Positions 1-64,000 of a DNA stretch of 64,000 nucleotides are shown piece by piece. The position numbers were made by a program, and so were the translations under genes. The stretch covers positions 62,001 through 126,000 of the IMG/VR virus record IMGVR_UViG_3300028920_000022, one strand, 5' to 3'. Under the pieces are notes generated by a model. It had not been told where the DNA came from. It worked only from the letters and a program-made list of their open reading frames with translations, and ran no database searches. How positions within the stretch are numbered: position 1 is the first letter of the stretch; each line of letters opens with the position of its first letter.

Positions 1-157
1 ATTGCAACATACTGCGGCGGTAAAAGCGGGCAGGCTGGAATCTATTATTGTTGCATTAGAGCAGCTTTAAGGCGATAACATAGAGAGACGCCTGGGAGAG
101 ATTCCGTCGGGGAGATCATGTCTTCTCATTGAGGACACAAAAAGTGCGGCAGATTGC

Positions 158-186
158 TTGACTTACCGTGGAGAGTTTGGTATTGC
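158..186 (+). promoter_or_regulatory. sigma70-type promoter (TTGACT-17-TATTGC)
   Basis: -35/-10 match with 17-nt spacer; same pattern recurs about 30 times in the window. Confidence 0.55.
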
Positions 187-287
187 TAAGTTCAAGTTGT
201 ATCAGGATCTAGCGATGCTGGAGGGTTTCCAGCACGCCAGGCGAACACCGGGGCTTAAAAACCTCCCCTTTCTTCATAAGTTAGTTG

Positions 288-572
288 ATGAATGATCTAA
301 AGCAGAAATTATGGTTACGGCGCCAAGCCATTCTTGCCGAATGTCCCAGGGAGGTTGCTCGGGAACAGAATACGGAGGAAATGGTTGCGTTGGACCGTGA
401 AGCAATTTCACACTGCGTGGATGATCGTATTGCTCGCGGGTGGGCGCCGGAGGATGTTTTGGCTTATGCTATCAATCTGGAGCATGTAAACCCTGTACTT
501 GAGGAAGACGTGGCACTCAAGAGAATGGCAGAAGTTTCTAAAAAGTATCCTCCGATTAAGAAGAGGGGTTGA
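288..572 (+). CDS. hypothetical protein
   Basis: ORF; TGA stop lies inside next promoter's TTGACT. Confidence 0.6.
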   Translation: MNDLKQKLWLRRQAILAECPREVAREQNTEEMVALDREAISHCVDDRIARGWAPEDVLAYAINLEHVNPVLEEDVALKRMAEVSKKYPPIKKRG

Positions 573-597
573 CTTTCATATTAAGGCTTGATATAAG
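569..597 (+). promoter_or_regulatory. sigma70 promoter TTGACT-17-TATAAG
   Basis: direct motif match; ORF-track TTG start at 569 is the -35 box. Confidence 0.75.
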
Positions 598-607
598 GAA
601 ATTAGAT

Positions 608-1075
608 ATGTACTACAAACCAATCAACCGTAAATCTAGCGCCATTAGTGCATTGCTGGACGAATCCCCGGTATATCAAAAGCAAGGGGAGGTCAATGCT
701 CGTCCTGCGAATACTGGAGAGGCAATCACTACTGAACTAAAGAGTGGTACTACGGAAACTACCAATACTGCAAAGCCCGGAGATTGGATCGTCACTAATC
801 CGAGTGGAGAGCAGTACATTATTTCCGGGGAAAAGTTTTTCAATCGTTACCAACCGACCAGTAAAACTGGAGTTTACGCTGCCAAGGGGTTCTGCCGAGC
901 AGTTCAGAATCCTTTTGGGGAACCGATTCAGATCATGGCATCTTGGGGTGAGGTGCAGGTAGGTGACGAACACTGTTTTATTGCGGACGTTTGCAACGCA
1001 GCCGGGGTAAGAGACGGAGAGCCGTACCTTATTGATGCTGATGCTTTTAGAGATACGTATCAAAAAGCGCATTGA
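608..1075 (+). CDS. PGDYG-like phage protein (start corrected to ATG 608)
   Basis: AKPGDWIVTNPSGEQY motif typical of the PGDYG/phage family. Confidence 0.55.
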   Translation: MYYKPINRKSSAISALLDESPVYQKQGEVNARPANTGEAITTELKSGTTETTNTAKPGDWIVTNPSGEQYIISGEKFFNRYQPTSKTGVYAAKGFCRAVQNPFGEPIQIMASWGEVQVGDEHCFIADVCNAAGVRDGEPYLIDADAFRDTYQKAH

Positions 1076-1100
1076 CAATTAGACTTTAATCGGCTATAAT
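1072..1100 (+). promoter_or_regulatory. perfect sigma70 promoter TTGACA-17-TATAAT; leaderless start at 1107
   Basis: exact consensus; ATG 6 nt after the -10 box; TGA in -35 is the stop of the upstream gene. Confidence 0.9.
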
Positions 1101-1106
1101 TGCTTT

Positions 1107-1541
1107 ATGGAAATCGCAGAAAGTGATAAACCGCTATTCGATGCTTTACCTAAGCTAGTACAGCGAACACAGGAGCTATTGAAGGCAGCCGGGCTTACCT
1201 GTAAGATTAGTGTCAATGATGATGCCTGGTCGGATCCTTCGATTGAACTGGATACTACTGGTATTGGTGTTTGTATTTCGTGGGATTCCGATAAGGTTAC
1301 ATATGGCGCTTTTACTACGGTTTACAATCCGGGAGTGATGTACTACCCAGATGGTAGTGGGGAACCGCCGAGCGAGGATTACAGCGAACTGGGGAAAGCC
1401 AGCACGAATCCTAACGGTCCTCTCACTGAGGCAATCAAGGCATTGATTGAGTTTCGGCTTAATGATCTGTTTGAGCACGAAGCGGACGAAGAGGAAGCCA
1501 AGTATTGGGCGGAAATGGAAAGAGTGGATTTTAATCCTTGA
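1107..1541 (+). CDS. hypothetical acidic protein
   Basis: ORF directly behind consensus promoter. Confidence 0.75.
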   Translation: MEIAESDKPLFDALPKLVQRTQELLKAAGLTCKISVNDDAWSDPSIELDTTGIGVCISWDSDKVTYGAFTTVYNPGVMYYPDGSGEPPSEDYSELGKASTNPNGPLTEAIKALIEFRLNDLFEHEADEEEAKYWAEMERVDFNP

Positions 1542-1574
1542 CAATAGTCCTTATTCCGATCTATAAGGTTGGTC

Positions 1575-1814
1575 ATGACAATTATTCTAGCAAATGGTCC
1601 CAAGGTTCCGGCACACGGCACAACGGCAGCGTGGCGGAGTGTATTGGTTCAAGAGCCTACTGAGCTGGTGGTTTATGCCGAGTATTTCAATGATACTGGA
1701 TCATACTACAGTCACGGGGTGTACTTCGACAGTGCACAATGGAAGGAAGCAAAGCGGCACTTTACGCAAGCGGTATGTCGGGACCTGAGACGAATTGATG
1801 AGATTAGGGGTTGA
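1575..1814 (+). CDS. hypothetical protein
   Basis: ATG 7 nt after TATAAG (promoter 1538-1567). Confidence 0.7.
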   Translation: MTIILANGPKVPAHGTTAAWRSVLVQEPTELVVYAEYFNDTGSYYSHGVYFDSAQWKEAKRHFTQAVCRDLRRIDEIRG

Positions 1815-1898
1815 CAAAAGGTTTAGATAGGGGTAGTATTCTCAACATCAAGTGACGGAAGTCACAGAAAGACACAACAAACAGGAGATTATCGAATT

Positions 1899-2318
1899 AT
1901 GGCACAGGTGAAGATTTTCAATCAGAGTTTCGTGAAGTTGGCTCGTTCGCGAGCTGAGCAGCTGATCGACGGTGGTGAGCGTGGCAGTGTGACTCGTCCG
2001 GCGTTGGCGGATGCGATTGCATCCGAGACGGATCAGGATGTGGCGACGGTTCGCGGGGCAATTGACGCTTGTTTGGCGGGCGGGTTGCTCAAGGGTCTGA
2101 CGACCCGACGTGGACGGAAGGGTGGCATTGTCCGCGAGGTTTCGGAGGCTGATGTTCCCGAGGCACCGGCTGCCAAGGCTGCTCCCGAGGCTGAGGAAAG
2201 CTGTGCGGATGCCATCGAGGCAGCGGCACAGGAGAACGAGGTTGACGAGCGTCCGGCGGAGGGTTGTCCTGCGGAGCAGGCTCCCGAGGCAGCTGCCGAG
2301 ACCGAAGCGACCGAGTAA
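1899..2318 (+). CDS. putative winged-helix DNA-binding protein with Ala/Glu-rich tail
   Basis: RRGRKGGI wing-like motif; promoter 1811-1839; AGGAG SD; GC-rich codons. Confidence 0.6.
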   Translation: MAQVKIFNQSFVKLARSRAEQLIDGGERGSVTRPALADAIASETDQDVATVRGAIDACLAGGLLKGLTTRRGRKGGIVREVSEADVPEAPAAKAAPEAEESCADAIEAAAQENEVDERPAEGCPAEQAPEAAAETEATE

Positions 2319-2324
2319 GGGCTG

Positions 2325-2357
2325 ATCCGCCCGGGTGGTTTTTCCACCCGGGCGGAT
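2325..2357 (+). terminator. 14-bp perfect hairpin (terminator or processing site) before tRNA-Tyr
   Basis: ATCCGCCCGGGTGG-TTTTT-CCACCCGGGCGGAT. Confidence 0.7.
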
Positions 2358-2360
2358 TCA

Positions 2361-2447
2361 GGGCAGGTATGCAAGGGGTTGAAGCAGCTAGACTGTAAAT
2401 CTAGTGCCTATGTGCTAACATCGTAGGTTCGAATCCTACCCTGCCCA
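2361..2447 (+). tRNA. tRNA-Tyr (GTA), long variable arm
   Basis: acceptor GGGCAGG/CCTGCCC; anticodon arm CTAGA-CTGTAAA-TCTAG; T-arm GTAGG-TTCGAAT-CCTAC. Confidence 0.93.
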
Positions 2448-2493
2448 CAGGTTCCAAAAGAGGATTATTTTCAACTTTCTACGGTATAGTAAC

Positions 2494-2775
2494 ATGGCAA
2501 TGACAGAAGAGAATCGATATTACATCGATCCAAAGACATTGAGCCCATTGCAGGTTCATGCAATTCAGATTTTAGCGAAGTACGGCAAACCGGCACCTAT
2601 CACATCTGGAGTGGTGCATTGTGGCAAAGCATGTTTTCGGTTGCAAACAGCAATGGAGCTGACGGAACTCGGGATCATGTATAAGACCACCACCTATCTA
2701 GGGGAAAGCTACACACTCAGCAAGGTGGGGATTGCTATTGCGTACAAGGTGGAGAAGTGGAAGGTGGGATATTGA
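2494..2775 (+). CDS. hypothetical protein
   Basis: ORF, co-directional and tightly packed. Confidence 0.6.
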   Translation: MAMTEENRYYIDPKTLSPLQVHAIQILAKYGKPAPITSGVVHCGKACFRLQTAMELTELGIMYKTTTYLGESYTLSKVGIAIAYKVEKWKVGY

Positions 2776-3017
2776 AAGTTTGGACTGACTATCCGTTGGA
2801 GGGGTTAGACGAACCGTATAGCGAAGCACCGATTCGTGAAGTCGAAGTACAGGGGTGGGACGGTAACAAGTACGCCAAAGTAAAGTTTAACAGACACACA
2901 TACACGTTCAAAGTTGGTTATTTATACACACGACCATTCAGGCTAACGTTTGACGCAGAAGAAATTCCCAACATTGATGTGAGGCAACTTCGGGTAATAG
3001 ATATTTACAAAGAATAA
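2757..3017 (+). CDS. hypothetical phage protein
   Basis: ORF overlapping upstream stop. Confidence 0.65.
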   Translation: MEGGILKVWTDYPLEGLDEPYSEAPIREVEVQGWDGNKYAKVKFNRHTYTFKVGYLYTRPFRLTFDAEEIPNIDVRQLRVIDIYKE

Positions 3018-3020
3018 ACA

Positions 3021-3455
3021 ATGAGAAAAGCCTACTCATATATCTGCACGCACTGTGGATGTCCCGATACCAGAGACGAGCCCGACTACTGCGATCCTTG
3101 TCCCAGGTGCAACAGTCGCATGGAATGTGTCGGCGTTGACCATGCGGCTATGGATCGTGAGCTGGACGCGCAATTTATACGCCACCGAGACCGGGTTTAT
3201 CAGCTGTCCAAGATCGATGGGCTGAGCGACGAAGCCGCCAGGATGGTTTCACTGAGTGCCATTGGCGAGAACGGAATGTTCTGGGTCTCGGGCACAGATC
3301 GGGACATTCTGTGCAGAGGCATTACAGAATGCAAATATTGCAAAAAGCCGTTGCCCGAGAAAGTGTTTTACGACCGCGCACCCTTCTGTAGTGAGGAGTG
3401 TGCCACCGAAGACATAGACGCCTACGCCGATTTCCTGCTCGAACACCAGGGGTAA
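3021..3455 (+). CDS. Cys-rich zinc-finger protein
   Basis: CxxC pairs (CTHC, CPRC, CKYC) and FCSEEC. Confidence 0.65.
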   Translation: MRKAYSYICTHCGCPDTRDEPDYCDPCPRCNSRMECVGVDHAAMDRELDAQFIRHRDRVYQLSKIDGLSDEAARMVSLSAIGENGMFWVSGTDRDILCRGITECKYCKKPLPEKVFYDRAPFCSEECATEDIDAYADFLLEHQG

Positions 3456-3532
3456 GAAACCTGCTCCACACGTAGGAGAACCTGGAAGCTGGGGCAGATT
3501 TCGATTTTATGGATATTTACAAGGAATAAACA

Positions 3533-3844
3533 ATGAGTTTCGAGGGATACGTACAGCGGTTGTGTAAAAACGGACATTACTCCAGTGGCGATGTTTGGAC
3601 ACATCGAGCCGGAGCACGATGCCTGGAGCGGAGATGTCGGGCTAGTATTGTCTGGACGAATCTGGTTGACGAGACCAACGGTGCTCCGCAAGGCAAGATT
3701 GATATGGAGCAATTTTTAGTAACTCCGGTAAAGAGTGAAACCTGCCCCACGTGTGGGCACACGCAACAATCTGAGCCCGCTATCTATCGAATTCCCACAC
3801 CAGAAGAGACAGAAAAAGCCAGGCAATACTTTGATGAGGATTAA
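3533..3844 (+). CDS. zinc-ribbon hypothetical protein
   Basis: CKNGH, CPTCGH; AAGGA SD. Confidence 0.65.
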   Translation: MSFEGYVQRLCKNGHYSSGDVWTHRAGARCLERRCRASIVWTNLVDETNGAPQGKIDMEQFLVTPVKSETCPTCGHTQQSEPAIYRIPTPEETEKARQYFDED

Positions 3845-3893
3845 TATACAAAAAGCTTGACCTTGATTCTAAAGAGTGATATAAGGGAACACA

Positions 3894-4415
3894 ATGAAAA
3901 ACGCACAAGAGCGAGCTTTTAGGTTACTGCTATATTATGCCTCAAAGGATAATAATACTGCCGAGGTGACGGTACACCAAGACGGGTCTATTGTTTTCGG
4001 TAACAATACCTGGATTGCTCCAGAGGGTGTGGAGGCAGAACTGAAAACACTACCAGAAGCGCCAATCTCGGATTCGCAGGTAGCAAAGCGGGTAGGGGAG
4101 CTAGTATTGCACGCCGGGTTGTACGACTCTACAGTATACGATTCTGCAGTAATAGCGAAGCGAATCTGTGGCAAAGGAAGTCCTCTTGTCGGGCTAGTGG
4201 ATATAATGCTGTGTAATGCGAAAAGCCGAAAGTGGGCGGAGGGGGTTATGGCGCCTTCGGTCAAGGAGCAACTGGACGAATGTGTTCGGGAGCTTCAGGA
4301 TTTCACGGAGAATGCTGAGTATCCGATACGGAATAATCTTAATCTTCGCAAACTTAACAAATTAGTATCACTAATTCAATCTGGCAAAGTTGGGGTGTTG
4401 CCGGAAAATGATTGA
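3894..4415 (+). CDS. hypothetical protein
   Basis: behind promoter TTGACC-17-TATAAG (3857-3885). Confidence 0.7.
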   Translation: MKNAQERAFRLLLYYASKDNNTAEVTVHQDGSIVFGNNTWIAPEGVEAELKTLPEAPISDSQVAKRVGELVLHAGLYDSTVYDSAVIAKRICGKGSPLVGLVDIMLCNAKSRKWAEGVMAPSVKEQLDECVRELQDFTENAEYPIRNNLNLRKLNKLVSLIQSGKVGVLPEND

Positions 4416-4431
4416 CAACCAGGGATAAAAG

Positions 4432-4713
4432 ATGACAAAAAATACTGCTCTAGCTCTTATTGTTCAAAAGGTAACTGACCTTCAGGGGTGCAAGGTATCT
4501 GAACTAATTGCCGCATTAGCGGACGATGAAACCAGCAGGGAAGTGGTTATCAATTTTGATATTCCCGAATTAATTGAGTTTCTTGTCCAAAACAAAATGG
4601 TAGTCGAAGTGGCTTATGTTCTGCCCAATATGGGCTATCGTATTAAATCATTTTTGCTACCCACACAATGTAAAGCACATATTTACGGGGATTATGGCGG
4701 ACTAGATGGTTGA
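4432..4713 (+). CDS. hypothetical protein
   Basis: ORF; stop inside TTGACA at 4710. Confidence 0.65.
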   Translation: MTKNTALALIVQKVTDLQGCKVSELIAALADDETSREVVINFDIPELIEFLVQNKMVVEVAYVLPNMGYRIKSFLLPTQCKAHIYGDYGGLDG

Positions 4714-4744
4714 CAATCTAGTGTATTAGAGGTATAAACGGACT

Positions 4745-5521
4745 ATGAGACAAGGACATGACAACGGGCTAATTACCACCAAAGGCAAGAAGGGCAAGAA
4801 ATCTCCGAAGCTTTTGGGAATCAACCTCGGAGCCGACTTTTGTGCTGAGCACGAGTGGGGAATTAAGGACATTAAGAATGCCTTGGGGCTGGATTCTTCC
4901 AAGGTGGGAGTGGAAGCACGAAGGGTTAGGAATATTCCCACAGAAGGGCACGAACGGCTAGAGTGGGTTCAGACCAAGGAATTTTTCGGTTTTTGCCTGA
5001 TGACGAATTGTTATTCTGGTCACATCAACACGGACTATCTATTACGAAGCGTTCGTTTTTACAACAGTTCGTTGTGGACTGCGTGGGATCAAGGTTCATT
5101 CGGAGTTTTTTCCAACGATCCAGCTATCATTGAACAATTGCAGGAGATTTACGATAATCTTCGAAATAAGAATGCGGTAGTTTGGTTGGGTGGCGGCGGA
5201 GTATTTCAGAATGCTGGGTTGTGCATTGGCATTACTGACCGGCTACCTCCGGACGTAGCGAAGCAATGGAAGGAAGCCGATGAGGATCGGAATGCTGCAC
5301 AGAAGTACATGGAGAAGTCAGGAATTGAAAAGATTCTCCGGGATGCTGGGAAAGAATATTTTGCTTTGAGTCCTCGAAAGATGAGTGACGGTTCTTTCAA
5401 GTTCTGGTTGAACCCGGATAATCAAAGGGACTACGATAGCAATTGGTTTACTTTGGAGGAGCTGAAGTTGTGGGCTCAGGACAAGGGTCCGGTTATTCTC
5501 AAGAAAAAGAGGCGATATTAA
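4745..5521 (+). CDS. hypothetical phage protein, leaderless
   Basis: 258-aa ORF; ATG 6 nt after TATAAA of promoter 4710-4738. Confidence 0.8.
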   Translation: MRQGHDNGLITTKGKKGKKSPKLLGINLGADFCAEHEWGIKDIKNALGLDSSKVGVEARRVRNIPTEGHERLEWVQTKEFFGFCLMTNCYSGHINTDYLLRSVRFYNSSLWTAWDQGSFGVFSNDPAIIEQLQEIYDNLRNKNAVVWLGGGGVFQNAGLCIGITDRLPPDVAKQWKEADEDRNAAQKYMEKSGIEKILRDAGKEYFALSPRKMSDGSFKFWLNPDNQRDYDSNWFTLEELKLWAQDKGPVILKKKRRY

Positions 5522-5522
5522 A

Positions 5523-5762
5523 ATGCGAAATACAATTATTCTATTAATCAACGTATTGGCGGTGGTGGTATTGATTGCAATTAATGTTGCTCGGGCTCAG
5601 CCGCTCCCGCCGGTACCGGGGCAAGTATTATGTGGTACAGTGCCAGCCAAGGCAACCTCGTTCGTTGCCACCCAAGGTGGTGTATGGGCGTGTAGGAACG
5701 TCAGGGGGACGCCTATGTGTGTAGAGCTACAGCCCTGCAGTGATCTGAAGGGACCACAATAA
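5523..5762 (+). CDS. small secreted/membrane Cys-containing protein
   Basis: N-terminal hydrophobic signal-like segment, AQP cleavage-like site. Confidence 0.6.
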   Translation: MRNTIILLINVLAVVVLIAINVARAQPLPPVPGQVLCGTVPAKATSFVATQGGVWACRNVRGTPMCVELQPCSDLKGPQ

Positions 5763-5766
5763 ACCA

Positions 5767-6126
5767 ATGGCTGACTGGTACAAGTTTAATCTAGTTTTTA
5801 TCGAACCTCCAGTTGAGGGCAATCTTGCTGCGGCTAACAAAGCTTTGCAGGACGAAGATTATGATGCTCCTGTAATTTCCGCGGAAGGGTGTACGGAAGC
5901 GTTGTGGCGGAGCCCACAGCTAAGCGAAGGGAAGTTGATTAAACTATTTAACAGTTACGGATTGGAGTGTAAATTTCAACTGCACTGGAATTATGAGGAG
6001 GATCGTTTTCCTGGTTGTCATGACTGGGTGTATGTATCTGATTTTGTAGAGGTAAAGGAAAAGATTCTCAAATTGTCAGAAAAAGAGCGAGCGAGTTTGC
6101 GGTGGTGGATTGAAGGAAACTGTTGA
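5767..6126 (+). CDS. hypothetical protein
   Basis: ORF. Confidence 0.65.
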   Translation: MADWYKFNLVFIEPPVEGNLAAANKALQDEDYDAPVISAEGCTEALWRSPQLSEGKLIKLFNSYGLECKFQLHWNYEEDRFPGCHDWVYVSDFVEVKEKILKLSEKERASLRWWIEGNC

Positions 6127-6157
6127 CAGCCGGAATAATTGGCGGTATAAAGGAACC

Positions 6158-6391
6158 ATGAAAAACGAAATTGGTTTTGTAGTCAACGGCAGCGTGTATA
6201 TCACCGAAGTGCAAGTTTTGCAGAGGGATGCTACGGACCTTGTGTTCCTGCAAACTGATTTGCCAAACAACATTGTGGGTGGTGGTCCTAATGTCACGAT
6301 GAAGTTTGAGTTGAGGCAGAATACCGCCTGTGAATGGTTGAAAGAAAACCTGGGAATTGCGCCGGATCGGGTGATTGATAGTGGAAGCTAA
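6158..6391 (+). CDS. hypothetical protein (start corrected, leaderless)
   Basis: ATG 6 nt after TATAAG of promoter 6123-6151. Confidence 0.7.
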   Translation: MKNEIGFVVNGSVYITEVQVLQRDATDLVFLQTDLPNNIVGGGPNVTMKFELRQNTACEWLKENLGIAPDRVIDSGS

Positions 6392-6432
6392 TCGGGGGGG
6401 GCGACACCCCAGGTTATCTCATAAGGAGAGCT

Positions 6433-6771
6433 ATGACACAGAGAAAGAAGGCTGCGAAGAAGGCAGCGAAGAAGTCCAATGACCGAACCAAGGTCGTTCA
6501 GATCACTCTAGCCAGGTTGGTTCGGCAGTGCGCGTCGGTCAACGTCCGGGTGCCAACTGGTCTGGATGAAAACCAGTTGAACGAGATTGCTCGTGCCCTT
6601 TACGAGCAGGCTGAGGACGATTGCATCGTGGATTGGGAACCGGACCACTTGTGGGGTTGCGACGAGGGCACCCATGATGTAGGAACCGCTGCTCGCGGGT
6701 CCAAGCCTCACTACACGGTCTATGACGACGGTGAGGTAACGGTGGTAGCTGGCGATTTTCGTAAGCGGTAG
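6433..6771 (+). CDS. hypothetical protein with basic KKAAKKAAKK N-terminus
   Basis: AAGGAG SD; GC-rich codons. Confidence 0.75.
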   Translation: MTQRKKAAKKAAKKSNDRTKVVQITLARLVRQCASVNVRVPTGLDENQLNEIARALYEQAEDDCIVDWEPDHLWGCDEGTHDVGTAARGSKPHYTVYDDGEVTVVAGDFRKR

Positions 6772-6801
6772 TCCTGCTTGTGTTTGGTTGGAAGTTTGAC
6801 A

Positions 6802-7206
6802 ATGGATATCATTAGCGAATCTGGTGTAAGGGTATTACAGCGCACGATATTTGTGGTTTGTTTTGCTGTACTCGTTACTGTTGGATGCTGGTATTTTCTC
6901 AGTTTTCTGGAGCTTCCTGAAGTCGTATTAGTACCCATTGTCGCTTTTGTAGCGGTAATTGCTAGTGCCGGGGTTATTATATCTATTATCGAACATAACG
7001 ACGAGGAGGACGAGGAGGACGAGGAGGACGAGGAGGACGAGGAGGACGAGGAGGAATATCAAACCATACTGCACTATTCGCCAAACCCACACGCCGTTTC
7101 TGCGTGCGGGATGTGTGGCAGTTATACACTCGAATTAGAACATTGTACTTGTAAAGAATGCAGAAAAGCTGTTAATAATAGGAATGAGGCGTGGGGAAGA
7201 AATTAA
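6802..7206 (+). CDS. two-TM membrane protein with (DEE)6 acidic tract and C-terminal Cys cluster
   Basis: two hydrophobic segments, acidic repeat, CxxC motifs. Confidence 0.65.
   Translation: MDIISESGVRVLQRTIFVVCFAVLVTVGCWYFLSFLELPEVVLVPIVAFVAVIASAGVIISIIEHNDEEDEEDEEDEEDEEDEEEYQTILHYSPNPHAVSACGMCGSYTLELEHCTCKECRKAVNNRNEAWGRN
7000..7053 (+). repeat. perfect tandem repeat (GACGAGGAG)x6
   Basis: read directly. Confidence 0.95.
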
Positions 7207-7429
7207 AGCCTGGATAGACGAATCCAATTTTTCTGGTAATTTTGTGATTGTCGATGATGAGGCGGACATGGGTGATCTAATTGATCATTTAGTACGCACA
7301 TCTTACAATGGAGCCATGGGAAGCACCGGGCTAACCGTTGCACATACTAAAAGAATTATTGCAAGGCTGAACCGGGCGGAAATTAATTGGAATTGTTATC
7401 CTGAGCATTTAAGACCATTGAAAGCTTGA
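7184..7429 (+). pseudogene. C-terminal fragment of a HAD-family (HAD_SAK_2-like) protein
   Basis: RGEEIKAW..FVIVDD..DM...LVRT...GLT pattern present, N-terminal DxD motif absent. Confidence 0.5.
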
Positions 7430-7464
7430 CAAGGTTTCGCAATTGATGGTATAAGAGTTGAGTA

Positions 7465-7677
7465 ATGGTTAAGGAAAGAAAAGCTCAGTGGCGGCAGGAC
7501 ACGCCGCAACAACAGATGGTAGCTTTAACGCAAGCAATTGCTGGTTATGCTGTGTGGTTTGTTGAGGAGCCGGAAGCCTTAAAACCCGAGAACGTACAGA
7601 GAGTATTTCAAAACATAAACGAAAAGTGTGAGGATCTTTTCGAACTTTCCAATTGGATGGATTCACAATGGCAATGA
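7465..7677 (+). CDS. hypothetical protein
   Basis: behind promoter 7426-7455. Confidence 0.65.
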   Translation: MVKERKAQWRQDTPQQQMVALTQAIAGYAVWFVEEPEALKPENVQRVFQNINEKCEDLFELSNWMDSQWQ

Positions 7678-8537
7678 AGGCACAAAACCCCGAACTTTGG
7701 GCAGCACAACGGATTCTTGATCTTTTGGAGCAGGGCGGTCTTCCACCTTGGCGAAAGCCTTGGAAGGGCTGCGCAATGCCTCAGAACATGACGAGCCGGC
7801 GGGAATATAACGGATTGAACCGTTGGATGCTTCTCATGGCGCCTTATGGTTCTCCTTTTTATATCACCATTAAGCAGATCAACGCGCTTGGTGGCAAGAT
7901 TATCAAGGGAGAGAAGCCTTGGCCCGTTTTCTTCTGGCAGCGGATTGAGAAGGAACTAAAGGACGGCTCGACTCGTAATTATCTATTTTGCCGAGGTTAC
8001 AAGGTGTGGAATGTGGAGCAATGCGAAGGGCTACCGGAGGATAAGATTCCGGATCTTGAGGCTGAGCTTCATGAGCACGACACCATTGCGGAATGCGAGG
8101 CAATTGTTCAGGGATACGAAGGTGCTCCGGAGATTATTCCTGACATTGGTCGGTGTTACTATGCGCCACTGACTGACAAGGTTGGGATGGTTCCGATTGA
8201 GCATTTCGACACTGCTGAACATTATTACAGTGCTCTTTTTCATGAGTTTGCTCATTCCACGGGGCATGGGAGCCGATTGGACCGGGAGGGTTTGACGAAG
8301 CTGGTGGGGGAAGGCAGCCACGAATACAGTCAGGAGGAGCTGGTAGCGGAGTTTTGTTCGGCAATGTTGTGTGCGCAGGCAGGGATTGATCAAGAGGTGA
8401 TTGAGAATCAGGCGGCATACATTGCCGGGTGGCACAAGCGTCTACGTGGGGATCCGGAAGCATTGGTGTTTGCCAGTCGGGACGCAAACAAGGCATTCAA
8501 CCATATTGTTGGAAAAACCTATGAAACGGAAGAATAA
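7668..8537 (+). CDS. ardC: ArdC-like antirestriction ssDNA-binding protein (DUF1738 plus zincin-like domain)
   Basis: PPWRKPW, Y.G.N, HEFAHSTGH, EELVAE, AAYIAGW motifs. Confidence 0.88.
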   Translation: MAMKAQNPELWAAQRILDLLEQGGLPPWRKPWKGCAMPQNMTSRREYNGLNRWMLLMAPYGSPFYITIKQINALGGKIIKGEKPWPVFFWQRIEKELKDGSTRNYLFCRGYKVWNVEQCEGLPEDKIPDLEAELHEHDTIAECEAIVQGYEGAPEIIPDIGRCYYAPLTDKVGMVPIEHFDTAEHYYSALFHEFAHSTGHGSRLDREGLTKLVGEGSHEYSQEELVAEFCSAMLCAQAGIDQEVIENQAAYIAGWHKRLRGDPEALVFASRDANKAFNHIVGKTYETEE

Positions 8538-8540
8538 GCG

Positions 8541-8849
8541 ATGAAAACCGTTGAAGAGCTTATTGAAGAAGTTAGCGACCGTGGTGGGAAGCTTTTTGCC
8601 CGGCAGGATCTAGAATATATTGTTGTGGTAATTTTCCCGATTCCGAAGCTATGGAACCGATATGGTATCAACACCAGCACTTGGCAGGTCTGGGTTGAAT
8701 TATGGGACATTGATCGAAAGGTCAAGGACCATCAGGAGCTACTTGGGGAGGAGCCGATGGAAGAGGACTCACTGCAGCTGGTATTGCAGCATATTCTTGA
8801 CAAATTCTCTATTGAAGAGGAAAAGAGGCTAGTGGCAGCCTACGGTTAA
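8541..8849 (+). CDS. hypothetical protein
   Basis: ORF. Confidence 0.65.
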   Translation: MKTVEELIEEVSDRGGKLFARQDLEYIVVVIFPIPKLWNRYGINTSTWQVWVELWDIDRKVKDHQELLGEEPMEEDSLQLVLQHILDKFSIEEEKRLVAAYG

Positions 8850-8887
8850 GAAACGAATTCATTGAAAAAGAAAGAAGGAAAAAGAAG

Positions 8888-9181
8888 ATGAGTAGCACAC
8901 CGCCTCCACCCTGTGCCTGGTGTAAAAACTGGGGTAAAGGAAGTCCTAATTGTGATCACATCAACGAATGTCATGATGATAATGATTGGGAAAGGCTTAA
9001 TCCGGTAGCGAACTGGCAATGGGTTCGGTTGGTATGGTTCGTGAACGAGGTTGACAGTTCTGGCATGCATCCGAACGACAAATCGCACAATATTGCTGAC
9101 AAGCTCAGGACGATGATTGCTAATGGTTACAAACCTATTGTGGATAATTCACCAACGCTTGACAAGCTAGAAAGAGATTGA
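8888..9181 (+). CDS. hypothetical protein
   Basis: ORF with CxxC. Confidence 0.55.
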   Translation: MSSTPPPPCAWCKNWGKGSPNCDHINECHDDNDWERLNPVANWQWVRLVWFVNEVDSSGMHPNDKSHNIADKLRTMIANGYKPIVDNSPTLDKLERD

Positions 9182-9193
9182 TATAACATCCGG

Positions 9194-9436
9194 GTGAAGT
9201 ACACTTTAGAAGAAAAGCTAACGGGCAAGCGGAGCAAGCTGGTAGGGTCCACTTGTGAGGGATATGGACGAGAGCTATGTTCATGCGGGCGTGGGTATAT
9301 TGAATACCGGCGAGATCGCAATGGTGTAAAGATTTCTTTACACAGTGTGTATTTAGACAGCAAGAGTTTTGGTAGAATTGAAACGGCACCCTGTTGTGAG
9401 GAATGTGCGAGTGAGCAGTGGGAGTCGAAATGGTAA
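9194..9436 (+). CDS. Cys-rich hypothetical protein, leaderless GTG start
   Basis: GTG 6 nt after TATAAC of promoter 9159-9187. Confidence 0.65.
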   Translation: MKYTLEEKLTGKRSKLVGSTCEGYGRELCSCGRGYIEYRRDRNGVKISLHSVYLDSKSFGRIETAPCCEECASEQWESKW

Positions 9437-9863
9437 GTTGGCACCAAGTGGATCTAATATTAAGAAAGGTGCTCAACCCTACGTATAAGTGTTTCTTTTT
9501 AGTAAGAATTCCTTTACAACAGTTGGCTGGTTTAGACACAGACGCAGTAAAAAACTTAATAGAACGTGAATGTAAAGGATATGAGGAGCTTTTACATTAT
9601 TCATGTGAAAACAACGAATTAGTTATGAGGTTTGCGAAATATGAATAAATTAAACCTCGAAGAATTTCTATACGTTATGCGCATTGGAATTCCACTATCA
9701 ATAATGATTGGAATAGTCACATGGGTTGTTCTCTCACTTGTTGTTTGGGATTCTGCTACGCCTGTTGTGTCAGTATTTACTGAAATAAAGGTAAAGTCGG
9801 CACTACTAGAAATTCAACTTGATGGGCGACAAAAAGAAATAATGTCTGAGCTTACGGGGAAAC

Positions 9864-10286
9864 ATGAGTAAAATTATTTCTGTAGACGGCGGTGTAATCG
9901 AAACTTTTGGGTATAGTTTTAGTAAACAAAAGGAATCTATCAGCTCAGTAGGCAGGGTATACATAGGAAAAGGGGCGTATAAAGCGTCACCCAATTCTTG
10001 TAAATATAATAAAGCATACCTAATGAGTGTTGAAATATGTATCGAGGGAAAGCATTATAGCACCTGCTATAACATCATTGGCAAAAATATCAAGGATTTT
10101 CCTAACATTACTGGAAACGCTGGTGTTTTGCGGGCAATTCAGTTTGTTTTGGCTCGTCTCGATGGAGAAGAAATAACAAAGCTTATTGGATATATTTTCC
10201 AAGTTGGGTTTCGAGCAGGACAGCAGGATTTGCAAAAGAATCTTCGTACATTACTTGACATTGACCGAAGTATAGCCGAGTGGTAG
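9864..10286 (+). CDS. hypothetical protein
   Basis: ORF. Confidence 0.6.
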   Translation: MSKIISVDGGVIETFGYSFSKQKESISSVGRVYIGKGAYKASPNSCKYNKAYLMSVEICIEGKHYSTCYNIIGKNIKDFPNITGNAGVLRAIQFVLARLDGEEITKLIGYIFQVGFRAGQQDLQKNLRTLLDIDRSIAEW

Positions 10287-10357
10287 TATGTTGCATGTTA
10301 AGCGCACGAGAAATTGAACGAGCCTATTTAGAGCATCTTAAAGCTTAAAACGGGATA

Positions 10358-10807
10358 ATGATTCACACTTACGGAGAATTCGGCGTTGATCATGTACTGG
10401 ACATGGTTCGGGCAGCGTGGGGAAAAAGGAAATCAATTTACCTTGAGTGTGGAGGTTCATTATTCGTAGTTAGGGCATCTTCTCAGCGATACCGGTTATT
10501 CATGGAAAACCGAAAATGTGTTTGTTGCGGAGTAGAGGGAACAAAGTTTCTTTTACAATCGGACAAACGAAGGTGGATTTATTACGATGAGCAGAAGAGA
10601 ATAACTTATCCAATACCGGTATGGCGGGCTCATTTCAATCTTTTTGGTGAGCGCAATGGTGGCAAAGTGATGTTAACCAAAGATCATATTAAGCCGGTTT
10701 CTTTGGGTGGACGTTCAATAATGCCAAATTATCAAACCTTATGTGCCCTATGTAACCGAAGAAAAGGGGCAATGGAGATTAGATATGGTACGGGTGAAGG
10801 GAATTGA
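10358..10807 (+). CDS. HNH endonuclease
   Basis: CVCC...TKDHIKPVSLGG...NYQTLCALCNRRKG. Confidence 0.85.
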   Translation: MIHTYGEFGVDHVLDMVRAAWGKRKSIYLECGGSLFVVRASSQRYRLFMENRKCVCCGVEGTKFLLQSDKRRWIYYDEQKRITYPIPVWRAHFNLFGERNGGKVMLTKDHIKPVSLGGRSIMPNYQTLCALCNRRKGAMEIRYGTGEGN

Positions 10808-11116
10808 GAGCGGAGTAGCAGTTCAGATTGAGGAGCGCGGGAAGGTTGTTTGGGAGCATTATTTCCGAGACAATGGTACTGCGGCGGGGATAGCTCAGGC
10901 ATATCGTTTAGCTAACACGCTGGCTACACAACTTCGGCAGGATGAGAGAAAGATTAATTAATGCTTACTCCTGAACAAAAACAATTGGCAGCTCAGTGGT
11001 TGGTGGAAAAACTACGTGAAAGAAGCGATACGGCTGCGCAAAAGAAATTGTTGACGAACGACCGGAGCCAAAATAAGAACTTGACTTAGTTTCTTATTGA
11101 GTATATAGTTGCTGTC

Positions 11117-11440
11117 ATGGAAAACAAGGAACCAGCAGAATACAAGCGTTTGACCGACAAGCATCCCACCATGCAAAAGCTGCAAAAGTTGTGGGAACTG
11201 GCAGACGAACTGGGTATTCACATCGATTTTTACGGTCACAGAACCGTTGTGACTGACGATCAGTATCCTGATCGGATTTACGACATGATCGATCTTGATT
11301 CACCCGATGCTGCTATTTCAGAATTTCCTTATGCTTTTGAGGTTGCCCTGCGGTTTGAGAACAGGTTTAGCCCAACTGCATTTTGTCAAGGATTCAGATA
11401 TTGCTGCTGTAAGTACATATGTGGAGTCGTATCATATTGA
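11117..11440 (+). CDS. hypothetical protein, leaderless
   Basis: ATG 7 nt after TATAGT of promoter 11081-11109. Confidence 0.7.
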   Translation: MENKEPAEYKRLTDKHPTMQKLQKLWELADELGIHIDFYGHRTVVTDDQYPDRIYDMIDLDSPDAAISEFPYAFEVALRFENRFSPTAFCQGFRYCCCKYICGVVSY

Positions 11441-11494
11441 TACTGAAATTGGGTTGAGGTTGTTTGCGGATACAAATAAATTTTTGGTTTAACC

Positions 11495-11764
11495 ATGTTA
11501 TATACAATAGTTTTAATTTTGGTAGGAGCGCTCATATTCGTGGGAGTAAGCGCTGCGATTCTGGCTTATCTAAATAAATGCAGCCACGATTTTGAGTTGG
11601 TTGAACGAATCTACAGCGAGCCCAAACTGATCATATATGGCAGTCAAACAGGTGACGATCGGGACCGAGCGAGATACGGTTACACCACTTTGGTATTCAA
11701 ATGTTGTAAATGTCACAAGCTACGCAAAATTGGGGCGCTTGGTAAGTCATGCCACGCAAAGTAA
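11495..11764 (+). CDS. membrane-anchored hypothetical protein
   Basis: N-terminal TM, CxH..CCKC. Confidence 0.6.
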   Translation: MLYTIVLILVGALIFVGVSAAILAYLNKCSHDFELVERIYSEPKLIIYGSQTGDDRDRARYGYTTLVFKCCKCHKLRKIGALGKSCHAK

Positions 11765-12213
11765 AGGGTTATTTTTATCACATTAGTCAGCATCTTCCTC
11801 CTGAAGATTGTGTATTATCTCCTCGTTCGTGGGGAGAGAACAGGGATGAAGGAGAGCCTAAAATCGCTCGGGTATGTGTATGTCCAACCATATCTGGGTG
11901 CATTACTGCTATTGCTCACAATTTATTTGCACGAGACGTGAGGGTTTTTCGTACCAAGAGACAAGTAACTGCGGTAATTCCTTTTGGTAAAAATACGTGG
12001 GAAGAAATAAATACAGCAGTAGCGGATTCATTTATTACAAAAGAAAGATGGCTATTGCGTCCAATACATTTCAAGTTCGTTGGGTATTTTGATGCTAATC
12101 AATTTAGACATTTGTTTAACTACGTTCCGGGTGATCCAAGCAGCTTTTACGACCAGGAAATATGCATGAAAGAAATGCTGAAACTTGAAAAGAGCAGCAA
12201 TTTGCTGGGGTAA
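11749..12213 (+). CDS. hypothetical phage protein
   Basis: FYHIS..L.PR...E...RVCVCPTI.GC pattern seen in phage hypotheticals. Confidence 0.65.
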   Translation: MPRKVKGYFYHISQHLPPEDCVLSPRSWGENRDEGEPKIARVCVCPTISGCITAIAHNLFARDVRVFRTKRQVTAVIPFGKNTWEEINTAVADSFITKERWLLRPIHFKFVGYFDANQFRHLFNYVPGDPSSFYDQEICMKEMLKLEKSSNLLG

Positions 12214-12440
12214 CAAGATGAAAAATAAAACACGGGGCTCAGAAGTTAATATTCAGCTTAGGGCAAATCGGAAACCAGCTTCGATGTGCAACTGTTTAAT
12301 GTCCAGCCAGGATGCTAAGAGTTACGATCAATGTTGTGGTATTCATGGGGCTATGAGAGAACGTCGCGGCGCCAAGAAAGCTACCTCCGCAGCCCGCCGT
12401 AGAAACGATAAGATTGTAATTAGACAGTCTCTTGAGGAGT

Positions 12441-12665
12441 ATGAAATTATCTGAGATTATAGGCTGGGTTGGAATGGTACTCGTGTTGACCATGTACGGG
12501 TTAGCAGCGAACGGGATCCTGTTAGCCACCAGTTTTGTGTTTAATATTTTTAATATGTTTGGAGCCGTTTTTCTTGGTATATCTGCTTTTGCCACTAAGA
12601 ACTGGTCTATAGTTGCTTTAAATATAGTTTGGTGTGTATTAGCAATTACATCATTTTTAAAGTAG
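12441..12665 (+). CDS. small multi-TM membrane protein (CBU_0592-like)
   Basis: IIGW.G..LVL..Y; N..GA; W..VALN.VW. Confidence 0.55.
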   Translation: MKLSEIIGWVGMVLVLTMYGLAANGILLATSFVFNIFNMFGAVFLGISAFATKNWSIVALNIVWCVLAITSFLK

Positions 12666-12702
12666 TTGACGACACTTTAGTGTTTCTGTTATAAAGGTTC
12701 CC

Positions 12703-13011
12703 ATGAAGAACAAGAAAGAAAAAGTGGTACGAGCGGACTATCACGACAATGGTGACAAAGACAATTCGCTTGCCGGTTGGGCGGAAGTCATTCGTCAGCA
12801 AAGCGAGGAAATGCGCAAACAAGAACAGCAGCGCAAAGCAAAGCTGAACGAAAAACTTGCTGTCATTGAGGGTAAGGGGTTGGAGTTCGGAGATCGTGTT
12901 TTGGCTATTTTTGATCTTTATCGCGAGCGCTACATGATGTCTGGAGAGTTTTGTGAAAAGGTATTTAAGTGGGCTGCAGAGCAGCGTGGTATTGGAGAAG
13001 AGGATTATTGA
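12703..13011 (+). CDS. hypothetical protein, leaderless
   Basis: promoter 12666-12695. Confidence 0.7.
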   Translation: MKNKKEKVVRADYHDNGDKDNSLAGWAEVIRQQSEEMRKQEQQRKAKLNEKLAVIEGKGLEFGDRVLAIFDLYRERYMMSGEFCEKVFKWAAEQRGIGEEDY

Positions 13012-13768
13012 TCATGTTTAAACTGTTTTTTGCGCTGTTGGCTGGCATTGGCGCGGCAAGTATTGCTTGTATTTTTACCGGGAGCAGCCTGATTATTGGT
13101 TTGGTTGGCGGTTTGGTGATTATGGCGGTTCTTTTCAAAATGAAGTAGGAATGACCAATTACGACTACAACCTGCAGGAATCTTTTCTTAACCATGTAGC
13201 TGGTGATAAGGTATCTGCCGAACAGCTCCAACGTTTGGTGAAGCTAGGTTATCTTAACGAATCCCTCAAGCTTACCGACGAAGGCGAGGCTGAGGTTGCA
13301 TTGTTGAGGAATGGGTATTGCACAGTAATGATGGGTGTTTTTGGTCCACATACAGTTTGTAGAAAGCTATGAAACCACGAATTTGTAGAAAATGTTGTTA
13401 TAGCATTTGTTTACCAGACGAAGGCTGGTGCTGTGTTGTAAAAGGACTAGATATATCACCTGTGCCCGAAAAGGTGATACAAAACAATAAATGTTATGAT
13501 AAAATGAGCGAAATTGCTTGGAACAAAAAGTATGGCAAAATAGATCAGTTAGCCAAGGATTAACCAATGTACGCCATCAAAGATCGTACCCCGGCTGGCA
13601 CTTTCGATTTTGCCATATTTGAGACCAAGCGGCTGGCTCTTAGGGTTTTTAGAGAGCTACGGTTGGTGATAGATTTTTTGGAACAGGAATATATCATTCC
13701 GCCATTAGGTTTCAAAATGAGGAATTGGGAAAGCGCGTAGCGGCGGCAACTTTGGAAGGTTTTGGGCT

Positions 13769-14050
13769 ATGATTCCCGAATTGCATAATTGGTTTACAAA
13801 ACGCAGCGTATGGAAAGCGCCGGAGGATAACCCAATCCGAGTGGCAGGAGAAGTTTGGAATCATCCTGGTTTTCCCAACGGGCATAAGATTCAAACTTCC
13901 TCGCCAACCAGTTTCGATCCGCAGTCAAGGCTTTTGACTACAATTAGCGGATCGGTATATAGGTTGGAAAAACCAGATCCCGAATGGATCAAGTGGATGA
14001 GAGAACAAGGAATAGAATTCGATCCTGAAAATCCGATCAGGTTTACTTGA
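13769..14050 (+). CDS. hypothetical phage protein
   Basis: G.V..HP.F.NG..I.TS...T.SGSVY.L pattern. Confidence 0.7.
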   Translation: MIPELHNWFTKRSVWKAPEDNPIRVAGEVWNHPGFPNGHKIQTSSPTSFDPQSRLLTTISGSVYRLEKPDPEWIKWMREQGIEFDPENPIRFT

Positions 14051-14081
14051 CAGCCGCCTGCTTTTATGAGATAAAGGGTGT

Positions 14082-14669
14082 ATGAGTTGTTACATTAATG
14101 CACCAGCAACCAAACTACTAGCCACTCATTGCGCCTGTTGTGGGCGCCTATTGGTGGATTCTAAAAGTGTAGAGTGTGGAGTGGGACCGGAGTGTCGAAA
14201 AAAGCATGGTTATGGTGAAGCCCAGCATCTTCCCAATTGGGAAAAATTGCTAACGGTTCTGCTAATGCCATCGCCACCAGAGAGTCTAACCGAAGCTATT
14301 GCGATTCAAGACGCTCATCGCGCTGCTAATGTTTTGGTTTACCACATTGCTGCCCAACAATCGGGAGAATATGTTGAGCAATACGTGGAGGCGTTGGCGG
14401 CATTGGGTTATGTTAAACTAGCTCGACGAATGGTACAAAGACTAAATGGAATAATTGTTGATCAAGATGGGGCAACATTAGTGGTGCGTGGTCCCTATAA
14501 TCCTCAATTGGGAATTCGTTGGATTCCGGGGGCAGCATATAGCCGAAAAAGAGGTATTCGGTTTACTGCTCCAGCAGAATATAATAAATTGGTCTGGGAG
14601 GCGCTAAAGAATGCTTATAGAACAGGAACGTTGGTTGCTGGTTCTAAAGGGGTGAGAAAACTGGCTTGA
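14082..14669 (+). CDS. DUF6011-like zinc-finger protein, leaderless
   Basis: CACCGR.L.D..S...G.GPEC; promoter 14047-14075. Confidence 0.7.
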   Translation: MSCYINAPATKLLATHCACCGRLLVDSKSVECGVGPECRKKHGYGEAQHLPNWEKLLTVLLMPSPPESLTEAIAIQDAHRAANVLVYHIAAQQSGEYVEQYVEALAALGYVKLARRMVQRLNGIIVDQDGATLVVRGPYNPQLGIRWIPGAAYSRKRGIRFTAPAEYNKLVWEALKNAYRTGTLVAGSKGVRKLA

Positions 14670-14701
14670 CATTACAACGCGCATTATGGTATAAAGGGTT
14701 T

Positions 14702-14959
14702 ATGATTAAGCTGGAAAAAGAAATTCTCAAGGAAGCTCAGCATTGGGTTCCGAGAGCCAAGGTGCAGCAGATCCGATCTGCGCTTTTGAAGCTGACTCAT
14801 GGAGGGAAGCGGGCGAGGATTTTGGCGGTAGCCGAGGCTGCCGATTGTTCGCAGGCAATGATTGAGTTTTGCTATCAGGCGAATCTTCTCAAAGGATATA
14901 CACACCAATACGGTCGGCATGGCGGATTCACTAGAAAGCTGCATTTGGTTCTGGTATAG
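14702..14959 (+). CDS. putative winged-helix protein (start corrected, leaderless)
   Basis: YGRHGGF wing-like motif; promoter 14666-14695. Confidence 0.55.
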   Translation: MIKLEKEILKEAQHWVPRAKVQQIRSALLKLTHGGKRARILAVAEAADCSQAMIEFCYQANLLKGYTHQYGRHGGFTRKLHLVLV

Positions 14960-14972
14960 CAAAGGTAGAAAT

Positions 14973-15158
14973 ATGGATAACTGTGAGTGGTGTAACAAGC
15001 AAATTAGTAGTAATCCTTTTATCGGAGCTGACGGTGGCAAATATTGTTCCGAATATTGTCTAGCTGAGGCGGATGATGATTTGCCCGTCCGTCGGACTAA
15101 GGTTCGTCGGGTTCGTAAATCTGAGTTTTTTCAGGAGAAAAATGATGCGTCGCGTTAA
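14973..15158 (+). CDS. small zinc-finger protein
   Basis: CEWC...YCSEYC. Confidence 0.6.
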   Translation: MDNCEWCNKQISSNPFIGADGGKYCSEYCLAEADDDLPVRRTKVRRVRKSEFFQEKNDASR

Positions 15159-15247
15159 TTGTCCACATTGTGGCAGGTCTGATTGTGCGGTATATGCAGA
15201 AGACGGTTTGATTACTGCGATTTGCAGTGAGACTGGAAAGGTACGCA

Positions 15248-15502
15248 ATGATGCCAGCAGGGTATCTGATCCGGAGAATCCGAAGCGGCTGGTACGAAAT
15301 TAGCAAGTGGGGTGATTCCACGGAGCCTGAGGCTGTATATCTTTTACGAGAGACGCGAAAGGGTTGGAAGTGTTCCAGCCCGGGGTGTGGTCGAAAACTC
15401 AATTGTAAGCACTCCCAGATATTACAGAAATGGCTTTTGAAAAAGATCATGAATAATGTTATGCCGGAGAAGATGTTAAAAGAAAGCGGGGAAGAATTTT
15501 AA
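15248..15502 (+). CDS. SWIM-like zinc-finger protein
   Basis: WKCSSPGC...CKH. Confidence 0.5.
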   Translation: MMPAGYLIRRIRSGWYEISKWGDSTEPEAVYLLRETRKGWKCSSPGCGRKLNCKHSQILQKWLLKKIMNNVMPEKMLKESGEEF

Positions 15503-15848
15503 TGATTAAATGGTTCATTTTTTTCGTGCTGCGGTGCATTTGGTTTGCCTATTTGGTGCTGGAGTGTTATCGTGGCGACTGGGAATGGGCTCTATTCCTA
15601 TTCGTAGCAAGCATTGTGGTGTTGAAACTGTTCGGGTTTCCCAAGGATTAAAACGAGGATGACGATGAATACTGAACAAAAGCTAGAGATTGCGGTAAAA
15701 GCCTTGAAAAGAATTTGTTATCCTATCGAGGCTGACCAATTTTGTGACGAAGAATGGAAGCTTTGGCACAAGCAATATGAGGATGGTAGCCTAGAAGGTG
15801 AGGACGTCATTGCCTACCGGGCGCTTAAGGAACTTGGAGAATTTTAAC

Positions 15849-16145
15849 ATGGACGATCAAATTGGAAAGAAACACGTTTTCTCTTTTAACCCCAATGATA
15901 ATAATGGGGAGCAACTTATTCTAGTTACGAAATTTACTGATAATGGGGATGGTTATCCTGATGGCATTTATGTGACGCAGGAGTTGCGCTTTTTCAGCCA
16001 TTGCAACGCAGCAACTTTCTATCTGACAGGAGTCACTTTGAATCCTGAAAACTTGCGAGAGTTGGCTAACCAGTTGGAATCAGAAGAGATCAAGGCGGCG
16101 CTCGCGTACTCAGGCGAAGAAAGCTTGACACCCCAGAACAAGTAA
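15849..16145 (+). CDS. hypothetical protein
   Basis: GGAG SD; ORF. Confidence 0.65.
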   Translation: MDDQIGKKHVFSFNPNDNNGEQLILVTKFTDNGDGYPDGIYVTQELRFFSHCNAATFYLTGVTLNPENLRELANQLESEEIKAALAYSGEESLTPQNK

Positions 16146-16157
16146 GGTATAAGGGAC

Positions 16158-16270
16158 TTACAATAACAGAGCAGAGCCCGCCGGACGGTGCCAACGACAC
16201 GCAGCGGGTTTCCAGAAAACAAACTGGTGGCACAGTTGTTTGAAGGAAGGTTCGCCATGCTGCTCTTTGA
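16158..16270 (+). ncRNA. candidate structured ncRNA (own promoter 16125-16153)
   Basis: closing stem AGAGCAG/CTGCTCT, hairpins and pseudoknot GTGCCA/TGGCAC; no ORF. Confidence 0.5.
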
Positions 16271-16321
16271 TAAATATAACAGATAAGATAACAAGATAAA
16301 ACTTAAAATAACACTTAAATA

Positions 16322-16350
16322 AGAGCGCCATCTGCTGGGCAGGTGGCGCT
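16322..16350 (+). terminator. strong hairpin GAGCGCCATCTGC-TGG-GCAGGTGGCGCTC
   Basis: 13-bp stem between two promoter units. Confidence 0.65.
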
Positions 16351-16408
16351 CGTCTATTGTGGCGAAGAAAAAACTTGACATACCGGAATGGTTTCGGTTA
16401 TACTGTAG

Positions 16409-16662
16409 GAAAGAAACTAAGATTGATTAAGAGTTGGTGATTCCTGTTAGTTGAGTGTCAAGATTCACGCCCCTTTTAGGAATCTGCCAATAGGACAGAT
16501 TGGATTGGAGTTAATTCTCGCGATTCCATGTGGTGCGACGGTAGCCACGGCAGAAATGTCAAGCTGTCCACTTTTCCTTGACGTAGGCACGGCGGAAGTG
16601 ATAGTGTAGACAGACCATGGGAAAAGCCTCTTTGAGGCGTGCGGACGTGAAGAACATGGGTT
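16409..16662 (+). ncRNA. candidate ~250-nt structured ncRNA (promoter 16375-16404)
   Basis: multiple stems, no ORF longer than 17 codons noticed, bounded by promoter and terminator. Confidence 0.55.
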
Positions 16663-16693
16663 GAAACGCCGGGATTTTCCCGGCGTTTCTTTT
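16663..16693 (+). terminator. rho-independent terminator
   Basis: GAAACGCCGGGA-TTT-TCCCGGCGTTTC followed by TTTT. Confidence 0.85.
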
Positions 16694-16731
16694 ATGTTGA
16701 CTATCCAGTTTATTCGGTGTATAAGAAGAAC

Positions 16732-17271
16732 ATGGAATTGAAATTATCGGTTACAGCACCATCACCAAAGGTGGCAAAATCTGGAACTAGGGTAAAAACG
16801 AAGAAATCCAACTTCGATTTGTTCAAGTTTATGACCACCAAACGCCCTTGGCTGTATGTCAAACGGTTGGATGTTTTGGGTACTGGCTCTAGTCGTATCG
16901 TTTATATCGTTAATAACAAGTTGGTTATTAAGATGGCGTATGCTGGTTACGAATGTAGGGGAAACATTCTACCTATTGGTGCTGGCAAAACGCAAAATAA
17001 AGTCGAAGCCATGGTTTCTGCGGACCCTATGAGCAATGGTTTGGTTGCCAAGGTGTACGCGGCGGCGCCCGACTACCGCTGGATAATTGTAGAAAATTGT
17101 GATGAAGGCAGTGATCAGGATGATGATGATTTCGATTGGAAAGCCTTTGAAAAACTGAGCCAAAAGTATGATTTAAGGGACGATGATGATGTTCTTGGTA
17201 TAAACTCTGATAAGAAGCTAGTAATGCTTGACTATGGGCTCGATGGTGATGTATATAATGACTACTACTAG
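16732..17271 (+). CDS. minimal protein-kinase-fold protein, leaderless
   Basis: LGTGSSRIVY, VIK, helix-C E, LDYG (DFG-like); promoter 16697-16725. Confidence 0.65.
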   Translation: MELKLSVTAPSPKVAKSGTRVKTKKSNFDLFKFMTTKRPWLYVKRLDVLGTGSSRIVYIVNNKLVIKMAYAGYECRGNILPIGAGKTQNKVEAMVSADPMSNGLVAKVYAAAPDYRWIIVENCDEGSDQDDDDFDWKAFEKLSQKYDLRDDDDVLGINSDKKLVMLDYGLDGDVYNDYY

Positions 17272-17280
17272 GAGGTAGAC

Positions 17281-17457
17281 ATGCAAGGTAAGCTTAGGCA
17301 GTGGCGGGAAATGAAGCGAGAAGAAGCCAAGGAGCGTCAAAACGCCTGGGCAGTCCAGACTCCACAGCAACAGATCAAAGAGTTGGATCGGCGGCTTGGT
17401 AAGGGGTTGGGAGCCAAGAAGCAACGGGCAAAGATTGCTCGGCAAATGGAGGATTAG
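17281..17457 (+). CDS. small basic protein (58 aa, absent from ORF track)
   Basis: AGGAGG SD; MQGKLRQWREMKREEAKERQ... Confidence 0.65.
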   Translation: MQGKLRQWREMKREEAKERQNAWAVQTPQQQIKELDRRLGKGLGAKKQRAKIARQMED

Positions 17458-17715
17458 ATGGTATTCCCGGACGAACCGACCTGCCGTGAGTGTGGCGAAC
17501 AACTGTACCCACAAAATGATTACTGTATGAGCTGCGGTACATCGTTCGAAGAGGCTGCTCGTTTTGCAGCATCAGAAGCGTACCACGACCACCCTAGCAA
17601 TCCGTCTAGTTGTGCAGCGTACGCAGAGCACACCGGACGCAATGAACGCGAGTGCCCGTGCGAGCACGCCTGGTCGAAGTACCTGCCCGGCTGGGACGAG
17701 GACGGGGAGAAGTAA
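17458..17715 (+). CDS. zinc-ribbon protein
   Basis: CRECG...YCMSCG. Confidence 0.6.
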   Translation: MVFPDEPTCRECGEQLYPQNDYCMSCGTSFEEAARFAASEAYHDHPSNPSSCAAYAEHTGRNERECPCEHAWSKYLPGWDEDGEK

Positions 17716-17879
17716 TGGGACTCATTCTTATATGTTTGGCAGTAATAATTGCATATACGTCCGGTGGGCTCATTGGCAAAGGGGATATGGATACCGGTGA
17801 TATTGGTTACTGGGCAACGTCTGGGTTGTGTGCTATACTCGTGGTTGTAGGTTATTTCTGGAATAGGAAGTAGTTAATA

Positions 17880-17963
17880 CCGGGAGTGCTGGAACAGGAA
17901 TACAGAACTGGCTTAAAACCAGTCGGTGGAAACACCATAAGGGTTCGAATCCCTTCTCCCGGA
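17880..17963 (+). tRNA. tRNA-Leu (TAA)
   Basis: CCGGGAG/CTCCCGG; ACTGG-CTTAAAA-CCAGT; long variable arm; AAGGG-TTCGAAT-CCCTT. Confidence 0.93.
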
Positions 17964-17981
17964 CCGAACGAGAAAATTATT

Positions 17982-18533
17982 ATGTCACTTCGCTATCTTA
18001 ACGAATTTTCACAAACCAAATGTGCTGCAGATCTTTTAGCGCTCAAACTCTTTCCCAATGTTAAAGAGATTAGCGAAAGTTTTGGAGCATATAACGCTGT
18101 GCGTCGGCATTTGTGGAAAACATTTCAACCCCACAATGCCGATTGTCATATGGTGGCGGTAGGGGACGGAGTATCTCCGAGAACCGCTGCTACGTTTGCT
18201 TTTAGGACTGCCTGGCAATGTCACAGTGTGGATCCGAAACTGCGTGGAGGAAAATGGTACAATCCAATTCGACGCAATAAACTACAGCGCGTGACCCTCT
18301 GGACCATGCCGGTCGAAAAGATGGTGAGCTGGAAACCTGTAGAACACTTGGTAATCGTAGCAGTACATTCGCATGCAGATTTACGGGAGGCTGTTCGAGC
18401 ATTGCCTGCCAAGCATGTTGGAGTGGTGGCGATTGAGTGTTGTGTTCCGCAAGAACTTGACCGGGCTCCGGACATTCAATATGAGGATTTTGGTATACTT
18501 AGCCCTAAACGCACAGTGAAGGTTTGGAAATGA
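17982..18533 (+). CDS. putative Rossmann/SAM-methyltransferase-like protein (start corrected)
   Basis: VAVGDGVSPRTAA..AF...W...SVDP motif. Confidence 0.45.
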   Translation: MSLRYLNEFSQTKCAADLLALKLFPNVKEISESFGAYNAVRRHLWKTFQPHNADCHMVAVGDGVSPRTAATFAFRTAWQCHSVDPKLRGGKWYNPIRRNKLQRVTLWTMPVEKMVSWKPVEHLVIVAVHSHADLREAVRALPAKHVGVVAIECCVPQELDRAPDIQYEDFGILSPKRTVKVWK

Positions 18534-19391
18534 TTGATTTGGGGCAAGGATTAAGAGATATTTGTGAAGCGGGAGGCGTTGCGCTTATTTGTGAGCTTAA
18601 TGACGCCGGTTCTGTGCTGGTTACTTGGGATCGTAAAAATACTATTACAATTTGGCAGCCAGCGATTCCTTTTGGTCCTTCAGATTGTTGGAAAGAGGAA
18701 AAAAGTGTAAGAATAGATGGACGTTATCCTGGCGGTATGACTTTTAAAGAGGCGGATCATCATGCGCGTGTGGAGTTGAATAGGTATGTCAAGAATATCT
18801 CATTCGTGCCAAATATGTCGAATAACAAAGAGGATATATAATAATGTGTTTATTAGATTCCACGAAGATGTTTTAAACATTGTATATGAGTATGGGTTTG
18901 ATCCTGAAGCCATTGAGAGAATTAAGGCTCTAGGTTATCTTTTTTATAAAAACCAAGCAGGTAACTATAAATTTTTCGATAAACGTATGGCGCGAGTAGT
19001 AATGCAGCAACTTATACGAACAGTCAGCGGAACGTGTTCAACAGAAAGAAAAAACCCACAAAAAGACCTTGAGCACTTTTGTAATCTGGATAATCATCTG
19101 GAGATTAATCCGGAGAACTTGAAACAATGGTTGCTTAGTTATTACGGTGATGAGGGTTTTATTCTTATACCATTACAATATAGAAATAAAATGTTGAGAT
19201 TGTTGGATGTCGAATAACGAATTAGAAACAACCAGAGCCCAACTAGATCGTATGCGCGCACAGCTGCATTCGTACAGGGTGGCTTTGGTTTGGATGGCGA
19301 ATGAAAAACATTGCCGCCATAATAAAGATGGTGGTGTTTGCCTAGCTTGTTATGCTAGAATGCTGTTATTGCCAACTAAGGAAGAATAATT

Positions 19392-19892
19392 ATGCGTATC
19401 AAATGTGACAAATGTGGAAAAGAACACGCATGTGGGCATGAACAAACTTGTAGGATTTGTGGGACGCATGTGTGCACTAGCTGTTCCTCCAGAATTAAAT
19501 TCGAGGATTACAAAAGTAAAAAGAGGGTTTGTAACGATTGTGCGCATACGTACCGTAATGGCGATGAATCCGCAGAATGTCGTCGCTGGCGTAAATTGGT
19601 AGAAATGATGTTACCATCGGTGTGTAATCCGATTGTGGAAAGCATTGCTCAGAAAGCGGTTTCTCGTCGACAAGCGCCTACCACATCTTCTTTGAAAACA
19701 GGTGGAGAACCAAAGTTTTCTATGCTAATTCCTGTGATGGATACAGAGAAATTGCGGCAGGATCTTGGTATGCTAGATGAGCCGACCATTGATGGTGTGC
19801 TTAATTTTTGTCATAACGATCCATATTATGCCCAATCGTTGGAACGAAGGTATGGAAAACCCCTTTCAGAATTGAGAGAAATTGCCAGATGA
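19392..19892 (+). CDS. Cys-rich (FYVE-like) zinc-finger protein
   Basis: several CxxC pairs. Confidence 0.55.
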   Translation: MRIKCDKCGKEHACGHEQTCRICGTHVCTSCSSRIKFEDYKSKKRVCNDCAHTYRNGDESAECRRWRKLVEMMLPSVCNPIVESIAQKAVSRRQAPTTSSLKTGGEPKFSMLIPVMDTEKLRQDLGMLDEPTIDGVLNFCHNDPYYAQSLERRYGKPLSELREIAR

Positions 19893-20163
19893 CTTGGAAT
19901 GAATTAATTACCACTCGTGACCCGCGCTGTCCTGGTTGCGGGCACGTCCACCCACGAAAGAAAACTTGGGGAACCTTTGTGGTAAAGACAGATTATTGTC
20001 GGCGGGATCATAAGTATCTCACTAATAAAAAAGGCGAACCAAGTCATTGCAAATGGGTTGGTTATTTGACGGAAGAAGATTATTTGAAAGGTTTGCCTAG
20101 AAACGGTCTTGATAATACTGCGGAGGACTAAAATAGGTGTCGTTTTTGCGCAGGAGATACACA

Positions 20164-20526
20164 ATGAGGAATAAGATTGAAAAACTATTGGATGTTAGCA
20201 ATGCTTTGGCTGTTAACAAAAAGATCGTTCAAAAACAATTTGAACCCTTGTCTGAGTTTGTCGGTAAAGAAAAGCTAGAATCAATTCAAAAAAACTTGAT
20301 CGAGAAAAGTAAAAAAACTCTAATCGAAAATTATCAAAAATATATGCCAGAAGCTTCGTTAGATGCCTTACTGGCGTTCTACGATACTCCCGAGGGAAAA
20401 CAGGCAGCAGAAGCTTACGAGATAATTGCGTTAGAAAACTTTAATAGCAGTTTTCAACATGGAAAAGAAATGGCTGAAGAAATGTTGGCGGAAATCATGC
20501 CTCCGGATATTAGCCAGACCAATTGA
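20164..20526 (+). CDS. DUF2059-like protein
   Basis: Y.KY....L..L.AFY.TPEGK. Confidence 0.55.
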   Translation: MRNKIEKLLDVSNALAVNKKIVQKQFEPLSEFVGKEKLESIQKNLIEKSKKTLIENYQKYMPEASLDALLAFYDTPEGKQAAEAYEIIALENFNSSFQHGKEMAEEMLAEIMPPDISQTN

Positions 20527-21020
20527 CAGATGGTTGCTGGCTGTGTTATATAGCTGGCAATGGTTGATTTCGACGAAGCCCAAGCTACTAAAATTATTAC
20601 AGATTTTTCGCGCCGGTATTGTTCTTCGGACCCGGCAACCCAGGAAACCCTACAAAAGAACTGTTCTAACAGGCTTTAATTAAAACTATTGCATTTCCTT
20701 TCATTCAACCGCTAGGTGTGTTATTGTTTGCTTGGTTGTTAACGGTGGTTATTTAAAATGGATATTGACAGCGGACTAATTGCTCTACATACTGGCGAGG
20801 AACAATACCTGAAGTCCAGAGGGTGGACGCCCGCCCTTTATCACACTAAAGGTGGGGATATTATTAGGGTATGGTCTCTGGATGGTCTTGCGTTTACTCA
20901 CCAAGCGGCTATGCGTAAGCAGAAGCGGCTTGACCTGGGAAAGTGGCAGGAAATGGATCGGGTGGCAGCTGAGCTGCTACCTACTAAATATGGGATTACT
21001 AAAGATCCTTTGGTGGAATA

Positions 21021-21341
21021 ATGTACGACTTTGAAGAAAAACTTAAATGGGGTGCCACGTTGTCTCCCGGCGACATTGTGAATGATTGTCGATACTTGAA
21101 TGTAAAAATCAAGAAAATTAGTCCCAGAATGTGCGATGGCGTGATTAGCGATTATTCTATAATTACAGAAGATGGTATGGGCTGTTCATTAATCAATTGC
21201 TGCAGAGAACCCATGACCGATGAGGAAATTAAACGTGAATTAAAAGAAACAGATTTAGAAGGTTTTGATTTGGATGAGGCAATAAAGTTTGTGATGGAAC
21301 ATCCGTTTCATAATCATCATGGAAAGGGGAATAAGAAATGA
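21021..21341 (+). CDS. hypothetical protein
   Basis: ORF. Confidence 0.6.
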   Translation: MYDFEEKLKWGATLSPGDIVNDCRYLNVKIKKISPRMCDGVISDYSIITEDGMGCSLINCCREPMTDEEIKRELKETDLEGFDLDEAIKFVMEHPFHNHHGKGNKK

Positions 21342-22091
21342 TTGGTATTCCCGTTGCATTAGCGGTTTTATTCGGTATAATTTTTATAATACATATGTGG
21401 GACTACATTCCCGCCATCTATTACACTATCATAAAACCCGAACTCAAATTCGTTCTTATCGTTGAGCCATCGCCTTTTAGGCGAAATGAATCATATGTTA
21501 TTGGACAATATAATCAAGCGAAAGCAATCTGGATTGGTCGTTCTATTGTACGTAGGAATCCTTATACTGAGATTCGAATTGCTTCCGCAACCTGTGTTGT
21601 TGCACGAGGCACACGAATTCTTTACGACGGAAAAACAGGACACAACAGCACAACTCCGGTCTGGTCATAGCATGAAACGTTGGTTTAGATATTGGGCAGA
21701 ATATCCGTTTGCCCATAAGCTAGTAAAAGAAGAGAATTTCCTCTATCAGCAAGATGCTAGTGATCTTTTAATTAAAGATCATGTGCGAGAGTGGGCTGAA
21801 AGTACCGCAGATGGGCGAGCTATTTGTCGTTTAGAGGGGAGGTATATTAGGTGTGGTTTTGAACGAACAGATCCTCCACCACACATAAAACAACAGCAAA
21901 TTGATGAGTGTAGAAAAAAGATTGAATATCAGGTACAACGATTGCGGGAACTGATAAATGACTGTTAGATATCCCGGACCTAAAAAGGCTTCATCAAATA
22001 ATCGTACATTCTTTTTATATTTTATTATTGCGCTGATTTTAACCGCAGGTTCTTTGGTTGAATATTATTTTTTTGATTCAAGGTAAAATAA

Positions 22092-22355
22092 ATGTCAACT
22101 ACGATTAGAATTACAATAGGGTGCAAAGCTGGTAGTCAATATTGCGAAGGGTGTTCGTGTTACCAACAGTTGGATATAAATAGATATTGTCAGCTTTTTT
22201 CTACACCTTGGCAGACGCAAGGTATGGAAAAACCTATTGACTCCACCATGCTAGAATGGGATAATGTAGAGCGTAAATACTTGAGACATCAAAGCTGCTT
22301 GGAGGCAGAGGAAGATGTAATGGCAGCTTGGGAAGAGAGAAGAAAGAGGAAATAG
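22092..22355 (+). CDS. Cys-rich hypothetical protein
   Basis: ORF; AAGG SD. Confidence 0.6.
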   Translation: MSTTIRITIGCKAGSQYCEGCSCYQQLDINRYCQLFSTPWQTQGMEKPIDSTMLEWDNVERKYLRHQSCLEAEEDVMAAWEERRKRK

Positions 22356-22371
22356 AAAAAGAGTAATATTT

Positions 22372-22452
22372 GGGGCAGTAGCATAGTCCGGTTTAATGCA
22401 GCTGACTTTTAATCAGAAGAATTCGTGGGTTCGAATCCCACCTGCCCCACCA
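22372..22452 (+). tRNA. tRNA-Lys (TTT) with encoded CCA
   Basis: GGGGCAG/CTGCCCC; CT-TTT-AA loop; GTGGG-TTCGAAT-CCCAC; ACCA end. Confidence 0.93.
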
Positions 22453-22453
22453 A

Positions 22454-23251
22454 TCAACTTGAATGATTTTTAATTCTCTTTCGGATAGCGTTATCTGAAA
22501 CACCTAGTTGTCTTCCTACTTCTGAATAATTGGAAGATTTCAGTATTTTTTGTAGCTCTTCGGTTTTCGGCCAATTAATTTTGAATGTCCTTTTCCTGGT
22601 GCGAGCTTCACAGGAGTTACAACTTTTTGACTTTTTTCCTATCCTTTTACCACAGGAACATTTATTTATAGTATTAGGTTTGGGTGGTTTTGGTGGTTTT
22701 GGTGGAATTTTAGTTGGCGCTTCTGTGTTAATGTGCCTGATTCTATGGCAGTTTGAACATAGCAAATCGCATTTATCTAACTCTGGTTTAATTTTTTCGA
22801 TAGATGAAACGCTGGAACCGAAACCTGTTTCTTTTTGGTTTGGGTCTCTATGATGAAAGTCAAAAGCAGCAGGGTTTCCCGAGTATCCACAATCAAGACA
22901 TTTACCGCCAAGATATTTAACTGCTGCAATTTTTAATCGCCTTTGTCTATTGCGTGTCTGTTCTTTAAGACAACTTTTACACCACGATATGGGAACTCTT
23001 TGAGAGGAATCGGATCTTCTTTTTCTAGTAAAGAAGTCGTTTTTAATATCTTTTTCTTTCTTACAGTTAGAGCAGGTCTTTTTAGTTTTATTATTGCATG
23101 GTGGATATTTTTCTAATGTGACTGTGTTATGTTGTTTGTAAGGCGAGCAATCCAAACAATATTTCCTATTTTGTAGATTTACTATTTTATCGTTTATTGT
23201 TATATTTATTCTAAAGTTTTTTCCGCATAATGCGCATATTTTAGTTTTCAT
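22454..23251 (-). CDS. HNH homing endonuclease with zinc-finger and C-terminal HTH domains
   Basis: CLDCG...FDFHHRDP...KCDLLCSNCHR..H; YSEVGRQLGVSDNAIRKR. Confidence 0.88.
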   Translation of the reverse strand: MKTKICALCGKNFRINITINDKIVNLQNRKYCLDCSPYKQHNTVTLEKYPPCNNKTKKTCSNCKKEKDIKNDFFTRKRRSDSSQRVPISWCKSCLKEQTRNRQRRLKIAAVKYLGGKCLDCGYSGNPAAFDFHHRDPNQKETGFGSSVSSIEKIKPELDKCDLLCSNCHRIRHINTEAPTKIPPKPPKPPKPNTINKCSCGKRIGKKSKSCNSCEARTRKRTFKINWPKTEELQKILKSSNYSEVGRQLGVSDNAIRKRIKNHSS

Positions 23252-23759
23252 TCGTCATCCTAATTGATTAAAATTGTAAATTTGTTCAATTAAGATGTTC
23301 AATTATTACTAGATCTGGAAAGAAAAATCTGCTAGAGTGCAACTCATGTTAAAGTCCATATTCATTCTACGCCGAGTAAATTCCTCACAGATTTGTGGAG
23401 TAGTAACGAATTTTGAGTCGTTACCGCTAATGATCAAGGGAGCTATTACTCAGGACAGTGCCCAATCTTTATATTTCGAGGAATTCCAAGAAGGTGGCAC
23501 AATTCCAGTAAACAGCCGGTGGTGTTATATTTCTTCACAAGATCGTGGCGGTGGACACTTTTTTGTTGGAGTAGAAAAGCCAAACAAAAACGAATGGGAC
23601 AAGAATCTTATTGCTAAACAGTTATGGGGAATAGATAATTTCTAATGTACTTGTTAATCATTTTATTTTTCCTAGCATTCGTCCTACCATGTTTAATTGA
23701 CATGGTGGCGTTTTATGTGCTATTCTCTGGTTGTTGGGACATCAGAAAGAATAGAAAAA

Positions 23760-24461
23760 ATGACAGATAAATTCGACTGGGACGACTACGAAGATCCAAT
23801 AGATCCTTCAGAAATATGCGGAAGACGCATTGCGGAGGTTGTAGTTATTTGTGGCGGGTATCGGTTTGAATCCGAATGTATAGCTCCAGACGAAGAACAT
23901 TCGAATACTTTTGATTTATCTTGCGAGTTTGTGGAATCGCTAGGTGTTTCTGAGCCTAAACGTAAGTCTAAGACATTTTTGGTTTTAGATAACTATGGTA
24001 ATGACATGATTCCCAATCGTTTGGAAAATCGCATTATTAACGAAACTCCTTATACTATTGCTATTGATCGGGATAGCGGGGTTATTCACACGATTATTTT
24101 CCGACCAATCAAGATGCAAACCGATGATTTACGATCTGTTTCTAGCAATATGGTGGCTGCATTTATTTTTGGTTTTCCCGCTGACGAAGAGGAGTACGGG
24201 GTTCCAACCGAATATTTGGGCAAGTTGGATGAGCTAAAGCATCAAACGCGCCCATTTAGAATTGATGTGGACAGTTTTTGTTTGATGGAGTTTTGTGAGC
24301 GCGAGAAGTCTTACGATGATTTACAGCAGTCGGTTATTGTCGATTTGCGTTTTAATAAAAAGACTTTAAATATATGTCCAGAGTGGTGGCGTGAAACTTC
24401 CGTTTGGAAACCGCCGACAACCTGGACAAATGTGTATCTAAAGGATTATAGAAATGGCTGA
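23760..24461 (+). CDS. hypothetical acidic protein
   Basis: ORF. Confidence 0.65.
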   Translation: MTDKFDWDDYEDPIDPSEICGRRIAEVVVICGGYRFESECIAPDEEHSNTFDLSCEFVESLGVSEPKRKSKTFLVLDNYGNDMIPNRLENRIINETPYTIAIDRDSGVIHTIIFRPIKMQTDDLRSVSSNMVAAFIFGFPADEEEYGVPTEYLGKLDELKHQTRPFRIDVDSFCLMEFCEREKSYDDLQQSVIVDLRFNKKTLNICPEWWRETSVWKPPTTWTNVYLKDYRNG

Positions 24462-24462
24462 C
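24417..24462 (+). repeat. 46-bp direct repeat, copy 1
   Basis: ACAACCTGGA(C/T)AAATGTGTATCTAAAGGATTATAGAAATGGCTGAC; one mismatch to copy 2. Confidence 0.95.
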
Positions 24463-24696
24463 AACGAACCGGATTGTTCAAATCCAAACAAAATAGTGTG
24501 GGTACCATTTTGGTATGGTGATCATTGGTGCGCGATTTATAATGGAACAATTGTTGGCTGGGTTAAACGCGGTGCGGGAACACCGGGTTATCCGTTATGG
24601 TTGTGGAAAACTGATGGTCATTGTGATGGCGTTGGTTCGTTAGACGAGGCTAAATCTGGAGTTATTGCTGCGTTGCAAAAGCAGGGCGTAATATGA
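24454..24696 (+). CDS. hypothetical Trp-rich protein
   Basis: ORF. Confidence 0.6.
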   Translation: MADNEPDCSNPNKIVWVPFWYGDHWCAIYNGTIVGWVKRGAGTPGYPLWLWKTDGHCDGVGSLDEAKSGVIAALQKQGVI

Positions 24697-25379
24697 GAAT
24701 TTGTTTATTGTTTGTATTTGCTATAGGTTGTGCGCCTGTAGTTATAGTAGTGCCTCCGTGTGCTCCTCCAGAGCCGGTTTGTCAATGTCCAGAAAAGGAA
24801 GAGCCTATTCCTGATGCACCGGACAACCCATACACGGACAAGAACTGGAAGATGGAAAGTGGATTCTGATAGAAAAATTGACTATTTTTTGGATTTTAAA
24901 CCAGCAGATTCCGTGGCAACATGCCAACCTTCAATAAAGAATTTGAAGAGAGTATTAATTGCTAACTACAAAGCAGATTGCGAAACTTCTGGCGAACCAG
25001 AGGATCCTGAACATATCGCATTCATAGAGAATTTTGGAAATGAAAAAAGTTAGCATATCAAAGCTGGGAGGTTTGTTAGGCGATTTGATTGCGCAAACAT
25101 TCGCCCTGGTCACGGAAAACGAGGAAGGCTCCGCGCTTCAAACCAGATTACTTCAAATAAGATCCACAATCAAATCATTATTGTTTTGGTTGGATGCTTT
25201 AGAAAAAAATGAAAAAGATTAAGATAGATATCCTTAATGGATACATACCGTTTAAACTTGAAATCAATGGACCACCAACTCCAGAACAAATTAAGCTCAT
25301 TGAGTGGCACGAGAAAAAGCATATCGAATTATACGCCAAGCATTTGGAACGAAAACTTCATCAGAAAAAGAATTGAATT

Positions 25380-25811
25380 ATGATTTATTCTAAATATCTG
25401 GATAGGCTTTTTAGCGAGCCAAAATATGTTGTAGATGCTATGTGTCGCATTATCAGGAAGGAATTTCCTGAATGCGGTGGAATTGTTACTGCCGATGGTA
25501 TCAGCGGCGTATCAATCATTATGCCTTTGGCGCTAAAGCTAAAGAAACCATATGCTATTGTTCGCCTCAAGAAAGGTTCTCACTCACACTTAAAAGTTGA
25601 GGGGCATCGAAACATAGATAATTATGTATTTGTGGATGATTTTATTGGTAGTGCCAAAACGTTAAGACGAACGTGTGCCACCATTTATAGCTGGAACAGA
25701 AGTCGCCCATGTGGCGCTGTACTTTATTGTGGTTTAGAAAAATTGGTTCCATATTATGTGAGAAAAGAAAAGTTTAAGGGAATTCCTATGGAGATCAAAG
25801 TAATTGAATAA
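25380..25811 (+). CDS. type I phosphoribosyltransferase-family protein
   Basis: PRPP-binding loop YVFVDDFIGSAKT. Confidence 0.75.
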   Translation: MIYSKYLDRLFSEPKYVVDAMCRIIRKEFPECGGIVTADGISGVSIIMPLALKLKKPYAIVRLKKGSHSHLKVEGHRNIDNYVFVDDFIGSAKTLRRTCATIYSWNRSRPCGAVLYCGLEKLVPYYVRKEKFKGIPMEIKVIE

Positions 25812-26253
25812 CCTTGATCAAATAATCAAATTAGCAACCTCAATACGTAAAAAAGCCGAAGAGGTATGTGCATATCCTCGTTTGGACGGCTGGTGTGGAT
25901 TAACCGCAAAATATATTACCTTGTTAGCTGAGACCCAAGGGTTACACCCTACGTTGGTAGGCGGATTTTTCAAAGATTGGCCACATTGCTGGATAGAATA
26001 TTATGGGAAAATTATTGATATTACCGCTACTCAGTTCAGTCACGATGTACCTAATGTATTGATTACGCACAACAAAGACGAACGTTATATGCAGACCCGC
26101 GGTTGGGGAATGAAAAAACAAAAGGATTCTTATCCATATACAAAAGAATTTCATATTGATTGGCTGCCGATTGGAGAAGCCAAACGTTTGCATGTGGGTA
26201 GAAAAGGTAAGCTTATTGATAATGGTGGTGAGTTTGTTTTTAGGATTTCGTGA
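25804..26253 (+). CDS. transglutaminase/papain-like fold protein
   Basis: GWC...HCW...IIDITATQF putative Cys-His-Asp triad. Confidence 0.55.
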   Translation: MNNLDQIIKLATSIRKKAEEVCAYPRLDGWCGLTAKYITLLAETQGLHPTLVGGFFKDWPHCWIEYYGKIIDITATQFSHDVPNVLITHNKDERYMQTRGWGMKKQKDSYPYTKEFHIDWLPIGEAKRLHVGRKGKLIDNGGEFVFRIS

Positions 26254-26567
26254 ATCTTCGGCGCAAAAAGTTTCAGAAGCTTATTCCTGAATATATTGAG
26301 AGGGATTTTGCTGTTCGAGTAAGGGTGGAAAGGGGAGATTTTGAGTTTCCTGCGATTGTAATTTATATAAAACAAAACACTAATACATTCTATTTACATA
26401 TCAAAAGAAAAGGTGGAACATATAACACTCTATACAGCAGAGCTATAAAAAGAATATATTTAACTACCGGCTCAATAAAAGAAACCTATGCTAGAATAAA
26501 AGAGTTACTTATCGAAGATGGGCTGTTGACCCACGACGAAGTGATAATTCAGGACGTGATTAAGTGA
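26250..26567 (+). CDS. hypothetical protein with C-terminal IQDVIK motif
   Basis: ends DEVIIQDVIK*. Confidence 0.65.
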   Translation: MNLRRKKFQKLIPEYIERDFAVRVRVERGDFEFPAIVIYIKQNTNTFYLHIKRKGGTYNTLYSRAIKRIYLTTGSIKETYARIKELLIEDGLLTHDEVIIQDVIK

Positions 26568-26801
26568 AACGTTTTGCAACAATATTTTTAATTTTATTGT
26601 TGGCGGGATGTTCTATAGTATTCGGAATACTGTTAGAACAACATTATTCTGTTCAGCGAGCTATGCGTATACTTCCCTCTTTACATACGGCAAGTAGGTG
26701 TGCTATATTGCGGGCGCATCTTGAGACATACCAAGAAGGAATGGCAGAGTGGGATATTAGATTAAACGAATGTATCGCATCGATGCCAAACAAATGTTTC
26801 A

Positions 26802-26847
26802 ACAACCTGGATAAATGTGTATCTAAAGGATTATAGAAATGGCTGAC
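26802..26847 (+). repeat. 46-bp direct repeat, copy 2
   Basis: 45/46 identical to 24417-24462. Confidence 0.95.
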
Positions 26848-27029
26848 GGACAGATTGCAGTATTTTATATAGTGGGTGGGTCTCAGGTTGAATTAATCCA
26901 GAACGATGGGAAGTTTGTTGTTTCTACGCAAGTTGGCGAAGAAAAATCTACAGAATTTTTTGAGAGTATAAACGAAGCCACAAGGGTATACTCAAAAAAG
27001 TGTGACAATTTGTTGAGGGGTCGAAACGT

Positions 27030-27416
27030 ATGATTCCTCCAATAATTAAATATATGCGGTTTCTGTTGTCTAACCCGGAAGTTAGTCCCTCTGATGATGA
27101 TTATGTTATATTTGGTGGAACAAAAAACCAAGATCAAAATGAGTATGTCCATCAAGCTCTAAAAGGAATAGACACTTATGAGTTTGAGGAAGAAACCTGT
27201 CGGACTTTGCACAGCTCTTACCCACAATGGTTACAGGATTTTACTATATTGTTGCACGGTTATTCGCGAGACTATATACGAAATGTTGGTAATGATGGTT
27301 CATTATCTAAAGAAGAAAAGAGACACAAGTTGATTTCCAAATTACTCAGCTCATATGATAGTGGTATAATTCCCTCCGCGCCTATATGCACTTGTTCTGA
27401 GGAAAATACTGAATGA
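27030..27416 (+). CDS. hypothetical protein
   Basis: ORF. Confidence 0.6.
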   Translation: MIPPIIKYMRFLLSNPEVSPSDDDYVIFGGTKNQDQNEYVHQALKGIDTYEFEEETCRTLHSSYPQWLQDFTILLHGYSRDYIRNVGNDGSLSKEEKRHKLISKLLSSYDSGIIPSAPICTCSEENTE

Positions 27417-27617
27417 AAAACATGGTCCAAAATTGTATTATGTGTGAGCACTTTAGGTTTGATCCTGGGTGTGGGGATTATTCTGAACTAACGCCAGGAG
27501 AAGATTGGTGTGCTAGTTGTGCTAAAAATCATTGGACTTTAGAGGGGTACAACGTATATACTGACCAATGGCGCAAAACTATATTGAAAGCCGGAGATTG
27601 TCCTGATTTTAGTTAGT

Positions 27618-27998
27618 ATGAGGAAAGTAACAACAATGTCTAAAGAGTGGCTCAAGAAATTAATAGGTAATAACCGCCTACTAGACGCGATTGTTTACAT
27701 CTTAGCTGTATGTTTAATAATGATCGCGATACAGCATTTTATAAACAACAATGTGTGGGAGGGAATAATTTATTTAATCTTTTGTGCGTTTTTGTGGATA
27801 AATGTTAAGCAAAGGCGTCTCATTGACAGCTATATAGACGAAATAATTCCAGAGTATCAAAAACTAAACGACAACACCTTAAAGGTGGCGGAAGAAGCTG
27901 CTGCCAAATACGAATATATTATCAACGAATATAGGAACAAAATCGAAGTTTTACAAGGAAACGCGCCACCAAAAGACAATACCAAATACTTAAATTAA
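27618..27998 (+). CDS. two-TM membrane protein with coiled coil
   Basis: two hydrophobic segments. Confidence 0.65.
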   Translation: MRKVTTMSKEWLKKLIGNNRLLDAIVYILAVCLIMIAIQHFINNNVWEGIIYLIFCAFLWINVKQRRLIDSYIDEIIPEYQKLNDNTLKVAEEAAAKYEYIINEYRNKIEVLQGNAPPKDNTKYLN

Positions 27999-28179
27999 CC
28001 ACGGGACTCAGTGTATCCAGCAAGCCCAACATCAACCATTTACCAACGCCTGGGTCTTTTTGACAGAAAAATAGCGCTATTTTCTACCAGGCAGAGGTTG
28101 GTTTGTGCGGCAGGTTTGTGGCTCTACTTGGGAGTATGCGGTCAGCTACTGTAGGCAGGTTCGAACCCTGTTCCGTGGA
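27999..28179 (+). ncRNA. tRNA-like RNA with a large internal insert
   Basis: acceptor CCACGGG/TCCGTGG plus A; T-arm GCAGG-TTCGAAC-CCTGT; fills the intergenic gap exactly. Confidence 0.65.
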
Positions 28180-28181
28180 CT

Positions 28182-28436
28182 ATGGATTTTGACAAAATAT
28201 ATCAGGAAGTAATAGAACTAGTCGCTATTTCTGGTAAACCAAGTTCTGTTGCGTTAGATAGGTTTCATAGTCATGATTGGGCGATTTCGATTCGAGAATC
28301 TTTTGAGTGTGATGTTAAATTCGAATGCCAAACTTGTGGGTTTTGGTTTTTTTATTGCACGGAAGATAAAAGAGTTAATGCATCTTGGTTTAAATACACT
28401 TGTCAAGAATTAACTATCAAAGATATAATCACTTGA
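28182..28436 (+). CDS. zinc-ribbon protein with C-terminal IKDIIT motif
   Basis: H..CQTCG..CQELTIKDIIT*. Confidence 0.65.
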   Translation: MDFDKIYQEVIELVAISGKPSSVALDRFHSHDWAISIRESFECDVKFECQTCGFWFFYCTEDKRVNASWFKYTCQELTIKDIIT

Positions 28437-28580
28437 GTCTTTGGTATAGTCCTATGGAAAACGAAGAACCACAAGAAGAACTTGAATTAATCATTGTGGA
28501 AAATATTCCAGAAAAAGAAGAAATTGTTTATATTGAGCCAGAAGTGTTGGATAAGATTTTAAAAGAAAAGAAGCCAGATT

Positions 28581-28883
28581 ATGGAACCAATTAATATGCC
28601 GCTAGATTTATGGGAAACCAAAGAGTGGCATCGCAGTCGAGATACCATCAGAAATCTAAAGCATAAAGAAGCGGTACAGCTAAGTGCTGCCGAAGAATTA
28701 CCGGTTAACATTGTTGGTAGTGACGGATATGTTTTAGAAACCGTTGTGGCAAAAACAGGTATTTGTCCTACTTGTTATGGAAACGGAACATCTGGCTGGT
28801 CTGATAAAACGGTTTGTAAAGAGTGTCACGGATCTGGAGAAGTAATTAAGGAAATTGCTGATGCTGATATTCAGAGCGATTAA
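28581..28883 (+). CDS. protein with DnaJ-type CxxCxGxG zinc finger
   Basis: CPTCYGNG and CKECHGSG. Confidence 0.65.
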   Translation: MEPINMPLDLWETKEWHRSRDTIRNLKHKEAVQLSAAEELPVNIVGSDGYVLETVVAKTGICPTCYGNGTSGWSDKTVCKECHGSGEVIKEIADADIQSD

Positions 28884-29106
28884 AAGAACTTTCCTGAAAT
28901 CCTATCAGGTATTACCGTGGATATATCTGGGGTGGTTGTTGGTTGTTATTATGTCCAACACTTGGCATTGGAATTTTATCATTAGTTTTACATCGTTTTA
29001 TTTCTTCCTAATGTTTATACTATATATAGTATTAGATAAACAAATTACCGAGATTGAAAAAGAACTTCAAAAACCTAAAAACAACTAATTATAGGACATT
29101 TTGATT

Positions 29107-29292
29107 ATGAAGCGCAACAAAAAGCGGGAGGACAATCTTAAAACGCGCAATACGTTGTTGGGGTTTGTTGCGCGCAATGATCCTACTCGTTTTAAGGATC
29201 GGATGGTTTTGAGTGAAGATGAGAAGCTCGCTTCTACCCGGGCTAGGCGCAAGGCTGTGTGGCGTCGTGAGGAGAAGTGCGAAACTACATAA
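29107..29292 (+). CDS. small basic protein
   Basis: AGGA SD; Arg/Lys-rich. Confidence 0.6.
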   Translation: MKRNKKREDNLKTRNTLLGFVARNDPTRFKDRMVLSEDEKLASTRARRKAVWRREEKCETT

Positions 29293-29440
29293 TTATTATT
29301 ACGGCAACATCATTGGGCGGATTATTCGGTGGAATCAAACCTGCCATGTTTTGTTTCTTTTTAGTGGGTGGATACTTGGCATGGAAAGAAACAACGCGAG
29401 TTAGTTGACAACGCAAATTGGTTCGTGTATAAAGAAAGTC

Positions 29441-29626
29441 ATGCGAAACATTAGTCAACTGATCGAACAAGTGTTAGCGGATCAAAAGGTTCTCCGGGCA
29501 CATTCTTCTGATGGAACAGAAGTCTGGGTAGCTATTAGTGAGCGCCCTAAAGATGCGTTAGATTTAGTTTTGGACCAGCAACCAATTAGTGCGGAAACTT
29601 TTAGGTTTTATGGGAGCAAAGTATGA
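29441..29626 (+). CDS. hypothetical protein (start corrected, leaderless)
   Basis: promoter TTGACA-17-TATAAA 29405-29433. Confidence 0.6.
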   Translation: MRNISQLIEQVLADQKVLRAHSSDGTEVWVAISERPKDALDLVLDQQPISAETFRFYGSKV

Positions 29627-30261
29627 ATTGGGAACAAAAACTAGCCAAGCTTCAGGAATTAAAATCTGATCTTTTGCGAATGGTTGAACCAGGACATTGG
29701 GTTTGTAATATTCCTGGTGAAATTGGTGGTGACGGAGTATTGCGTAGTGATTTTGGTCAGGGTTCTAAACCATCTGATGCTGTAAATGCTGCATACAATA
29801 TTGTCCAAAACATTCCAAACAAGAAATATATTACCACAACCGGTTGGCAAAAACCGAGACAATATTTTCGTTTGTATGGTGATGAGTGGGTAAGAGTGGT
29901 AGGTTGGGATGAGGCTTGCTAAGCATGACTGTAAAAGAATTGATAGAGGAGCTACAAAAGTTTGATCCTGACCAGTTGGTTGTTGTCAAAGATTGTGGTT
30001 TTCAAGAATTAGAAGTTTACGGAGAATGTGAGCTTACTGAAATAGGTGAAGATCCGTAGTTTACTTGGGATAACCAATGGTATATTTTCTTTTAATTTGG
30101 TTTTTGTGTGGTGTTGTTGGTATTCTCATACAGATCTTGAGAGCCAGAAGGCTTCACAGACCTTTAGTGGCGCCAGTCGTTTTAGTTATTGGTTTTTTCA
30201 TTATGCTTCTTTTGGGACCGGCTTCACTTATTTTTTCCATCTATGAATGGTATACAAAGAA

Positions 30262-31170
30262 ATGAAAATTCAAACCTTTTCCATAGTTACTGGCGGTACC
30301 GCATGTAATGCGCGCTGTCCTTTTTGCGTCAGTAGAATGACTGGCGATATGGATGTTGCTAACTTAAAAGACCCGGAAGTTAATTGGCGCAATTTCCGCA
30401 AAGCATGCAAGTTGGCAGCTAAAGCGGGAGCAACTACTGCAATGCTGACCGGAAAGGGAGAACCTCTGTTGTGGACGGAATTAATTACTCAATATATGGA
30501 ACAATTGTATGAGTCTGATTTGTTTCCAATTATTGAGCTACAAACCAACGGTTTGCTATTACCCACTAAACCAACTAGTTTTGAGACGTCCGGATACGAT
30601 ATGTTCTGTCGGCTACGCAATTGGTATAGTTTAGGGCTGACAACTGTAGCTATTTCTGTAGTTCATTGGAAACCTTCTAAAAATAAATCCATTTATACTC
30701 CAAACAAAGAATATTTTAACCTTCCCGCAGTCATTAAAACACTTCATGATGTTGGGTTTTCAGTACGTTTGTGCTGTGTGATGGCTAAGGATTATGTGGA
30801 CGATTTTTACGACGTCAAAGAAATGATAGAGTTTACAAAGGAACACGGAGTAGAACAGTTAACATTTACTCCGGTTTCGGTGCCATCTATGTCTGAAGAT
30901 CAAGATGCAACCCAGTGGATTTTGGATCATTATCTAGATCCAACCACTGATATTGAGGCAATTATTTCTGGGCTAATTCTGAATGGGGCGATGGAAATTA
31001 TGCAACTTCCTCATGGCGCTCGGGTGTTTGATTTTCATGGACAAAATGTTTGTTTTAATAACTGTCTAAACCCAGGACCGGACGAACTGAACCGTATAAG
31101 AAATCTTATCTTTTTTCCTAACGGAACAGTGCGTTATAAATGGGATTCAGAAGGATCAATTATATTCTAA
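30262..31170 (+). CDS. radical SAM protein
   Basis: CNARCPFC, LTGKGEPLL, ELQTNG. Confidence 0.9.
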   Translation: MKIQTFSIVTGGTACNARCPFCVSRMTGDMDVANLKDPEVNWRNFRKACKLAAKAGATTAMLTGKGEPLLWTELITQYMEQLYESDLFPIIELQTNGLLLPTKPTSFETSGYDMFCRLRNWYSLGLTTVAISVVHWKPSKNKSIYTPNKEYFNLPAVIKTLHDVGFSVRLCCVMAKDYVDDFYDVKEMIEFTKEHGVEQLTFTPVSVPSMSEDQDATQWILDHYLDPTTDIEAIISGLILNGAMEIMQLPHGARVFDFHGQNVCFNNCLNPGPDELNRIRNLIFFPNGTVRYKWDSEGSIIF

Positions 31171-31564
31171 TGGTATGCAAAAGAACACGCAGCAGGGCGC
31201 ATCGTAGAGACCGAAGGCGCGCAAAAGCTAGCAAATGGGCTAGACAGGGTAAGTGTGGAATGAGCGGAAAGGTCGGGCACGGTCCCGGTCCTGCACCACA
31301 GGTGGAAATTAAAAGTCATACGCCAGCCGATTTGTCACCACACGCCAGGCTGAGACGGTTGTTACTTCCCAAACCGGAAGCACTCAGACCAGAAGGAAAA
31401 AGAAAAACTTCTCTAAAAATCAAATTAAACAAGGTCGTTGAACTTCCTGAACTGCCACCAACCGTGGAAAAAGATGGTTGGGAGCAATATCAAATTGACA
31501 TACATAACGAAATGTGTGATAACGAATTTGATCTGGAAAACCTGGGGAGCAAACCAAAACCGCG

Positions 31565-32164
31565 ATGACTTCTATTATCAAAGAATTAAAAGCACACACA
31601 CCGTTCACCCTGTTTGGTACGTTTACTGGTGTGGTCTTAATGGCATTAATAGTAGTGTCGGGGATTAGTAGAAATGTTTCGGAAACAATTTTTGATATCC
31701 TTCATCCGGCTCACGTTCTTTTTAGTGCCTGGGTTACAGCAGGATTATATTTCATTCACAAAAGAAATGTTTTCTATGCTATCGTGGTGGGATATTTCGG
31801 ATCTATTGGTATTGGAACGTTAAGCGATTGTCTTATTCCATACGCCGGAGAGCTATTGCTTAAATTACCACACGCCCATCATCACATCGGATTTATAGAG
31901 CTGTGGTATGCAGTAAATCCATTAGCAATATTTGGATCTATACTTGGTATTTTTTTTGCTCGCACTAAGGAACCACACGCCTTGCACGTTCTATTAAGCA
32001 CTTGGGCTTCATTGTTCCATATTACAATGGCAATGGAAATTGGTTTTAATGCCGTAGAATTGGTATTGATTTCTGTATTCCTATTTTTGGCAGTGTTGTT
32101 GCCATGTTGTGTGAGTGACATAGTATTTCCATTATTATTTGTAAAACCTGCTAATAATTCTTAA
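31565..32164 (+). CDS. His-rich multi-TM membrane protein (possible metal permease)
   Basis: about 6 TM segments; HP.H, HAHHH, PH..H, CC.SD. Confidence 0.6.
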   Translation: MTSIIKELKAHTPFTLFGTFTGVVLMALIVVSGISRNVSETIFDILHPAHVLFSAWVTAGLYFIHKRNVFYAIVVGYFGSIGIGTLSDCLIPYAGELLLKLPHAHHHIGFIELWYAVNPLAIFGSILGIFFARTKEPHALHVLLSTWASLFHITMAMEIGFNAVELVLISVFLFLAVLLPCCVSDIVFPLLFVKPANNS

Positions 32165-32664
32165 TATCTGAAATGTTTTATTTTATCTGGTCTTTAATTA
32201 TGGGTACGGGTATGCTACCATTTCTTTTTGTAGCAAGTAGCAAAAAGACATGGACGACTCAAAACAAAAAGAATTAGAAGCTCTGATTACAGAGATTTTC
32301 GGTAAGTTTAGCCTGCAAGAAATGAAGGCTATGCGCTCCAGTTTGGAGCGCATAATCGCAATGACTCTTATTATTGAAACTGGTTTTGGGATTGAATCTG
32401 TCATACGTGTCCAATCAAAAGTTACCGGATTGTTGCGCGAATTAAATAATAAAGACATCAGTTTAGAAAGATATAATAGGTTGACCGATCCTATGTTATT
32501 ACTTACAACTGAAGAGTTTCAGTATTTCAAACTTAGCTTGGGACTTTCTGTGTTTAATCTACCAGTAGCGATACTTGAGGCATGAAAGTTTCTCATTGAC
32601 AACGAACCATCTTTAAGGTATCATCGTTTCAACATTAACGAAGTATTCGGAGACGCATAAAATT

Positions 32665-33312
32665 ATGTCAAAACAAACACAACTTACTATTAACGATCTG
32701 GTAGTTATTCAAAAGTTCCTTTGTAAGACTCTAGCTGAGCCTGGTAGTCGTGTCACTTCGTCTGATGTATATGAAAGCACCAAGAATGATGTGGAATCAA
32801 ACTTGGAGCTGCACCACTTTCGTGCGTCATTGTCAGAGCGTATCAAGGATGGTACGTTGGCTGGCGTGGCTACTAGAAAAGGTCGTTATGGTGGGATTGT
32901 GGTAGACGATATTGATCTGGCGAAAGAAACTATTGCTAGGTTGGAACAGTCTGTTGAAACTGGTAAGCCAGTACAAAAAATCAAGGCAGAAGTTCCTACC
33001 GGCAAGGAACACACTGGAGAATTTGCAATCACTGTTTCCAGTAATTATCGTATTGCCCCAATTGATAGACTTAATTGGTCCTTGCAAAAGCGCCACAACA
33101 ATGTTAATGGTGAAGCTGGTTGGACTAACATGTACTATTACGGAACACTTGAGCAGGCAGTTCACGGAACAGCAAAGGCAATTTTGGACAAGAGATTGCG
33201 CACTTCCGGGGAAATTGTGATAACATTAAAAGATCTGGAAACTATGCTTAATAATATTCATAAGACGATTGTAAATGAAATGAATATTGAGGTACAGAAG
33301 TTTACTGAGTAA
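32665..33312 (+). CDS. winged-helix-like N-domain protein
   Basis: RKGRYGGI motif; promoter 32596-32624, GGAG SD. Confidence 0.65.
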   Translation: MSKQTQLTINDLVVIQKFLCKTLAEPGSRVTSSDVYESTKNDVESNLELHHFRASLSERIKDGTLAGVATRKGRYGGIVVDDIDLAKETIARLEQSVETGKPVQKIKAEVPTGKEHTGEFAITVSSNYRIAPIDRLNWSLQKRHNNVNGEAGWTNMYYYGTLEQAVHGTAKAILDKRLRTSGEIVITLKDLETMLNNIHKTIVNEMNIEVQKFTE

Positions 33313-33324
33313 TTTGGAGGCAAC

Positions 33325-34137
33325 ATGGCAGCAAGAGCAGTTTGTAGTGGGTCTATTACTTTTGGTCTAGTTACAGTTCCGGTCAAGCTGTATACGGCAG
33401 CTTCCAGCGAATCAGTAAGTTTTAACTTTATCTCCCCTTCCAGTGTAGGAAAGGGTAAAACCTTGAAGAAGGCACGCATGCCATTGTTGGATGCTGTTAA
33501 TGGCAAGGAAATTGATCGTAGCACATGTCCACGCGGATACGAATATGCTAAGGGAGAGTTTGTGGTCTTTTCTGCGGAAGAGATTAAGAAGCTCGAAGCT
33601 ACCAAGAATAGCTGTATCGAAATTCAGGAATTTGCCGAAATCAGTGCCGTGGATCTGATTCAGGTGGAAAAGTCCTATTATGTCAAGCCTGACAAGGGTG
33701 GTGACAAGGGTTATAAGCTGCTTTCTCAGGTAATGAAAGAAAAAAGCGTAGCCGCCATTGCCTCATGGACCTACAAGGGCAAAGAGCGTCTCGTTATGGT
33801 GCGAGATTACAAGGGTGGTTTGCTGCTTCATCAGTTGTATTATGTCAACGAAGTTCGGGATTTCGATGACAATTGCGCAGCCGTTTCATTGTCCGAGCCT
33901 GAGCTGGATATTGCTTCACAGCTAATTGATCAGCACACTACTGGCGCGCTGGATTTGAGCAAATATCGCGATGTTCATGTTGATCGGGTCATGAAGGCGG
34001 TGGATCAAAAGAAGGCTGGTGGTGAGGTTAACATTGAAACCGCTGCGGCTGCTTCGTCTCTTGGTACTCTGGAGGCTATGCAAGCAATGTTGAAGGCTTC
34101 TAAGAAGTCACCCAAAAAGAAGGCGCCAAAGAAGTAA
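33325..34137 (+). CDS. ku: Ku (NHEJ DNA end-binding) protein
   Basis: G.ITFGLVTVPVKLY.A, GYEY.KG, YYV.PD, basic C-tail. Confidence 0.93.
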   Translation: MAARAVCSGSITFGLVTVPVKLYTAASSESVSFNFISPSSVGKGKTLKKARMPLLDAVNGKEIDRSTCPRGYEYAKGEFVVFSAEEIKKLEATKNSCIEIQEFAEISAVDLIQVEKSYYVKPDKGGDKGYKLLSQVMKEKSVAAIASWTYKGKERLVMVRDYKGGLLLHQLYYVNEVRDFDDNCAAVSLSEPELDIASQLIDQHTTGALDLSKYRDVHVDRVMKAVDQKKAGGEVNIETAAAASSLGTLEAMQAMLKASKKSPKKKAPKK

Positions 34138-34495
34138 TGGAAAAAAGGTTAAAACTTTATAAATGTTCGGTTAAGATTTCTCACGAATTTGTGGTTGCGT
34201 GTACGCACAAGCCCACATCTAAAGAAATCATTAGCTGGGGTAATGAGTCGGTATCGAACGACCCAATTGGTGGTACATTGTCGGGTGGCAAATCAGCACT
34301 TATAAAGTCTATGGATGATTTGCCCGAAGGTTGGTCCGGCACATGCCAACCATATGGATCGGTATGCGAAACTTGCGAGGATATTTTCTCTTCTGAATTA
34401 CGTAAACCAGATTTAATCCAGAAACTAAGGAACGGAAAGACTCTTACTGAATCAGAAATTGCATATTTGGAGAACAATTAATTGGAGATTCAATA

Positions 34496-35023
34496 ATGAA
34501 CGAAGAAAAAGACGAACGCACTACTTTGGTTTTGGGAGATTTGACTGCGCTATTCGCAGCTCGCAGCCTTTATCACAAAAGCATTAACTATGCTAGGTTG
34601 GATGAGGTTCTCAAGCGAGTATTGGGAGTTGAAGAATACGACGCAAACCTGTGGTTTACTCTGTTCCGGCAGGATAATGAAAAGCAGGCATCGTTTATTC
34701 AGGGTTTACGTGAGCTTGGTTGGGATATCGAGACGGTATCTGCCCGAGACGTGAAGCATATGAATGATACTCGTTTCTATCGATTCGATGCCAGAATTGC
34801 TTACAATCTCGGTTTGGCAGTAGAGGCATATGATCGGGTGGTTGTGGTATCTGATAGTTATGAGCTGCACTCTCCGATTACCCGGCTACATGATGATGAC
34901 CCCAAGATCGAAACGCATTTGGCATTTTTCTCTGATGCTCTGGATGGCAGGTGGTGGAAGGAAATCCGCCGTGAGAATTCCCGATTGCACTTGATTGATC
35001 TGGAAGAAGAGCTGCAGAAATAA
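34496..35023 (+). CDS. NYN/LabA-like PIN-fold nuclease
   Basis: N-terminal D, D..I, VVVVSD pattern. Confidence 0.55.
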   Translation: MNEEKDERTTLVLGDLTALFAARSLYHKSINYARLDEVLKRVLGVEEYDANLWFTLFRQDNEKQASFIQGLRELGWDIETVSARDVKHMNDTRFYRFDARIAYNLGLAVEAYDRVVVVSDSYELHSPITRLHDDDPKIETHLAFFSDALDGRWWKEIRRENSRLHLIDLEEELQK

Positions 35024-35716
35024 ATTCAATGCAAATTGAAGAAGAAATTCTCACTTTGTATTGCGAAACATGTGGTGCAGTTTTAGACCCAGATTTGTGC
35101 CAAACAGATGGTGAGTTTATTAAGCAAGAAATGGCAGACTTTATTATTGAACATCAGGACCACCAAAAACATGGAGTTGTTTGGGTATATTCAGAAGATG
35201 ACGAATGGATAGTAGACGATACGTTGACACCTTTGCGTTTGTTGGCGTTGCACTGATTTGTAGAAACTACAATGAAATCGATAAAAATTACACTACCCGT
35301 TATCATCGAGGCTAATGATTACCATGAGTTTCCTTATGCTCAAGATTACTTACGTAAGGTTATTCCCAGCCTTAAAGTAAAAGAAGTTGGTTTTGGATAC
35401 CGATATTATGCCGTTGCCTACATTGGCAGGCTGACAGATAGTCCTGTTGCCAAACTAATTAAGGAAACTAGAATTCGCTGTAGAAAAGAACAAGACTGGT
35501 CGAATGGATAACTGTGTCTCAAGGATACAAACAATACGAAACTCCAGTTACAGTTACTATCATTGGCACTGCCTGTGTTACCTTGCGTAACGATTGTTCT
35601 CCGGAACAAATAAAAGCAGCCGTAAAACAGGCTGAATCAGGATATCACCAACAATACATCGTTATCCGTGGTGATGAAACGGTTGTTATCAAACCACACG
35701 ATACAAAAATAGACGT

Positions 35717-35932
35717 TTAAGGCACTGGTTTTTCCGTACGCAATTCTTCGGCAATTAGGTCCATCAAAGTTCCCACTAATTCCATCATTTCATTTGGTGT
35801 AGCGCCTTCTGCTTTGAGACTATTAAATAATGATTTAGCCAAAGTAGGTACGGTCCTCTCATCCTTGTGGGTCATTTGAGAGGATTTGATTATATTTTTA
35901 AGTTTGTTTATACGGTGCTCTGAATGTTTCAT
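35717..35932 (-). CDS. small helical protein on the opposite strand
   Basis: LAKSLFNSLKAEGATPNEMMELVGTLMDLI helical motif. Confidence 0.55.
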   Translation of the reverse strand: MKHSEHRINKLKNIIKSSQMTHKDERTVPTLAKSLFNSLKAEGATPNEMMELVGTLMDLIAEELRTEKPVP

Positions 35933-35951
35933 CACAAAATAATGTGGAATT

Positions 35952-36143
35952 ATGCTGCAAATTGGAACACACAAATTAATACCTAAACCCAATGAGATTC
36001 GTTATTATATTTGCGAAGTTTGTGGCATTATTATATATAAGGGAGAAAATACATATATAATTTCTGTTGCGTCAGATGCTATTCTATGTGATCCAACTGA
36101 AGTCACTTGTGATGAATGGATAATCAAATCCGTGATAGAATAA
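35952..36143 (+). CDS. zinc-ribbon protein with C-terminal IKSVIE motif
   Basis: H..CEVCG..CDEWIIKSVIE*. Confidence 0.65.
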   Translation: MLQIGTHKLIPKPNEIRYYICEVCGIIIYKGENTYIISVASDAILCDPTEVTCDEWIIKSVIE

Positions 36144-36183
36144 TTGTTGACAGCATCATGGGTTTATGATAGTCTGCATTCAA

Positions 36184-36282
36184 TTCCGGCTGAGCTTTTG
36201 CTAGCCGGAGGGTCCTACCTAGTGTTTCTAGGGTTATGTTATTTGCCCCGATTTCATAACTGCTAGGGAGGAAAGGGGGCTT
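36184..36282 (+). ncRNA. candidate structured leader or ncRNA with pseudoknot
   Basis: promoter 36147-36175; four stems plus GCCCC/GGGGC loop pairing. Confidence 0.4.
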
Positions 36283-36545
36283 CAATTTTAGGAAAATATG
36301 TACGAAGTCACTGACGCACAAAAGGTAAGCGGTGGAATTGTTGTAACGTTCAGTTACATCGTTACTCCTTCCTGGTTTTTGCGTCTCTTTGGAAAAAAGC
36401 CCAGGCGTGAAACGATTGTTGCGTTTACCCAAGGTCACACAGATTGGCGATATTTCCCTTCTCTATTAAGTACTACATTTGATGACTGGTTCGGATTTAA
36501 TGATGCATGGAATCGTTACGAAATTCTTAACAAATTGGGCGATGA

Positions 36546-36818
36546 ATGACACAAATTATAATCAAATCAGAACGATCTTTGGCTAGGCGCATTGCTGGAG
36601 CACACAACTCTATTCCAGTGGTTGTTGTGTCTGGCACCAAAGCTCCTAAACTCTGTGGAGAAAGTTACCATTATACCACCAAAACAGGGCTACCAATTTA
36701 TCACCCAAACGCTTACTCCAAAAAGGGATTTTCCTCAATGGTGTACCACTGTTCTACATTGCGCGTAGAAGTGGGTGTTCGGTGGCTTGATCGTCGTCAT
36801 CTGTGGAGCACAAAATGA
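36546..36818 (+). CDS. hypothetical protein
   Basis: ORF. Confidence 0.6.
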   Translation: MTQIIIKSERSLARRIAGAHNSIPVVVVSGTKAPKLCGESYHYTTKTGLPIYHPNAYSKKGFSSMVYHCSTLRVEVGVRWLDRRHLWSTK

Positions 36819-37074
36819 AGCTTACTCAATCACAAAAAGATCAAATTATTGATGCTATCTCTAAGCATTGCCAAGGCACGCCATTGCAGCCAAACGCCGA
36901 GTTTGCTTCACACTATCTTGGTAACTACGTGATTTCACTATTAGAAAACCGTGACGAACTTTTAAGCTAAGCGATACAAAAACTCATTGACAATCTTAGT
37001 TTGTTGAGGTAAAGTCACTCTTACAAGGTTGACAGAAACCTAAACAAACCAACAAACAACAAACGAGGTAGATT

Positions 37075-37449
37075 ATGGCACGAAATGTTCTTTCCTACAA
37101 GTTCCAGTCAGCAGCGCGCGACGTCCTGCGTAAGGGTTGTGCTGAGGGGCAGCGGATCACCCGCGAGCAGCTCAGCGAGGCTCTGGCAGAGCGCGGCTAC
37201 GCTGTTTCCCCTGTCCTTGCGGCTGCAATCATTGCCGAGTCGGATGAGCTGAATACTCCCACCCAGGAGTGGATGCTCTGTCGCGGTCGGTACGGTGGCA
37301 TCCGTGAGGCTGACCTGGAGGCTTACCAGGCTGAGTTGGCTGCAGAGGCAGCCCGAAAGGCTAAGGCGGCGGAGCGTGCGGCTAAGCGGGCAGCCAAGGC
37401 TGCTGCGGAAGCCGGGCAGACCGACGAGCCCGAAGCGGTTGCGGTCTAA
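37075..37449 (+). CDS. putative winged-helix protein with Ala/Lys-rich tail
   Basis: RGRYGGI motif; promoter 36987-37015; AAAC-rich leader plus GAGG SD; GC-rich codons. Confidence 0.65.
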   Translation: MARNVLSYKFQSAARDVLRKGCAEGQRITREQLSEALAERGYAVSPVLAAAIIAESDELNTPTQEWMLCRGRYGGIREADLEAYQAELAAEAARKAKAAERAAKRAAKAAAEAGQTDEPEAVAV

Positions 37450-37473
37450 TCCCAACCAAAACCAACATTAAGT

Positions 37474-37500
37474 ACCCTGGCTCTCAAAAAGAGCTGGGGT
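37474..37500 (+). terminator. hairpin ACCCTGGCTCT-CAAAA-AGAGCTGGGGT
   Basis: 11-bp stem after a highly expressed-looking gene. Confidence 0.6.
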
Positions 37501-37824
37501 CTTAGTGTTTTCTATCGATATTTTCTCAATATGTGACGAGGCGAATATGGATAGGACAGAACAGATTAAGCAGGATATAATATTATTGGCTGGTAAAGTG
37601 TTTAATGAGGAAATTCCTATTAAGAACATTTGTGTGTCGAGAGCTGGGAAACTAAATCCCTACAATAGAACTAGTTGTGCTCTATACGAAAGCAGACTTT
37701 TTTCTAACAGCCTTCAAGAGCTAGCATGTGGTGGAATGAGCAAAAATACCGCAGGCGCCTTAAACGAATTGTTAAAAAAGATCAAAGACATAAGAAAACA
37801 ACAACTAAGAAATAGAATTGAACC

Positions 37825-38409
37825 ATGATATATGTGACCGCGGATTCACACTGGAATCATTCAAATATAATTAAATATTGTGATCGTCCATTTAATAATA
37901 TTACCGAAATGAATGAATATTTAATTAAAAAATGGAATGAAGTTGTTGGTCCCAAAGATACAGTTTATCATTTAGGCGATTTTGCTATGGGAAAGAATCC
38001 AGACAAGTTTTTCTACAGATTAAATGGGTCGCAAAAGTTTCTTATTGCAGGAAACCACGATAAAAAAGAAACTCTTAACCTTCCATGGACAAGGGTTTAT
38101 GGTAAGAAAAGAGAATACGTTACTTTAGTTTTAAATATAAATAACCAAGAAATAGCAGTAAGCCATTTTGCAGGCAAAGTATGGGACCAATCCCACCGAA
38201 ATGCTTGGTTGTTGTATGGTCACAGCCACGCGACTCTACCGGAAGACTCACGATTATCCTTTGATGCTGGGGTGGATGCGTGGGATTTCATGCCAATTAG
38301 TTTGGATATTATTACGCGAAAAATGCAATGGAAATTAAAGAATGGTGCGCCTCCAATTAAACAATACACCCCAGAAGCAGTGCGCGAATTTAATAGACAG
38401 TTCCTATGA
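37825..38409 (+). CDS. calcineurin-like metallophosphoesterase
   Basis: DSH, HLGD, GNHD, GHSH motifs. Confidence 0.9.
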   Translation: MIYVTADSHWNHSNIIKYCDRPFNNITEMNEYLIKKWNEVVGPKDTVYHLGDFAMGKNPDKFFYRLNGSQKFLIAGNHDKKETLNLPWTRVYGKKREYVTLVLNINNQEIAVSHFAGKVWDQSHRNAWLLYGHSHATLPEDSRLSFDAGVDAWDFMPISLDIITRKMQWKLKNGAPPIKQYTPEAVREFNRQFL

Positions 38410-38466
38410 GGTTTTCGCCTTAGGAACCGCTTGACAAGTGCCCGTTCTGATTGGTATTATCAGGGC

Positions 38467-39354
38467 ATGGTAGACAGAATTCAGTGGTATTGCGGTCCGC
38501 GGCTCGATGGCGTGCTCGCTGATCTGCAGGACCTTGAAGACCAGGGAAACCGTGTTGCCGAGCGCAAAAAGGACGGTCGCTGGTGTGGTCTATATGTAGA
38601 TTACTTTAAATCTTGTAAACATAAATTCGAATCTCGTGCTGGAATTGATCATGAAGATTCGCTACTATTGGGTTTAAATAATCTAGATCTTGGTGATTTG
38701 GGTAAAGATACTATTCTAGTTGGGGAACTAGAAGCGGGAACCACAGCAGCTAATATACGGTTTTCTCGATTGGGATACCGACGTATATGGTTATTCGATG
38801 TGGTTTGTTTGAGGGGACATGATTTGCGCCACATGGTTCTACGGGACCGTCGTATTCTATTGAGGGAAACCATTTGGAACATGTTTCCCGCCAAGACGCA
38901 GCAACGATTGCCTTTGGTGGAAGACAGTGAGGATAATTTTGTAGATTTCTACAAGCGTACTTTGGAAGATGGTGACGAGGGTGTGGTCATAAAGAGGTTA
39001 GATATTTCTGGCTGGTCCTATCGTTCGTCTGGGAAAACTGATCATTGGGTCCGGGTTAAGCCCACACGAACGATTGACTATGCCGTTATTGGTCCAGACA
39101 AAACCGACGGAGGAGATTTGACAGCCAATCTTGGGTTGTGGGAAAACGGTAAGTTGCGCAAGGTTCTCAAGTACCAGCTACCTCAAATGACACTTTTGCC
39201 TAACGGACATTTGGCAGAAGAGGGAAGGGTGGTTGAGATGTACGGGCGTGAATTGTTTGAATCAGGATCTCTGCGTTCTGCGCAATTCCTGCGCTGGCGA
39301 GATGATAAAACGCCTGATATGTGTGATGGAACAATTAATATGGTGAGTTTATGA
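38467..39354 (+). CDS. compact ATP-dependent DNA ligase (start corrected, leaderless)
   Basis: motifs I ERKKDG, III GEL, IIIa FDVV, IV EGVVIK, V VKP, VI FLRWRDDK. Confidence 0.82.
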   Translation: MVDRIQWYCGPRLDGVLADLQDLEDQGNRVAERKKDGRWCGLYVDYFKSCKHKFESRAGIDHEDSLLLGLNNLDLGDLGKDTILVGELEAGTTAANIRFSRLGYRRIWLFDVVCLRGHDLRHMVLRDRRILLRETIWNMFPAKTQQRLPLVEDSEDNFVDFYKRTLEDGDEGVVIKRLDISGWSYRSSGKTDHWVRVKPTRTIDYAVIGPDKTDGGDLTANLGLWENGKLRKVLKYQLPQMTLLPNGHLAEEGRVVEMYGRELFESGSLRSAQFLRWRDDKTPDMCDGTINMVSL

Positions 39355-39653
39355 GCTACCTCAGCGGTACGTTTTTACATTTTAATGACAGCGAGACTGG
39401 TTCACACAATATTCCTGCTAACGATCCTCATATTACTGCCTTGTTGGACAGTCATAACTGGTCAGTCGGTCCAGGATATACTCATTTATTGTGCAAAGAT
39501 TGTGGGGCGGCAATTATTGTGAGCGGTAACGAAATATATTTCCATAGCAATGGTAATCCACCAGAAACACGTCCGGCGATGGCTAACCATTGGGTTTCTG
39601 CAGAATATCCAATAGATTGTAAGTCCAATTCAATAAAGCAGGTAATAACATGA
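39351..39653 (+). CDS. zinc-ribbon protein with C-terminal IKQVIT motif
   Basis: H..CKDCG..CKSNSIKQVIT*. Confidence 0.65.
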   Translation: MSYLSGTFLHFNDSETGSHNIPANDPHITALLDSHNWSVGPGYTHLLCKDCGAAIIVSGNEIYFHSNGNPPETRPAMANHWVSAEYPIDCKSNSIKQVIT

Positions 39654-39920
39654 AAGAATATAGTTGTAGTGATATTGAAAGTCTTTTAGGAATAAAAAAC
39701 GCCAGAGATGTTTTTCAAAGGGTTTCACGTTTAATTAGAAACCCTGCCTGCGTTGATAGTGAAAATGTATTAGTTGATGCGTATATCAATACATATATTT
39801 TATCCGGAAAAGCGGCGGCAAGAAAAGAAATTGCTAGGAGAATTCAATTAGCAAAAGAAATAAGAAGGTTAAGAGAATTGTATCTTGACAGGATTCGTCG
39901 TTCCAGCTATCCTCCTTCCT

Positions 39921-40361
39921 ATGACTAACAAGGTAAAGATTCTTCGAGGTATCGCTGGCTCAGGTAAGTCCACGTACACACACGCGCATTACTACAATGC
40001 TGTAGTCGTGAGTGCCGATCATTTTTTTGAAGATGCACAGGGTAATTATAAATTCGATGTTTCGAAACTTGGGGATGCACATAGCTCTTGTTTCCGTAAA
40101 TATATTGAAGCATTACAGGCTGGTGAGCCTTTGATAGTAGTGGACAACACGAACACTACGGCTTGGGAATGTAGTCCGTATGTTCAAGGAGGAGCGGCTT
40201 TTGGTTATGATGTAGAAATCATTACTTTGGACTGTGATCCGGAGGTTGCCGCTAATCGTAATGTACATGGGGTTCCTAGAAAGAGTGTTTTAGAAATGTA
40301 TCGGAGATTAACGAAGAACCGTTTGCCTCCGTTTTGGAACCAAAAAACAGTGAAACCATGA
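39921..40361 (+). CDS. P-loop kinase (AAA_33/polynucleotide kinase-like), leaderless
   Basis: RGIAGSGKST, SAD, IVVDNTN, RNVHGVP. Confidence 0.85.
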   Translation: MTNKVKILRGIAGSGKSTYTHAHYYNAVVVSADHFFEDAQGNYKFDVSKLGDAHSSCFRKYIEALQAGEPLIVVDNTNTTAWECSPYVQGGAAFGYDVEIITLDCDPEVAANRNVHGVPRKSVLEMYRRLTKNRLPPFWNQKTVKP

Positions 40362-40424
40362 TTCCACTATGGATAAATTTCTCAAAAAAGTAATTAATGT
40401 TCGTAGATGCATGTGGACGTAAAT

Positions 40425-40799
40425 ATGAAAATTAGAACAGGATTCGTATCAAACTCTTCTAGCTCGTCTTTTGTTATTCTTAGCAAAACGTTGTTAACAG
40501 AGGCGGAACTGATAGAGAAATTAGATAAAAATGTTCTTGTGCCAGAAAATCATCCGTTGCATGAGATGGCTAAAGATATGGTTAGCACCTTAATAAATAG
40601 GGTTGGAGAAGCTCAAAATATCGAATCAATAGACGATCCTGAAGTTAAAAAAATGTATAATAATATGCTAGATGGTGCAGCCTACGTGTACAAAGGATAT
40701 CTTTCTGATGAGTGCGGTGGCACCGAAGAAACCTTATGCAATATGAGTCTTAACATAGAAGATGAGGATTTTGTTTTAGATCACGATGGCGGATATTGA
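40425..40799 (+). CDS. conserved phage protein of the MKIRxGFVSNSSSSSF family
   Basis: diagnostic N-terminus. Confidence 0.75.
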   Translation: MKIRTGFVSNSSSSSFVILSKTLLTEAELIEKLDKNVLVPENHPLHEMAKDMVSTLINRVGEAQNIESIDDPEVKKMYNNMLDGAAYVYKGYLSDECGGTEETLCNMSLNIEDEDFVLDHDGGY

Positions 40800-41562
40800 T
40801 ATGGCTAAAAAGAAAACAAAGAAAAAAGTTTCTAAAGCATATGTTGTTCCTGATCCGCGAGAACTAAGATATTGTGCAGATTATGAGGCATATATTGGAC
40901 AACCAAATAATTGCGATTGTGGTGACGATTACCATCGATGTGCCGTTTTCAGTGGTGGTGAAATAAAAAGCGTATATTACGATTCTATTTTTCACAAAGT
41001 TTCTGGGAGATATAATATTGTTAGCGTGAAAGATTATTGTCTGGACAGGTGGATTAGAAAAGAAATTACCACAGGATCTTTTGAAGTTTATGGGGTAAGA
41101 GGTTACTACGGGGATGAAGCAGAAGTATCTATGGATACCGTCGCCTGGTCTAATCTAAAAGATTTTGTACACATGCTCAACACTGATACTAATCAAAAAT
41201 GTATCGAAGAAGTATTATATAAAGAATATGGATATATTCTTCCGCCGTTAGAAGGAAAAGACTGGAAAGTAGTTGATAAGGTTAATATTGATCTGATTAG
41301 TTCAGCAAAGCTTGACGATGCTTCACCAGAGCATATTGTTGCCCTAAATCGTGAAGTGGTGGGTGGTTATTTATCGGATCTAAAATGTGATTATAAAAGC
41401 AAATATCTATCATGTATGTGTATTAAACATGGCAACAGTTACCGTTTAATTGATGGCAATCATCGTTTGGCAGCTTCCCGGGCGTTATGGCGAGAAAAAA
41501 TGGACAATTATAAACGCGGTTGTAAACCCTCAGTTTACATGACGGTGGTGTACTGTGTCTAG
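40786..41562 (+). CDS. protein with ParB/Srx-like C-terminal motif
   Basis: YRLIDGNHRLAA. Confidence 0.55.
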   Translation: MADIDMAKKKTKKKVSKAYVVPDPRELRYCADYEAYIGQPNNCDCGDDYHRCAVFSGGEIKSVYYDSIFHKVSGRYNIVSVKDYCLDRWIRKEITTGSFEVYGVRGYYGDEAEVSMDTVAWSNLKDFVHMLNTDTNQKCIEEVLYKEYGYILPPLEGKDWKVVDKVNIDLISSAKLDDASPEHIVALNREVVGGYLSDLKCDYKSKYLSCMCIKHGNSYRLIDGNHRLAASRALWREKMDNYKRGCKPSVYMTVVYCV

Positions 41563-42156
41563 AAAACCAACATCAATCAAAAACCTATACCGGTGTGAGT
41601 ACTGTGGTGTTTGTACCACAATCGATATGCACTGCGAATGCGGTGGGCAGAATTTTGACCCTAATGATGTTGAGTCTTATGTGCAGTATTTGGAAGGGCG
41701 TGTTCAGGAACTGGAGACAAAACTAAATGCTTATGAGACCTGTATAGTGTGCGGGGCGGAGTTGCTTCCTCCAAATTATCCACCACATTGCGAGGGCACT
41801 TGTCACCCAAACGAAGATCATGAAGCGGCTTGGGAAGAAATGATGAATATTGACGGGTAAATGATGTTAAAAGATAAAATTACCAAAGAACAATACGAAA
41901 CCTTTATGGAAAAATTAGACTGGGAGGGAACTGATTATGCTTTAGCAGAGTATTCTACCTGGAAAGATATCAAAGACAAAAAGTTTCACGTTCTTAGGGA
42001 TGCGTATGTAAAGGCGCGCAGAGAATTGTTCACTTATATTCAGGTGGATGAGTGGTAAATGATTAAACTACCTACTTCTGTTATAATCGGCGCTTTTGTT
42101 GGAGCGACTTTGGCTGCAATTGTTTCAATTATTAATATCATATTTGCAGGAACGCC

Positions 42157-42963
42157 ATGAAAATCATTATTGTAACAAAACGCACCGCTTACAGCAGACT
42201 GACAGAAGACCCTACAACCCAAAGCCTGTTGGGCAAAAAAGACATTGATCAATTAAAAAAAGCACACGAAAGACACCAAGTCTGCCTAAACGAAGTAATT
42301 AAACACCTTAAAAATATTGGTGTCCGTCCTCACATAATCTCTTCTGGTCAAGCGTTTGATGACAAAATTTCTGATTTTGTTATAACAGTTGGTGGCGATG
42401 GTACCTTGTTATCAGCTTCGCATAACGTAGGTAGCACTCCATTAATGGGAATCAATAGTGACCCAGAAACTAGCGTAGGTTATTTGTGTCACGCAACTCC
42501 CAAAACCCTAGAGATAAGTATAAAACGTCACATTAATGATAACCCCAAAACCTTTTCAGTAACCCGAATGGAAGTGTTGGTGGGAGGAAAGAGTATTGCT
42601 AAACGGGTTTTAAATGAAGCTTTGTTTACTCATTCGTGCCCAGCAGCAATGACCAAAGTTCTATTGGATAACGAATTATATTCTTGTTCAGGAATTTGGG
42701 TTGGTACCGGAGCAGGATCAACTGGAGCAATAAAATCTGCTGGTGGTAAACGATTACCAATGTGTGCGGACATGTTGCAGGCTATTGTTAGAGAATCGTA
42801 CAACAAAGGCAAAACTAAACATGTTCAAACTCAGTTTAAATTGGTGAGCAAAATCTCTGATGCCGTCCTGTATTTAGATGGACCTTTCCTCCAGATTCCT
42901 GTAGGATACGGTGACACGGTCACATGTAGAGCCTCAAAAGAGCCGCTAAACCTGATCCAATGA
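42157..42963 (+). CDS. nadK: NAD(+) kinase
   Basis: VGGDGTLL, GINSDP, LNE, G..V.T.AGSTG...SAGG. Confidence 0.88.
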   Translation: MKIIIVTKRTAYSRLTEDPTTQSLLGKKDIDQLKKAHERHQVCLNEVIKHLKNIGVRPHIISSGQAFDDKISDFVITVGGDGTLLSASHNVGSTPLMGINSDPETSVGYLCHATPKTLEISIKRHINDNPKTFSVTRMEVLVGGKSIAKRVLNEALFTHSCPAAMTKVLLDNELYSCSGIWVGTGAGSTGAIKSAGGKRLPMCADMLQAIVRESYNKGKTKHVQTQFKLVSKISDAVLYLDGPFLQIPVGYGDTVTCRASKEPLNLIQ

Positions 42964-43358
42964 ATACTTTTCTTCCATTTCCAGACTTCGAAAAATCTGC
43001 TAAAGTTTTGGATCGTTTACGTTTGGGTAAACAAAGATCAGAAGCTTTAATTATGTTGCGGGGCGGTTGGGTTAATCATCCGGCGGCTAAGATGTGGTCT
43101 AAACACTTGTATCAACTAGCGAATTATGGTATAGCTATATGTAACGAATGGATATCAAGAGGATACCGAGATAACTGTTTGAAACAATTTTTAGAGGAGC
43201 AATCTAAATTAGAAGATGCTGGCGTGCCGTGGTGGTTGGGTAATCAGGGGTTCCACATTTCTCATCAAAGCAATTTGATTAGAAAATTACCTGAACATTA
43301 CGGTCCCATTTTCCCTGGAGTTCCGGACAATTTACCATATATTTGGCCAGTTCCATAA
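42960..43358 (+). CDS. pyrimidine-dimer DNA glycosylase/endonuclease V-like protein
   Basis: MNTFLP, LD..RLGKQR.E, HPA..MW, SHQSNL..K.P..Y. Confidence 0.8.
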   Translation: MNTFLPFPDFEKSAKVLDRLRLGKQRSEALIMLRGGWVNHPAAKMWSKHLYQLANYGIAICNEWISRGYRDNCLKQFLEEQSKLEDAGVPWWLGNQGFHISHQSNLIRKLPEHYGPIFPGVPDNLPYIWPVP

Positions 43359-43546
43359 CTCACTTCTACTGTTTGGTGGTTGGCACTAGAAGTTAGCAAA
43401 GATAAACCATCTTCCGGCTAAAAACGTGAAGTGGCGGGTTTTTAGTTGGAAATTTTTAAAATTTTCTGTCCTCCCCGAGTACAGTGGTGGGTTCCGGCTG
43501 TTCAGGGTAGTATTGAGCGGGACCCACTTACATTTTAGGGGTAATT

Positions 43547-44056
43547 ATGGAAGGCACCAAATTAGATCTAAAGCGCGCTCAAATTGATGGGGACAATTAC
43601 GGTCCTTCTGATGTCTATACAGACAAAGTAGAATGTGTGCCTTTTGCACTAGCCGCTTTGATTATCATGTATGTGGAAGACGAAAAAGGTGGACCAAACA
43701 AACTCAAAGAATCAATTGAATGGCGAATGAGAAGTGCCTTGGAAGACAAGGATGAATTTTCCAGGGATAGTAGCAAACTGTGGGCAACAGCTGAGGAACG
43801 AATACTGCAGTTGTATAAGTGGTGGACCGTAGAGCGTCCTAAGTTGATGAATCGTGAAAGTGAATTGTTGGAAAAATGGTCTAAGTCTAGAGGTTTGGAA
43901 GACACATCAGATCTGGAAAATAGACTCAATGCTCCAGACACACCTAGAAGCAGAGAGTTGTTCGAAGCACACACGGATCTGGGAGAACGTATTCGTGCTG
44001 AAATGCAAGAGTTTTGTCATGGAGTAATTGATATTAGGGAGTTTCTTTGGACATAA
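43547..44056 (+). CDS. hypothetical phage protein
   Basis: ORF ending FLWT. Confidence 0.65.
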   Translation: MEGTKLDLKRAQIDGDNYGPSDVYTDKVECVPFALAALIIMYVEDEKGGPNKLKESIEWRMRSALEDKDEFSRDSSKLWATAEERILQLYKWWTVERPKLMNRESELLEKWSKSRGLEDTSDLENRLNAPDTPRSRELFEAHTDLGERIRAEMQEFCHGVIDIREFLWT

Positions 44057-44370
44057 TGGCTAAAAAGAAAAGAACAACTTGGTTACGAATTAATCAATGT
44101 AAAAGGTTTGATTGCGGGGGTTTTGATGTAATTATATACGAATACGGCAATCAAATAAGCCGTGATAGAATTGGTAGAAAGCGAAAATATTTAGCACAGT
44201 ATGATTATTACAATTGCAGAGACGAAGATAGGTTAATTATTTATAGTCGGAAATGTGACACAAAAGAACAGGCGCTAACCATGGTTCAAAACAAAATTAA
44301 ACGCTTGGAAAGACTGTTTAGTGTTAAAAAAATAATGAACGAAATGATAATCAAAGATGTCCTCACCTAG
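44056..44370 (+). CDS. tandem paralog 1 with C-terminal IKDVLT motif
   Basis: similar to the next two ORFs. Confidence 0.7.
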   Translation: MAKKKRTTWLRINQCKRFDCGGFDVIIYEYGNQISRDRIGRKRKYLAQYDYYNCRDEDRLIIYSRKCDTKEQALTMVQNKIKRLERLFSVKKIMNEMIIKDVLT

Positions 44371-44653
44371 ATATCATTTAGCAAGTTATAAGAGAGTTTG
44401 GAGTACGAGCACGTATAGTTTACATGTACTGGAATATAAAAACGTTTTACCCAACCAGAAACTTGGCAAAGAAGTTATATATGCTGCAGAGCTAACTTAC
44501 GATTACCAAAAAGATTATATCAATATAATGAGTAGAAGGTTTAACACACCAGAGGCGGCAATAAAATATGTGTTCAAACGCTTGGTTAAAATATCTTCGC
44601 TAAAGCATGACACCGTCATCAAAGAAATGATGATTAAGGACATCATTACGTAA
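44357..44653 (+). CDS. tandem paralog 2 with C-terminal IKDIIT motif
   Basis: similar to neighbours. Confidence 0.7.
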   Translation: MSSPRYHLASYKRVWSTSTYSLHVLEYKNVLPNQKLGKEVIYAAELTYDYQKDYINIMSRRFNTPEAAIKYVFKRLVKISSLKHDTVIKEMMIKDIIT

Positions 44654-44961
44654 TGAGAAAAAAACCTACGAGGTGGGCATTTTACAATTCTGAGTATCAT
44701 TCTGGAAAAGGTTTTTCTCTAATTATAGTTACTTTTGCTAACGTTATTTCTCGAAATAGATTTGGAAAAAAGAGATGTTATTCTGTAAATTATTATGCTG
44801 ATAACAAATCGAAATCGTATATAATAAGAATCCACACTAAAAAATATGACACCAAACACCAAGCTATTACTGCAGTACGTCGCACATTAAACAGATGCGC
44901 TGGTTATTGTGATGCCGACCGTATTCTAAACGAAATGACTATCAGGGATATAATCACATGA
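44653..44961 (+). CDS. tandem paralog 3 with C-terminal IRDIIT motif
   Basis: similar to neighbours. Confidence 0.7.
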   Translation: MRKKPTRWAFYNSEYHSGKGFSLIIVTFANVISRNRFGKKRCYSVNYYADNKSKSYIIRIHTKKYDTKHQAITAVRRTLNRCAGYCDADRILNEMTIRDIIT

Positions 44962-45440
44962 GTTTAATTGAAGAGTTTTATACACTGAAAACCACCGATC
45001 ATCGTAATAGAAAACTTTTCGATTATTGGGGCGCAAACGATGAATGGTTAGAAGACACCCATGATTATATTCAATGGATGTTTCCATTACAAGAAGCAAG
45101 TGCATTTAACGTACATGCGCCACTTCTTTCTGAAGAGGATCGTTATAACTGCTTATGGAACGAAAGTGTTTATGATAACTTTTGTAGATCGTTTAATGTT
45201 ATGTGCGGATTTTATGGGTTCTATATAACATATAATAACACCGTAAAGCTGAAACGTTGGGTAACTCCACAAAACCATAACTTTTTGAGGCTGACCCGTA
45301 TACTTAAAAGTAGCATGTTGATGGGCGCGGAGCCACAAGCGCGCTTTTTATTCCGAAAATTAAATGATTTGTATAAAACTCATCACGAAATCATTACCAG
45401 TAAAACGGTGGATTTTTGGAAAGATGCGGTGGGATATTGA
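44958..45440 (+). CDS. OGFr (opioid growth factor receptor) conserved-domain protein
   Basis: LE.THDYIQWMFPL, HN.LRLTRILKS. Confidence 0.85.
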   Translation: MSLIEEFYTLKTTDHRNRKLFDYWGANDEWLEDTHDYIQWMFPLQEASAFNVHAPLLSEEDRYNCLWNESVYDNFCRSFNVMCGFYGFYITYNNTVKLKRWVTPQNHNFLRLTRILKSSMLMGAEPQARFLFRKLNDLYKTHHEIITSKTVDFWKDAVGY

Positions 45441-46003
45441 TGGAACGTGAAAATTACTACCTGTTTGTCATAGATACCGAGCAATATGCTGGCAATTTTG
45501 AAAGACAAATGGCTGCTTATTGCACTGGTGTGGTTGGTGAATGTGAGGTGGGTGATACTGAGGCATATGTTTTCTCACAAGAATGTCCAGAGTTTGTGGA
45601 ACAAATGGAAAACATTATAGCGCATGTTCCAGATGAACACGAATGTCACCGTCCAGTAAGTATTTATGCTACCCCTGGGTGGTGGAATGATGGGTTGGGC
45701 AGTCATTATCTTGACTCTGAGTGGGGAAAACGCTATACTGCCTACAAATATAAAGAGGAAGCCAAGAAACGTAAAATCAAAAGAGGTATCAAAAAACACC
45801 CAGCATATATGAGTGTGGCAATATATTTTTACGATGAAAAACCTCCGAAGTCAATAATTAATCTTATCAAACAAAGAGCTATAATGTTTCCGGAATATTG
45901 GAGGAAAGATAATAAACCTTGGCATGAGGAAATAAAAATAACCGGATTTAGATTGCTCCATGAAGTTGTAACAACTAAACAGGTGTGGGGAGAGAAAATA
46001 TGA
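45440..46003 (+). CDS. hypothetical phage protein
   Basis: ORF. Confidence 0.7.
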   Translation: MERENYYLFVIDTEQYAGNFERQMAAYCTGVVGECEVGDTEAYVFSQECPEFVEQMENIIAHVPDEHECHRPVSIYATPGWWNDGLGSHYLDSEWGKRYTAYKYKEEAKKRKIKRGIKKHPAYMSVAIYFYDEKPPKSIINLIKQRAIMFPEYWRKDNKPWHEEIKITGFRLLHEVVTTKQVWGEKI

Positions 46004-46015
46004 TAGTTTGATTTT

Positions 46016-46086
46016 CCGCCTGTGGGTCGGGTTGACTCAGGAACTCTTATAAGGTTCCCAGCTTGGTTCGAGTCCAAGCAGGCGGA
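46016..46086 (+). tRNA. tRNA-Ile (TAT) with a short, atypical D arm
   Basis: CCGCCTG/CAGGCGG; GAACT-CTTATAA-GGTTC; CTTGG-TTCGAGT-CCAAG. Confidence 0.8.
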
Positions 46087-46131
46087 CAAGGTAATATTTA
46101 GCTTGGTTAATTCACATAAGGAAAAGAAAAT

Positions 46132-46575
46132 ATGAATCGTTTCACGGCTTACGTTGTTGGTGTCTTAGCGTGTATTGCTGGCGGATGTGCGATTGTTGGT
46201 GGAGTTATAGTGCTTTCCTCCCTGCCACCGCCGAAACTGGAAGAAAAACCAAACTGCCTCATATCGCCTATTGCGGTAAAAGACTCCTACCATTCCAACC
46301 TAGTGGTACGCGATAATGAGGTTTATTCGTGCAGCAGGACCGACGATGATAAACAGGTGTTTTGTCAAAAATTGGTTGTTTCTGACACTTGTAAACAACA
46401 TGCTGATGACATAGCGGTAGCTTACGAAAAATCACGCAAAGAAGAGCGTGAATATTATGCGTCTAACAAAAAGAAGGAAACGTTAGAAAAGCAACAACGA
46501 TGGGAAACCATGTTGGATATTTTCGACACACTAGAGGAGTTTAAAAAGCAAAAGCATGAAAAAGTCTCTAAATAA
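46132..46575 (+). CDS. membrane-anchored protein
   Basis: N-terminal TM; AAGGA SD. Confidence 0.65.
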   Translation: MNRFTAYVVGVLACIAGGCAIVGGVIVLSSLPPPKLEEKPNCLISPIAVKDSYHSNLVVRDNEVYSCSRTDDDKQVFCQKLVVSDTCKQHADDIAVAYEKSRKEEREYYASNKKKETLEKQQRWETMLDIFDTLEEFKKQKHEKVSK

Positions 46576-47278
46576 ACTACACTTTCCTGCAGGAACATCA
46601 CGAAAGGATCGTGTCCTATGCTGGGACATGACCAAAATGTATGTTCCTGAAAGTAACGCAGAGGTTGTGGTTGCTTGTTCGGGCGGTATTGATAGTACAG
46701 CTCTGGCGAACGCCGTGGCTCAATGTATCTATCTTGACCACGGAGATTCTATCATAACATTAGCGTATGTTAATCATGGTTTGCGTTCTGAGGTGGATAG
46801 TGAAATTGAACATATTAAGGATTTGTCTGGTAAGCTGTGTGCTGATTATATTATTCTAGATGGGCGAATCGATCCCAACAAACCTGGAATTCAGGAGCGT
46901 GCTCGCAAGAAACGTTATCAATTATTGAACGATTTTTGTCAAGGGCTACCAAAAGTAAGACGACAATACGTGTATCTTCTCACCGCTCACAACGCAAATG
47001 ACCAGGCGGAGACTGTGTTATTTAGAACCATGATGGGGAGAAAACAAACAAAAATTCCCAAGCGAGTACATAAAAGTTGGGGACAGATTTATAGACCTTT
47101 TCTGCGATTTACTCGTCAAGATATTGAAAAATACGCAAAGGTATTCAATTTATCTTGGTGCGAAGACTCTTCCAATGCTACTGATAAATATACAAGAAAT
47201 AAAATTCGTCACCATCTAATTCCTTGGATTGAGTCTAATATCAACCCAAACGTAATTAAATCCATTTCAGGATCATGA
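46556..47278 (+). CDS. tilS: tRNA(Ile)-lysidine synthetase-like protein (catalytic domain only)
   Basis: SGGIDS, NHGLR, AR..RY, TAHNANDQAETVL, RPFL, EDSSN...Y.RN.IRH. Confidence 0.88.
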   Translation: MKKSLNKLHFPAGTSRKDRVLCWDMTKMYVPESNAEVVVACSGGIDSTALANAVAQCIYLDHGDSIITLAYVNHGLRSEVDSEIEHIKDLSGKLCADYIILDGRIDPNKPGIQERARKKRYQLLNDFCQGLPKVRRQYVYLLTAHNANDQAETVLFRTMMGRKQTKIPKRVHKSWGQIYRPFLRFTRQDIEKYAKVFNLSWCEDSSNATDKYTRNKIRHHLIPWIESNINPNVIKSISGS

Positions 47279-47495
47279 CAGAAGTACAGTCAAACACTCT
47301 CGAAGCCACCCTTATGGTTGGTGGTTTTGTGCTTTTGTTGATATTGTTGTTTGGACTCACTTCTGATAATAAAAACCTGTGTAAACAAAAATGTGGCGTG
47401 CATGCAGTAATTGCATGCGATATTGAATACAAAGACAAAGATGTTGTCATTTGCGAATCTGTTTCAGGACAACCAATAATGAAAAACCTTTTCCC

Positions 47496-48104
47496 ATGAA
47501 AAAACCTCCAAACATACAGCTGATTAATCACGGAGAAGAAACTGATTCTCCACCATTTTTAACAGTTAAGCGGGTACGTTTACATGCCGAGTATCCTGAC
47601 GGATCGGTTAGTCCAGAATTTCATCATGATATAGTATTGAGAAAGAAAATAGATGCGGTTGTAATTATAGCTTACTATAGAATAAACCATACACCAATGG
47701 TATATTTGCGTAGCGCAATTCGTCCAGCTATTGCGGATAGGTTTGTAGACGGAGGCAATTTGTGGGAACTGCCCGCTGGTTTAATTGAGGAGGGAGAGTC
47801 TCCGGTTGAGTGTGCAGTACGAGAGTTGAAAGAGGAGCTGGGGTTTGATGCAGAAGAAAAGGATTTCAAACCTGTTGGTCCAATCTCTTATACTTCAGTT
47901 GGAATATGTGCTGAACAATTATACTTTTTAAGCGTAGAGGTAGATCCGTCAAGCCAAAATGTTCCCACAGAGGACGGTTCTGCTTTAGAAAAGGGGGCGG
48001 ATATTATCTCAATGTGTGTGTTCGACATTCTTTGTGCATGCCAGCGTGGTGAAATTAAAGATGCGAAAACCGAAATTGGGATACGGAGAATGAGCTTTCT
48101 GTGA
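47496..48104 (+). CDS. Nudix hydrolase (ADP-ribose pyrophosphatase-like)
   Basis: ELPAGLIEEGESPVECAVRELKEELG; IKDAKT. Confidence 0.88.
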   Translation: MKKPPNIQLINHGEETDSPPFLTVKRVRLHAEYPDGSVSPEFHHDIVLRKKIDAVVIIAYYRINHTPMVYLRSAIRPAIADRFVDGGNLWELPAGLIEEGESPVECAVRELKEELGFDAEEKDFKPVGPISYTSVGICAEQLYFLSVEVDPSSQNVPTEDGSALEKGADIISMCVFDILCACQRGEIKDAKTEIGIRRMSFL

Positions 48105-48352
48105 AAAAGTTTTTGATCAATTTTTTAAACGCCAAGGGTCATAATTGTGAATGTCCAAATCAATACAGTTCGATCGTTTATTCCAAGTGTAAAAATTGTG
48201 GGTGTTTGTTTGAATATGATGGAACGACAGTTCGCTGTTGGGGCGGTTTAATATGTGGCACCTATAATCGTCCTATTTACTCTGAAGTGAAAGAATATTC
48301 AGCTGTTTCGCTTTCTTGCCAAGATATAGTAATTAAGGATATTATTTCTTAA
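48101..48352 (+). CDS. zinc-ribbon protein with C-terminal IKDIIS motif
   Basis: H..CKNCG..CQDIVIKDIIS*. Confidence 0.65.
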   Translation: MKKFLINFLNAKGHNCECPNQYSSIVYSKCKNCGCLFEYDGTTVRCWGGLICGTYNRPIYSEVKEYSAVSLSCQDIVIKDIIS

Positions 48353-48636
48353 TGGAATCCGGAATCAAAAATCCAACTCAGTGGAAATGGCGAGAAGGAC
48401 CATTGCCAAATGTTAATGATGCTCCCGACTTGGTACGGGTAGTGGCGTGGATTCCGTATGACGATCAGACTGCAGGATATTTGGTTGTATTTTGTGCTTT
48501 CACTGGCGAAAGTTTTAAAAAAACCTGGGTGTCCTCAAGCGATTGTTCTTCCTTATTTCCGGAACGTGTAAAGTGCTGGGCGGTTGTTTCCGGTTTAGAA
48601 TTTGAAGAGTGGGCAATTAAGGAAATTATTGAGTAG
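48352..48636 (+). CDS. DUF551-like protein with C-terminal IKEIIE motif
   Basis: W.W...PLP...V.CW; ends EEWAIKEIIE*. Confidence 0.55.
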   Translation: MESGIKNPTQWKWREGPLPNVNDAPDLVRVVAWIPYDDQTAGYLVVFCAFTGESFKKTWVSSSDCSSLFPERVKCWAVVSGLEFEEWAIKEIIE

Positions 48637-48675
48637 TGGACAAAACGGTTGCTTTATGCTACTCTGGTTACAATT

Positions 48676-49644
48676 ATGACAGACGCATACAGAGGAGATA
48701 GTCCCGCAAAGAAGTTGGCACGGCTTAACTTTTGGGGTCACTATTACGGCAGAATAGACTATTGGCATCCGGCTATAGTACTTGCGGGAACCGGTGGAGA
48801 TATTGCTACTCTTATTGCACTCGGGGTTCCGCAAAGCCATATTGTGGCTATAGATATTAATGCACAACGTATTCGTGTTTGTAAAGAAAAATTTCCAGAT
48901 GTTTCTTATTTTGTGGGTGATGTTGCTGATGTAATGAAAGAAAACAATATCGAGTCTGGAGTGGTGTTGTTAGATTATTGTGGTATTATGTCTGCCAAAT
49001 GTCTTCAAACAACCATTGAAGTATCGCAACTAATTCCTAACGATTCAGTATTAGGTATTGCTACTCTCAAATGCCGGGACCGTAGCAGTATAATGTGGTT
49101 GCCCGGCAGACGTAGTCAACTAGCTACCAACATGGTGCTTCAGATTATAGGTGGCACTTCCGGAACTTCACGACAATTAAGAAGAGTTTTACGCAAGAAA
49201 GCATTGCATTGTCAACAATGTTTGGAAAAAGTAGATTCTGTGGTAATTGATTACAAACATGACCGCATAGGCGTAGATGTTGGCAATGCTGTGAAAACAG
49301 ATACAATACGTCGTGGTCGTACCTTATGTGATATTATTTCGGTTTTATATACCATGTTTGATAATCCGAAAGGATTTCTGTATCATTCGATATTTGAATA
49401 CCAAAGCAGTACACTTGATTCTTGCGGAAGTCCTATGGTAATCTATGGTTACATTGTAGGTCCATTAGGAGAAGTACAAGATTATGAAGACAGTTCGGAA
49501 TACAAACTTTCTTACACCAAAATTCCCAACGATCCTGCGATGTTATCTGGTATAATTAGAAATTTAGTATTAGAAGACAAAAATATGGTTGGCGCATTGA
49601 ACGTAGACCCGGATTTGGCGGAGTCATGGCACGCATTGGTTTAA
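48676..49644 (+). CDS. putative SAM-dependent methyltransferase-like protein
   Basis: LAGTGGD, VAIDIN, GDV, LLDYCG. Confidence 0.5.
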   Translation: MTDAYRGDSPAKKLARLNFWGHYYGRIDYWHPAIVLAGTGGDIATLIALGVPQSHIVAIDINAQRIRVCKEKFPDVSYFVGDVADVMKENNIESGVVLLDYCGIMSAKCLQTTIEVSQLIPNDSVLGIATLKCRDRSSIMWLPGRRSQLATNMVLQIIGGTSGTSRQLRRVLRKKALHCQQCLEKVDSVVIDYKHDRIGVDVGNAVKTDTIRRGRTLCDIISVLYTMFDNPKGFLYHSIFEYQSSTLDSCGSPMVIYGYIVGPLGEVQDYEDSSEYKLSYTKIPNDPAMLSGIIRNLVLEDKNMVGALNVDPDLAESWHALV

Positions 49645-50213
49645 AGGAACCAGACGAACGTTTGTTAGATTGTGCATTAATTATGCTGACATGTAGAAGC
49701 CCACATCCGCCATCTGTAAAATGGGCATCAGAATTTGTTATTGATTTGTTGACCCGCGAATGTAATGAAGAAGTTCAAAAAAAGATTAATGAAAAGTCAT
49801 GGCGGTTGGATGAGTGGAAAAACAACAGTAAAGATTTTAGATATGTTGCGGAAAAAATTAGTAACAAAATAAGCAGGGGTTTGCAAAAAACGGTTATACT
49901 TCAGCATACAAGTATGGCAAACGAATGTTCATACTTAGAATGGTTTTTCTACAACGTAGACAAGAAAACCAGAATGGAACTGCAAGCCAAATATCAGGAA
50001 ATTACTGGTGAAAATGTACCTCCGTGTTTTGATGTTTTGGACGACGAACTGGACACGATTCCTCAAAAAGATCCACCATCTACAGAAGATTATTTGAATG
50101 ATGATGGCTACAAATCAATAGTAGAAAACGATCAGAGTTCAATTAAAGAGTAAAAATAGTTGACATCATGGCTGCATGACGGTAGACTGCGTCCGCTAAG
50201 AAAGTGGTGAACA

Positions 50214-50687
50214 ATGGCAAGTCCTAGTGGTTTTTCTGATATGTTACGGCAGCTTGGCGATTGGTTGGGTATTACGCTGGTTGTGGCTAGTGTTGCTGTC
50301 GGAATTGTAACAATTGCCTACTTTATTTATGCCTACAATGCTGGTGTAGAAGATGCCAGAGCGCGAATTTTGGAGCAAAAAAATGCTTCCGATGCTCAAC
50401 TAGAAATAGAAAAACTCAAGAAGCCGCCATTAACTATTGCGTGTTATGATGGGAACAACCGTTTGGTTTTTGGACTACAGGGTCTTGGCAATGTAGATTT
50501 TCACCCCATGAATGCGACTGGTAATATGTGTATTGGAAATGAATGTTCCCATTGTTCGGTAATAAATGGAAGTAAAAAATGGGATGAAATTCAAAAACCG
50601 GTGGCTGTTAACAAACCGGACAAAAAAGAGCAAGAAAAAACGAAGGACACTACGGTTAGTGTCTTTTTGCCTAAAACATCCAAGTGA
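50214..50687 (+). CDS. membrane-anchored protein
   Basis: promoter 50160-50188; one TM. Confidence 0.65.
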   Translation: MASPSGFSDMLRQLGDWLGITLVVASVAVGIVTIAYFIYAYNAGVEDARARILEQKNASDAQLEIEKLKKPPLTIACYDGNNRLVFGLQGLGNVDFHPMNATGNMCIGNECSHCSVINGSKKWDEIQKPVAVNKPDKKEQEKTKDTTVSVFLPKTSK

Positions 50688-51416
50688 GATACATATTCCA
50701 ACAAATATTTCTTGGTAGTGGATCATATTCCCTACAACAAATACGTACAGTCTTTTTCCGACTAGACGATGCATTTTCTCATTTGTCCGGCATGCAACAA
50801 AACGGTGGAATGGGTACAGAGTTTAGTGAGGAATACCAACAAAAAAACGAAGAAGAGATAAAAGACATTCTTCGTGATGTTATTTGTGCTTTTGGGTTCG
50901 ATCCTGGCTGCGTCGAATTTAAAAAACAAAAGTTGCCACCCAACTCAGGACCCATAGCCAACAAGTTATTGGAAGATGCGCCAGACGAAAACCAATATGC
51001 ACACATTAGTTTTAGACCTTATTCTGCAAACGAAAAGCCGCCAGATCCAAAAGTAAAAGATAATGGTCTTGTAGGTATAATCAAGTTTGACATGGATTGT
51101 GATAGATTATATCAACTAGCTAGGCTTCTTTGCGAGAAATTCTGATGCGGTATTGGTGTTTGTTGTTGCTGTGTGTTTCGTGTCGTAGCGTTGTTGACGA
51201 CCCAAACAAACCACAAGAAGATTGTCGTGAAAAATGGGAAGAACGTGGCAGCAGCGTTGTTTGCATGCACCCTTATCATCAAATATTTTTGATATACAGA
51301 AATGGGCAGCCGGATGGAGCTATATGCAAATGTATTCCTCCAACCGACGCTGGTGACGCTGGTATAGAGTCAAAACTCTATGTAAATATTACTGACAAAG
51401 ATTTGGAAAACAAATA

Positions 51417-51887
51417 GTGTATCTTATACTTGCTGGCTGTTTAATTTTAGTTGGGTTAATTATTTCCTCATTTTTTGGAAAAGCAAGGGATATACAAAAA
51501 ATAGACGCGCAAAATAATAGAGAAGATCCCAAACTAGAAGTGAAAGATATTCCTCCTGGTTGTACGGGTTTAACCTATTCGTTGCACAAAAATCATTCTA
51601 ATCTTCCTTTTGTATATGATTTTTCAAACGCGGAATGTGTCGGTGGCGAGCCTGTTATAATAAATGTTACAGAGGACAAGAAAATTAACCTTATTATTTC
51701 CAAGGCTACATATAAAACATTACTTAGTTCAGCGCCTGAAAACAGTTCGTCCGTTTTGTACGTTAATAACATAACTGTTTTGCCGAGGTTGAAACACTTG
51801 GTGGCAACAATCTCAGCAATCAAAAGACTAAAACATACAAAAGAGATAGTCAGACGAGAACGAATCATCAAGGATGTGGTGGTATAA
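51417..51887 (+). CDS. membrane-anchored protein with C-terminal IKDVVV motif
   Basis: N-terminal TM; ends ERIIKDVVV*. Confidence 0.6.
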   Translation: MYLILAGCLILVGLIISSFFGKARDIQKIDAQNNREDPKLEVKDIPPGCTGLTYSLHKNHSNLPFVYDFSNAECVGGEPVIINVTEDKKINLIISKATYKTLLSSAPENSSSVLYVNNITVLPRLKHLVATISAIKRLKHTKEIVRRERIIKDVVV

Positions 51888-52207
51888 GTGCTACGAGAAA
51901 TTGAGATTGTTTTAAGCGGACCTATTTGTAATTGTAAATCGCAGGACTTGGGGTGGGGTTTTGCAGGAGATTCACTGCGAGTATTTTGTAAACGATGTAA
52001 CACCAATCTATATGTAGAGAAATCTAAAATCCAGGGTTGTGTCGTATGTGATAGCGAATATCCTGACGGTTTAGCGGAGTATACTGAAATAATAGATAAA
52101 TCAGAACCGGCTAATGTATCTGTTTTGTATAGTACAGGCGAAGATGGAAAGCCCGTTAGGCACATTAAATAGTTGACATGCTAGCGCGGTTTTGATATCA
52201 TGCGGGA

Positions 52208-52852
52208 ATGAAATATCCTCGAACATATCATCTGCCGTTCTCTCCCGGGGCAACAAACGATGATAAAACTATGCGGGATATTAGTTCTTTATTGAATGTG
52301 CCCGTAGTTATAACAGAAAAAATGGACGGATCAAACACCTGCTTGATGCGTCAAGAATGTTTTGCCAGAAGCCATGCCGCTTCGCCGGCACACATTTCTT
52401 TTAGCATGTTTAAAGCCTTACATGCTAACATAAAACGTTGTATCCCTACCGGCGTTCAGTTTTTTGGTGAATGGCTGTACGCCAAGCATTCAATAATATA
52501 TGAGAACTTACCGAGCTATTTTATGCTATTTGGGGTTAGAGATCTAGATCATAGTAAATGGTTATCGTGGGAAGCGGTAGAACAATTGTCTGATGTTATT
52601 GGGGTTAATCTAGTTCCTACAATAGCTAGAAACAAAACTTTCAAGACGGAAAAAGAATTAAAGAAATTCATCAACAAGTATCAAAAATTGCCTGGCGAAT
52701 TTGGACAAAGAGAAGGTTTTGTCATTCGGCATATGACTGAGTTCGATAATAGTACATTTCAACAATGTGTTGCAAAGTGGGTACGCGCCGGGCATAATCA
52801 GATTGATGAGCACTGGATGCGCAAAGAAGTGGAGAAAAACGGTTTAAGATGA
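52208..52852 (+). CDS. RNA ligase-family nucleotidyltransferase, leaderless
   Basis: KYPRT.HLP.S, TEKMDGSN, GEW, EGFVIR, AKWVR; promoter 52173-52201. Confidence 0.85.
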   Translation: MKYPRTYHLPFSPGATNDDKTMRDISSLLNVPVVITEKMDGSNTCLMRQECFARSHAASPAHISFSMFKALHANIKRCIPTGVQFFGEWLYAKHSIIYENLPSYFMLFGVRDLDHSKWLSWEAVEQLSDVIGVNLVPTIARNKTFKTEKELKKFINKYQKLPGEFGQREGFVIRHMTEFDNSTFQQCVAKWVRAGHNQIDEHWMRKEVEKNGLR

Positions 52853-53209
52853 GCACCATTCCCGTAATCGTTGACTCAGTTAAGGATACACATTCTAGAT
52901 GTATATATTTTTATATTGAAAGCGGGGCAATTGAAAAAAAGTTTAGTTCGGTTGATGTTATTGAATCAATTTTTGATCAGCATACAGAAGAGATAGACGT
53001 TGCCCAAGTATGGGTTTCCAATTCGGAATTCGATCGTAAACCAAAACGAGGTGATGTTTATCGAGTGTCCAAGAGCTTGCTTACTGCTTTAGTTAATACA
53101 ACCGTTCCTGCTAAATATTCAGCACTAGAAACCAAAGCATACGCTGAATGGTCTGCTTTGCAGGCTAAAAAAGCAGAGGAGAATTCCAGCAAATTACCAA
53201 GGAAATCTG

Positions 53210-53800
53210 ATGCCAAGCGAATATAAAATTGCTTCTAAATTATCCTACGAAGACCTATATCAGGTGCAGGATTATCTTATCGATATGTCAGACAGCACCA
53301 TTACTGCCACAGATGTGTGGAAAGATATTGGAAAAATATTACCTACAGGATTAACGAAGCAGCAATTTCTTAAATCATTTACTGCCAACGTAAAAATGAA
53401 ACGCTTGGCTGGGTTTGTGATTCGGGAAGACAAGGTTCTATTAGATAATATTGAAGTAGCCAAGAAAAACTTGACTCATCTAAAGAATCCGCCTAAAATA
53501 ATAGATGACGTTCAAGAGACGTTTAGGAAACCACTTACTACCATGAATAGAACAAAAAAAGTGTGGATAAAAGACAGCTGTTATCGTGTTCCGATGGCAG
53601 CACAAGACATTCACACCTTAATTGAAAGAGTTTTTCTTGGTAAAAAGGATGCTTCTGGAGATGTAATCCTCAATAAAGAACATTATCAATGTGATACCAA
53701 GCTTTTACACAGATATTTTACAGAATTTTTGGGAATTGGTCCCACACCAGAAGATCCACATGAAGATCAAGAATTACCAGACTGGTTGTTAGAGGGTTGA
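53210..53800 (+). CDS. distant paralog of the 32665 wHTH-like protein
   Basis: L...DL..VQ.YL...IT.TDV...L...F..S...K...LAG pattern shared. Confidence 0.55.
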   Translation: MPSEYKIASKLSYEDLYQVQDYLIDMSDSTITATDVWKDIGKILPTGLTKQQFLKSFTANVKMKRLAGFVIREDKVLLDNIEVAKKNLTHLKNPPKIIDDVQETFRKPLTTMNRTKKVWIKDSCYRVPMAAQDIHTLIERVFLGKKDASGDVILNKEHYQCDTKLLHRYFTEFLGIGPTPEDPHEDQELPDWLLEG

Positions 53801-53802
53801 AA

Positions 53803-54396
53803 ATGAAAGCTTTGTTACTAGTTGATATTCAAAACGATTTTCTGCCAGGCGGTTCGCTGGCGGTAAATGAGGGGGATTTAATTATCCCCGTTGCAAACGA
53901 ATTGATGGCGCCCAGAGTTACAGATCTGGTGGTTGCAACACAAGATTGGCACCCTCATGGACACGGAAGTTTTGCCTCTGCTAATGGTAAAAACCCTTTC
54001 GAAATGGGTGAGTTATCCGGTTTGCCACAAGTAATGTGGCCAGACCACTGTGTTCAGCATACTTTTGGTGCTCAGCTGGCAGATGAATTAAAAGAAGAAA
54101 AAATTCACAAAACATTTGTTAAAGGAACTGATCCTACTGTTGATAGCTATAGTGCGTTTTATGACAATGCGAAGCGCAATTCCACCGGATTAGGCGAGTG
54201 GCTGAAAAAACAGGGGGTTACTGAGCTTATTGTTTTAGGTTTGGCTACCGATTACTGTGTCAAGTTTTCAGTATTGGATGCATTAGAGCTTGGTTTTAAA
54301 GTCAAACTTGTTGTTGATGGCTGCCGGGCGGTTGATCCGGTTGCTGGAGAACGGGCTATAAAAGATATGGAAGAGGCTGGGGCAGAATTAATATGA
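53803..54396 (+). CDS. pncA: nicotinamidase/pyrazinamidase
   Basis: VDIQNDF, QDWHP..H, WPDHC, KG, GLATDYCV. Confidence 0.95.
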   Translation: MKALLLVDIQNDFLPGGSLAVNEGDLIIPVANELMAPRVTDLVVATQDWHPHGHGSFASANGKNPFEMGELSGLPQVMWPDHCVQHTFGAQLADELKEEKIHKTFVKGTDPTVDSYSAFYDNAKRNSTGLGEWLKKQGVTELIVLGLATDYCVKFSVLDALELGFKVKLVVDGCRAVDPVAGERAIKDMEEAGAELI

Positions 54397-55721
54397 CCAC
54401 GTTAGCAATGACCGTAGCAAAAGCAGAAAGCCATCCCAACGCGGATGCGTTGCGTGTGTATCAATTTGCTCTTCCAAACAGGGAAGATACGCTACAGGTT
54501 GTGGCTAATTTAGAAAATGTCTACGAAGTTGGTGACGTTGTGGTAGTGGTTTTGGCAGACGCCACTCTTAAAGACAATACCAATATAAAAGCCTGCAAAC
54601 TGCGCGGAGTGCCTTCGTATGGAATGGCGCTTGGTAAAACCGAAGTTGAAGTAGGTACCGACTTAACTGAGCAATATGAGTTGCCTGTTGTTCAACGCCG
54701 TGGTGTAAACGTAATCAAATGGACCGAAATTGAATCGTTGTATAATGTGCGACGTGGTCTAAAAGAAATGGGTAAAGAAGATACCCATGTGACGTACTTA
54801 GGGAAAGTAAAGTTGCATGGCAGCTGCGCCGGAATTCAATTATTTACTGACGGACGTATTGTTCCACAAAGCCGTACAAGAGTTTTAGATCCGGAAGATG
54901 ATAATATGGGATTTGCCCGCTGGACAGTTTCCATGTACGATTATTTTTCGCAAGTGCGAGCCAGAGCAAACGAGCTAGGTTATGATCATGTCGTTATTTT
55001 TGGAGAGTGGTCGGGGTCTGGGATCAATAAAGGTGTAGCTATATCTAAAATTGATAGAAAGATTCTGGCTGTTTTTGCGGTACAAATTGGCGGATTGGAT
55101 ACGCCAGCGAAACTAGATATTAACGGTACATCTATCCGCAAACTGTTTCCAGAACATGATGACGTATTCGTTTTGCCCTGGTTGGGTGATGCTTTAATGC
55201 TTGATTTTTCTAACAAAGAACAGTTAGAACGGCAGGCTGAGAAGATAAACCAGTTGGTAGAATCGGTAGAAACACGAGATCCTTGGGTTTACGACACTTT
55301 TGGTGTAGACGGTCTTGGCGAAGGTGTGGTAATGTATCCACTCATCGATAAAAAATACCTCGGAAAAGATGGTCCTATCTTTGTGGATAAAATGGAATTT
55401 TCTGACCTAGTATTTAAAGCCAAAGGTGAGAAACACAAAGTGGTCAAAAGCAAAAAAGCAGCCCAGATTGATCCTGAAGTAGCTGCTGGGGTGGAAGATT
55501 TTGTATCTTTGTTTGTGACTGAGCCACGACTAGAACAGTTCGCACAGCAGGTGGGAATTAGTCAGAAAAATACTGGAGAGTTTCTGAAAAGGTTTTGTTC
55601 TGATGTACAAAAAGAAAGTGTTGCTGAGCTGGAAGCTTCTGGTTTAGAATGGAAACAAGTATCAAAACCTGTCGGCACAGCAGCTAGAACATGGTATTTA
55701 AACGAATGTAAAAAACTATGA
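54393..55721 (+). CDS. RNA ligase with N-terminal tRNA-binding-like domain (DRB0094/Rnl2-like)
   Basis: HPNAD.L, KLRG..S.G, KVKLHGS, FGEW, GEGVV, FKAKGEKH. Confidence 0.8.
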   Translation: MTTLAMTVAKAESHPNADALRVYQFALPNREDTLQVVANLENVYEVGDVVVVVLADATLKDNTNIKACKLRGVPSYGMALGKTEVEVGTDLTEQYELPVVQRRGVNVIKWTEIESLYNVRRGLKEMGKEDTHVTYLGKVKLHGSCAGIQLFTDGRIVPQSRTRVLDPEDDNMGFARWTVSMYDYFSQVRARANELGYDHVVIFGEWSGSGINKGVAISKIDRKILAVFAVQIGGLDTPAKLDINGTSIRKLFPEHDDVFVLPWLGDALMLDFSNKEQLERQAEKINQLVESVETRDPWVYDTFGVDGLGEGVVMYPLIDKKYLGKDGPIFVDKMEFSDLVFKAKGEKHKVVKSKKAAQIDPEVAAGVEDFVSLFVTEPRLEQFAQQVGISQKNTGEFLKRFCSDVQKESVAELEASGLEWKQVSKPVGTAARTWYLNECKKL

Positions 55722-55952
55722 AACTAGGCTTGTTTTTAATCGCAATAGCTTTGATTCTTTGCGGTTTGATTCGTTTGGGAAACCAACACGACCGGCAGCA
55801 AGAAAACAAACTAAAAGCTGAAGTAGACAAAATAACACAGCAGCAAAAAGAATATAAAAAGAATTGTGAAAAACATGGTGGAGTTTACGTTCCAATAACT
55901 GAAGGGCTTCAACTACACATGTATTGTATGAGAAAAGATCTTTTTGTTTCCG

Positions 55953-56357
55953 ATGAGAAATAAAGCTAAATGGTACCATTATTTGCTGTCACATTTATAT
56001 AATGTGTGGTCAGTTTTTGTACGCCGGAAATGTTTGCGGGTATTATTTGCTACATCCAGATTATCTATGTTGTATACGCATTTCTGGGTTTGTACTTGTA
56101 CACCATTAGAAATAAAAAACGGAAAATATATAAAACATACTACTTGGTTGTTTAAATGCGAAGAGTGTGGTATTGTTTTAGGTAGAGGTTATTTTGAACT
56201 TGAAAATATTGGTATTGAGCATGGCTACTTGATAAGGGACGATTGTGATAATTTGTGTTCATTTGTGGGAAAATATCATAGCGCTGTAGTGGGAAACCCG
56301 CTGGTTTTGACCGAGCGAACCTGCAGAGATCATCAAGTACAATCAGTATTATTCTGA
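55953..56357 (+). CDS. hypothetical protein with divergent C-terminal VQSVLF motif
   Basis: CEECG..CRDHQVQSVLF*. Confidence 0.55.
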   Translation: MRNKAKWYHYLLSHLYNVWSVFVRRKCLRVLFATSRLSMLYTHFWVCTCTPLEIKNGKYIKHTTWLFKCEECGIVLGRGYFELENIGIEHGYLIRDDCDNLCSFVGKYHSAVVGNPLVLTERTCRDHQVQSVLF

Positions 56358-56363
56358 GGAAAA

Positions 56364-58643
56364 ATGGAAAGACCTAAATCAAACATTATTGTAGAAACGG
56401 GCGGAGAAGGTACCGAAGAAACTTTTGGTATCGGAAACCTGGGCTTCATTCTTAAAGTTCTTCGGGGGAAGATGTATGCTAATCCTATTAAAGCTATTTG
56501 CAGAGAAATTTCCTCCAATTCTCGCGACGCCCACCGCGAGGTGGGTAAGGATGATCTCCCTATAGAAATTAGTTTACCCAACAGTTTAGATCCACATATT
56601 CGGTTTAAAGATTATGGTCCTGGCATTAGTCCTGACCGTATGAGTAATGTTTTTATTTTGTATGGAAATACCACCAAAGATTCTGATAATGTACAGACTG
56701 GTGGGTTTGGTTTAGGAGCCAAAACTCCGTTCGCATATGCGGATCAGTTTAGTATTATTACCACCACCGAAGAGTTGGTTAATGAAAAAATAGTTCATAT
56801 TAAACGAAACTATATTGCTTACATAGATCCGTCAGAAGCCGGAAAGATGCGTTGTGTCAGCACCACAGAAACGAACGAACCCTGTGGTACCGAAATATCA
56901 ATTTTTGTCAGCGAAGATGATCGTAAAGCATTTACTGATGCTGCAATTGAAGTTACAGAGTTTTGGGATGTTAAACCAAAGCTGTCAGGAAAAAACCCAC
57001 TACCTAAATACAGAGAAAAGTCCAAAGCTCTTTTGGAGGGAAATGGCTGGAATGTTCCCGCGCAAGAAGAAAGTCGCAGGGAAGGGGGTTTAGCGATTGT
57101 AGATGGCATATCGTACCCCATTGATTCGTATTCTCTAAATATTCCATACGAAGAGCAGCGTATGTTGAATTACGGAATACGATTTTATTTTGGGGTTGGG
57201 GAACTAACTCTGTCTTCCAACCGTGAACAGCTACAATACGACAACAATACCACTAATAAAATTAAAGAAAAACTTCAGGACGTGCGTATACATGCGGAAA
57301 AATTTGTGGAAAAACGTTTAGCAAACTGTAAAACGTTACGCGAAGCATATCAATTTTATAGCGACATTAATTGGGCAATTTCAGGCTTAATTCCTAAAAG
57401 TTTTGTTCCAATATGGAATGGTATTGATGTTAGCGGGCGTGTAATATTCCTAAACATAGCTGCCCGCAGAAATAAATACGTAAAAAATGGTGTGGTTAAA
57501 GGTGTTTTTCTAGACAGTTATTCTATCGAAAGCAACGATAGATTATATAAAAATTCATCGTACGATGTGTTCGTACTCAATAATAGTGTACTTTATATTA
57601 ATGATTTGAGTACGGAAAGAATTTCACGCACTAGGGTGCGTAAAATATTAGAAAACACTAAAGAGAATGGTATCAGATATGTACAGGTATTGACATTTGA
57701 TGATGGAGACGTAGATGCTGGATTAAAACGTTGCCAAGAAGCAAACGAACAAAAAATTGATTTGCGACAATTAAATATCCATTATTTGTCTGATGTTCCA
57801 CTTCCCGAGAAAGAAAAGAAGACCAGAAAACCACGCAATGGCAGAGGTAGGAATAAGGAAGCTTTTTCAGCATTCAAGTTTGATTCTAGTTACGTAGCGA
57901 GACGGTCTTGTGATTGCGAGTGGCGCCCAGAAGAAATAGACAAAAACACCCAGGAACCGGCATGGTATGTAATACTTGAAGGTCACAAAAAGAATATTAT
58001 TAGTGGTAATTTGAACATGTCCGTGTCTTGGGTAAGAAGGATTAGAACATTTATTGATGAAATATATACCAGAGAACATAAAAGCGTTATAAATATTTAT
58101 GGCATACACAGTCAAGATATTAATAAAATAGGAAAAAATTGGGTACCTTTAGGTAAGGTGTTTAAAGAAGTGTTCGATGCACAACTTGGGATCCAACCGG
58201 TTGTGACATTAAAAAAGATTCGTGTTGCTATTCAGTCCCACAAATATACCATGGATAAAAACTTTAATAATCATTATATGCCCTTCATTCGTAACGGAAT
58301 TTCGTTTATTGAAAATAATGACAGTATTTTCAAGCAATATTGGGATGCATCTTGCGCTATAGAAAAAGAAATTAGCGAACACAAACAACTGTGGGGTTTT
58401 GCAGAGTTATTATATCCTAAAATTTTTGGCAAACAATTAAAGAACGAACAGTTAGAAATATGTGCCATTCAAGATAGGTTCTTGAAGAGATATCCATTAA
58501 TAAAAAACTTAGACACGTGGGATCCACCACCCAAAGAAGCGTTTTTTGAATATATTAATTTGATAGACGAAAAGTATTCTTTGTTAGAAAACAAAACAGT
58601 TGACAACGAAACTGGTTCTGTTAGGATGGTCGCCAACGGCTAG
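56364..58643 (+). CDS. rIIA: rIIA-like protein (N-terminal GHKL/HSP90-type ATPase)
   Basis: Y.NPI.AI.REI.SN..DAH, D.G.GI, G.FGLGAK.PF.Y, TTETNEP.GT; adjacent to rIIB-like gene. Confidence 0.85.
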   Translation: MERPKSNIIVETGGEGTEETFGIGNLGFILKVLRGKMYANPIKAICREISSNSRDAHREVGKDDLPIEISLPNSLDPHIRFKDYGPGISPDRMSNVFILYGNTTKDSDNVQTGGFGLGAKTPFAYADQFSIITTTEELVNEKIVHIKRNYIAYIDPSEAGKMRCVSTTETNEPCGTEISIFVSEDDRKAFTDAAIEVTEFWDVKPKLSGKNPLPKYREKSKALLEGNGWNVPAQEESRREGGLAIVDGISYPIDSYSLNIPYEEQRMLNYGIRFYFGVGELTLSSNREQLQYDNNTTNKIKEKLQDVRIHAEKFVEKRLANCKTLREAYQFYSDINWAISGLIPKSFVPIWNGIDVSGRVIFLNIAARRNKYVKNGVVKGVFLDSYSIESNDRLYKNSSYDVFVLNNSVLYINDLSTERISRTRVRKILENTKENGIRYVQVLTFDDGDVDAGLKRCQEANEQKIDLRQLNIHYLSDVPLPEKEKKTRKPRNGRGRNKEAFSAFKFDSSYVARRSCDCEWRPEEIDKNTQEPAWYVILEGHKKNIISGNLNMSVSWVRRIRTFIDEIYTREHKSVINIYGIHSQDINKIGKNWVPLGKVFKEVFDAQLGIQPVVTLKKIRVAIQSHKYTMDKNFNNHYMPFIRNGISFIENNDSIFKQYWDASCAIEKEISEHKQLWGFAELLYPKIFGKQLKNEQLEICAIQDRFLKRYPLIKNLDTWDPPPKEAFFEYINLIDEKYSLLENKTVDNETGSVRMVANG

Positions 58644-58653
58644 GAGAAACACA

Positions 58654-59556
58654 ATGAGTACATCAACCGGATATCCTTATGTTATGACGCGGGATGGAAT
58701 TACTGTATCTATGCCTGACGGCAGCAACAAATCCATCACATCAAATGACCCAAGGTTTACCCAGGTTGTTGAAATCATTCGTGAAAAACGATGGGAAGAC
58801 CTTGAGTCATTGTTGGACATGAAGAAATCTGTAGAAGATTATGGTCGCGAGGGTGGTGATAAGTCTTTTGAGGTTCGTGATGGTGTAGTTTTTGTGGACG
58901 GTGAGGCTCTGCCAGATGCTTTATCTAGTCGTATTGTTGATTTTATGAACCACAAATTGCCCTACGAACCGCTGTTGAAGTTTTGGGCTAATCTCCAATT
59001 GAACCCAAGCTTTCGGGCGGTAAACGATTTGTATGCCTATCTTGAAGCTAATAAGCACCCCATTACGGAAGATGGTTGTTTTATTGGGTATCGTGGTGTA
59101 ACAGCTGATTGGAAGGATCATTACACCCGAAAAATGGATAATAGTATCGGCGCGGTAGTAAAAATGCCTCGCAATAAGGTGGATGAGGATCCTAATGTGA
59201 CTTGTTCGCGAGGGTTGCATGTTGCTAGTTTTGAATATGCTAACAGCAGCTATGGAACCGAAACTGGCGGACATACTGTGGCTGTTATCGTAAATCCCAA
59301 AGATGTTGTGGCAATTCCTGTAGATTACAACAACGCCAAGATACGTGTTTGTGAATTCAAAATTGACAAAGAGATCGAAAAAAGCTTGAACGATCATCCT
59401 TTGTATCGGTCAGACGAATGTGATGAGGACGATTGTGGATGTCACACGTTTGAATCCGAAAACTCCGGCGATACTGATTATAATGAGGAAGAGGATTACG
59501 AGTATTATGATGACGAATCAGACTACGAGGATGACGATGAAAACGACGGCTTCTAA
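58654..59556 (+). CDS. rIIB: rIIB-like protein with acidic tail (start corrected)
   Basis: L.KFW.NL..NPS, PITEDGCFIGY, CSRGLH, V.VNPKDVV.IP.DY. Confidence 0.85.
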   Translation: MSTSTGYPYVMTRDGITVSMPDGSNKSITSNDPRFTQVVEIIREKRWEDLESLLDMKKSVEDYGREGGDKSFEVRDGVVFVDGEALPDALSSRIVDFMNHKLPYEPLLKFWANLQLNPSFRAVNDLYAYLEANKHPITEDGCFIGYRGVTADWKDHYTRKMDNSIGAVVKMPRNKVDEDPNVTCSRGLHVASFEYANSSYGTETGGHTVAVIVNPKDVVAIPVDYNNAKIRVCEFKIDKEIEKSLNDHPLYRSDECDEDDCGCHTFESENSGDTDYNEEEDYEYYDDESDYEDDDENDGF

Positions 59557-59799
59557 AGTAGTATTGGTAATTTCCTTCGCTATTATTATATGTTGGGTGG
59601 TGTTTGTTATTATTGCGGTCATCCGCTATCACCCCACTGTGAAAGAAAAATTGATACAAAACATTCAATACTACCAAGATACACGAACTGGACTTTGTTT
59701 TGCGGTAAGTGAGGCTTCTGGAGCCGGTTCTTCTGCTTTGGCTACTGTACCTTGTGACAAAGTCAAGGACCACCTATCACAAGTAGGAGATGTGCAATA

Positions 59800-61131
59800 A
59801 TGTGGAGAGAGTTCCGTAGACTTACCAAACAAGCGGAGCTTTACTGGAAAATAAAGCAAGATGGTGACAGCTATACCACCGAACATGGGCAGGTTGGTAC
59901 AGAAAACCCACAAACATTCTCAGACACACCCGGATCAAAAGGAAAAGAGGGAACTAAAGCATTCGTTAATGCTGTAGACAATTGCACCTTTAATGTGGAA
60001 CGTGAAATTCGCAAAAAGGAAGAACACGGTTATATAGAATACATAGATGGTAAACTGGTTAATACAGCAATTACAGATATAGATTTTAACAAATTTTTAC
60101 CTAAACCTTTTTGCAGTTATAAGCCGCAAACTTCTATCACAGAAAGTGCACATAAAAAGATTTTTAAACGTGGTGCTGCTAGGTATACCCGTAAAAGGGA
60201 TGGCATGCAGCATATTGCTGTCAGACACACTTGGGGTTGGGAAATATATACCCGAAGAATGGATTTGGCTAGTGATAGATTTCCCCTGCATATCAAACAG
60301 CTAGAGAGAACGAATTTTGGTGTAGGTACTATTTTAGCCGGTGAAATGATATGTGAGTTTGAAGGGCTAGATGATTTTACTGCACATGCCCGGGGCATTA
60401 GTCGTATTTGTAGGAGCGATCCGCCTGAGGCACGTAAACTGATTGAGGATGGGGAAGTAACCGAACCTATCTTTTACATGTTTGATATTATTTATAACAA
60501 CAAAATTCCGTTAAGAGATGTAAAATATGATGACCGTCGCCAGCTGTTCGTTGAAGGGGTGGGTGACGATTTAGAGCATATTAAATATGTTCAACTGATG
60601 GAGGGTTTAACTCCTGATAATTGGGAAAAAATAGCAAAAGAAAACAAATGGGAAGGGTTTGTCATTGTTGATGGCGATTCAGTTCCTGGGGAAAAATTCT
60701 TTTCTTTTGATGGAGACGCTAAGCGACCCAAGGGGCATCACAAACTGAAGCCGAATTGGGAAAGTGATGTTGTTATATATGCTGGGGTTTTTGGTACCGG
60801 CAAACGGCTGGGTAGAATTGGGTCAGTGTTGGTTGCACAAATCCACCCTCACACAAAGAAATGGATACGTTGTGGTAAGGTTGGTTCTGGGTTTACCGAT
60901 GAAGATCTGTTAGAGTTGGAACTGATTTTTACAGAAAAGAACTTACCAATATTCAAAAAAGAAAAAGAAGACACGGTTGATTTAGAAACGTGTGATGGAA
61001 TTGTGGCGATGATTGAGTATGGTGAGCGGCAACCAAAGACTCAGAAGTTTAGGTTTCCGGTGTTTATGCGTATCAGAACTGATAAAACAATGGGCGAGTG
61101 TATTGTGGAAAGATTAGCGGCAGAGGAATGA
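59800..61131 (+). CDS. ATP-dependent DNA ligase with N-terminal WGR-like domain
   Basis: TRKRDG, GEM, FDII, EGFV, KLKP, GKVGSGF, RFPVFMRIR.DK. Confidence 0.88.
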   Translation: MWREFRRLTKQAELYWKIKQDGDSYTTEHGQVGTENPQTFSDTPGSKGKEGTKAFVNAVDNCTFNVEREIRKKEEHGYIEYIDGKLVNTAITDIDFNKFLPKPFCSYKPQTSITESAHKKIFKRGAARYTRKRDGMQHIAVRHTWGWEIYTRRMDLASDRFPLHIKQLERTNFGVGTILAGEMICEFEGLDDFTAHARGISRICRSDPPEARKLIEDGEVTEPIFYMFDIIYNNKIPLRDVKYDDRRQLFVEGVGDDLEHIKYVQLMEGLTPDNWEKIAKENKWEGFVIVDGDSVPGEKFFSFDGDAKRPKGHHKLKPNWESDVVIYAGVFGTGKRLGRIGSVLVAQIHPHTKKWIRCGKVGSGFTDEDLLELELIFTEKNLPIFKKEKEDTVDLETCDGIVAMIEYGERQPKTQKFRFPVFMRIRTDKTMGECIVERLAAEE

Positions 61132-61178
61132 CCAAAGAATTAATACAACAACAGGATATGTTCAATATGTAAAGTGTA

Positions 61179-61829
61179 ATGTTGTTCCGGAGAGTTAATG
61201 TGGAAAAACCAACACCGCCTACAAAACCAAAACTTCCCGAAATCCTAGAAGGTTCCTCATCATTGCCGGGAATTTCTCCTCCAGAAGAATATTTCGATCA
61301 CATTATTTTCCAGACTAAAACTAACTTCGATATTGCGTTAGAGAAGTTTAAAAAAGATACTCCAAACCCGTCGCGAGAAGAAATTGTGAAGCATTTTCAG
61401 CAACAATATTATTGGGATGTGGAGTATAATAATGAAGGAGGTATTAATAGAATATATAGTGATCGTTTCGGTAACGACCCGAAAGATTTTGAAACAAATG
61501 CTCACAGCAGTTCTGGATCTAAACCTTTTTCCCTATCACAAATTATGGCACAAGTTGATCCATCAGATTACGACAATGTAATGGTAAAAGGTGTAGCTAA
61601 CTACAAAGGTGATTATATATGGGGAGACCCTGGGGTTTGTGTTTTTATTCGTAAAAGAAACCCACGATACGAAGAACAAACGAAAGCTTTTCAGGAATAT
61701 AGAGAAAAAGAAATGGAATATTTTAAACAGGAGGGAGTTTACAATAAAAAATTACAAAAATACGAAGCAGAACGAGAACAAAAAATTGCAATTAAAATTA
61801 AAGAAATGGAAGAAAACGGGGAGCTGTGA
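61179..61829 (+). CDS. hypothetical protein
   Basis: ORF. Confidence 0.65.
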   Translation: MLFRRVNVEKPTPPTKPKLPEILEGSSSLPGISPPEEYFDHIIFQTKTNFDIALEKFKKDTPNPSREEIVKHFQQQYYWDVEYNNEGGINRIYSDRFGNDPKDFETNAHSSSGSKPFSLSQIMAQVDPSDYDNVMVKGVANYKGDYIWGDPGVCVFIRKRNPRYEEQTKAFQEYREKEMEYFKQEGVYNKKLQKYEAEREQKIAIKIKEMEENGEL

Positions 61830-62390
61830 GTAAGAAAAATAAACAGGCTAAAACGGCAGCTAAAGAAAGAAACAAGGAAGCCGCAAATGTGCCTTTAACG
61901 GATGCTTATTTTATTTGTAAACGATTGTATCCAGGATATGCTGAATGGTTGGATAAACAGTTTTATATGCTTCAACAAAAACACAAAACATATTATGAAG
62001 ACAATTATCGTGTCTCGATAGTTGGAGACGCCGCTGCTGAACGGGAATATTTGCAGGTGCTTGGTCAGGGTTGTTGCGGTTTTATTGATGAAGTGGTAAC
62101 ATACAAAAACATTCAGTTTAAAGTTGGTTTTAATTATGGGCACTGAGAATGGATCGTACTGACAAAATAATGATTTCTTCTATCAGTGTTGTTGTATTAG
62201 CTTCAGTTGTTTTTTTGACACGCTCATGCACTAGACATATTAATGCACAGGAAAAATGTAATCGTGACGGTGGGACGCTTTTCTCTAACCTGCAGAATGA
62301 TTACATTTGCGTGAAGAATCAAGAAGTGTTATGGAAAGGTGTGGGGTCCGAATATTGGATGCAAGAATATGAATTAGGTGGGAAATAAGA

Positions 62391-63032
62391 ATGAAATCTC
62401 TTTCAACATATACCACTATTTGTGAAGCTACTGATCGGTTTGAAGCAGCGCATGCCATTAGGGCAAAAGAAACAGCCAACGCTGCGTTTGACTATGCCCG
62501 TGGTGAGAAACCAAAACATATTATCAAAAACATAAAAAACGCTGACGACATTGCCAGTCAACTAGAAATGTGGAATGAAGACAACGGATCTTGGCGCGAA
62601 TGGTTGGCACATCAGGGTTATGGTTTGCCAACAAAAGAGGAATCGGAAAAGAAAACAGATTCAAAAACAGATTCAAAAACAGATTCAAATGTTATGAGTA
62701 AACCGTGGGCGTTTACCGACGAAGAATGTGAACGTGATGACTTCGACGATTATGAGGAACTAGCGTGGGCTGCAGTCAAAACGAATGAATTATATTTTGG
62801 TTTTGATAATGAATTTGGTTATCCGTGTGTTGTGGTATGTCCAAAAGAATATTGGGATAGAGAACATCATTGGTATGATCAAACCCCATTTATGGAACTG
62901 ATAACCGATAAATGGCCAAAATATTTGAGCGAGTCTATGGAGGCGATTTTTGAAATTGAGAGAACAGTTAGCCAAGAACAATGTAAAAAAGATTTGGAAG
63001 ATTTGGGTTTAATATATAATCCAGAGTTATGA
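62391..63032 (+). CDS. hypothetical acidic protein with (KTDS)3
   Basis: ORF. Confidence 0.65.
   Translation: MKSLSTYTTICEATDRFEAAHAIRAKETANAAFDYARGEKPKHIIKNIKNADDIASQLEMWNEDNGSWREWLAHQGYGLPTKEESEKKTDSKTDSKTDSNVMSKPWAFTDEECERDDFDDYEELAWAAVKTNELYFGFDNEFGYPCVVVCPKEYWDREHHWYDQTPFMELITDKWPKYLSESMEAIFEIERTVSQEQCKKDLEDLGLIYNPEL
62652..62687 (+). repeat. tandem repeat (AAAACAGATTCA)x3
   Basis: read directly. Confidence 0.9.
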
Positions 63033-63496
63033 TATGCGCATATAAAAAACGTAGCGTTCTATTTGAATATATCAGGGCAATCAAACATATTAGCTTTGCC
63101 CCTCATAAAGCGGCTGGAATATTAATTATATGCTCAGAAGACAAATCAATTTATCTTATGAAACGTTCGTCCATTGTTCTTATGTCAGGAACCTGGGCAA
63201 TTCCCGGAGGATCGGTTAAAGAGGGTGAAAAACCATTTATTGGTGCATTAAGAGAATGTTTTGAAGAAATGGGATCAGTTCCTATTCCTGTAGACAAAAT
63301 AGGTGAGGTTTCTCTTTTTTATTATACAACCTATGCTTACGACATAACTTTGAATGCAAAAATATATTGGAGACCAATTATTAATTGTGAACATTCTGAT
63401 GCTAGGTGGTTTTCTCTTGACAATTTGCCAAGAAACCTGCATCCTGGAGTGAAGTACGCCATCAATAAGCTAGATCTAAGGAGGCGCCATGTCTGA
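63029..63496 (+). CDS. Nudix hydrolase
   Basis: W.IPGGSVKEGEKPFIGALRECFEEMG; EH...RW. Confidence 0.85.
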   Translation: MICAYKKRSVLFEYIRAIKHISFAPHKAAGILIICSEDKSIYLMKRSSIVLMSGTWAIPGGSVKEGEKPFIGALRECFEEMGSVPIPVDKIGEVSLFYYTTYAYDITLNAKIYWRPIINCEHSDARWFSLDNLPRNLHPGVKYAINKLDLRRRHV

Positions 63497-64000
63497 GTCA
63501 AAAGTTCGTTTGGAAGCAAAGAAACTGTCCTCCAAATTGGCTGGGCGTCCAGATTTGATCGAAGAATTCAAGGCTGGCTTTACCGAAGGAATGGAAGAGG
63601 GAATCAACAAACAAATCGATTCTCTTGTGGCTCAACAGGCGCAACTTACTAAATTCATGGATAGTGTTAAGGGGCTGTCCGATTCTAAAAAAGAAAAGCG
63701 CAAGGAAGCCGCCCGCAAAGCTGCTGCTACCCGCAAAGCCAACAAAAATAAAGCCGACACAAAATCAGAAAAGACTATCAAACGACATCCTGCCAGTGAG
63801 CAGGCGGTAAAGTTGCGGTCTATATTAAAGGAACCAGATACTTTGGTAAAGGTCGTGAAGCGGATTTATGGTGTTGCGCCATCAGAAAAAGAAGCCTCAG
63901 AGAGTATGTGGTTCAAAACTACTGATTTAGTAGTCAAGGTTTGGTCGGAATGTTTTGATTCTAAACTCAGTTCTAAAACTACTGCTCAAAATATTGTTCG
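63489..64000 (+). CDS. hypothetical Lys/Ala-rich protein, 3' partial
   Basis: AGGAGG SD; open frame MSESKVRLEAKK... runs off the window. Confidence 0.7.
   Translation, partial: MSESKVRLEAKKLSSKLAGRPDLIEEFKAGFTEGMEEGINKQIDSLVAQQAQLTKFMDSVKGLSDSKKEKRKEAARKAAATRKANKNKADTKSEKTIKRHPASEQAVKLRSILKEPDTLVKVVKRIYGVAPSEKEASESMWFKTTDLVVKVWSECFDSKLSSKTTAQNIV

What the first reader, a model, noticed from the sequence alone, without database searches (positions are those of the whole stretch)
26250..56357. About 11 unrelated small proteins share one C-terminal tag (E-x-x-I-K-D-I-I-x-stop)
Seen: C-termini DEVIIQDVIK (26567), CQELTIKDIIT (28436), CDEWIIKSVIE (36143), CKSNSIKQVIT (39653), NEMIIKDVLT (44370), KEMMIKDIIT (44653), NEMTIRDIIT (44961), CQDIVIKDIIS (48352), EEWAIKEIIE (48636), RERIIKDVVV (51887) and the more divergent CRDHQVQSVLF (56357). 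The motif always sits at the same distance from the stop. Codons vary synonymously, so conservation is at the protein level rather than a DNA repeat. The bodies differ: zinc ribbons, a three-gene paralog set, a DUF551-like domain, a membrane-anchored protein. I noticed none in the 0-17 kb early cassette region. Inference: a dedicated docking or sorting signal (virion packaging or ejection, binding a shared phage or host hub, or a degron) appended to interchangeable effector domains, i.e. a modular addressed-effector system. I do not recognise it as a named family.
Basis: partly seen in the sequence, partly recalled or inferred. Interest (0 to 1): 0.85.

Follow-up and report, generated by a model that had tools for sequence, protein, structure and literature searches.

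The report
Shared C-terminal helix tag, giant phage
Many otherwise unrelated small proteins of a 459-kb uncultivated marine-sediment phage and its relatives end in the same 12-residue acidic amphipathic helix, placed exactly at the C-terminus; it is most likely a portable docking tag for one shared, still unknown partner.

Summary
All 11 C-termini are in the sequence. A score matrix trained only on copies outside the window picks out the same 11 ORFs: 8 strong, 3 weak.

- **Source:** the window is part of a 458,729-bp phage contig, IMGVR_UViG_3300028920_000022.
- **Scale:** sampled parts of this contig, a 435-kb relative and three smaller contigs hold 227 tags followed directly by a stop, against 11 that are not.
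- **Level of selection:** variation is synonymous or conservative (K/R by AAG, AAA, AGG, CGN), so selection acts on the protein.
- **Not a ribosome-binding-site artefact:** the tag scores the same where no downstream gene follows, and untagged genes with ATGA overlaps have unrelated ends.
- **Bodies differ:** the largest group is a His-Cys3 zinc-ribbon family that includes 5 window genes. A three-gene paralog set shares only the last 10 columns with it. Other carriers include a DUF4116 repeat protein.
- **Structure:** the tag reads as a capped amphipathic helix, and AlphaFold2 predicts a helix there.

Best reading: a modular docking or address helix that needs a free C-terminus. The partner is unknown. 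No Pfam or PHROGs family, GenBank phage or paper matches it.

The parts
26250..26567 (+). Tagged ORF, 105 aa, ending ...LTHDEVIIQDVIK. The tag is codons 26529-26564 and the stop is TGA.
   Evidence: Tag score 23.5 bits. No Pfam or PHROGs family.
28182..28436 (+). Tagged zinc-ribbon ORF, 84 aa, ending ...YTCQELTIKDIIT.
   Evidence: Score 26.5 bits. Aligned in A3, where His, CxxC and the last Cys are invariant.
35952..36143 (+). Tagged zinc-ribbon ORF, 63 aa, ending ...VTCDEWIIKSVIE. It is followed by a TTGACA-17-TAGTCT promoter-like site at 36147.
   Evidence: Score 32.0 bits. AlphaFold2 mean pLDDT 83: six strands plus a helix at residues 53-62, which is the tag. Promoter-like site.
39351..39653 (+). 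Zinc-ribbon family ORF, 100 aa, with a degenerate tail ...IDCKSNSIKQVIT.
   Evidence: Score 4.3 bits. Family membership from A1 and A3.
44056..44370 (+). Paralog 1 of 3, ending ...NEMIIKDVLT. The start at 44056 follows the ENA gene call; the longest ORF starts at 44047. The next gene starts inside the tag, at 44357.
   Evidence: Score 18.7 bits.
44357..44653 (+). Paralog 2 of 3, 98 aa, ending ...KEMMIKDIIT.
   Evidence: Score 20.3 bits.
44653..44961 (+). Paralog 3 of 3, 102 aa, ending ...NEMTIRDIIT.
   Evidence: Score 21.3 bits. AlphaFold2 mean pLDDT 80: four strands, a helix at 68-82 and a helix at 88-97, with the last residues at pLDDT 41-55. hhalign against the zinc family aligns only residues 93-102.
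48101..48352 (+). Tagged zinc-ribbon ORF, 83 aa, GTG start, ending ...LSCQDIVIKDIIS. It is not called as a gene in the ENA copy of this genome.
   Evidence: Score 18.3 bits. Aligned in A3. Gene list.
48352..48636 (+). Tagged ORF with no relatives found, 94 aa, ending ...EEWAIKEIIE.
   Evidence: Score 20.3 bits. No Pfam family. Only itself among 5.8 billion proteins.
51417..51887 (+). ORF of 156 aa with a hydrophobic N-terminus, ending ...RERIIKDVVV. Membership is uncertain because the tail is weak.
   Evidence: Score 6.4 bits. No family.
55944..56357 (+). Zinc-ribbon family ORF just upstream of rIIA, with a degenerate tail ...TCRDHQVQSVLF. The start is uncertain (TTG 55944 or ATG 55953).
   Evidence: Score 4.7 bits. 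CxxCG and the last Cys align in A1.

Best explanation
The tag is a portable, self-contained C-terminal alpha-helix of about 12-13 residues. Its clade consensus is L-[TS]-x-[DE]-E-h-h-I-[KR]-[DEN]-I-I-E-COOH, where h is a hydrophobic residue.

What the sequence shows:
- An N-terminal capping box ([ST] at -12, E at -9).
- An i/i+4 charge ladder (E -9, K -5, E -1).
- A four-residue Ile/Met stripe (-7, -6, -3, -2) on one face.

Inferred mechanism: many different, mostly small proteins use this helix to dock onto one common receptor site. These proteins sit in same-strand gene arrays alongside sigma-70-like promoter sites. The free C-terminus is part of what the receptor recognises. This makes the helix an address or adaptor tag on variable bodies.

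Shown: reality of the tag, selection at the protein level, the lock to the C-terminus, modularity, restriction to one clade, and predicted helicity.

Inferred: that a partner exists, and which one. Candidates are, in no firm order:
- the phage sliding clamp, because T4-family phages already use short hydrophobic-acidic C-terminal epitopes on gp43, gp55 and gp33;
- the prohead core, by analogy with the T4 capsid targeting sequence;
- an AAA+ machine;
- a host hub protein.
For: Position:
- 227 of 238 matches of 12 bits or more, over all six frames of 362 kb from five related contigs, are followed at once by a stop (190 of 200).
- 1.7 Mb of unrelated viral loci gave no ORF-terminal hits beyond the ones that triggered their retrieval, apart from a few isolated high-scoring single hits (for example L102, L139, L163, L178) that were not followed up.

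Protein-level selection:
- Ile is encoded by ATA, ATT and ATC, Lys/Arg by AAG, AAA, AGG, AGA and CGN, Asp by GAT and GAC.
- c36143 and a paralog share 36% body identity but 100% tag identity, with 5 of 12 identical residues on different codons.

Independence from the downstream gene:
- 32 carriers with no ATG-initiated downstream ORF of 40 codons or more starting within 25 nt (GTG and TTG starts were not searched) score 23-25 bits on average, against 25.7-27.2 for the rest.
- Untagged genes with ATGA overlaps have unrelated ends.
- The L122 lineage has AAAAAT at the -5/-4 codons, so it has no Shine-Dalgarno-like sequence there.

Modularity:
- 97 blastp body clusters.
- hhalign aligns only the last 10 columns between two families.
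- One carrier has a DUF4116 repeat body, and a radical SAM and a DUF4419 protein have near-tags.
- Long multi-repeat zinc-ribbon proteins match the body of the zinc family but not the tag.
- A 7-residue insert can separate the last zinc Cys from the tag, yet the distance to the C-terminus stays fixed.

Helix: AlphaFold2 predicts a helix over the tag on two different bodies.

Lineage-specific consensus on unrelated bodies, as expected from co-evolution with one partner:
- position -7 is I in genome A and M in genome B;
- position -4 is D or E in A, D only in B, and mostly N in L122.

Precedents in T4: PMC3012670, PMC9026906 and PMC2988020.
Against: - No partner was identified, and no expression, localisation or interaction data exist, because the phage is uncultivated and comes from marine sediment.
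- About half the carriers are one zinc-ribbon family in which the last zinc ligand sits at the helix N-cap. In that family the helix could simply be part of the fold.
- More than 100 carriers per genome is far more than any known tag system in phages.
- The last residue varies in the window (T, S, E, K). That sits uneasily with strict recognition of a terminal Glu.
- The sampled regions hold no replisome or head genes, so neither the clamp nor the capsid idea could be tested.
Confidence: 0.58

Rival explanations
1. The helix is only the conserved structural end of one hugely expanded, fast-evolving family of small proteins. It would be part of the fold, for example the helix of a treble-clef-like His-Cys3 zinc ribbon, and the 'unrelated' bodies would be diverged paralogs. 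On this view there is no addressing function.
For: - Five of the 11 window carriers, all 16 in L122 and 26 aligned members share invariant His, CxxC and Cys. The last Cys usually lies directly before the tag.
- The profile finds 619 clusters, many of them small proteins with the same end.
- AlphaFold2 gives the helix pLDDT 70-85 in c36143.
- Phage G has a comparable expansion of about 35 zinc ribbons (PMC7824862).
Against: - hhalign finds no body similarity between the paralog trio and the zinc family.
- A DUF4116 repeat protein carries the tag, and radical SAM and DUF4419 proteins carry near-tags.
- Related zinc-ribbon repeats in long proteins lack the tag.
- Spacing from the zinc Cys varies by 7 residues, while spacing to the C-terminus does not vary.
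- The tail has low confidence on the trio body.
- A structural helix has no need to end exactly at the stop.
Confidence: 0.2
2. The peptide is a by-product or tool of translational coupling. The 3' end of each gene would be the ribosome-binding region of the next gene (AAGGA plus an AT-rich spacer plus an ATGA overlap), or the nascent peptide would modulate termination and re-initiation.
For: - About 55% of carriers have an ATGA stop/start overlap, against about 19% of other ORFs.
- AAG-GA is over-used at the K-D codons. In the scan-selected loci AAG is 62-64% in tags against 11-19% in bodies. In unbiased loci it is 39% against 22%.
- A fixed distance from the stop is also the geometry expected of an exit-tunnel peptide.
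Against: - Variation is confined to third codon positions and to conservative amino-acid changes, including CGN for Arg.
- The distance is fixed to the stop and not to the next start, which can be at -13, -4, -1 or further downstream.
- The tag is equally strong where no downstream ATG-initiated ORF follows, or where a tRNA gene follows.
- Untagged genes with ATGA overlaps have unrelated ends, and only about a third show a Shine-Dalgarno-like sequence.
- The L122 lineage has no Shine-Dalgarno-like sequence in the tag.
Confidence: 0.07
3. The helices bind each other. The tag would be a self-association module that gathers the tagged proteins into mixed oligomers or an assembly, rather than docking onto a separate receptor.
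For: The Ile-rich i, i+1, i+4, i+5 stripe with flanking charges resembles a coiled-coil or helical-bundle surface (read from the sequence). A single consensus per genome would suit mutual recognition.
Against: - Twelve residues is short for a stable coiled coil.
- The net charge is strongly negative, which disfavours self-pairing.
- Self-association does not explain why the helix must end at the C-terminus.
- Nothing tested here bears on it directly.
Confidence: 0.1

Closest known systems
Capsid targeting sequence (CTS) of the T-even phage internal proteins (IPI, IPII, IPIII, Alt)
   Same: A short terminal peptide is the only conserved part of a diverse set of small phage proteins, and it addresses them to one site, the prohead core (PMC3012670, PMC9026906). 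The phage here is distantly T4-related: it has an rIIA homolog. The tag ends in I-x-E, which resembles the product side of the gp21 cleavage motif.
   Different: - The CTS is N-terminal, 10-19 residues long and is cleaved off. This tag is C-terminal, with no cleavage site between body and tag.
- The CTS is carried by a handful of proteins, not more than 100.
- The tagged genes here lie among sigma-70-like promoter sites, and T4-type late promoters are not enriched.
- Presence in the virion is untested.
Sliding-clamp-binding C-terminal epitopes of T4 gp43, gp55 and gp33
   Same: [quoted passage not shown] In gp55 the motif is joined to the body by a divergent linker (PMC2988020). The tag pattern E-x-x-I-x-x-I-I resembles a PIP-box layout (my own knowledge).
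   Different: - The T4 motif is SLDFL[FY]. It is not helical-capped and not always at the very end: gp55 continues with EAND.
- It is carried by three replication or transcription proteins, not by many small orphan proteins.
- The clamp, polymerase, gp55 and gp33 homologs of this phage were not in the sampled DNA.
Encapsulin cargo-loading peptides and bacterial microcompartment encapsulation peptides
   Same: Short terminal tags on unrelated cargo proteins bind a shell protein. In encapsulins the tags are often C-terminal, and in microcompartments they are amphipathic helices. Encapsulin shells share the HK97 fold of phage capsids. (All from my own knowledge.)
   Different: - Encapsulin tags are Gly/Ser/Leu-rich and bind in an extended form.
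- Microcompartment peptides need not sit at the exact terminus.
- Neither is known in phages, and no shell gene is linked to the tag here.
C-terminal degrons of AAA+ proteases (ssrA-type tags)
   Same: They have a strict requirement for the extreme C-terminus and a free carboxylate, and they are transferable to any protein (my own knowledge).
   Different: Known degrons end in small non-polar residues such as LAA, and acidic ends block recognition. This tag ends in Glu, Lys or Thr and is a capped helix.
Lineage-specific zinc-ribbon expansion in Bacillus phage G
   Same: A giant phage carries about 35 copies of one small zinc-ribbon protein of unknown role (PMC7824862).
   Different: No shared C-terminal tag is reported for it. 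tblastn of a tagged zinc-ribbon protein against 50,697 GenBank phage records finds nothing.

Membership tests
T4-type capsid targeting sequence | A short terminal peptide is the only part shared by otherwise diverse small phage proteins. | tested here: met
   97 body clusters among 138 carriers. Only the tag aligns between families.
T4-type capsid targeting sequence | N-terminal propeptide removed by the prohead protease at (L/I)-x-E. | tested here: not met
   The tag is at the C-terminus. No L/I-x-E site lies between body and tag. The I-x-E is the very end.
T4-type capsid targeting sequence | Carriers are present in virions and are expressed late. | tested here: inconclusive
   No proteomic or RNA data. 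TATAAATA is not enriched. There are 12 TTGACA-N16-18-TAnnnT sites, all on the coding strand, against 3.1 expected.
T4-family sliding-clamp-binding epitope | Hydrophobic and acidic short motif at the C-terminus of diverse proteins. | tested here: met
   Consensus ...DE-h-h-IKDIIE-COOH.
T4-family sliding-clamp-binding epitope | The same motif on the phage's own polymerase, gp55 and gp33 homologs, and binding to the gp45 homolog. | not tested
   phmmer with T4 gp43, gp44, gp45, gp55, gp62 and others found no homolog in the 362 kb sampled.
Shine-Dalgarno / translational-coupling region read as peptide | Conservation at the nucleotide level, at a fixed distance from the downstream start codon. | tested here: not met
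   Third codon positions vary, and Arg is encoded by CGN. The distance is fixed to the stop. The tag is retained where no downstream ATG-initiated ORF starts within 25 nt.
ssrA-like C-terminal degron | Extreme C-terminal position. | tested here: met
ssrA-like C-terminal degron | Small non-polar last residues (LAA-like). | tested here: not met
   The last residue is E in most copies, and T, S, K or E in the window.
Encapsulin cargo-loading peptide | Gly/Ser/Leu-rich extended C-terminal peptide, with a shell gene adjacent. | tested here: not met
   The tag is an acidic predicted helix. No shell-like gene was found among the annotated neighbours.
Any curated protein family (Pfam, PHROGs) | A significant match of the carriers or of the tag. 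| tested here: not met
   No hit at E<=0.01 for 10 window carriers. Of 36 larger carriers, one matches DUF4116 (the same protein also matches RLIP76_Ral-bd) and one matches Zn_ribbon_8, in both cases through the body.
His-Cys3 zinc-ribbon family (28436, 36143, 39653, 48352, 56357) | His, CxxC and a last Cys in conserved order and alignment. | tested here: met
   Invariant H7, C21, C24 and C53 in 26 sequences. 56357 aligns in A1. 619 profile hits.

The most novel reading that the evidence does not exclude
Giant T4-related phages of marine sediments use a proteome-scale C-terminal address code. One 12-residue helix would route well over a hundred different small proteins per genome to a single phage-built destination, such as the prohead interior for injection or the clamp as a toolbelt, or to a host machine. 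This would be a sorting system with no described counterpart in bacterial viruses.
Probability: 0.3. Interest if true: 0.92.

Novelty: new variant of a known kind. Interest (0 to 1): 0.8.

Why it matters
If the helix is an address tag, it gives a direct handle on two problems. First, it labels a large block of giant-phage 'dark matter' genes: about 7% of ORFs in this window and a larger share in the scan-selected loci. They would form one functional class that can be pulled down through one partner. Second, it would be a small, transferable, sequence-defined tag for delivering or recruiting cargo. It is also a clear case of overlapping constraints, with a protein motif and the next gene's initiation region sharing the same bases. 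The number of carriers per genome is far above any known phage tag system.

Tried and rejected
- **Chance or base composition.** Rejected by shuffles, six-frame controls and 1.7 Mb of unrelated viral loci.
- **DNA repeat, recombination site or homing site.** Rejected because third codon positions vary freely.
- **Ribosome-binding-site artefact.** Rejected as the cause, though a weak AAG preference remains.
- **Recoded stop or read-through.** All three stop codons follow tags, and genes tile well in the standard code.
- **Close relatives in GenBank phages.** None by megablast or tblastn.
- **Homologs of the paralog trio and of 48636 among 5.8 billion proteins.** Only the genome's own copies.
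- **Foldseek of the c36143 model against the PDB.** Nothing significant. The ESM Atlas gave only unnamed viral clusters.
- **Literature.** No paper contains the motif or the Pfam names RYYR-CCHC or DUF7128.
- **T4 replisome homologs in the sampled DNA,** sought to test the clamp idea. None found.
- **RNA sequencing runs holding this DNA.** None listed, so no reads were laid.

Full report
**1. Is it there?**

On a tiling of 160 + strand ORFs (20,344 residues), the loose pattern [IV][KRQ][DESQ][IV][ILV] occurs 12 times. Eleven of these lie exactly one residue before the stop. None of 454 minus-strand ORFs ends this way. Degenerate DNA forms of the motif give 4 and 6 matches, against 0.00 and 0.04 in dinucleotide shuffles.

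**2. Where the window comes from, and the real size of the phenomenon**

The window is bases 62,001-126,000 of IMGVR_UViG_3300028920_000022, a 458,729-bp viral contig that I call genome A. It comes from a marine sediment metagenome. All genes but one run on the + strand. It encodes an rIIA homolog with 26% identity to T4. It also encodes Ku, two ATP-dependent DNA ligases, RNA ligases, NAD kinase and four tRNAs. It has no close relative among 50,697 GenBank phage records.

A collection scan with a back-translated tag returned 119 stretches. These were dominated by genome A and by a second contig, IMGVR_UViG_3300027740_000003 (435,004 bp, genome B). A 38-kb contig also appeared (L117, genome C). 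Further relatives came from a protein look-up and from a second scan:
- L122, ENA ERZ27294187 k99_436429: 16 carriers in 20 kb.
- L162: 4 carriers in 2.2 kb.

I built a 12-residue score matrix only from copies outside the window. At 12 bits or more, over every position of all six frames of the 362 kb sampled from the five contigs, there are 238 matches. Of these, 227 are followed immediately by a stop codon: A 82, B 104, C 21, L122 16, L162 4 (earlier count 190 of 200).

About 1.7 Mb of unrelated viral loci were fetched by the same scans. In them, the only high-scoring ORF ends were the hits that triggered the fetch, plus a few isolated single hits that I did not follow up. The simple pattern misses many further copies with M, A, E or W at -5, or N or G at -4.

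The clade consensus is L-[TS]-x-[DE]-E-h-h-I-[KR]-[DEN]-I-I-E-stop, where h is hydrophobic. The window copies are among the more degenerate ones.

**3. Protein level or DNA level?**

In 43 copies from A and 69 from B, nearly all variation is at third codon positions or is conservative:
- Ile is encoded by ATA, ATT and ATC.
- Lys/Arg is encoded by AAG, AAA, AGG, AGA, CGC, CGT and CGG.
- Asp is encoded by GAT and GAC.

c36143 and a paralog have 36% body identity but 12 of 12 identical tag residues, five of them on different codons. Bodies show dN/dS well below 1 wherever dS is not saturated. This is purifying selection on the peptide. It excludes a DNA repeat or a recombination site.

**4. Is it the next gene's ribosome-binding site?**

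This was the main mundane rival. In favour:
- About 55% of carriers end in A-TGA with the next ATG overlapping, against about 19% of other ORFs.
- AAG (making AAGGA) is over-used at the Lys codon: 62-64% against 11-19% in the scan-selected loci, and 39% against 22% in unbiased loci.

Against:
- The motif is fixed relative to the stop, while the next start lies at -13, -4, -1 or further downstream.
- Thirty-two carriers with no ATG-initiated downstream ORF starting within 25 nt keep the tag at the same strength, some of them followed by a tRNA gene or a promoter-like site. Their mean is 23-25 bits, against 25.7-27.2 for the rest. GTG and TTG starts were not searched in that test.
- Genuine non-carriers with ATGA overlaps have unrelated ends, and only about a third show a Shine-Dalgarno-like sequence.
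- The L122 lineage has AAAAAT at the -5/-4 codons, which is no Shine-Dalgarno sequence at all.

So the initiation region of the next gene shares these bases and mildly biases codon choice. It does not create the peptide.

**5. Are the carriers one family?**

Partly.
- Five window carriers (28436, 36143, 39653, 48352, 56357) belong to a His...CxxC(G)...Cys zinc-ribbon family. A 26-sequence alignment from A, B and C has invariant H, C, C and C.
- A profile of that alignment finds 619 clusters at E<=1e-3 among 1.84 billion representatives. Forty of the small (63-101 aa) hits were fetched, and nearly all end in ...C-x-[DE]-h-h-I-[KR]-x-I-I-[EK].
- The same search finds long multi-repeat zinc-ribbon proteins with Pfam RYYR-CCHC and DUF7128 signatures. 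These match only the body, not the tag.
- In some members, seven extra residues separate the last Cys from the tag, yet the tag still ends at the C-terminus.
- The three genes 44056-44961 are paralogs. hhalign of their profile against the zinc family aligns only the last 10 columns.
- Over all genomes, 138 pattern-defined carriers fall into 97 blastp clusters once the tag is removed.
- Of 36 larger carriers, Pfam recognises only a DUF4116 repeat protein and one zinc ribbon.
- A 495-aa radical SAM enzyme and a 410-aa DUF4419 protein end in the tag minus its last residue.
- The trio and 48636 have no relatives outside their own genome among 5.8 billion proteins. The 'DUF551-like' label is not supported.

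**6. What the tag looks like**

Read directly from the consensus:
- [ST] at -12 with E at -9 forms a helix capping box.
- L at -13 with the hydrophobic residue at -8 forms a hydrophobic staple.
- E(-9), K(-5) and E(-1) form an i/i+4 charge ladder.
- Positions -7, -6, -3 and -2 form one Ile/Met stripe.

Together these describe a short, autonomous, acidic amphipathic helix.

AlphaFold2 places a helix on the tag in two different bodies:
- c36143: mean pLDDT 83, six strands and then a helix at residues 53-62.
- c44961: mean pLDDT 80, a four-stranded sheet, a helix at 68-82 and a helix at 88-97, with the last residues at pLDDT 41-55 and so not confidently packed.

Foldseek finds no solved analog.

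**7. Context**

TTGACA-N16-18-TAnnnT occurs 12 times in the window. All 12 are on the coding strand, against 3.1 expected, and no shuffle reaches 12. One such site lies directly after the stop of c36143. The T4 late motif TATAAATA is not enriched. The tagged genes therefore lie among sigma-70-like promoter sites of the kind used for host-polymerase (early-type) transcription. This is an inference, not a measurement.

**8. Mechanism**

The facts to be explained are:
- strong purifying selection on a capped amphipathic helix;
- an almost absolute requirement that it end the protein;
- unrelated bodies;
- restriction to one clade;
- a consensus that shifts as a block between genomes. Position -7 is I in A and M in B. 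Position -4 is D or E in A, D in B, and mostly N in L122.

These are best explained by docking of the helix, with its free carboxylate, onto one common site that co-evolves with it.

T4 biology offers two precedents. First, the capsid targeting sequence is the only conserved part of the hypervariable internal proteins (PMC3012670, PMC9026906). Second, gp43, gp55 and gp33 share 'hydrophobic and acidic' C-terminal epitopes that bind the sliding clamp (PMC2988020; the T4 ends are shown). Neither is a membership:
- The capsid targeting sequence is N-terminal and is cleaved off.
- The T4 clamp motif is SLDFL[FY].

The relevant genes of this phage were not in the sampled DNA. I therefore commit to 'shared docking or address helix' at about 0.58 and leave the partner open.

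The rivals are: a structural end of one expanded family (0.2), self-association (0.1) and translational coupling (0.07).

**9. Novelty**

No Pfam or PHROGs family, no GenBank phage and no paper carries this motif. The kind of thing, a terminal addressing peptide on diverse phage proteins, is known. The C-terminal helical form, the strict terminal lock and the number of carriers per genome are new.

Noticed in passing
window:46016-46087 and window:46556-47278: A tRNA-Ile with anticodon TAT, which reads ATA, lies about 470 bases upstream of a PP-loop (TilS-like, PF01171) gene. ATA is the commonest Ile codon at tag positions -3 and -2 in the copies of genome A outside the window (54-72%, against 39% in the bodies).
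   Followed up: partly
window:33325-34137, 38431-39354, 59800-61131: A bacterial-type Ku (TIGR02772, E 1e-58) and two ATP-dependent DNA ligase genes. Together they look like a phage-borne end-joining set.
   Followed up: partly
window:1072, 1811, 16375, 23697, 32596, 36147, 36987, 38431, 39885, 50160, 52173, 58600: Twelve TTGACA-N16-18-TAnnnT sites, all on the coding strand, against 3.1 expected on both strands. The T4 late motif TATAAATA is not enriched.
   Followed up: partly
window:48101-48352: This tagged zinc-ribbon ORF (GTG start overlapping the previous stop) is missing from the gene calls of the ENA copy of the genome, although it aligns with the family's invariant His and Cys residues.
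   Followed up: yes
L037:2687-4171 and L044:8895-10124: A 495-aa radical SAM protein (genome A) and a 410-aa DUF4419 protein (genome B) end in the tag minus its last residue (...LTPEERIIKEIV and ...ELHEFFVKDVV). So the tag is not confined to small proteins.
   Followed up: partly
L172:3731-6579; L097:3465-4766 with L158:124-1458; L059:189-1499: Genome A has two AAA+ ATPase genes (generic AAA/AAA_5 Pfam hits) and two DUF2201 genes (VWA plus putative metallopeptidase). One AAA+/DUF2201 pair is adjacent (L172); the other two genes lie a few kb apart. All sit inside tagged arrays, and one DUF2201 start overlaps the stop of a tagged gene. Genome B has a similar AAA+ gene. They are possible receptor candidates, but this was not tested.
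   Followed up: no
P0055 and P0066 (metagenomic proteins found): These are two-unit fusions of tagged zinc-ribbon proteins. The first tag is internal and runs straight into the second unit, as if a stop had been lost at an ATGA junction.
   Followed up: partly
window:1-20000 against the rest: G+C is 42-51% in the first 20 kb and 36-43% afterwards. The first part holds an ArdC-like antirestriction / zincin protein (7653-8537) and no tagged gene.
   Followed up: no
window:44958-45440 and 54393-55721: An OGFr_N-domain protein lies directly after the tagged paralog trio. Further on is an RNA ligase fused to a tRNA-binding domain.
   Followed up: no
window:22454-23251 (- strand): This is the only long ORF on the minus strand (265 aa). 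It lies next to tRNA-Lys and has no Pfam match.
   Followed up: partly

What the first reader, a model, noticed from the sequence alone, without database searches (positions are those of the whole stretch)
27999..28179. 181-nt tRNA-shaped RNA with a ~100-nt structured insert
Seen: 7-bp acceptor (CCACGGG/TCCGTGG), discriminator A and a canonical T-arm (GCAGG-TTCGAAC-CCTGT) bracket about 150 nt. The interior includes ACCAAC/GTTGGT, GCCTGG/CCAGGC, GTC-T5-GAC, a near-palindrome AGAAAAATAGCGCTATTTTCT, and possible anticodon-like (GCTC-TACTTGG-GAGT) and variable-like (TGCGGT/ACTGTA) arms. It begins at the base after one stop codon and ends 2 nt before the next ATG. It lacks the G3:U70 Ala identity and the size of tmRNA, lacks U33, and has no encoded CCA. 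Inference: a new tRNA-mimic ncRNA (decoy for anticodon nucleases, primer, or processing element) or a tRNA with an expanded D arm or intron.
Basis: partly seen in the sequence, partly recalled or inferred. Interest (0 to 1): 0.75.

Follow-up and report, generated by a model that had tools for sequence, protein, structure and literature searches.

The report
Phage tRNA-like RNA with rod insert
A 459-kb uncultured marine-sediment phage carries, in a gap between two genes, a 181-base sequence with the two ends of a tRNA but a roughly 100-base hairpin where the D arm should be; its layout resembles phage T4's unexplained "species 1" RNA, and no transcript or distant relative has yet been seen.

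Summary
Window 27999-28179 has a 7-bp acceptor stem, discriminator A and a consensus T arm, and it exactly fills the gap between two ORFs.

- **Not chance.** A strict T-arm motif occurs 8 times in the genome (7 in annotated tRNAs plus this one) against 0.03 per shuffled genome. T arm plus acceptor occurred in 0 of 300 shuffles.
- **Not a known family.** ARAGORN and Rfam, even at E<=10, call no tRNA, tmRNA, YrlA, intron or ribozyme. No single deletion produces a canonical tRNA.
- **Fold.** The sequence fits a five-way junction: acceptor, a ~100-nt rod hairpin (z = -2.6), an anticodon-like hairpin (loop UACUUGG, A33), a variable-arm-like hairpin and the T arm.
- **Closest match.** The nearest architecture is phage T4 rnaC (species 1 RNA). 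I show that rnaC is a covariation-supported RNA with a closing stem, rod, hairpin and T arm. There is no sequence homology to it.
- **Context.** The phage encodes 16 ARAGORN-called tRNAs (4 with the same CC...GG-A-C ends) plus a D-armless one, a CCA-adding enzyme, an RNA ligase fused to a tRNA-binding domain, and a Ro60 ortholog.

Only strain-level relatives were found, so there is no covariation, and no RNA data. Best reading: a tRNA-derived, non-decoding tRNA mimic cut out by tRNA-processing enzymes. Main rival: a remodelled tRNA relic.

The parts
27618..27998 (+). Upstream ORF (126 aa, weak sub-threshold TM2-like match). Its TAA stop ends one base before the element.
27999..28005 (+). Acceptor 5' strand CCACGGG. 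It starts with CC, like four of the phage's own tRNAs.
   Evidence: (pair probability ~1.0)
28006..28019 (+). 14-nt linker ACUCAGUGUAUCCA. It is either single-stranded or pairs with 28127-28135 in the alternative minimum-free-energy fold.
28020..28120 (+). About 100-nt imperfect rod hairpin in the D-arm position. A C/A-rich 5' strand pairs with a G/U-rich 3' strand, and the tip is a three-way junction.
   Evidence: z = -2.62
28048..28092 (+). Tip of the rod. GCCUGG/CCAGGC encloses the GUC-U5-GAC hairpin (28054-28064) and the A/U-rich palindromic hairpin (28065-28085).
   Evidence: pair probabilities ~1.0, 1.0 and 0.35-0.95
28121..28135 (+). Anticodon-arm-like hairpin GCUC-UACUUGG-GAGU. It has 4 bp, A in place of U33, and CUU in the anticodon position. 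It is thermodynamically weak (probability 0.03) and competes with pairing to the linker.
28137..28153 (+). Variable-arm-like hairpin UGCGGU-CAGCU-ACUGUA (6 bp, two G-U). A strain variant changes G28140 to A, turning a G-U pair into A-U.
28155..28171 (+). T arm GCAGG-UUCGAAC-CCUGU with a consensus T loop. A strain variant changes C28166 to U, giving UUCGAAU.
28172..28179 (+). Acceptor 3' strand UCCGUGG plus discriminator A, followed by C. No CCA is encoded.
28182..28436 (+). Downstream ORF (84 aa, orphan). Its ATG lies 2 nt after the discriminator, with no usable Shine-Dalgarno sequence outside the acceptor helix.

Best explanation
The element is a tRNA-derived, non-decoding tRNA-like RNA gene.

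Shown: it has an intact acceptor stem, discriminator A and T arm. Together with two small hairpins and a ~100-nt rod hairpin, these close a five-way junction. It is embedded in a run of same-strand genes without a promoter or terminator of its own.

Inferred: it is transcribed as part of the polycistronic RNA. RNase P cuts at its 5' end, between A27998 and C27999. 3' tRNA processing follows, with CCA completion by the phage's or the host's CCA-adding enzyme. The product would be a stable ~181-184-nt RNA that offers a tRNA acceptor/T-arm 'top half' to tRNA-binding proteins, while the rod carries a separate function.

The same cuts would separate the two flanking cistrons and leave the downstream mRNA almost leaderless. 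Its layout matches phage T4 rnaC (species 1 RNA). I rank two roles as most likely: a mimic or scaffold in the phage's tRNA maintenance and repair, and a processing punctuation mark. Neither role has been demonstrated.
For: - T arm plus acceptor is far beyond chance. It is the only unannotated GGTTCGAAnCC T arm in the genome.
- The element fills the intergenic gap to the base. No ORF was called inside it: the 47-aa ORF is absent from the protein collection.
- All proposed helices are intact. The rod folds better than shuffles (z = -2.6). GC is 51% against 35% in the flanks.
- The CC...GG-A-C ends match the phage's own tRNA-Pro, Leu(taa), Ile(tat) and Arg.
- The phage encodes a CCA-adding-type nucleotidyltransferase (57 bits), an RNA ligase with an N-terminal tRNA-binding domain and a Ro60 ortholog.
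- The genome holds a second non-canonical tRNA, with no D arm, that scores 31.3 bits on Rfam's tRNA model.
- The two visible substitutions in a ~95% identical strain keep the structure: G-U to A-U, and T-loop position 60.
- No promoter or terminator signal flanks the element.
- T4 rnaC has the same layout of closing stem, rod, hairpin and T arm. In rnaC, 15 of 45 pairs show compensatory changes across 4 phages, and it is conserved in 748 phage records.
Against: - There is no transcript evidence: no RNA run was listed.
- No homolog was found beyond strain level. Searches of GenBank phages, IMG/VR, JGI metagenomes, GTDB genomes and five family-level relatives (by BLAST and by a covariance model) were all negative. 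No helix therefore has covariation support.
- The whole-element folding z-score is only -1.59.
- The anticodon-like hairpin is thermodynamically disfavoured, with pair probability 0.03.
- Comparable GC peaks are common in this genome.
- The resemblance to rnaC is architectural only. Model R1 matches rnaC only at the T arm, at 7.5 bits.
- Degenerate tRNA-like remnants exist in related phages (L061), so a relic is plausible.
Confidence: 0.55

Rival explanations
1. It is a relic of a tRNA gene, probably class II-like. Its D-arm region was replaced or disrupted by an inserted hairpin and its anticodon loop has decayed. It has no function of its own, although it may still be cut by RNase P as a by-product.
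For: - A33, a 4-bp anticodon-like stem and no D arm mean it cannot be an ordinary tRNA.
- It is a singleton without homologs.
- Related phages carry degenerate tRNA-like pieces, for example L061, a tRNA-Leu(UAA)-like sequence with an unpaired acceptor scoring 22 bits.
- The overall fold z-score is unremarkable.
Against: - Every helix that survives is perfect: acceptor 7/7, T arm 5/5 with a consensus loop, variable-like hairpin 6/6.
- No single deletion restores a canonical tRNA, so this is not a recent insertion.
- The insert is not a repeat or mobile element found elsewhere in the genome.
- The element fills the gap exactly in a tightly packed genome where useless DNA should be lost.
Confidence: 0.24
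2. It is a working, chargeable tRNA, for example tRNA-Lys(CUU) with A73. It either carries a giant D-arm expansion or is spliced to a normal size by a phage ligase.
For: - CUU sits in the anticodon position and A at position 73. From general knowledge, these are the main LysRS identity elements.
- The phage encodes an RNA ligase with a tRNA-binding domain.
- ARAGORN calls 'Lys(ctt)' at 70-95% of its threshold once positions ~8-100 are removed.
Against: - A33 replaces the near-universal U33, and positions 37 and 38 are G rather than A.
- No D arm is present.
- Rfam's tRNA model does not match at E<=10.
- No intron family matched, and no splice junction gives a tRNA at the default threshold.
- The phage already has tRNA-Lys(UUU).
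Confidence: 0.06
3. It is the tRNA-like (Y-RNA-type) partner of the phage's Ro60/Rsr protein. The tRNA-like end would recruit an effector while the rod binds Rsr.
For: - The genome encodes a Ro60 ortholog (PDB 2nvo Rsr at E = 1e-9).
- Bacterial and phage Ro60 proteins pair with tRNA-like Y RNAs (PMC4201824).
- Jumbo phages with TROVE proteins are expected to have a tRNA-like partner (PMC7824862).
Against: - The element lies ~302 kb from rsr, whereas known YrlA genes lie next to it (PMC4201824).
- The Ro-binding motif GNCGAAN0-1G is absent.
- The topology is the reverse of YrlA: here the ends lie in the acceptor, not in the Ro-binding stem.
- Better-placed candidates lie beside rsr: three covarying hairpin repeats and an odd 86-nt tRNA-like gene.
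- The complex prediction was not run for this kind of pair, so it gives no evidence.
Confidence: 0.06
4. It is protein-coding: a read-through extension of the upstream gene past its TAA, using the phage's ochre-suppressor tRNA. The tRNA-like features would then be incidental.
For: - The frame of ORF 27618-27998 stays open for 52 codons after the TAA, up to the TAG at 28152-28154.
- The phage encodes a tRNA with anticodon UUA.
Against: - 18% of TAA-terminated long ORFs in this genome have 50 or more open codons downstream, so this is unremarkable.
- The standard code fits the genome.
- The T arm plus acceptor never arose in 300 shuffles.
- GC rises from 35% in the flanks to 51% in the element.
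Confidence: 0.03

Closest known systems
Phage T4 rnaC (species 1 RNA), a 139-nt stable RNA of the T4 tRNA region; NC_000866 70908-71046, minus strand
   Same: - It is a phage-encoded, tRNA-sized-plus RNA lying among or near phage tRNA genes.
- A consensus T arm (GGUUCGAAUCC) is followed directly by a 7-position terminal stem that pairs with the 5' end.
- A long rod hairpin takes the place of the D and anticodon arms, and a further hairpin sits in the variable-arm position just 5' of the T arm.
- No CCA is encoded.
- The function is unknown (PMC3014915, PMC9697503).

I confirmed the rnaC structure here: z = -4.6, and 15 of 45 pairs have compensatory changes across 4 phages.
   Different: - There is no detectable sequence or profile similarity beyond the T arm.
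- The rnaC terminal stem carries two conserved U-U mismatches, whereas this one is a perfect 7-bp acceptor.
- This element is 42 nt longer, has an extra anticodon-like hairpin (a five-way rather than four-way junction) and a three-way-junction tip on the rod.
- It lies between protein genes rather than inside a tRNA cluster.
- The phages are unrelated: a T4-like coliphage against a 459-kb sediment phage.
- rnaC is conserved in 748 phage records. This element is a singleton.
Canonical and class II tRNA (Rfam RF00005)
   Same: - Acceptor stem of 7 bp, discriminator A, a T arm with the U54-U55-C56-R57-A58 loop and a long variable-arm-like hairpin.
- The same CC...GG-A-C termini as four tRNAs of this phage.
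   Different: - There is no D arm; a ~100-nt rod plus a 14-nt linker stand in its place.
- The anticodon-like loop has A33.
- It is 181 nt long.
- It is not detected by ARAGORN or RF00005.
tmRNA (SsrA)
   Same: An acceptor plus T-arm tRNA-like domain closes a large inserted domain that leaves through a long helix.
   Different: - The pair at positions 3 and 70 is A3-U70, not G3:U70.
- There is no plausible tag reading frame and no pseudoknots were called.
- It is about half the minimum size.
- ARAGORN -m and Rfam do not detect it.
- The phage has no SmpB.
- A relative, G001, carries an ordinary tmRNA elsewhere.
Bacterial and phage Y RNAs of the YrlA type, which are Ro60/Rsr partners
   Same: - They are tRNA-mimicking non-coding RNAs with a consensus T arm.
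- The M. smegmatis YrlA has a 7-bp acceptor that RNase P cuts and that receives CCA (PMC4201824).
- This phage encodes a Ro60 ortholog.
   Different: - YrlA is circularly permuted relative to tRNA, with its ends in the Ro-binding stem.
- YrlA carries the GNCGAAN0-1G motif and lies next to rsr.
- None of these three features holds here.

Membership tests
tRNA (RF00005 / ARAGORN) | Detected by the covariance model at or above 29 bits, or by ARAGORN at its default threshold | tested here: not met
   No match at the gathering threshold or at E<=10 in 27800-28400. ARAGORN at default finds nothing. Only a 'Lys(ctt)' of 89 nt with a 5/7 acceptor appears at 70% threshold.
tRNA (RF00005 / ARAGORN) | D arm after positions 8-9, and a 7-nt anticodon loop with U33 | tested here: not met
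   No complementary D stem follows the acceptor. The loop UACUUGG has A at position 33.
tRNA (RF00005 / ARAGORN) | 7-bp acceptor stem, discriminator base, and a T arm with the T-loop consensus | tested here: met
Intron-containing tRNA (group I or bulge-helix-bulge) | Removal of one intervening segment yields a canonical tRNA; the intron matches a known class | tested here: not met
   1,960 single-deletion variants gave no tRNA at ARAGORN's default threshold, and only one at 95% threshold. No intron or ribozyme family matched in Rfam at E<=10. Double introns were not tested.
tmRNA | G3:U70 alanine identity, a tag reading frame with a resume codon, pseudoknots and an SmpB partner | tested here: not met
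   The pair is A3-U70. ARAGORN -m at 80% threshold and Rfam find nothing. No SmpB is present in the phage genome. Host SmpB is not testable.
YrlA / Y RNA | Ro60-binding motif GNCGAAN0-1G in the terminal stem | tested here: not met
   The motif is absent from 27999-28179 (read directly; motif definition from PMC4201824).
YrlA / Y RNA | Encoded adjacent to a Ro60/Rsr gene | tested here: not met
   The Rsr ortholog is at genome 392448-394064. The element is at genome 89999-90179.
YrlA / Y RNA | Binds Ro60/Rsr | not testable with these tools
T4 rnaC (species 1 RNA) family | Architecture: a terminal stem closing a junction of rod hairpin, variable-position hairpin and T arm | tested here: met
   rnaC structure with covariation. 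Candidate fold. The candidate's helices lack covariation support.
T4 rnaC (species 1 RNA) family | Sequence or profile homology to rnaC | tested here: not met
   Model R1 hits rnaC only at the T arm, at 7.5 bits. A blastn search of the phage collection with the element found only T-arm matches to tRNAs.
T4 rnaC (species 1 RNA) family | Accumulates as a stable processed RNA | not testable with these tools
   No RNA run holding this sequence was listed. The three runs laid were DNA contigs.

The most novel reading that the evidence does not exclude
This is a previously undescribed class of phage tRNA mimic: a class II-type cloverleaf whose D arm is replaced by a ~100-nt rod domain. RNase P and the phage's own CCA-adding enzyme would mature it, and it would act in the tRNA conflict between phage and host. 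Possible roles are a decoy or sponge for a tRNA-Lys-directed anticodon nuclease, with CUU displayed in a nuclease-resistant A33 loop, or a scaffold for the phage's tRNA-binding RNA ligase or Ro60. It would be a functional analogue of T4 rnaC that arose independently, which would suggest that rod-bearing tRNA-like RNAs are a recurrent phage invention.
Probability: 0.15. Interest if true: 0.75.

Novelty: new variant of a known kind. Interest (0 to 1): 0.5.

Why it matters
tRNA mimics such as tmRNA, YrlA and T4 rnaC show how the tRNA shape is reused to engage tRNA-binding machinery. The function of T4 rnaC has been unknown for about 50 years.

A second, unrelated phage RNA with the same layout of closing stem, rod, hairpin and T arm would point to convergent evolution. 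It would also give a comparative handle on what such RNAs do. This phage carries a CCA-adding enzyme, a tRNA-binding RNA ligase, a Ro60 ortholog, an ochre-suppressor tRNA and a D-armless tRNA, which suggests that huge phages tinker extensively with tRNA-like RNAs. Standard annotation with ARAGORN and Rfam misses elements of this kind.

If the element is only a relic, the interest is limited to how phage tRNA genes decay.

Tried and rejected
**Known-family detection.** All negative: ARAGORN at default, with introns and in tmRNA mode; Rfam at gathering threshold and at E<=10.

**Intron hypothesis.** An exhaustive single-deletion scan gave no canonical tRNA.

**Homolog hunting.**
- blastn against GenBank phages found nothing for the 2.2-kb region, and only T-arm hits for the element alone.
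- Exact or degenerate T-arm plus acceptor patterns found nothing in IMG/VR and nothing in 185,579 GTDB genomes. In JGI metagenomes they found only the own record plus L003, where an ordinary 75-nt tRNA(CAT) shares the same acceptor and T arm.
- Searches with both immediate flanking proteins found only the window's own proteins. Proteins a few genes further out found only strain-level ENA contigs that stop short of the element.
- Family-level relatives were found through the large terminase subunit. Neither BLAST nor covariance model R1 found the element in them.

**Transcript evidence.** No RNA run was listed. The DNA contigs laid gave only one 175-nt strain-variant contig over the 3' half.

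**Copy of a host tRNA 3' end (attachment-site type).** Rejected, because no prokaryote genome has this 3' end.

**Mobile or repeated insert.** Rejected, because no second copy of any part exists in the genome.

**Alternative genetic code or read-through.** Rejected as uninformative.

**Own promoter or terminator.** None stands out; promoter-like counts are at shuffle level.

**The 243-nt 'long form' of a tRNA-like element in relative G001 (L060).** Its far 5' partner lies inside a 139-aa ORF. The 63-nt form that Rfam calls is the likelier one, so I do not count it as a second example of a long insert.

Full report
**Where it is.** The window is bases 62001-126000 of a 458,729-bp IMG/VR virus record (Ga0272441_10000008) from a marine sediment metagenome.
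- The standard genetic code fits the record.
- It encodes a large terminase subunit, a portal protein, a tail-sheath-like protein and a DNA polymerase. It is therefore a tailed huge phage.
- Many of its genes have GGAG-type ribosome-binding sites. A family-level relative carries a tmRNA. Both point to a bacterial host.

- The element starts one base after the TAA of ORF 27618-27998 and ends two bases before the ATG of ORF 28182-28436.
- Both flanking ORFs are orphans.
- No gene was called inside the gap: the only sizeable ORF, 47 aa, is absent from the protein collection.

**Is it chance?** No.
- A strict T-arm motif occurs 8 times in the genome, 7 of them in annotated tRNAs and one here. Shuffled genomes give 0.03 per genome.
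- The motif plus a 7-bp acceptor with at most one G-U never occurred in 300 shuffles. A looser descriptor gives 0.33 per genome.
- This is the only unannotated GGTTCGAAnCC T arm in the genome.
- GC is 51% against 34-35% in the flanks. This is weak on its own, because about 80 similar GC peaks exist.
- The whole-element folding energy is unremarkable (z = -1.59).
- The interior rod is better than shuffles (z = -2.62 for 28020-28120 and z = -2.53 for 28042-28102).

**What it is not.**
- It is not a recognised tRNA, tmRNA, tRNA-Sec, YrlA, intron, ribozyme or any other Rfam family, even at E<=10.
- ARAGORN finds nothing at default, with introns, or in tmRNA mode.
- Removing any single segment does not produce a tRNA at ARAGORN's default threshold. 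The best variant removes ~8-100 and gives a sub-threshold 'Lys(CTT)' with A33 and a poor D arm.
- The phage has no SmpB, and the pair at positions 3 and 70 is A-U.
- No part of the insert is repeated elsewhere in the genome.
- No prokaryote genome among 185,579 species has this T arm plus 3' acceptor, so it is not a copied host tRNA end.
- In JGI metagenomes the only other match is an ordinary 75-nt tRNA(CAT) in an unrelated tRNA-array contig. This shows only that such an acceptor and T arm occur in real tRNAs.
- The in-frame open stretch after the upstream TAA is unremarkable. 18% of TAA-terminated long ORFs here have 50 or more open codons downstream.

**Anatomy.** Base-pair probabilities are about 1.0 for the acceptor, 0.7 for the T arm and 1.0 for the GCCUGG/CCAGGC stem with its two tip hairpins. 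A long imperfect helix forms between the C/A-rich 28020-28041 and the G/U-rich 28097-28120. Two overall folds are close in energy:
- **Minimum-free-energy fold, -60.2 kcal/mol.** The linker 28006-28019 extends the rod by pairing with 28127-28135.
- **Five-way junction, -57.5 kcal/mol.** It consists of acceptor, linker, rod, anticodon-like hairpin, variable-like hairpin and T arm. This is the arm order of a class II tRNA with the rod in the D-arm position.

Without covariation I cannot choose between them.

**Comparative evidence is thin.**
- Relatives exist only at strain level. They are ENA contigs of 97% identity that end before the element and one 175-nt Logan contig from a marsh metagenome covering 28086-28217 at about 95% identity.
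- Inside the element that contig shows two substitutions, G28140A (G-U to A-U in the variable-like hairpin) and C28166T (T loop to UUCGAAU), and a third, T28181C, in the 2-nt spacer after it. Four further differences near the contig's start are not shown.
- These changes are compatible with the structure but are not significant.
- Family-level relatives were found through the large terminase subunit (81% and 46-56% identity). They do not contain the element by BLAST or by covariance model R1.
- No RNA run was listed.

**Context that bears on function.**
- Four of the phage's 16 ARAGORN tRNAs (Pro, Leu-taa, Ile-tat, Arg) begin with CC and end ..GG-A-C without CCA, exactly like the element.
- The phage encodes a CCA-adding-type nucleotidyltransferase, an RNA ligase fused to a tRNA-binding domain and a Ro60/Rsr ortholog.
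- It also has a D-armless tRNA-Ile(GAU)-like gene that ARAGORN misses but Rfam scores at 31.3 bits.
- A relative has a 63-nt tRNA-like gene without an anticodon arm.
- This lineage therefore maintains unconventional tRNA-shaped RNAs and the enzymes to mature and repair them.
- No promoter-like or terminator-like site stands out around the element. It is probably co-transcribed with its neighbours and cut out.

**Closest known.** Phage T4 rnaC (species 1 RNA) is a 139-nt stable RNA of unknown function from the T4 tRNA region (PMC3014915; PMC9697503).
- I fetched it and found a consensus T arm, a 10-bp hairpin just upstream, a ~65-nt rod, and a terminal 7-position stem with two U-U mismatches (z = -4.6).
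- It is not in Rfam.
- It is present in 748 phage records, mostly at 95% identity or more.
- Aligned with three diverged homologs, 15 of its 45 pairs show compensatory changes, including pairs in the terminal stem, the rod, the hairpin and the T arm.
- The candidate has the same topology but no sequence relationship, a perfect acceptor, an extra hairpin and a longer rod.

**Ro60 partner?** The literature expects a tRNA-like partner for phage TROVE proteins (PMC7824862; PMC4201824).
- The element is 302 kb from rsr, lacks the GNCGAAN0-1G motif and has the opposite topology to YrlA.
- Next to rsr lie three ~65-nt hairpin repeats with compensatory changes and an odd 86-nt tRNA-like gene. These are better-placed candidates.

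**Verdict.** The element is a real tRNA-derived sequence and most likely a non-decoding tRNA-like RNA processed by tRNA enzymes (confidence 0.55). The main rival is a remodelled tRNA relic (0.24). The remaining readings are a working tRNA (0.06), a Ro60 partner (0.06) and a coding read-through (0.03). The mechanism steps of RNase P cleavage, CCA addition, stability and protein partners are inferred and have not been shown.

Noticed in passing
G000:C1:392448-394064 (+) = L024 (outside the window): The phage encodes a Ro60/Rsr ortholog: PHROG 850 'RNA-binding protein', PDB 2nvo Rsr at E = 1e-9 and human RO60 9nen at E = 2e-6. No Pfam hit at 1e-3.
   Followed up: partly
L026:9636-9702, 9996-10066, 10152-10224 (genome ~395,635-396,223, + strand): Three ~65-70-nt repeats lie 1.6-2.2 kb downstream of rsr. 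Each folds as a stem-loop closed by GUAACG/CGUUAC-type ends. 3 of 19 pairs show compensatory changes, and all share ACGCGA(G/A). They are candidate Y-RNA-like partners of the phage Rsr and match no Rfam family.
   Followed up: partly
L026:10327-10412 (genome 396326-396411, +): An odd 86-nt 'tRNA-Met(CAT)' with an encoded CCA and a long extra arm containing CGCGAAG, the motif also seen in the neighbouring repeats. ARAGORN calls it, but Rfam's tRNA model does not; the only match is tRNA-Sec at 26.8 bits, E = 0.1.
   Followed up: partly
L029:1163-1239 minus strand (genome 441163-441239): A 77-nt tRNA-Ile(GAU)-like gene with no D arm (4 nt in its place), a normal anticodon loop CUGAUAA and a ~20-nt variable region. 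It fills the gap between a stop codon and the next start. ARAGORN misses it; Rfam's tRNA model scores 31.3 bits against a cut-off of 29.
   Followed up: partly
genome c451588-451662: A suppressor tRNA with anticodon UUA, which reads UAA. TAA still ends 39% of long ORFs and the standard code fits, so this is not a wholesale reassignment.
   Followed up: partly
window 54393-55721 (+); genome 225591-225980 (+): An RNA ligase with an N-terminal tRNA-binding (tRNA_bind) domain, and a CCA-adding/poly(A)-polymerase-family nucleotidyltransferase. Together they look like a phage tRNA maturation and repair kit.
   Followed up: no
window 33325-34137, 38431-39354, 59800-61131, 7653-8537: Ku, two ATP-dependent DNA ligases (an NHEJ-like set) and an ArdC-like antirestriction/metallopeptidase protein.
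   Followed up: no
L060:1490-1552 minus strand (relative G001, 353 kb): A 63-nt tRNA-like gene with acceptor, D arm and T arm but no anticodon arm (Rfam tRNA 33.8 bits). A second copy of the 5' acceptor plus a D-arm-like sequence lies 180 nt upstream, inside a 139-aa ORF.
   Followed up: partly
L050 ~1250-1560 (relative G002); L061:1498-1566 minus strand (relative G001): L050 has a T arm followed by CCCTATC-ACCA, with the complementary GATAGGG 24 nt downstream. That gene order would suit a circularly permuted (two-piece) tmRNA, but neither ARAGORN nor Rfam calls it. L061 is a tRNA-Leu(UAA)-like sequence whose acceptor does not pair (22 bits).
   Followed up: no
window 24429-24465 and 26814-26850: The same ~37-nt gene junction, AATGTGTATCTAAAGGATTATAGAA followed by ATGGCTGAC, occurs twice. 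It coincides with the Logan contig breaks at 26802-26847.
   Followed up: no
L030:1409-1547 minus strand (phage T4 rnaC): T4 species 1 RNA is a covariation-supported tRNA-like RNA (closing stem, rod, hairpin, T arm) that is absent from Rfam. It is conserved in 748 phage records, and is 97.8% identical even in RB69.
   Followed up: yes
L003 (JGI contig Ga0310690_10493167, 1389 bp): An unrelated contig carrying 13 tightly packed tRNA genes, one with a 4-base anticodon call (ttgg).
   Followed up: no

What the first reader, a model, noticed from the sequence alone, without database searches (positions are those of the whole stretch)
46016..47278. tRNA-Ile(UAU) beside a TilS-like enzyme: two AUA-decoding solutions, or a new U34 modification
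Seen: a TAT-anticodon tRNA with a very short D loop, one gene upstream of a 240-aa TilS catalytic domain lacking the C-terminal domains. Established: TilS modifies C34 of tRNA-Ile(CAU) to lysidine; tRNA-Ile(UAU) is rare in bacteria and normally makes TilS dispensable. Inference: the phage enzyme may modify U34 or this unusual tRNA to prevent AUG misreading, or serve a CAU tRNA elsewhere (host or phage).
Basis: partly seen in the sequence, partly recalled or inferred. Interest (0 to 1): 0.6.

Follow-up and report, generated by a model that had tools for sequence, protein, structure and literature searches.

The report
Phage TilS–tRNA cassette with UAU anticodon
A 459-kb sediment phage carries a gene pair common in phages for reading the rare isoleucine codon AUA (a stripped-down lysidine synthetase TilS plus its own tRNA), but here alone the tRNA has a UAU instead of a CAU anticodon, so the enzyme's usual target base is missing from its partner.

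Summary
A 72-nt tRNA gene with a TAT anticodon (46016-46087) lies one ORF upstream of a 240-aa protein (46556-47278) that is a TilS catalytic domain and nothing more.

The context changes the reading. Phages carry a family of N-domain-only TilS genes tightly coupled to a tRNA(CAU). Among deduplicated loci, 25 of 45 short TilS genes have a same-strand CAT tRNA within 150 nt, against 0 of 47 full-length TilS genes. One such tRNA is 90.5% identical to E. coli tRNA-Ile2.

The window's locus is an ortholog of this cassette (TilS 62%, downstream NUDIX 65% identical to relatives that carry a CAT tRNA). It is the only case with U34. Its tRNA is structurally atypical: Rfam's tRNA model misses it, but a covariance model built here matches it end to end.

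The enzyme keeps every family-invariant residue. ATA makes up 32% of the phage's Ile codons.

Most likely the tRNA reads AUA directly, and TilS remains an ordinary C34 lysidine synthetase serving a CAU tRNA elsewhere (the host's, or an odd 86-nt phage CAU tRNA), or was recently orphaned. Nothing supports a new U34 modification, though it is not excluded.

The parts
45416..46003 (+). Upstream ORF (195 aa, phrog_23621, function unknown). Its stop lies 12 nt before the tRNA. This is the left border of the variable tRNA slot.
   Evidence: In other metagenomes, contigs of close relatives end or diverge at 45994-45997.
46016..46087 (+). Atypical tRNA gene with anticodon TAT (UAU, reads AUA). It has a perfect 7-bp acceptor stem, a short D arm, a 6-bp anticodon stem GGAACU/GGUUCC, the loop CU-UAU-AA, a 3-nt variable region, a canonical T arm (loop TTCGAGT) and discriminator A. 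CCA is not encoded.
   Evidence: ARAGORN; MFE cloverleaf with z = -3.5; model R1 31.4 bits, E = 3.5e-6; missed by RF00005; no E. coli tRNA match.
46132..46575 (+). ORF of 147 aa with a hydrophobic N-terminus. No Pfam or PHROG hit. It is not homologous to the ORF that occupies this position in relative L008.
46556..47278 (+). tilS-like gene: an N-terminal catalytic domain only (PP-loop SGGIDS at residues 42-47), preceded by about 35 residues that carry a family-conserved basic motif. It lacks CTD1 and CTD2.
   Evidence: PF01171 144 bits and TIGR02432 150.8 bits; PDB alignments to 3a2k, 1ni5, 1wy5 cover the N-domain only; AlphaFold model pLDDT 92.8 with TilS as top Foldseek hits; family alignment A2.
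47275..47499 (+). Small ORF (74 aa) with a hydrophobic stretch, overlapping the tilS stop. It is not a split-off TilS C-domain.
   Evidence: Small ORFs occupy the same position in L010 (93 aa), L009 (88 aa) and L012.
47496..48104 (+). NUDIX hydrolase gene, a conserved downstream neighbour of tilS in this phage clade. The listed ORF begins at 47451; the start at 47496 is my inference, because the similarity to L010's protein begins at residue 16 (M16).
   Evidence: PF00293 52.6 bits; 65% identity, E = 5e-94, to the NUDIX downstream of tilS in L010; also present in L012.

Best explanation
The locus is a diverged copy of a widespread phage cassette for decoding AUA. The cassette pairs a minimal, N-domain-only lysidine synthetase (TilS) with the phage's own tRNA-Ile2(CAU). 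In this phage the tRNA slot holds a structurally atypical tRNA whose anticodon is UAU.

Shown here: the cassette and its tight coupling to CAU tRNAs; the orthology of the window's locus; the intact TilS motifs; the phage's heavy ATA usage; and the absence of a phage IleRS or a U34 thiolase.

Inferred: (1) The UAU tRNA is transcribed with the downstream genes, charged by the host IleRS, and reads AUA by direct U34-A pairing without lysidine, as described for M. mobile and for B. subtilis tilS-deletion suppressor strains. (2) The TilS is still an ordinary ATP- and lysine-dependent C34 lysidine synthetase. Its substrate in this phage is therefore not its neighbour but a CAU tRNA elsewhere: the host's tRNA-Ile2, which it would boost during infection, and/or the odd 86-nt phage CAU tRNA. 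Alternatively it has only recently lost its partner. (3) The tRNA slot turns over quickly, because a close relative carries a different tRNA at the same place.
For: Cassette: about 45 N-domain-only TilS proteins (218-277 aa, 36-72% identical) occur on phage contigs of up to 454 kb, followed by a sharp drop to full-length cellular TilS. A same-strand tRNA(CAT) lies within 150 nt in 25 of 45 short-TilS loci and 0 of 47 long-TilS loci, Fisher p = 1.4e-10. All adjacent tRNAs share the loop CU-CAU-AA and A73. L005's adjacent tRNA is 90.5% identical over its full length to E. coli genes annotated tRNA-Ile.

Orthology: relatives with TilS 57-62% identical carry a CAT tRNA upstream (L008, L009, L011). 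The NUDIX gene downstream is 65% identical.

Enzyme intact: all 21 invariant columns are kept, and 9 departures at 73 conserved columns is within the family range of 0-17. The unique H52N falls at a site where active A. aeolicus TilS has Asp. The fold is a TilS N-domain.

Demand: ATA is 32% of Ile codons, 21.8 per 1000, equal to ATG.

tRNA plausibly functional. A viral tRNA (L151) has the identical 6-bp anticodon arm and a 3-nt variable region with CAT.

Slot turnover: a relative's contig in run X2 (11 differing letters plus a 9-letter deletion over about 150 nt of the upstream ORF, and 7 differences in 222 nt further downstream) continues into a different, canonical tRNA start.

Precedent: unmodified U34 tRNA-Ile reads AUA with little AUG misreading (PMC3919564, PMC3575796).
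Against: Rfam's tRNA model does not recognise the tRNA, so it could be decaying.

E. coli-type IleRS charges tRNA-Ile(UAU) poorly (PMC3575796). The host is unknown and the phage has no IleRS.

Organisms that use tRNA-Ile(UAU) characteristically lack tilS (PMC3919564). Retention of an intact tilS beside such a tRNA therefore needs a reason, and I can only infer one.

The only other CAU tRNA in the genome is itself aberrant (86 nt, long extra arm; RF00005 18.4 bits, R1 18.9 bits).

No expression data exist, since no RNA run holds the locus.

How an N-domain-only TilS binds and selects a tRNA is unknown. Described TilS types all have at least CTD1 (PMC11947777).
Confidence: 0.55

Rival explanations
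1. The TAT element is a decaying or non-functional tRNA gene: a former tRNA-Ile2(CAU) that lost C34 and its canonical D arm. In that case TilS works only on the host's tRNA-Ile2 or on the 86-nt phage CAU tRNA.
For: RF00005 does not match it even at E<=10. Its D arm is non-canonical, and it lacks the TAGCTCAGTGGTTAGAGC shared by the other cassette tRNAs. The genome holds several other weak tRNA-like elements.
Against: The acceptor stem (7 bp) and T arm are perfect, with a canonical T loop. The anticodon loop context CU-NAU-AA and A73 are intact. The cloverleaf is the MFE fold with z = -3.5. The element gets a full-length match to model R1 at 31.4 bits. The 6-bp anticodon stem with a 3-nt variable region recurs in another viral tRNA, L151, which suggests a coherent alternative architecture rather than decay.
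Confidence: 0.15
2. The TilS-like enzyme modifies U34 of the adjacent tRNA. It would adenylate C2 and attach lysine or another amine, producing an A-specific wobble base that cannot pair with G.
For: Adjacency and probable co-transcription, with no + strand terminator between the two genes. The window's enzyme has two unique substitutions (V49A, H52N) in the helix after the PP-loop. C2 activation of a pyrimidine is common chemistry in this superfamily, and the thiolases NcsA and TtuA are the next-best structural matches.
Against: Every other cassette examined pairs the enzyme with C34. All invariant residues are kept. Residue 52 is Asp in a bona fide lysidine synthetase. The cysteines are not invariant, so no thiolase-type Fe-S site is indicated. 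HMM scores to thiolase families are no higher than 18.6 bits. The case is a single instance with no comparative support.
Confidence: 0.06
3. TilS is a recently orphaned leftover. After the tRNA was swapped or mutated to UAU, the enzyme has no needed substrate and is kept only because too little time has passed for it to decay.
For: The tRNA slot differs from that of a close relative, so the change may be recent. Organisms that use tRNA-Ile(UAU) normally lack tilS (PMC3919564). The window's TilS has 9 departures at 73 conserved columns, in the upper part of the family range.
Against: The ORF is intact, with all invariant residues and a confident fold. Nine departures is within the range of members that sit beside CAT tRNAs. 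Some short TilS genes, such as those of L001 and L012 and the PA5oct group, have no adjacent tRNA at all, so the enzyme can be useful without a neighbouring partner.
Confidence: 0.12
4. T34 is a sequencing or assembly error, or a minor variant, and the true anticodon is CAT.
For: It is a single-base difference at the decisive position. Only contigs, not raw reads, could be examined.
Against: An independent assembly of the source run (Logan contig, 146 kb, word depth about 24) is identical over the whole 2 kb laid, with 0 differences. The tRNA also differs from the CAT tRNAs throughout its body, not at one base.
Confidence: 0.02

Closest known systems
Bacterial TilS (tRNA-Ile lysidine synthetase): Type I (E. 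coli 1ni5, G. kaustophilus 3a2k) and Type II (A. aeolicus 1wy5/2e89)
   Same: PP-loop SGGxDS. The family-invariant residues lie in stretches shared with solved TilS (HxxxDxxET, RP, DxSN, RNxxR; my reading). TIGR02432 scores above its cut-off. The N-domain fold matches at TMq 0.71-0.78.
   Different: It has neither CTD1 nor CTD2. The literature read here describes every TilS as having at least CTD1 to reach the anticodon stem and elbow (PMC11947777). It adds about 20 extra N-terminal residues with a conserved basic motif. It is 24-27% identical to the solved enzymes.
Phage TilS homologs already noted: Pseudomonas jumbo phages MIJ3 and PA5oct (PMC6892783) and group A pelagimyophages (PMC7029224)
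   Same: They are phage-encoded TilS homologs. PA5oct's is annotated at 612 nt, about 203 aa. In the literature they are reported with function unknown or listed as auxiliary genes.
   Different: They are only about 29% identical to the window's protein. The PA5oct locus has no tRNA within 2.5 kb. The papers found do not describe the tight tilS-tRNA(CAU) coupling or the loss of the C-terminal domains.
Phage-encoded tRNA-Ile2(CAU) of T4-like phages (PMC1524935); lysidine was measured on a vibriophage tRNA(CAU) (reviewed in PMC13191261)
   Same: It is a phage tRNA dedicated to AUA. It has the same anticodon-loop context and A73, and it fits the high ATA usage of an AT-rich phage.
   Different: The window's tRNA has U34 rather than C34, and a non-canonical D arm, anticodon stem and variable region. 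The T4-like phages discussed in that paper rely on host TilS rather than their own.
tRNA-Ile(UAU) decoding in tilS-less bacteria (Mycoplasma mobile, PMC3575796) and in B. subtilis tilS-deletion suppressors (PMC3919564)
   Same: A UAU anticodon reads AUA without lysidine. The A37 and A38 context is retained.
   Different: Those genomes lack tilS; here tilS sits 470 nt away. M. mobile has a co-adapted IleRS and ribosome, whereas this phage encodes no IleRS and its host is unknown.

Membership tests
TilS (tRNA-Ile lysidine synthetase) | PP-loop ATP-pyrophosphatase motif SGGxDS | tested here: met
   SGGIDS at residues 42-47; S42, G44, D46 and S47 are invariant in the family.
TilS (tRNA-Ile lysidine synthetase) | Match to the TilS N-domain equivalog model above its curated cut-off | tested here: met
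   TIGR02432 scores 150.8 bits against a cut-off of 93.6. The thiolase, LarE and GuaA models score no more than 18.6 bits.
TilS (tRNA-Ile lysidine synthetase) | Substrate-binding domain CTD1 (PF09179), present in both Type I and Type II enzymes | tested here: not met
   The protein ends 9 residues after the N-domain alignment. Pfam finds only PF01171. The downstream ORF is a 74-aa protein with no Pfam hit.
TilS (tRNA-Ile lysidine synthetase) | Acceptor-stem-binding domain CTD2 (PF11734), present in Type I enzymes | tested here: not met
   Absent.
TilS (tRNA-Ile lysidine synthetase) | Converts C34 of tRNA-Ile2(CAU) to lysidine using ATP and lysine | not testable with these tools
   Supported only indirectly, by the family's conserved adjacency to CAU tRNAs.
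tRNA (Rfam RF00005) | Score at or above the gathering threshold of 29 bits | tested here: not met
   No match at gathering score, at E<=10 in a 301-nt slice, or genome-wide at E<=10.
tRNA (general cloverleaf) | Acceptor, D, anticodon and T arms with a 7-nt anticodon loop, U33 and a T-loop consensus | tested here: met
   ARAGORN call; MFE cloverleaf with z = -3.5; full-length match to covariance model R1 at 31.4 bits, E = 3.5e-6.
Phage/bacterial tRNA-Ile2 (lysidine-type) | C34 in a CAU anticodon | tested here: not met
   The anticodon is TAT, and the source-run contig is identical.
Phage/bacterial tRNA-Ile2 (lysidine-type) | Loop context C32 U33 . A35 U36 A37 A38, discriminator A73, and position beside a short tilS | tested here: met
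   These positions are invariant in the 19 cassette tRNAs and are shared by the window's tRNA. The synteny is shown.
tRNA-Ile(UAU) system of tilS-less organisms | Absence of tilS, together with an IleRS adapted to the UAU anticodon | tested here: not met
   tilS is present and intact. The phage has no IleRS. The host's IleRS cannot be tested because the host is unknown.
PP-loop tRNA thiolases (NcsA/Ncs6, TtuA, TtcA) | Invariant cysteine triad that binds an Fe-S cluster | tested here: not met
   The family cysteines are only 80%, 93% and 65% conserved. NcsA and TtcA HMMs score 18.6 and 15.4 bits against cut-offs of 500 and 272. The resemblance is in fold only.

The most novel reading that the evidence does not exclude
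The N-domain-only TilS of this phage has shifted or broadened its specificity. It would act on U34 of its atypical neighbour tRNA, adding lysine or a related amine at C2 to give an A-specific, G-rejecting wobble base not yet described.
Probability: 0.06. Interest if true: 0.9.

Novelty: new variant of a known kind. Interest (0 to 1): 0.55.

Why it matters
Three points make this worth a bench test.

1. TilS is described as needing at least one appended domain to hold and select tRNA-Ile2 and to reject tRNA-Met. A sizeable phage family that has only the catalytic domain, usually encoded next to its own tRNA, offers a natural minimal system. It can be used to ask how substrate selection works. 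One possibility is a co-evolved enzyme-tRNA pair, which would also be of use for codon reassignment work on AUA.

2. The coupling itself (25 of 45 short TilS loci against 0 of 47 long ones) is a simple annotation rule. A CAT tRNA beside a short TilS is tRNA-Ile2, not tRNA-Met.

3. The window is the one case found where the two known bacterial solutions for AUA, lysidine on C34 and a bare UAU anticodon, sit in the same cassette. It may be a snapshot of a switch between them. It also allows a direct test of whether a TilS-type enzyme can touch U34.

Tried and rejected
- Recovering the anticodon of the tRNA in the closest relatives failed. The X2 contig shows only its first 17 nt. Its junction sequence and the second tRNA contig of the source sample are not in IMG/VR. 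The 17-nt 5' half also begins a tRNA-Lys in another phage, so it is not diagnostic. A 51-aa query meant to find the short contig returned nothing. The contig of the 72%-identical TilS starts at tilS. The upstream ORF's family has no close full-length relative.
- H52N as a specificity change: rejected, because A. aeolicus TilS has Asp at that site. R23W is shared with relatives that sit beside a CAT tRNA.
- A thiolase-type Fe-S site: rejected, because the cysteines are not invariant.
- A phage IleRS, an MnmA-type thiolase or a second PP-loop enzyme: none found.
- Assigning L151's atypical CAT tRNA as Ile2 by elimination: inconclusive. One of its neighbours resembles E. coli tRNA-Met and the other matches nothing.
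- The L153 element that carries the same anticodon arm with TAT is not callable as a tRNA, even with relaxed ARAGORN settings. No TilS was found in the L151-L153 records.
- TAA recoding suggested by the tRNA(UUA): not supported. The best candidate region is three separate genes.
- Promoter and terminator scans are at chance level.
- The large representative-protein search and the complex prediction were not used, because no claim here depends on them.
Full report
**What is there**

The window is positions 62001-126000 of a single 458,729-bp viral contig with 39.5% G+C. CheckV rates it 100% complete, and it comes from a marine-sediment metagenome.

ARAGORN calls a 72-nt tRNA with anticodon TAT at 46016-46087 on the + strand. 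A 147-aa ORF with a hydrophobic N-terminus and no family match follows at 46132-46575. The 240-aa ORF at 46556-47278 comes next.

**Is the tRNA real?**

It is atypical. Rfam's RF00005 misses it at the gathering score, at E<=10 in a 301-nt slice, and genome-wide at E<=10.

It nevertheless has these features:
- a perfect 7-bp acceptor stem;
- a canonical T arm (loop TTCGAGT);
- a 7-nt anticodon loop CU-UAU-AA closed by a 6-bp stem;
- a 3-nt variable region;
- discriminator A.

The D region is short: 3 bp with a 7-nt loop in ARAGORN's drawing, or a longer helix with the 5-nt loop GGGUU in the minimum-free-energy fold. The cloverleaf is the MFE structure (-31.6 kcal/mol, z = -3.5 against shuffles).

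I built a covariance model from 19 phage tRNA-Ile2 genes. With filters off it matches the element end to end at 31.4 bits (E = 3.5e-6), on a par with the window's Tyr and Leu tRNAs.

Another viral contig (L151) has a tRNA with the identical 19-nt anticodon arm, a 3-nt variable region and an odd D arm, but with CAT. I therefore take the element for a genuine tRNA gene of unusual architecture. The combination of a single connector nucleotide, a 6-bp anticodon stem and a 3-nt variable region recalls known non-canonical tRNAs. That resemblance comes from memory and was not tested.

**What the protein is**

- Pfam PF01171 scores 144 bits, and NCBIfam TIGR02432 (TilS N-domain equivalog) scores 150.8 bits against a cut-off of 93.6. 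Thiolase and other PP-loop models score no more than 18.6 bits.
- The protein aligns to residues 17-215 of the 464-aa G. kaustophilus TilS, and to the N-domains of the E. coli and A. aeolicus enzymes.
- The AlphaFold model (pLDDT 92.8, pTM 0.90) best matches TilS structures at TMq 0.71-0.78, ahead of NcsA and TtuA.
- There is no CTD1 or CTD2. The next ORF is a 74-aa protein with no Pfam hit, not a split-off domain.
- The literature read here describes all TilS enzymes as having at least CTD1 (PMC11947777).

**The decisive context**

A word-index protein search returned about 45 proteins of 218-277 aa that carry only PF01171 and are 36-72% identical to the window's. Several lie on contigs of 420-454 kb. 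After them comes a sharp drop to full-length cellular TilS at E of about 1e-23.

Fetching their contexts showed a tRNA with a CAT anticodon just upstream of the short tilS:
- 6-8 nt upstream in L005, L006 and L007;
- about 95 nt upstream in L011;
- one or two small ORFs upstream in L008 and L009.

Profile-guided scans of viral and metagenome contigs added about 140 loci. After deduplication at 90% identity the tally is as follows.

| TilS ORF length | Loci | Same-strand tRNA(CAT) within 150 nt |
|---|---|---|
| Short (<300 aa) | 45 | 25 |
| Long (≥300 aa) | 47 | 0 |

Fisher's exact test gives p = 1.4e-10.

In a second subfamily of about 205 aa, the tRNA lies 6-44 nt downstream instead. All adjacent tRNAs share C32 U33 C34 A35 U36 A37 A38 and A73. 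L005's is 90.5% identical over its full length to E. coli genes annotated tRNA-Ile, that is, the CAU-anticodon tRNA-Ile2. In 905 kb of fetched DNA there are 87 distinct tRNAs: 41 CAT, 3 GAT and none TAT.

The conserved unit is therefore a short tilS plus tRNA-Ile2(CAU).

**The window belongs to this unit**

Its TilS is 62% identical to that of L008, L009 and L010, and 57% to that of L011. The downstream order (tilS, small ORF, NUDIX) is shared, and the NUDIX protein is 65% identical (E = 5e-94).

The upstream side varies. The ORF between the tRNA and tilS is unrelated to the one in L008. The window's tRNA body differs from all the CAT tRNAs.

In run X2, a contig of a close relative matches the end of the upstream ORF, with 11 differing letters plus a 9-letter deletion over about 150 nt. 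Past position 45997 it runs into a different, canonical tRNA start. The same relative matches 46357-46578 with 7 differences and 46910-47127 with 2. Contigs of a relative in run X4 stop at 45994. The tRNA slot therefore turns over between close relatives. I could not recover the relative's anticodon.

**State of the enzyme**

The window's TilS keeps all 21 family-invariant residues. It departs at 9 of 73 columns that are at least 80% conserved, within the family range of 0-17.
- R23W is shared with P0002 and P0003. P0003 sits beside a CAT tRNA.
- V49A and H52N, in the helix after the PP-loop, are unique to the window.
- The active A. aeolicus TilS has Asp at the site equivalent to residue 52, so this is weak evidence for anything.
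- The family's cysteines are not invariant, so no thiolase-type cluster site is indicated.
- The roughly 35-residue N-terminal extension carries a conserved basic motif, (K/R)D..(K/R)I.(Y/W)P.G.S..DRR.CR. I infer, without a test, that it may replace part of the tRNA grip lost with the C-terminal domains.

- The only other CAU tRNA in the genome is an 86-nt element with a long extra arm and an encoded CCA, at genome positions 396326-396411. It scores weakly on every model: RF00005 18.4 bits, tRNA-Sec 26.8 bits, R1 18.9 bits.
- A class-II CAU tRNA does sit beside a short TilS in L141, so the 86-nt element is a possible substrate.
- The phage encodes no IleRS, no MnmA-type thiolase and no second PP-loop enzyme.
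- ATA accounts for 32% of Ile codons, at 21.8 per 1000, equal to ATG. Demand for AUA decoding is therefore high.

**Interpretation**

The conserved partner of this enzyme family is C34, which argues that the enzyme is a conventional lysidine synthetase. In the window its neighbour offers no C34.

The most economical reading has two parts. First, the UAU tRNA reads AUA directly. Unmodified U34 tRNA-Ile does this with little AUG misreading in M. mobile and in B. subtilis suppressor strains (PMC3575796, PMC3919564). Second, TilS serves CAU tRNAs elsewhere: the host's tRNA-Ile2 and perhaps the 86-nt phage tRNA. Alternatively it was orphaned recently.

Two points weigh against comfort with this reading:
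- Charging of UAU tRNA depends on the type of IleRS (PMC3575796), and the host is unknown.
- Organisms that use tRNA-Ile(UAU) normally lack tilS (PMC3919564).

The rivals are a decaying tRNA, an orphaned enzyme, true U34 modification and a base-call error. They are weighed in the Rival explanations section. None has positive support beyond what is listed there.

**What is known**

- Phage TilS homologs were noted in MIJ3 and PA5oct with function unknown (PMC6892783) and in pelagimyophages (PMC7029224).
- Phage tRNA-Ile2(CAU) genes are long known (PMC1524935).
- Lysidine has been measured on a vibriophage tRNA (reviewed in PMC13191261).
- In the library searched I found no description of the tight tilS-tRNA(CAU) gene coupling, of the N-domain-only architecture as a class, or of a UAU exception. 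PHROGs v4 has no family for this protein. A literature search of this kind cannot prove absence.

**Verdict**

The locus is a new variant of a known kind: a phage AUA-decoding cassette with a minimal TilS, uniquely paired here with a UAU tRNA.

Noticed in passing
Window 44047-44370, 44357-44653, 44653-44961, 48101-48352, 48352-48636; genome-wide, with a dense block on the - strand at genome positions 1.6-48 kb: Sixty-four small ORFs (about 40-165 aa) end in a near-identical C-terminal tail...I(K/R)(D/E)(I/V)(I/L)(E/T/S)-stop, often preceded by C.(D/E). The stop often overlaps the next start. This could be a very large paralogous family or a conserved gene-junction signal.
   Followed up: partly
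Genome complement 451590-451662 (outside the window; L155:391-463): A well-formed tRNA with anticodon UUA, a UAA-suppressor type, scoring 71.5 bits on RF00005. Single in-frame TAA codons between long open stretches are over-represented (25, against 10 TGA and 8 TAG). The best candidate proved to be three separate genes, so no recoding is shown.
   Followed up: partly
Genome 396326-396411 (L154:527-612); also complement 441163-441239 and complement 395707-395784: An 86-nt tRNA-like gene with a CAU anticodon, a 6-bp anticodon stem, a long extra arm and an encoded CCA. It scores weakly on all models. Two further weak tRNA-like elements exist, one with a CTGATAA loop.
   Followed up: partly
L124:3607-3696 and L141:3613-3698: These are other unusual partners of short TilS genes: a 90-nt class-II tRNA with anticodon ACU 10 nt downstream (L124), and a class-II tRNA(CAU) 37 nt downstream (L141).
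   Followed up: no
Window 45994-45997: In two other metagenomes (runs X2 and X4), contigs of close relatives end or diverge exactly at the 5' edge of the tRNA cassette. In the source sample itself, a separate 433-nt contig carries a canonical tRNA with a similar anticodon arm and T arm.
   Followed up: partly
L153:10461-10549: The window tRNA's exact 19-nt anticodon arm, with TAT, occurs inside a tRNA cluster of another viral contig. ARAGORN does not call the element as a tRNA, and model R1 gives it only 8.6 bits.
   Followed up: partly
Genome 204514-205746 (L161:915-2147): A phage-encoded trigger-factor homolog (Trigger_N, FKBP_C and Trigger_C), flanked by a PD-(D/E)XK nuclease and a nucleoside deoxyribosyltransferase-like gene.
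   Followed up: no
Window 44958-45440 and 45416-46003: A 160-aa protein matches the OGFr_N domain (69.7 bits). The 195-aa upstream ORF belongs to phrog_23621, and some of its homologs sit on contigs labelled as DPANN archaeal MAGs.
   Followed up: no
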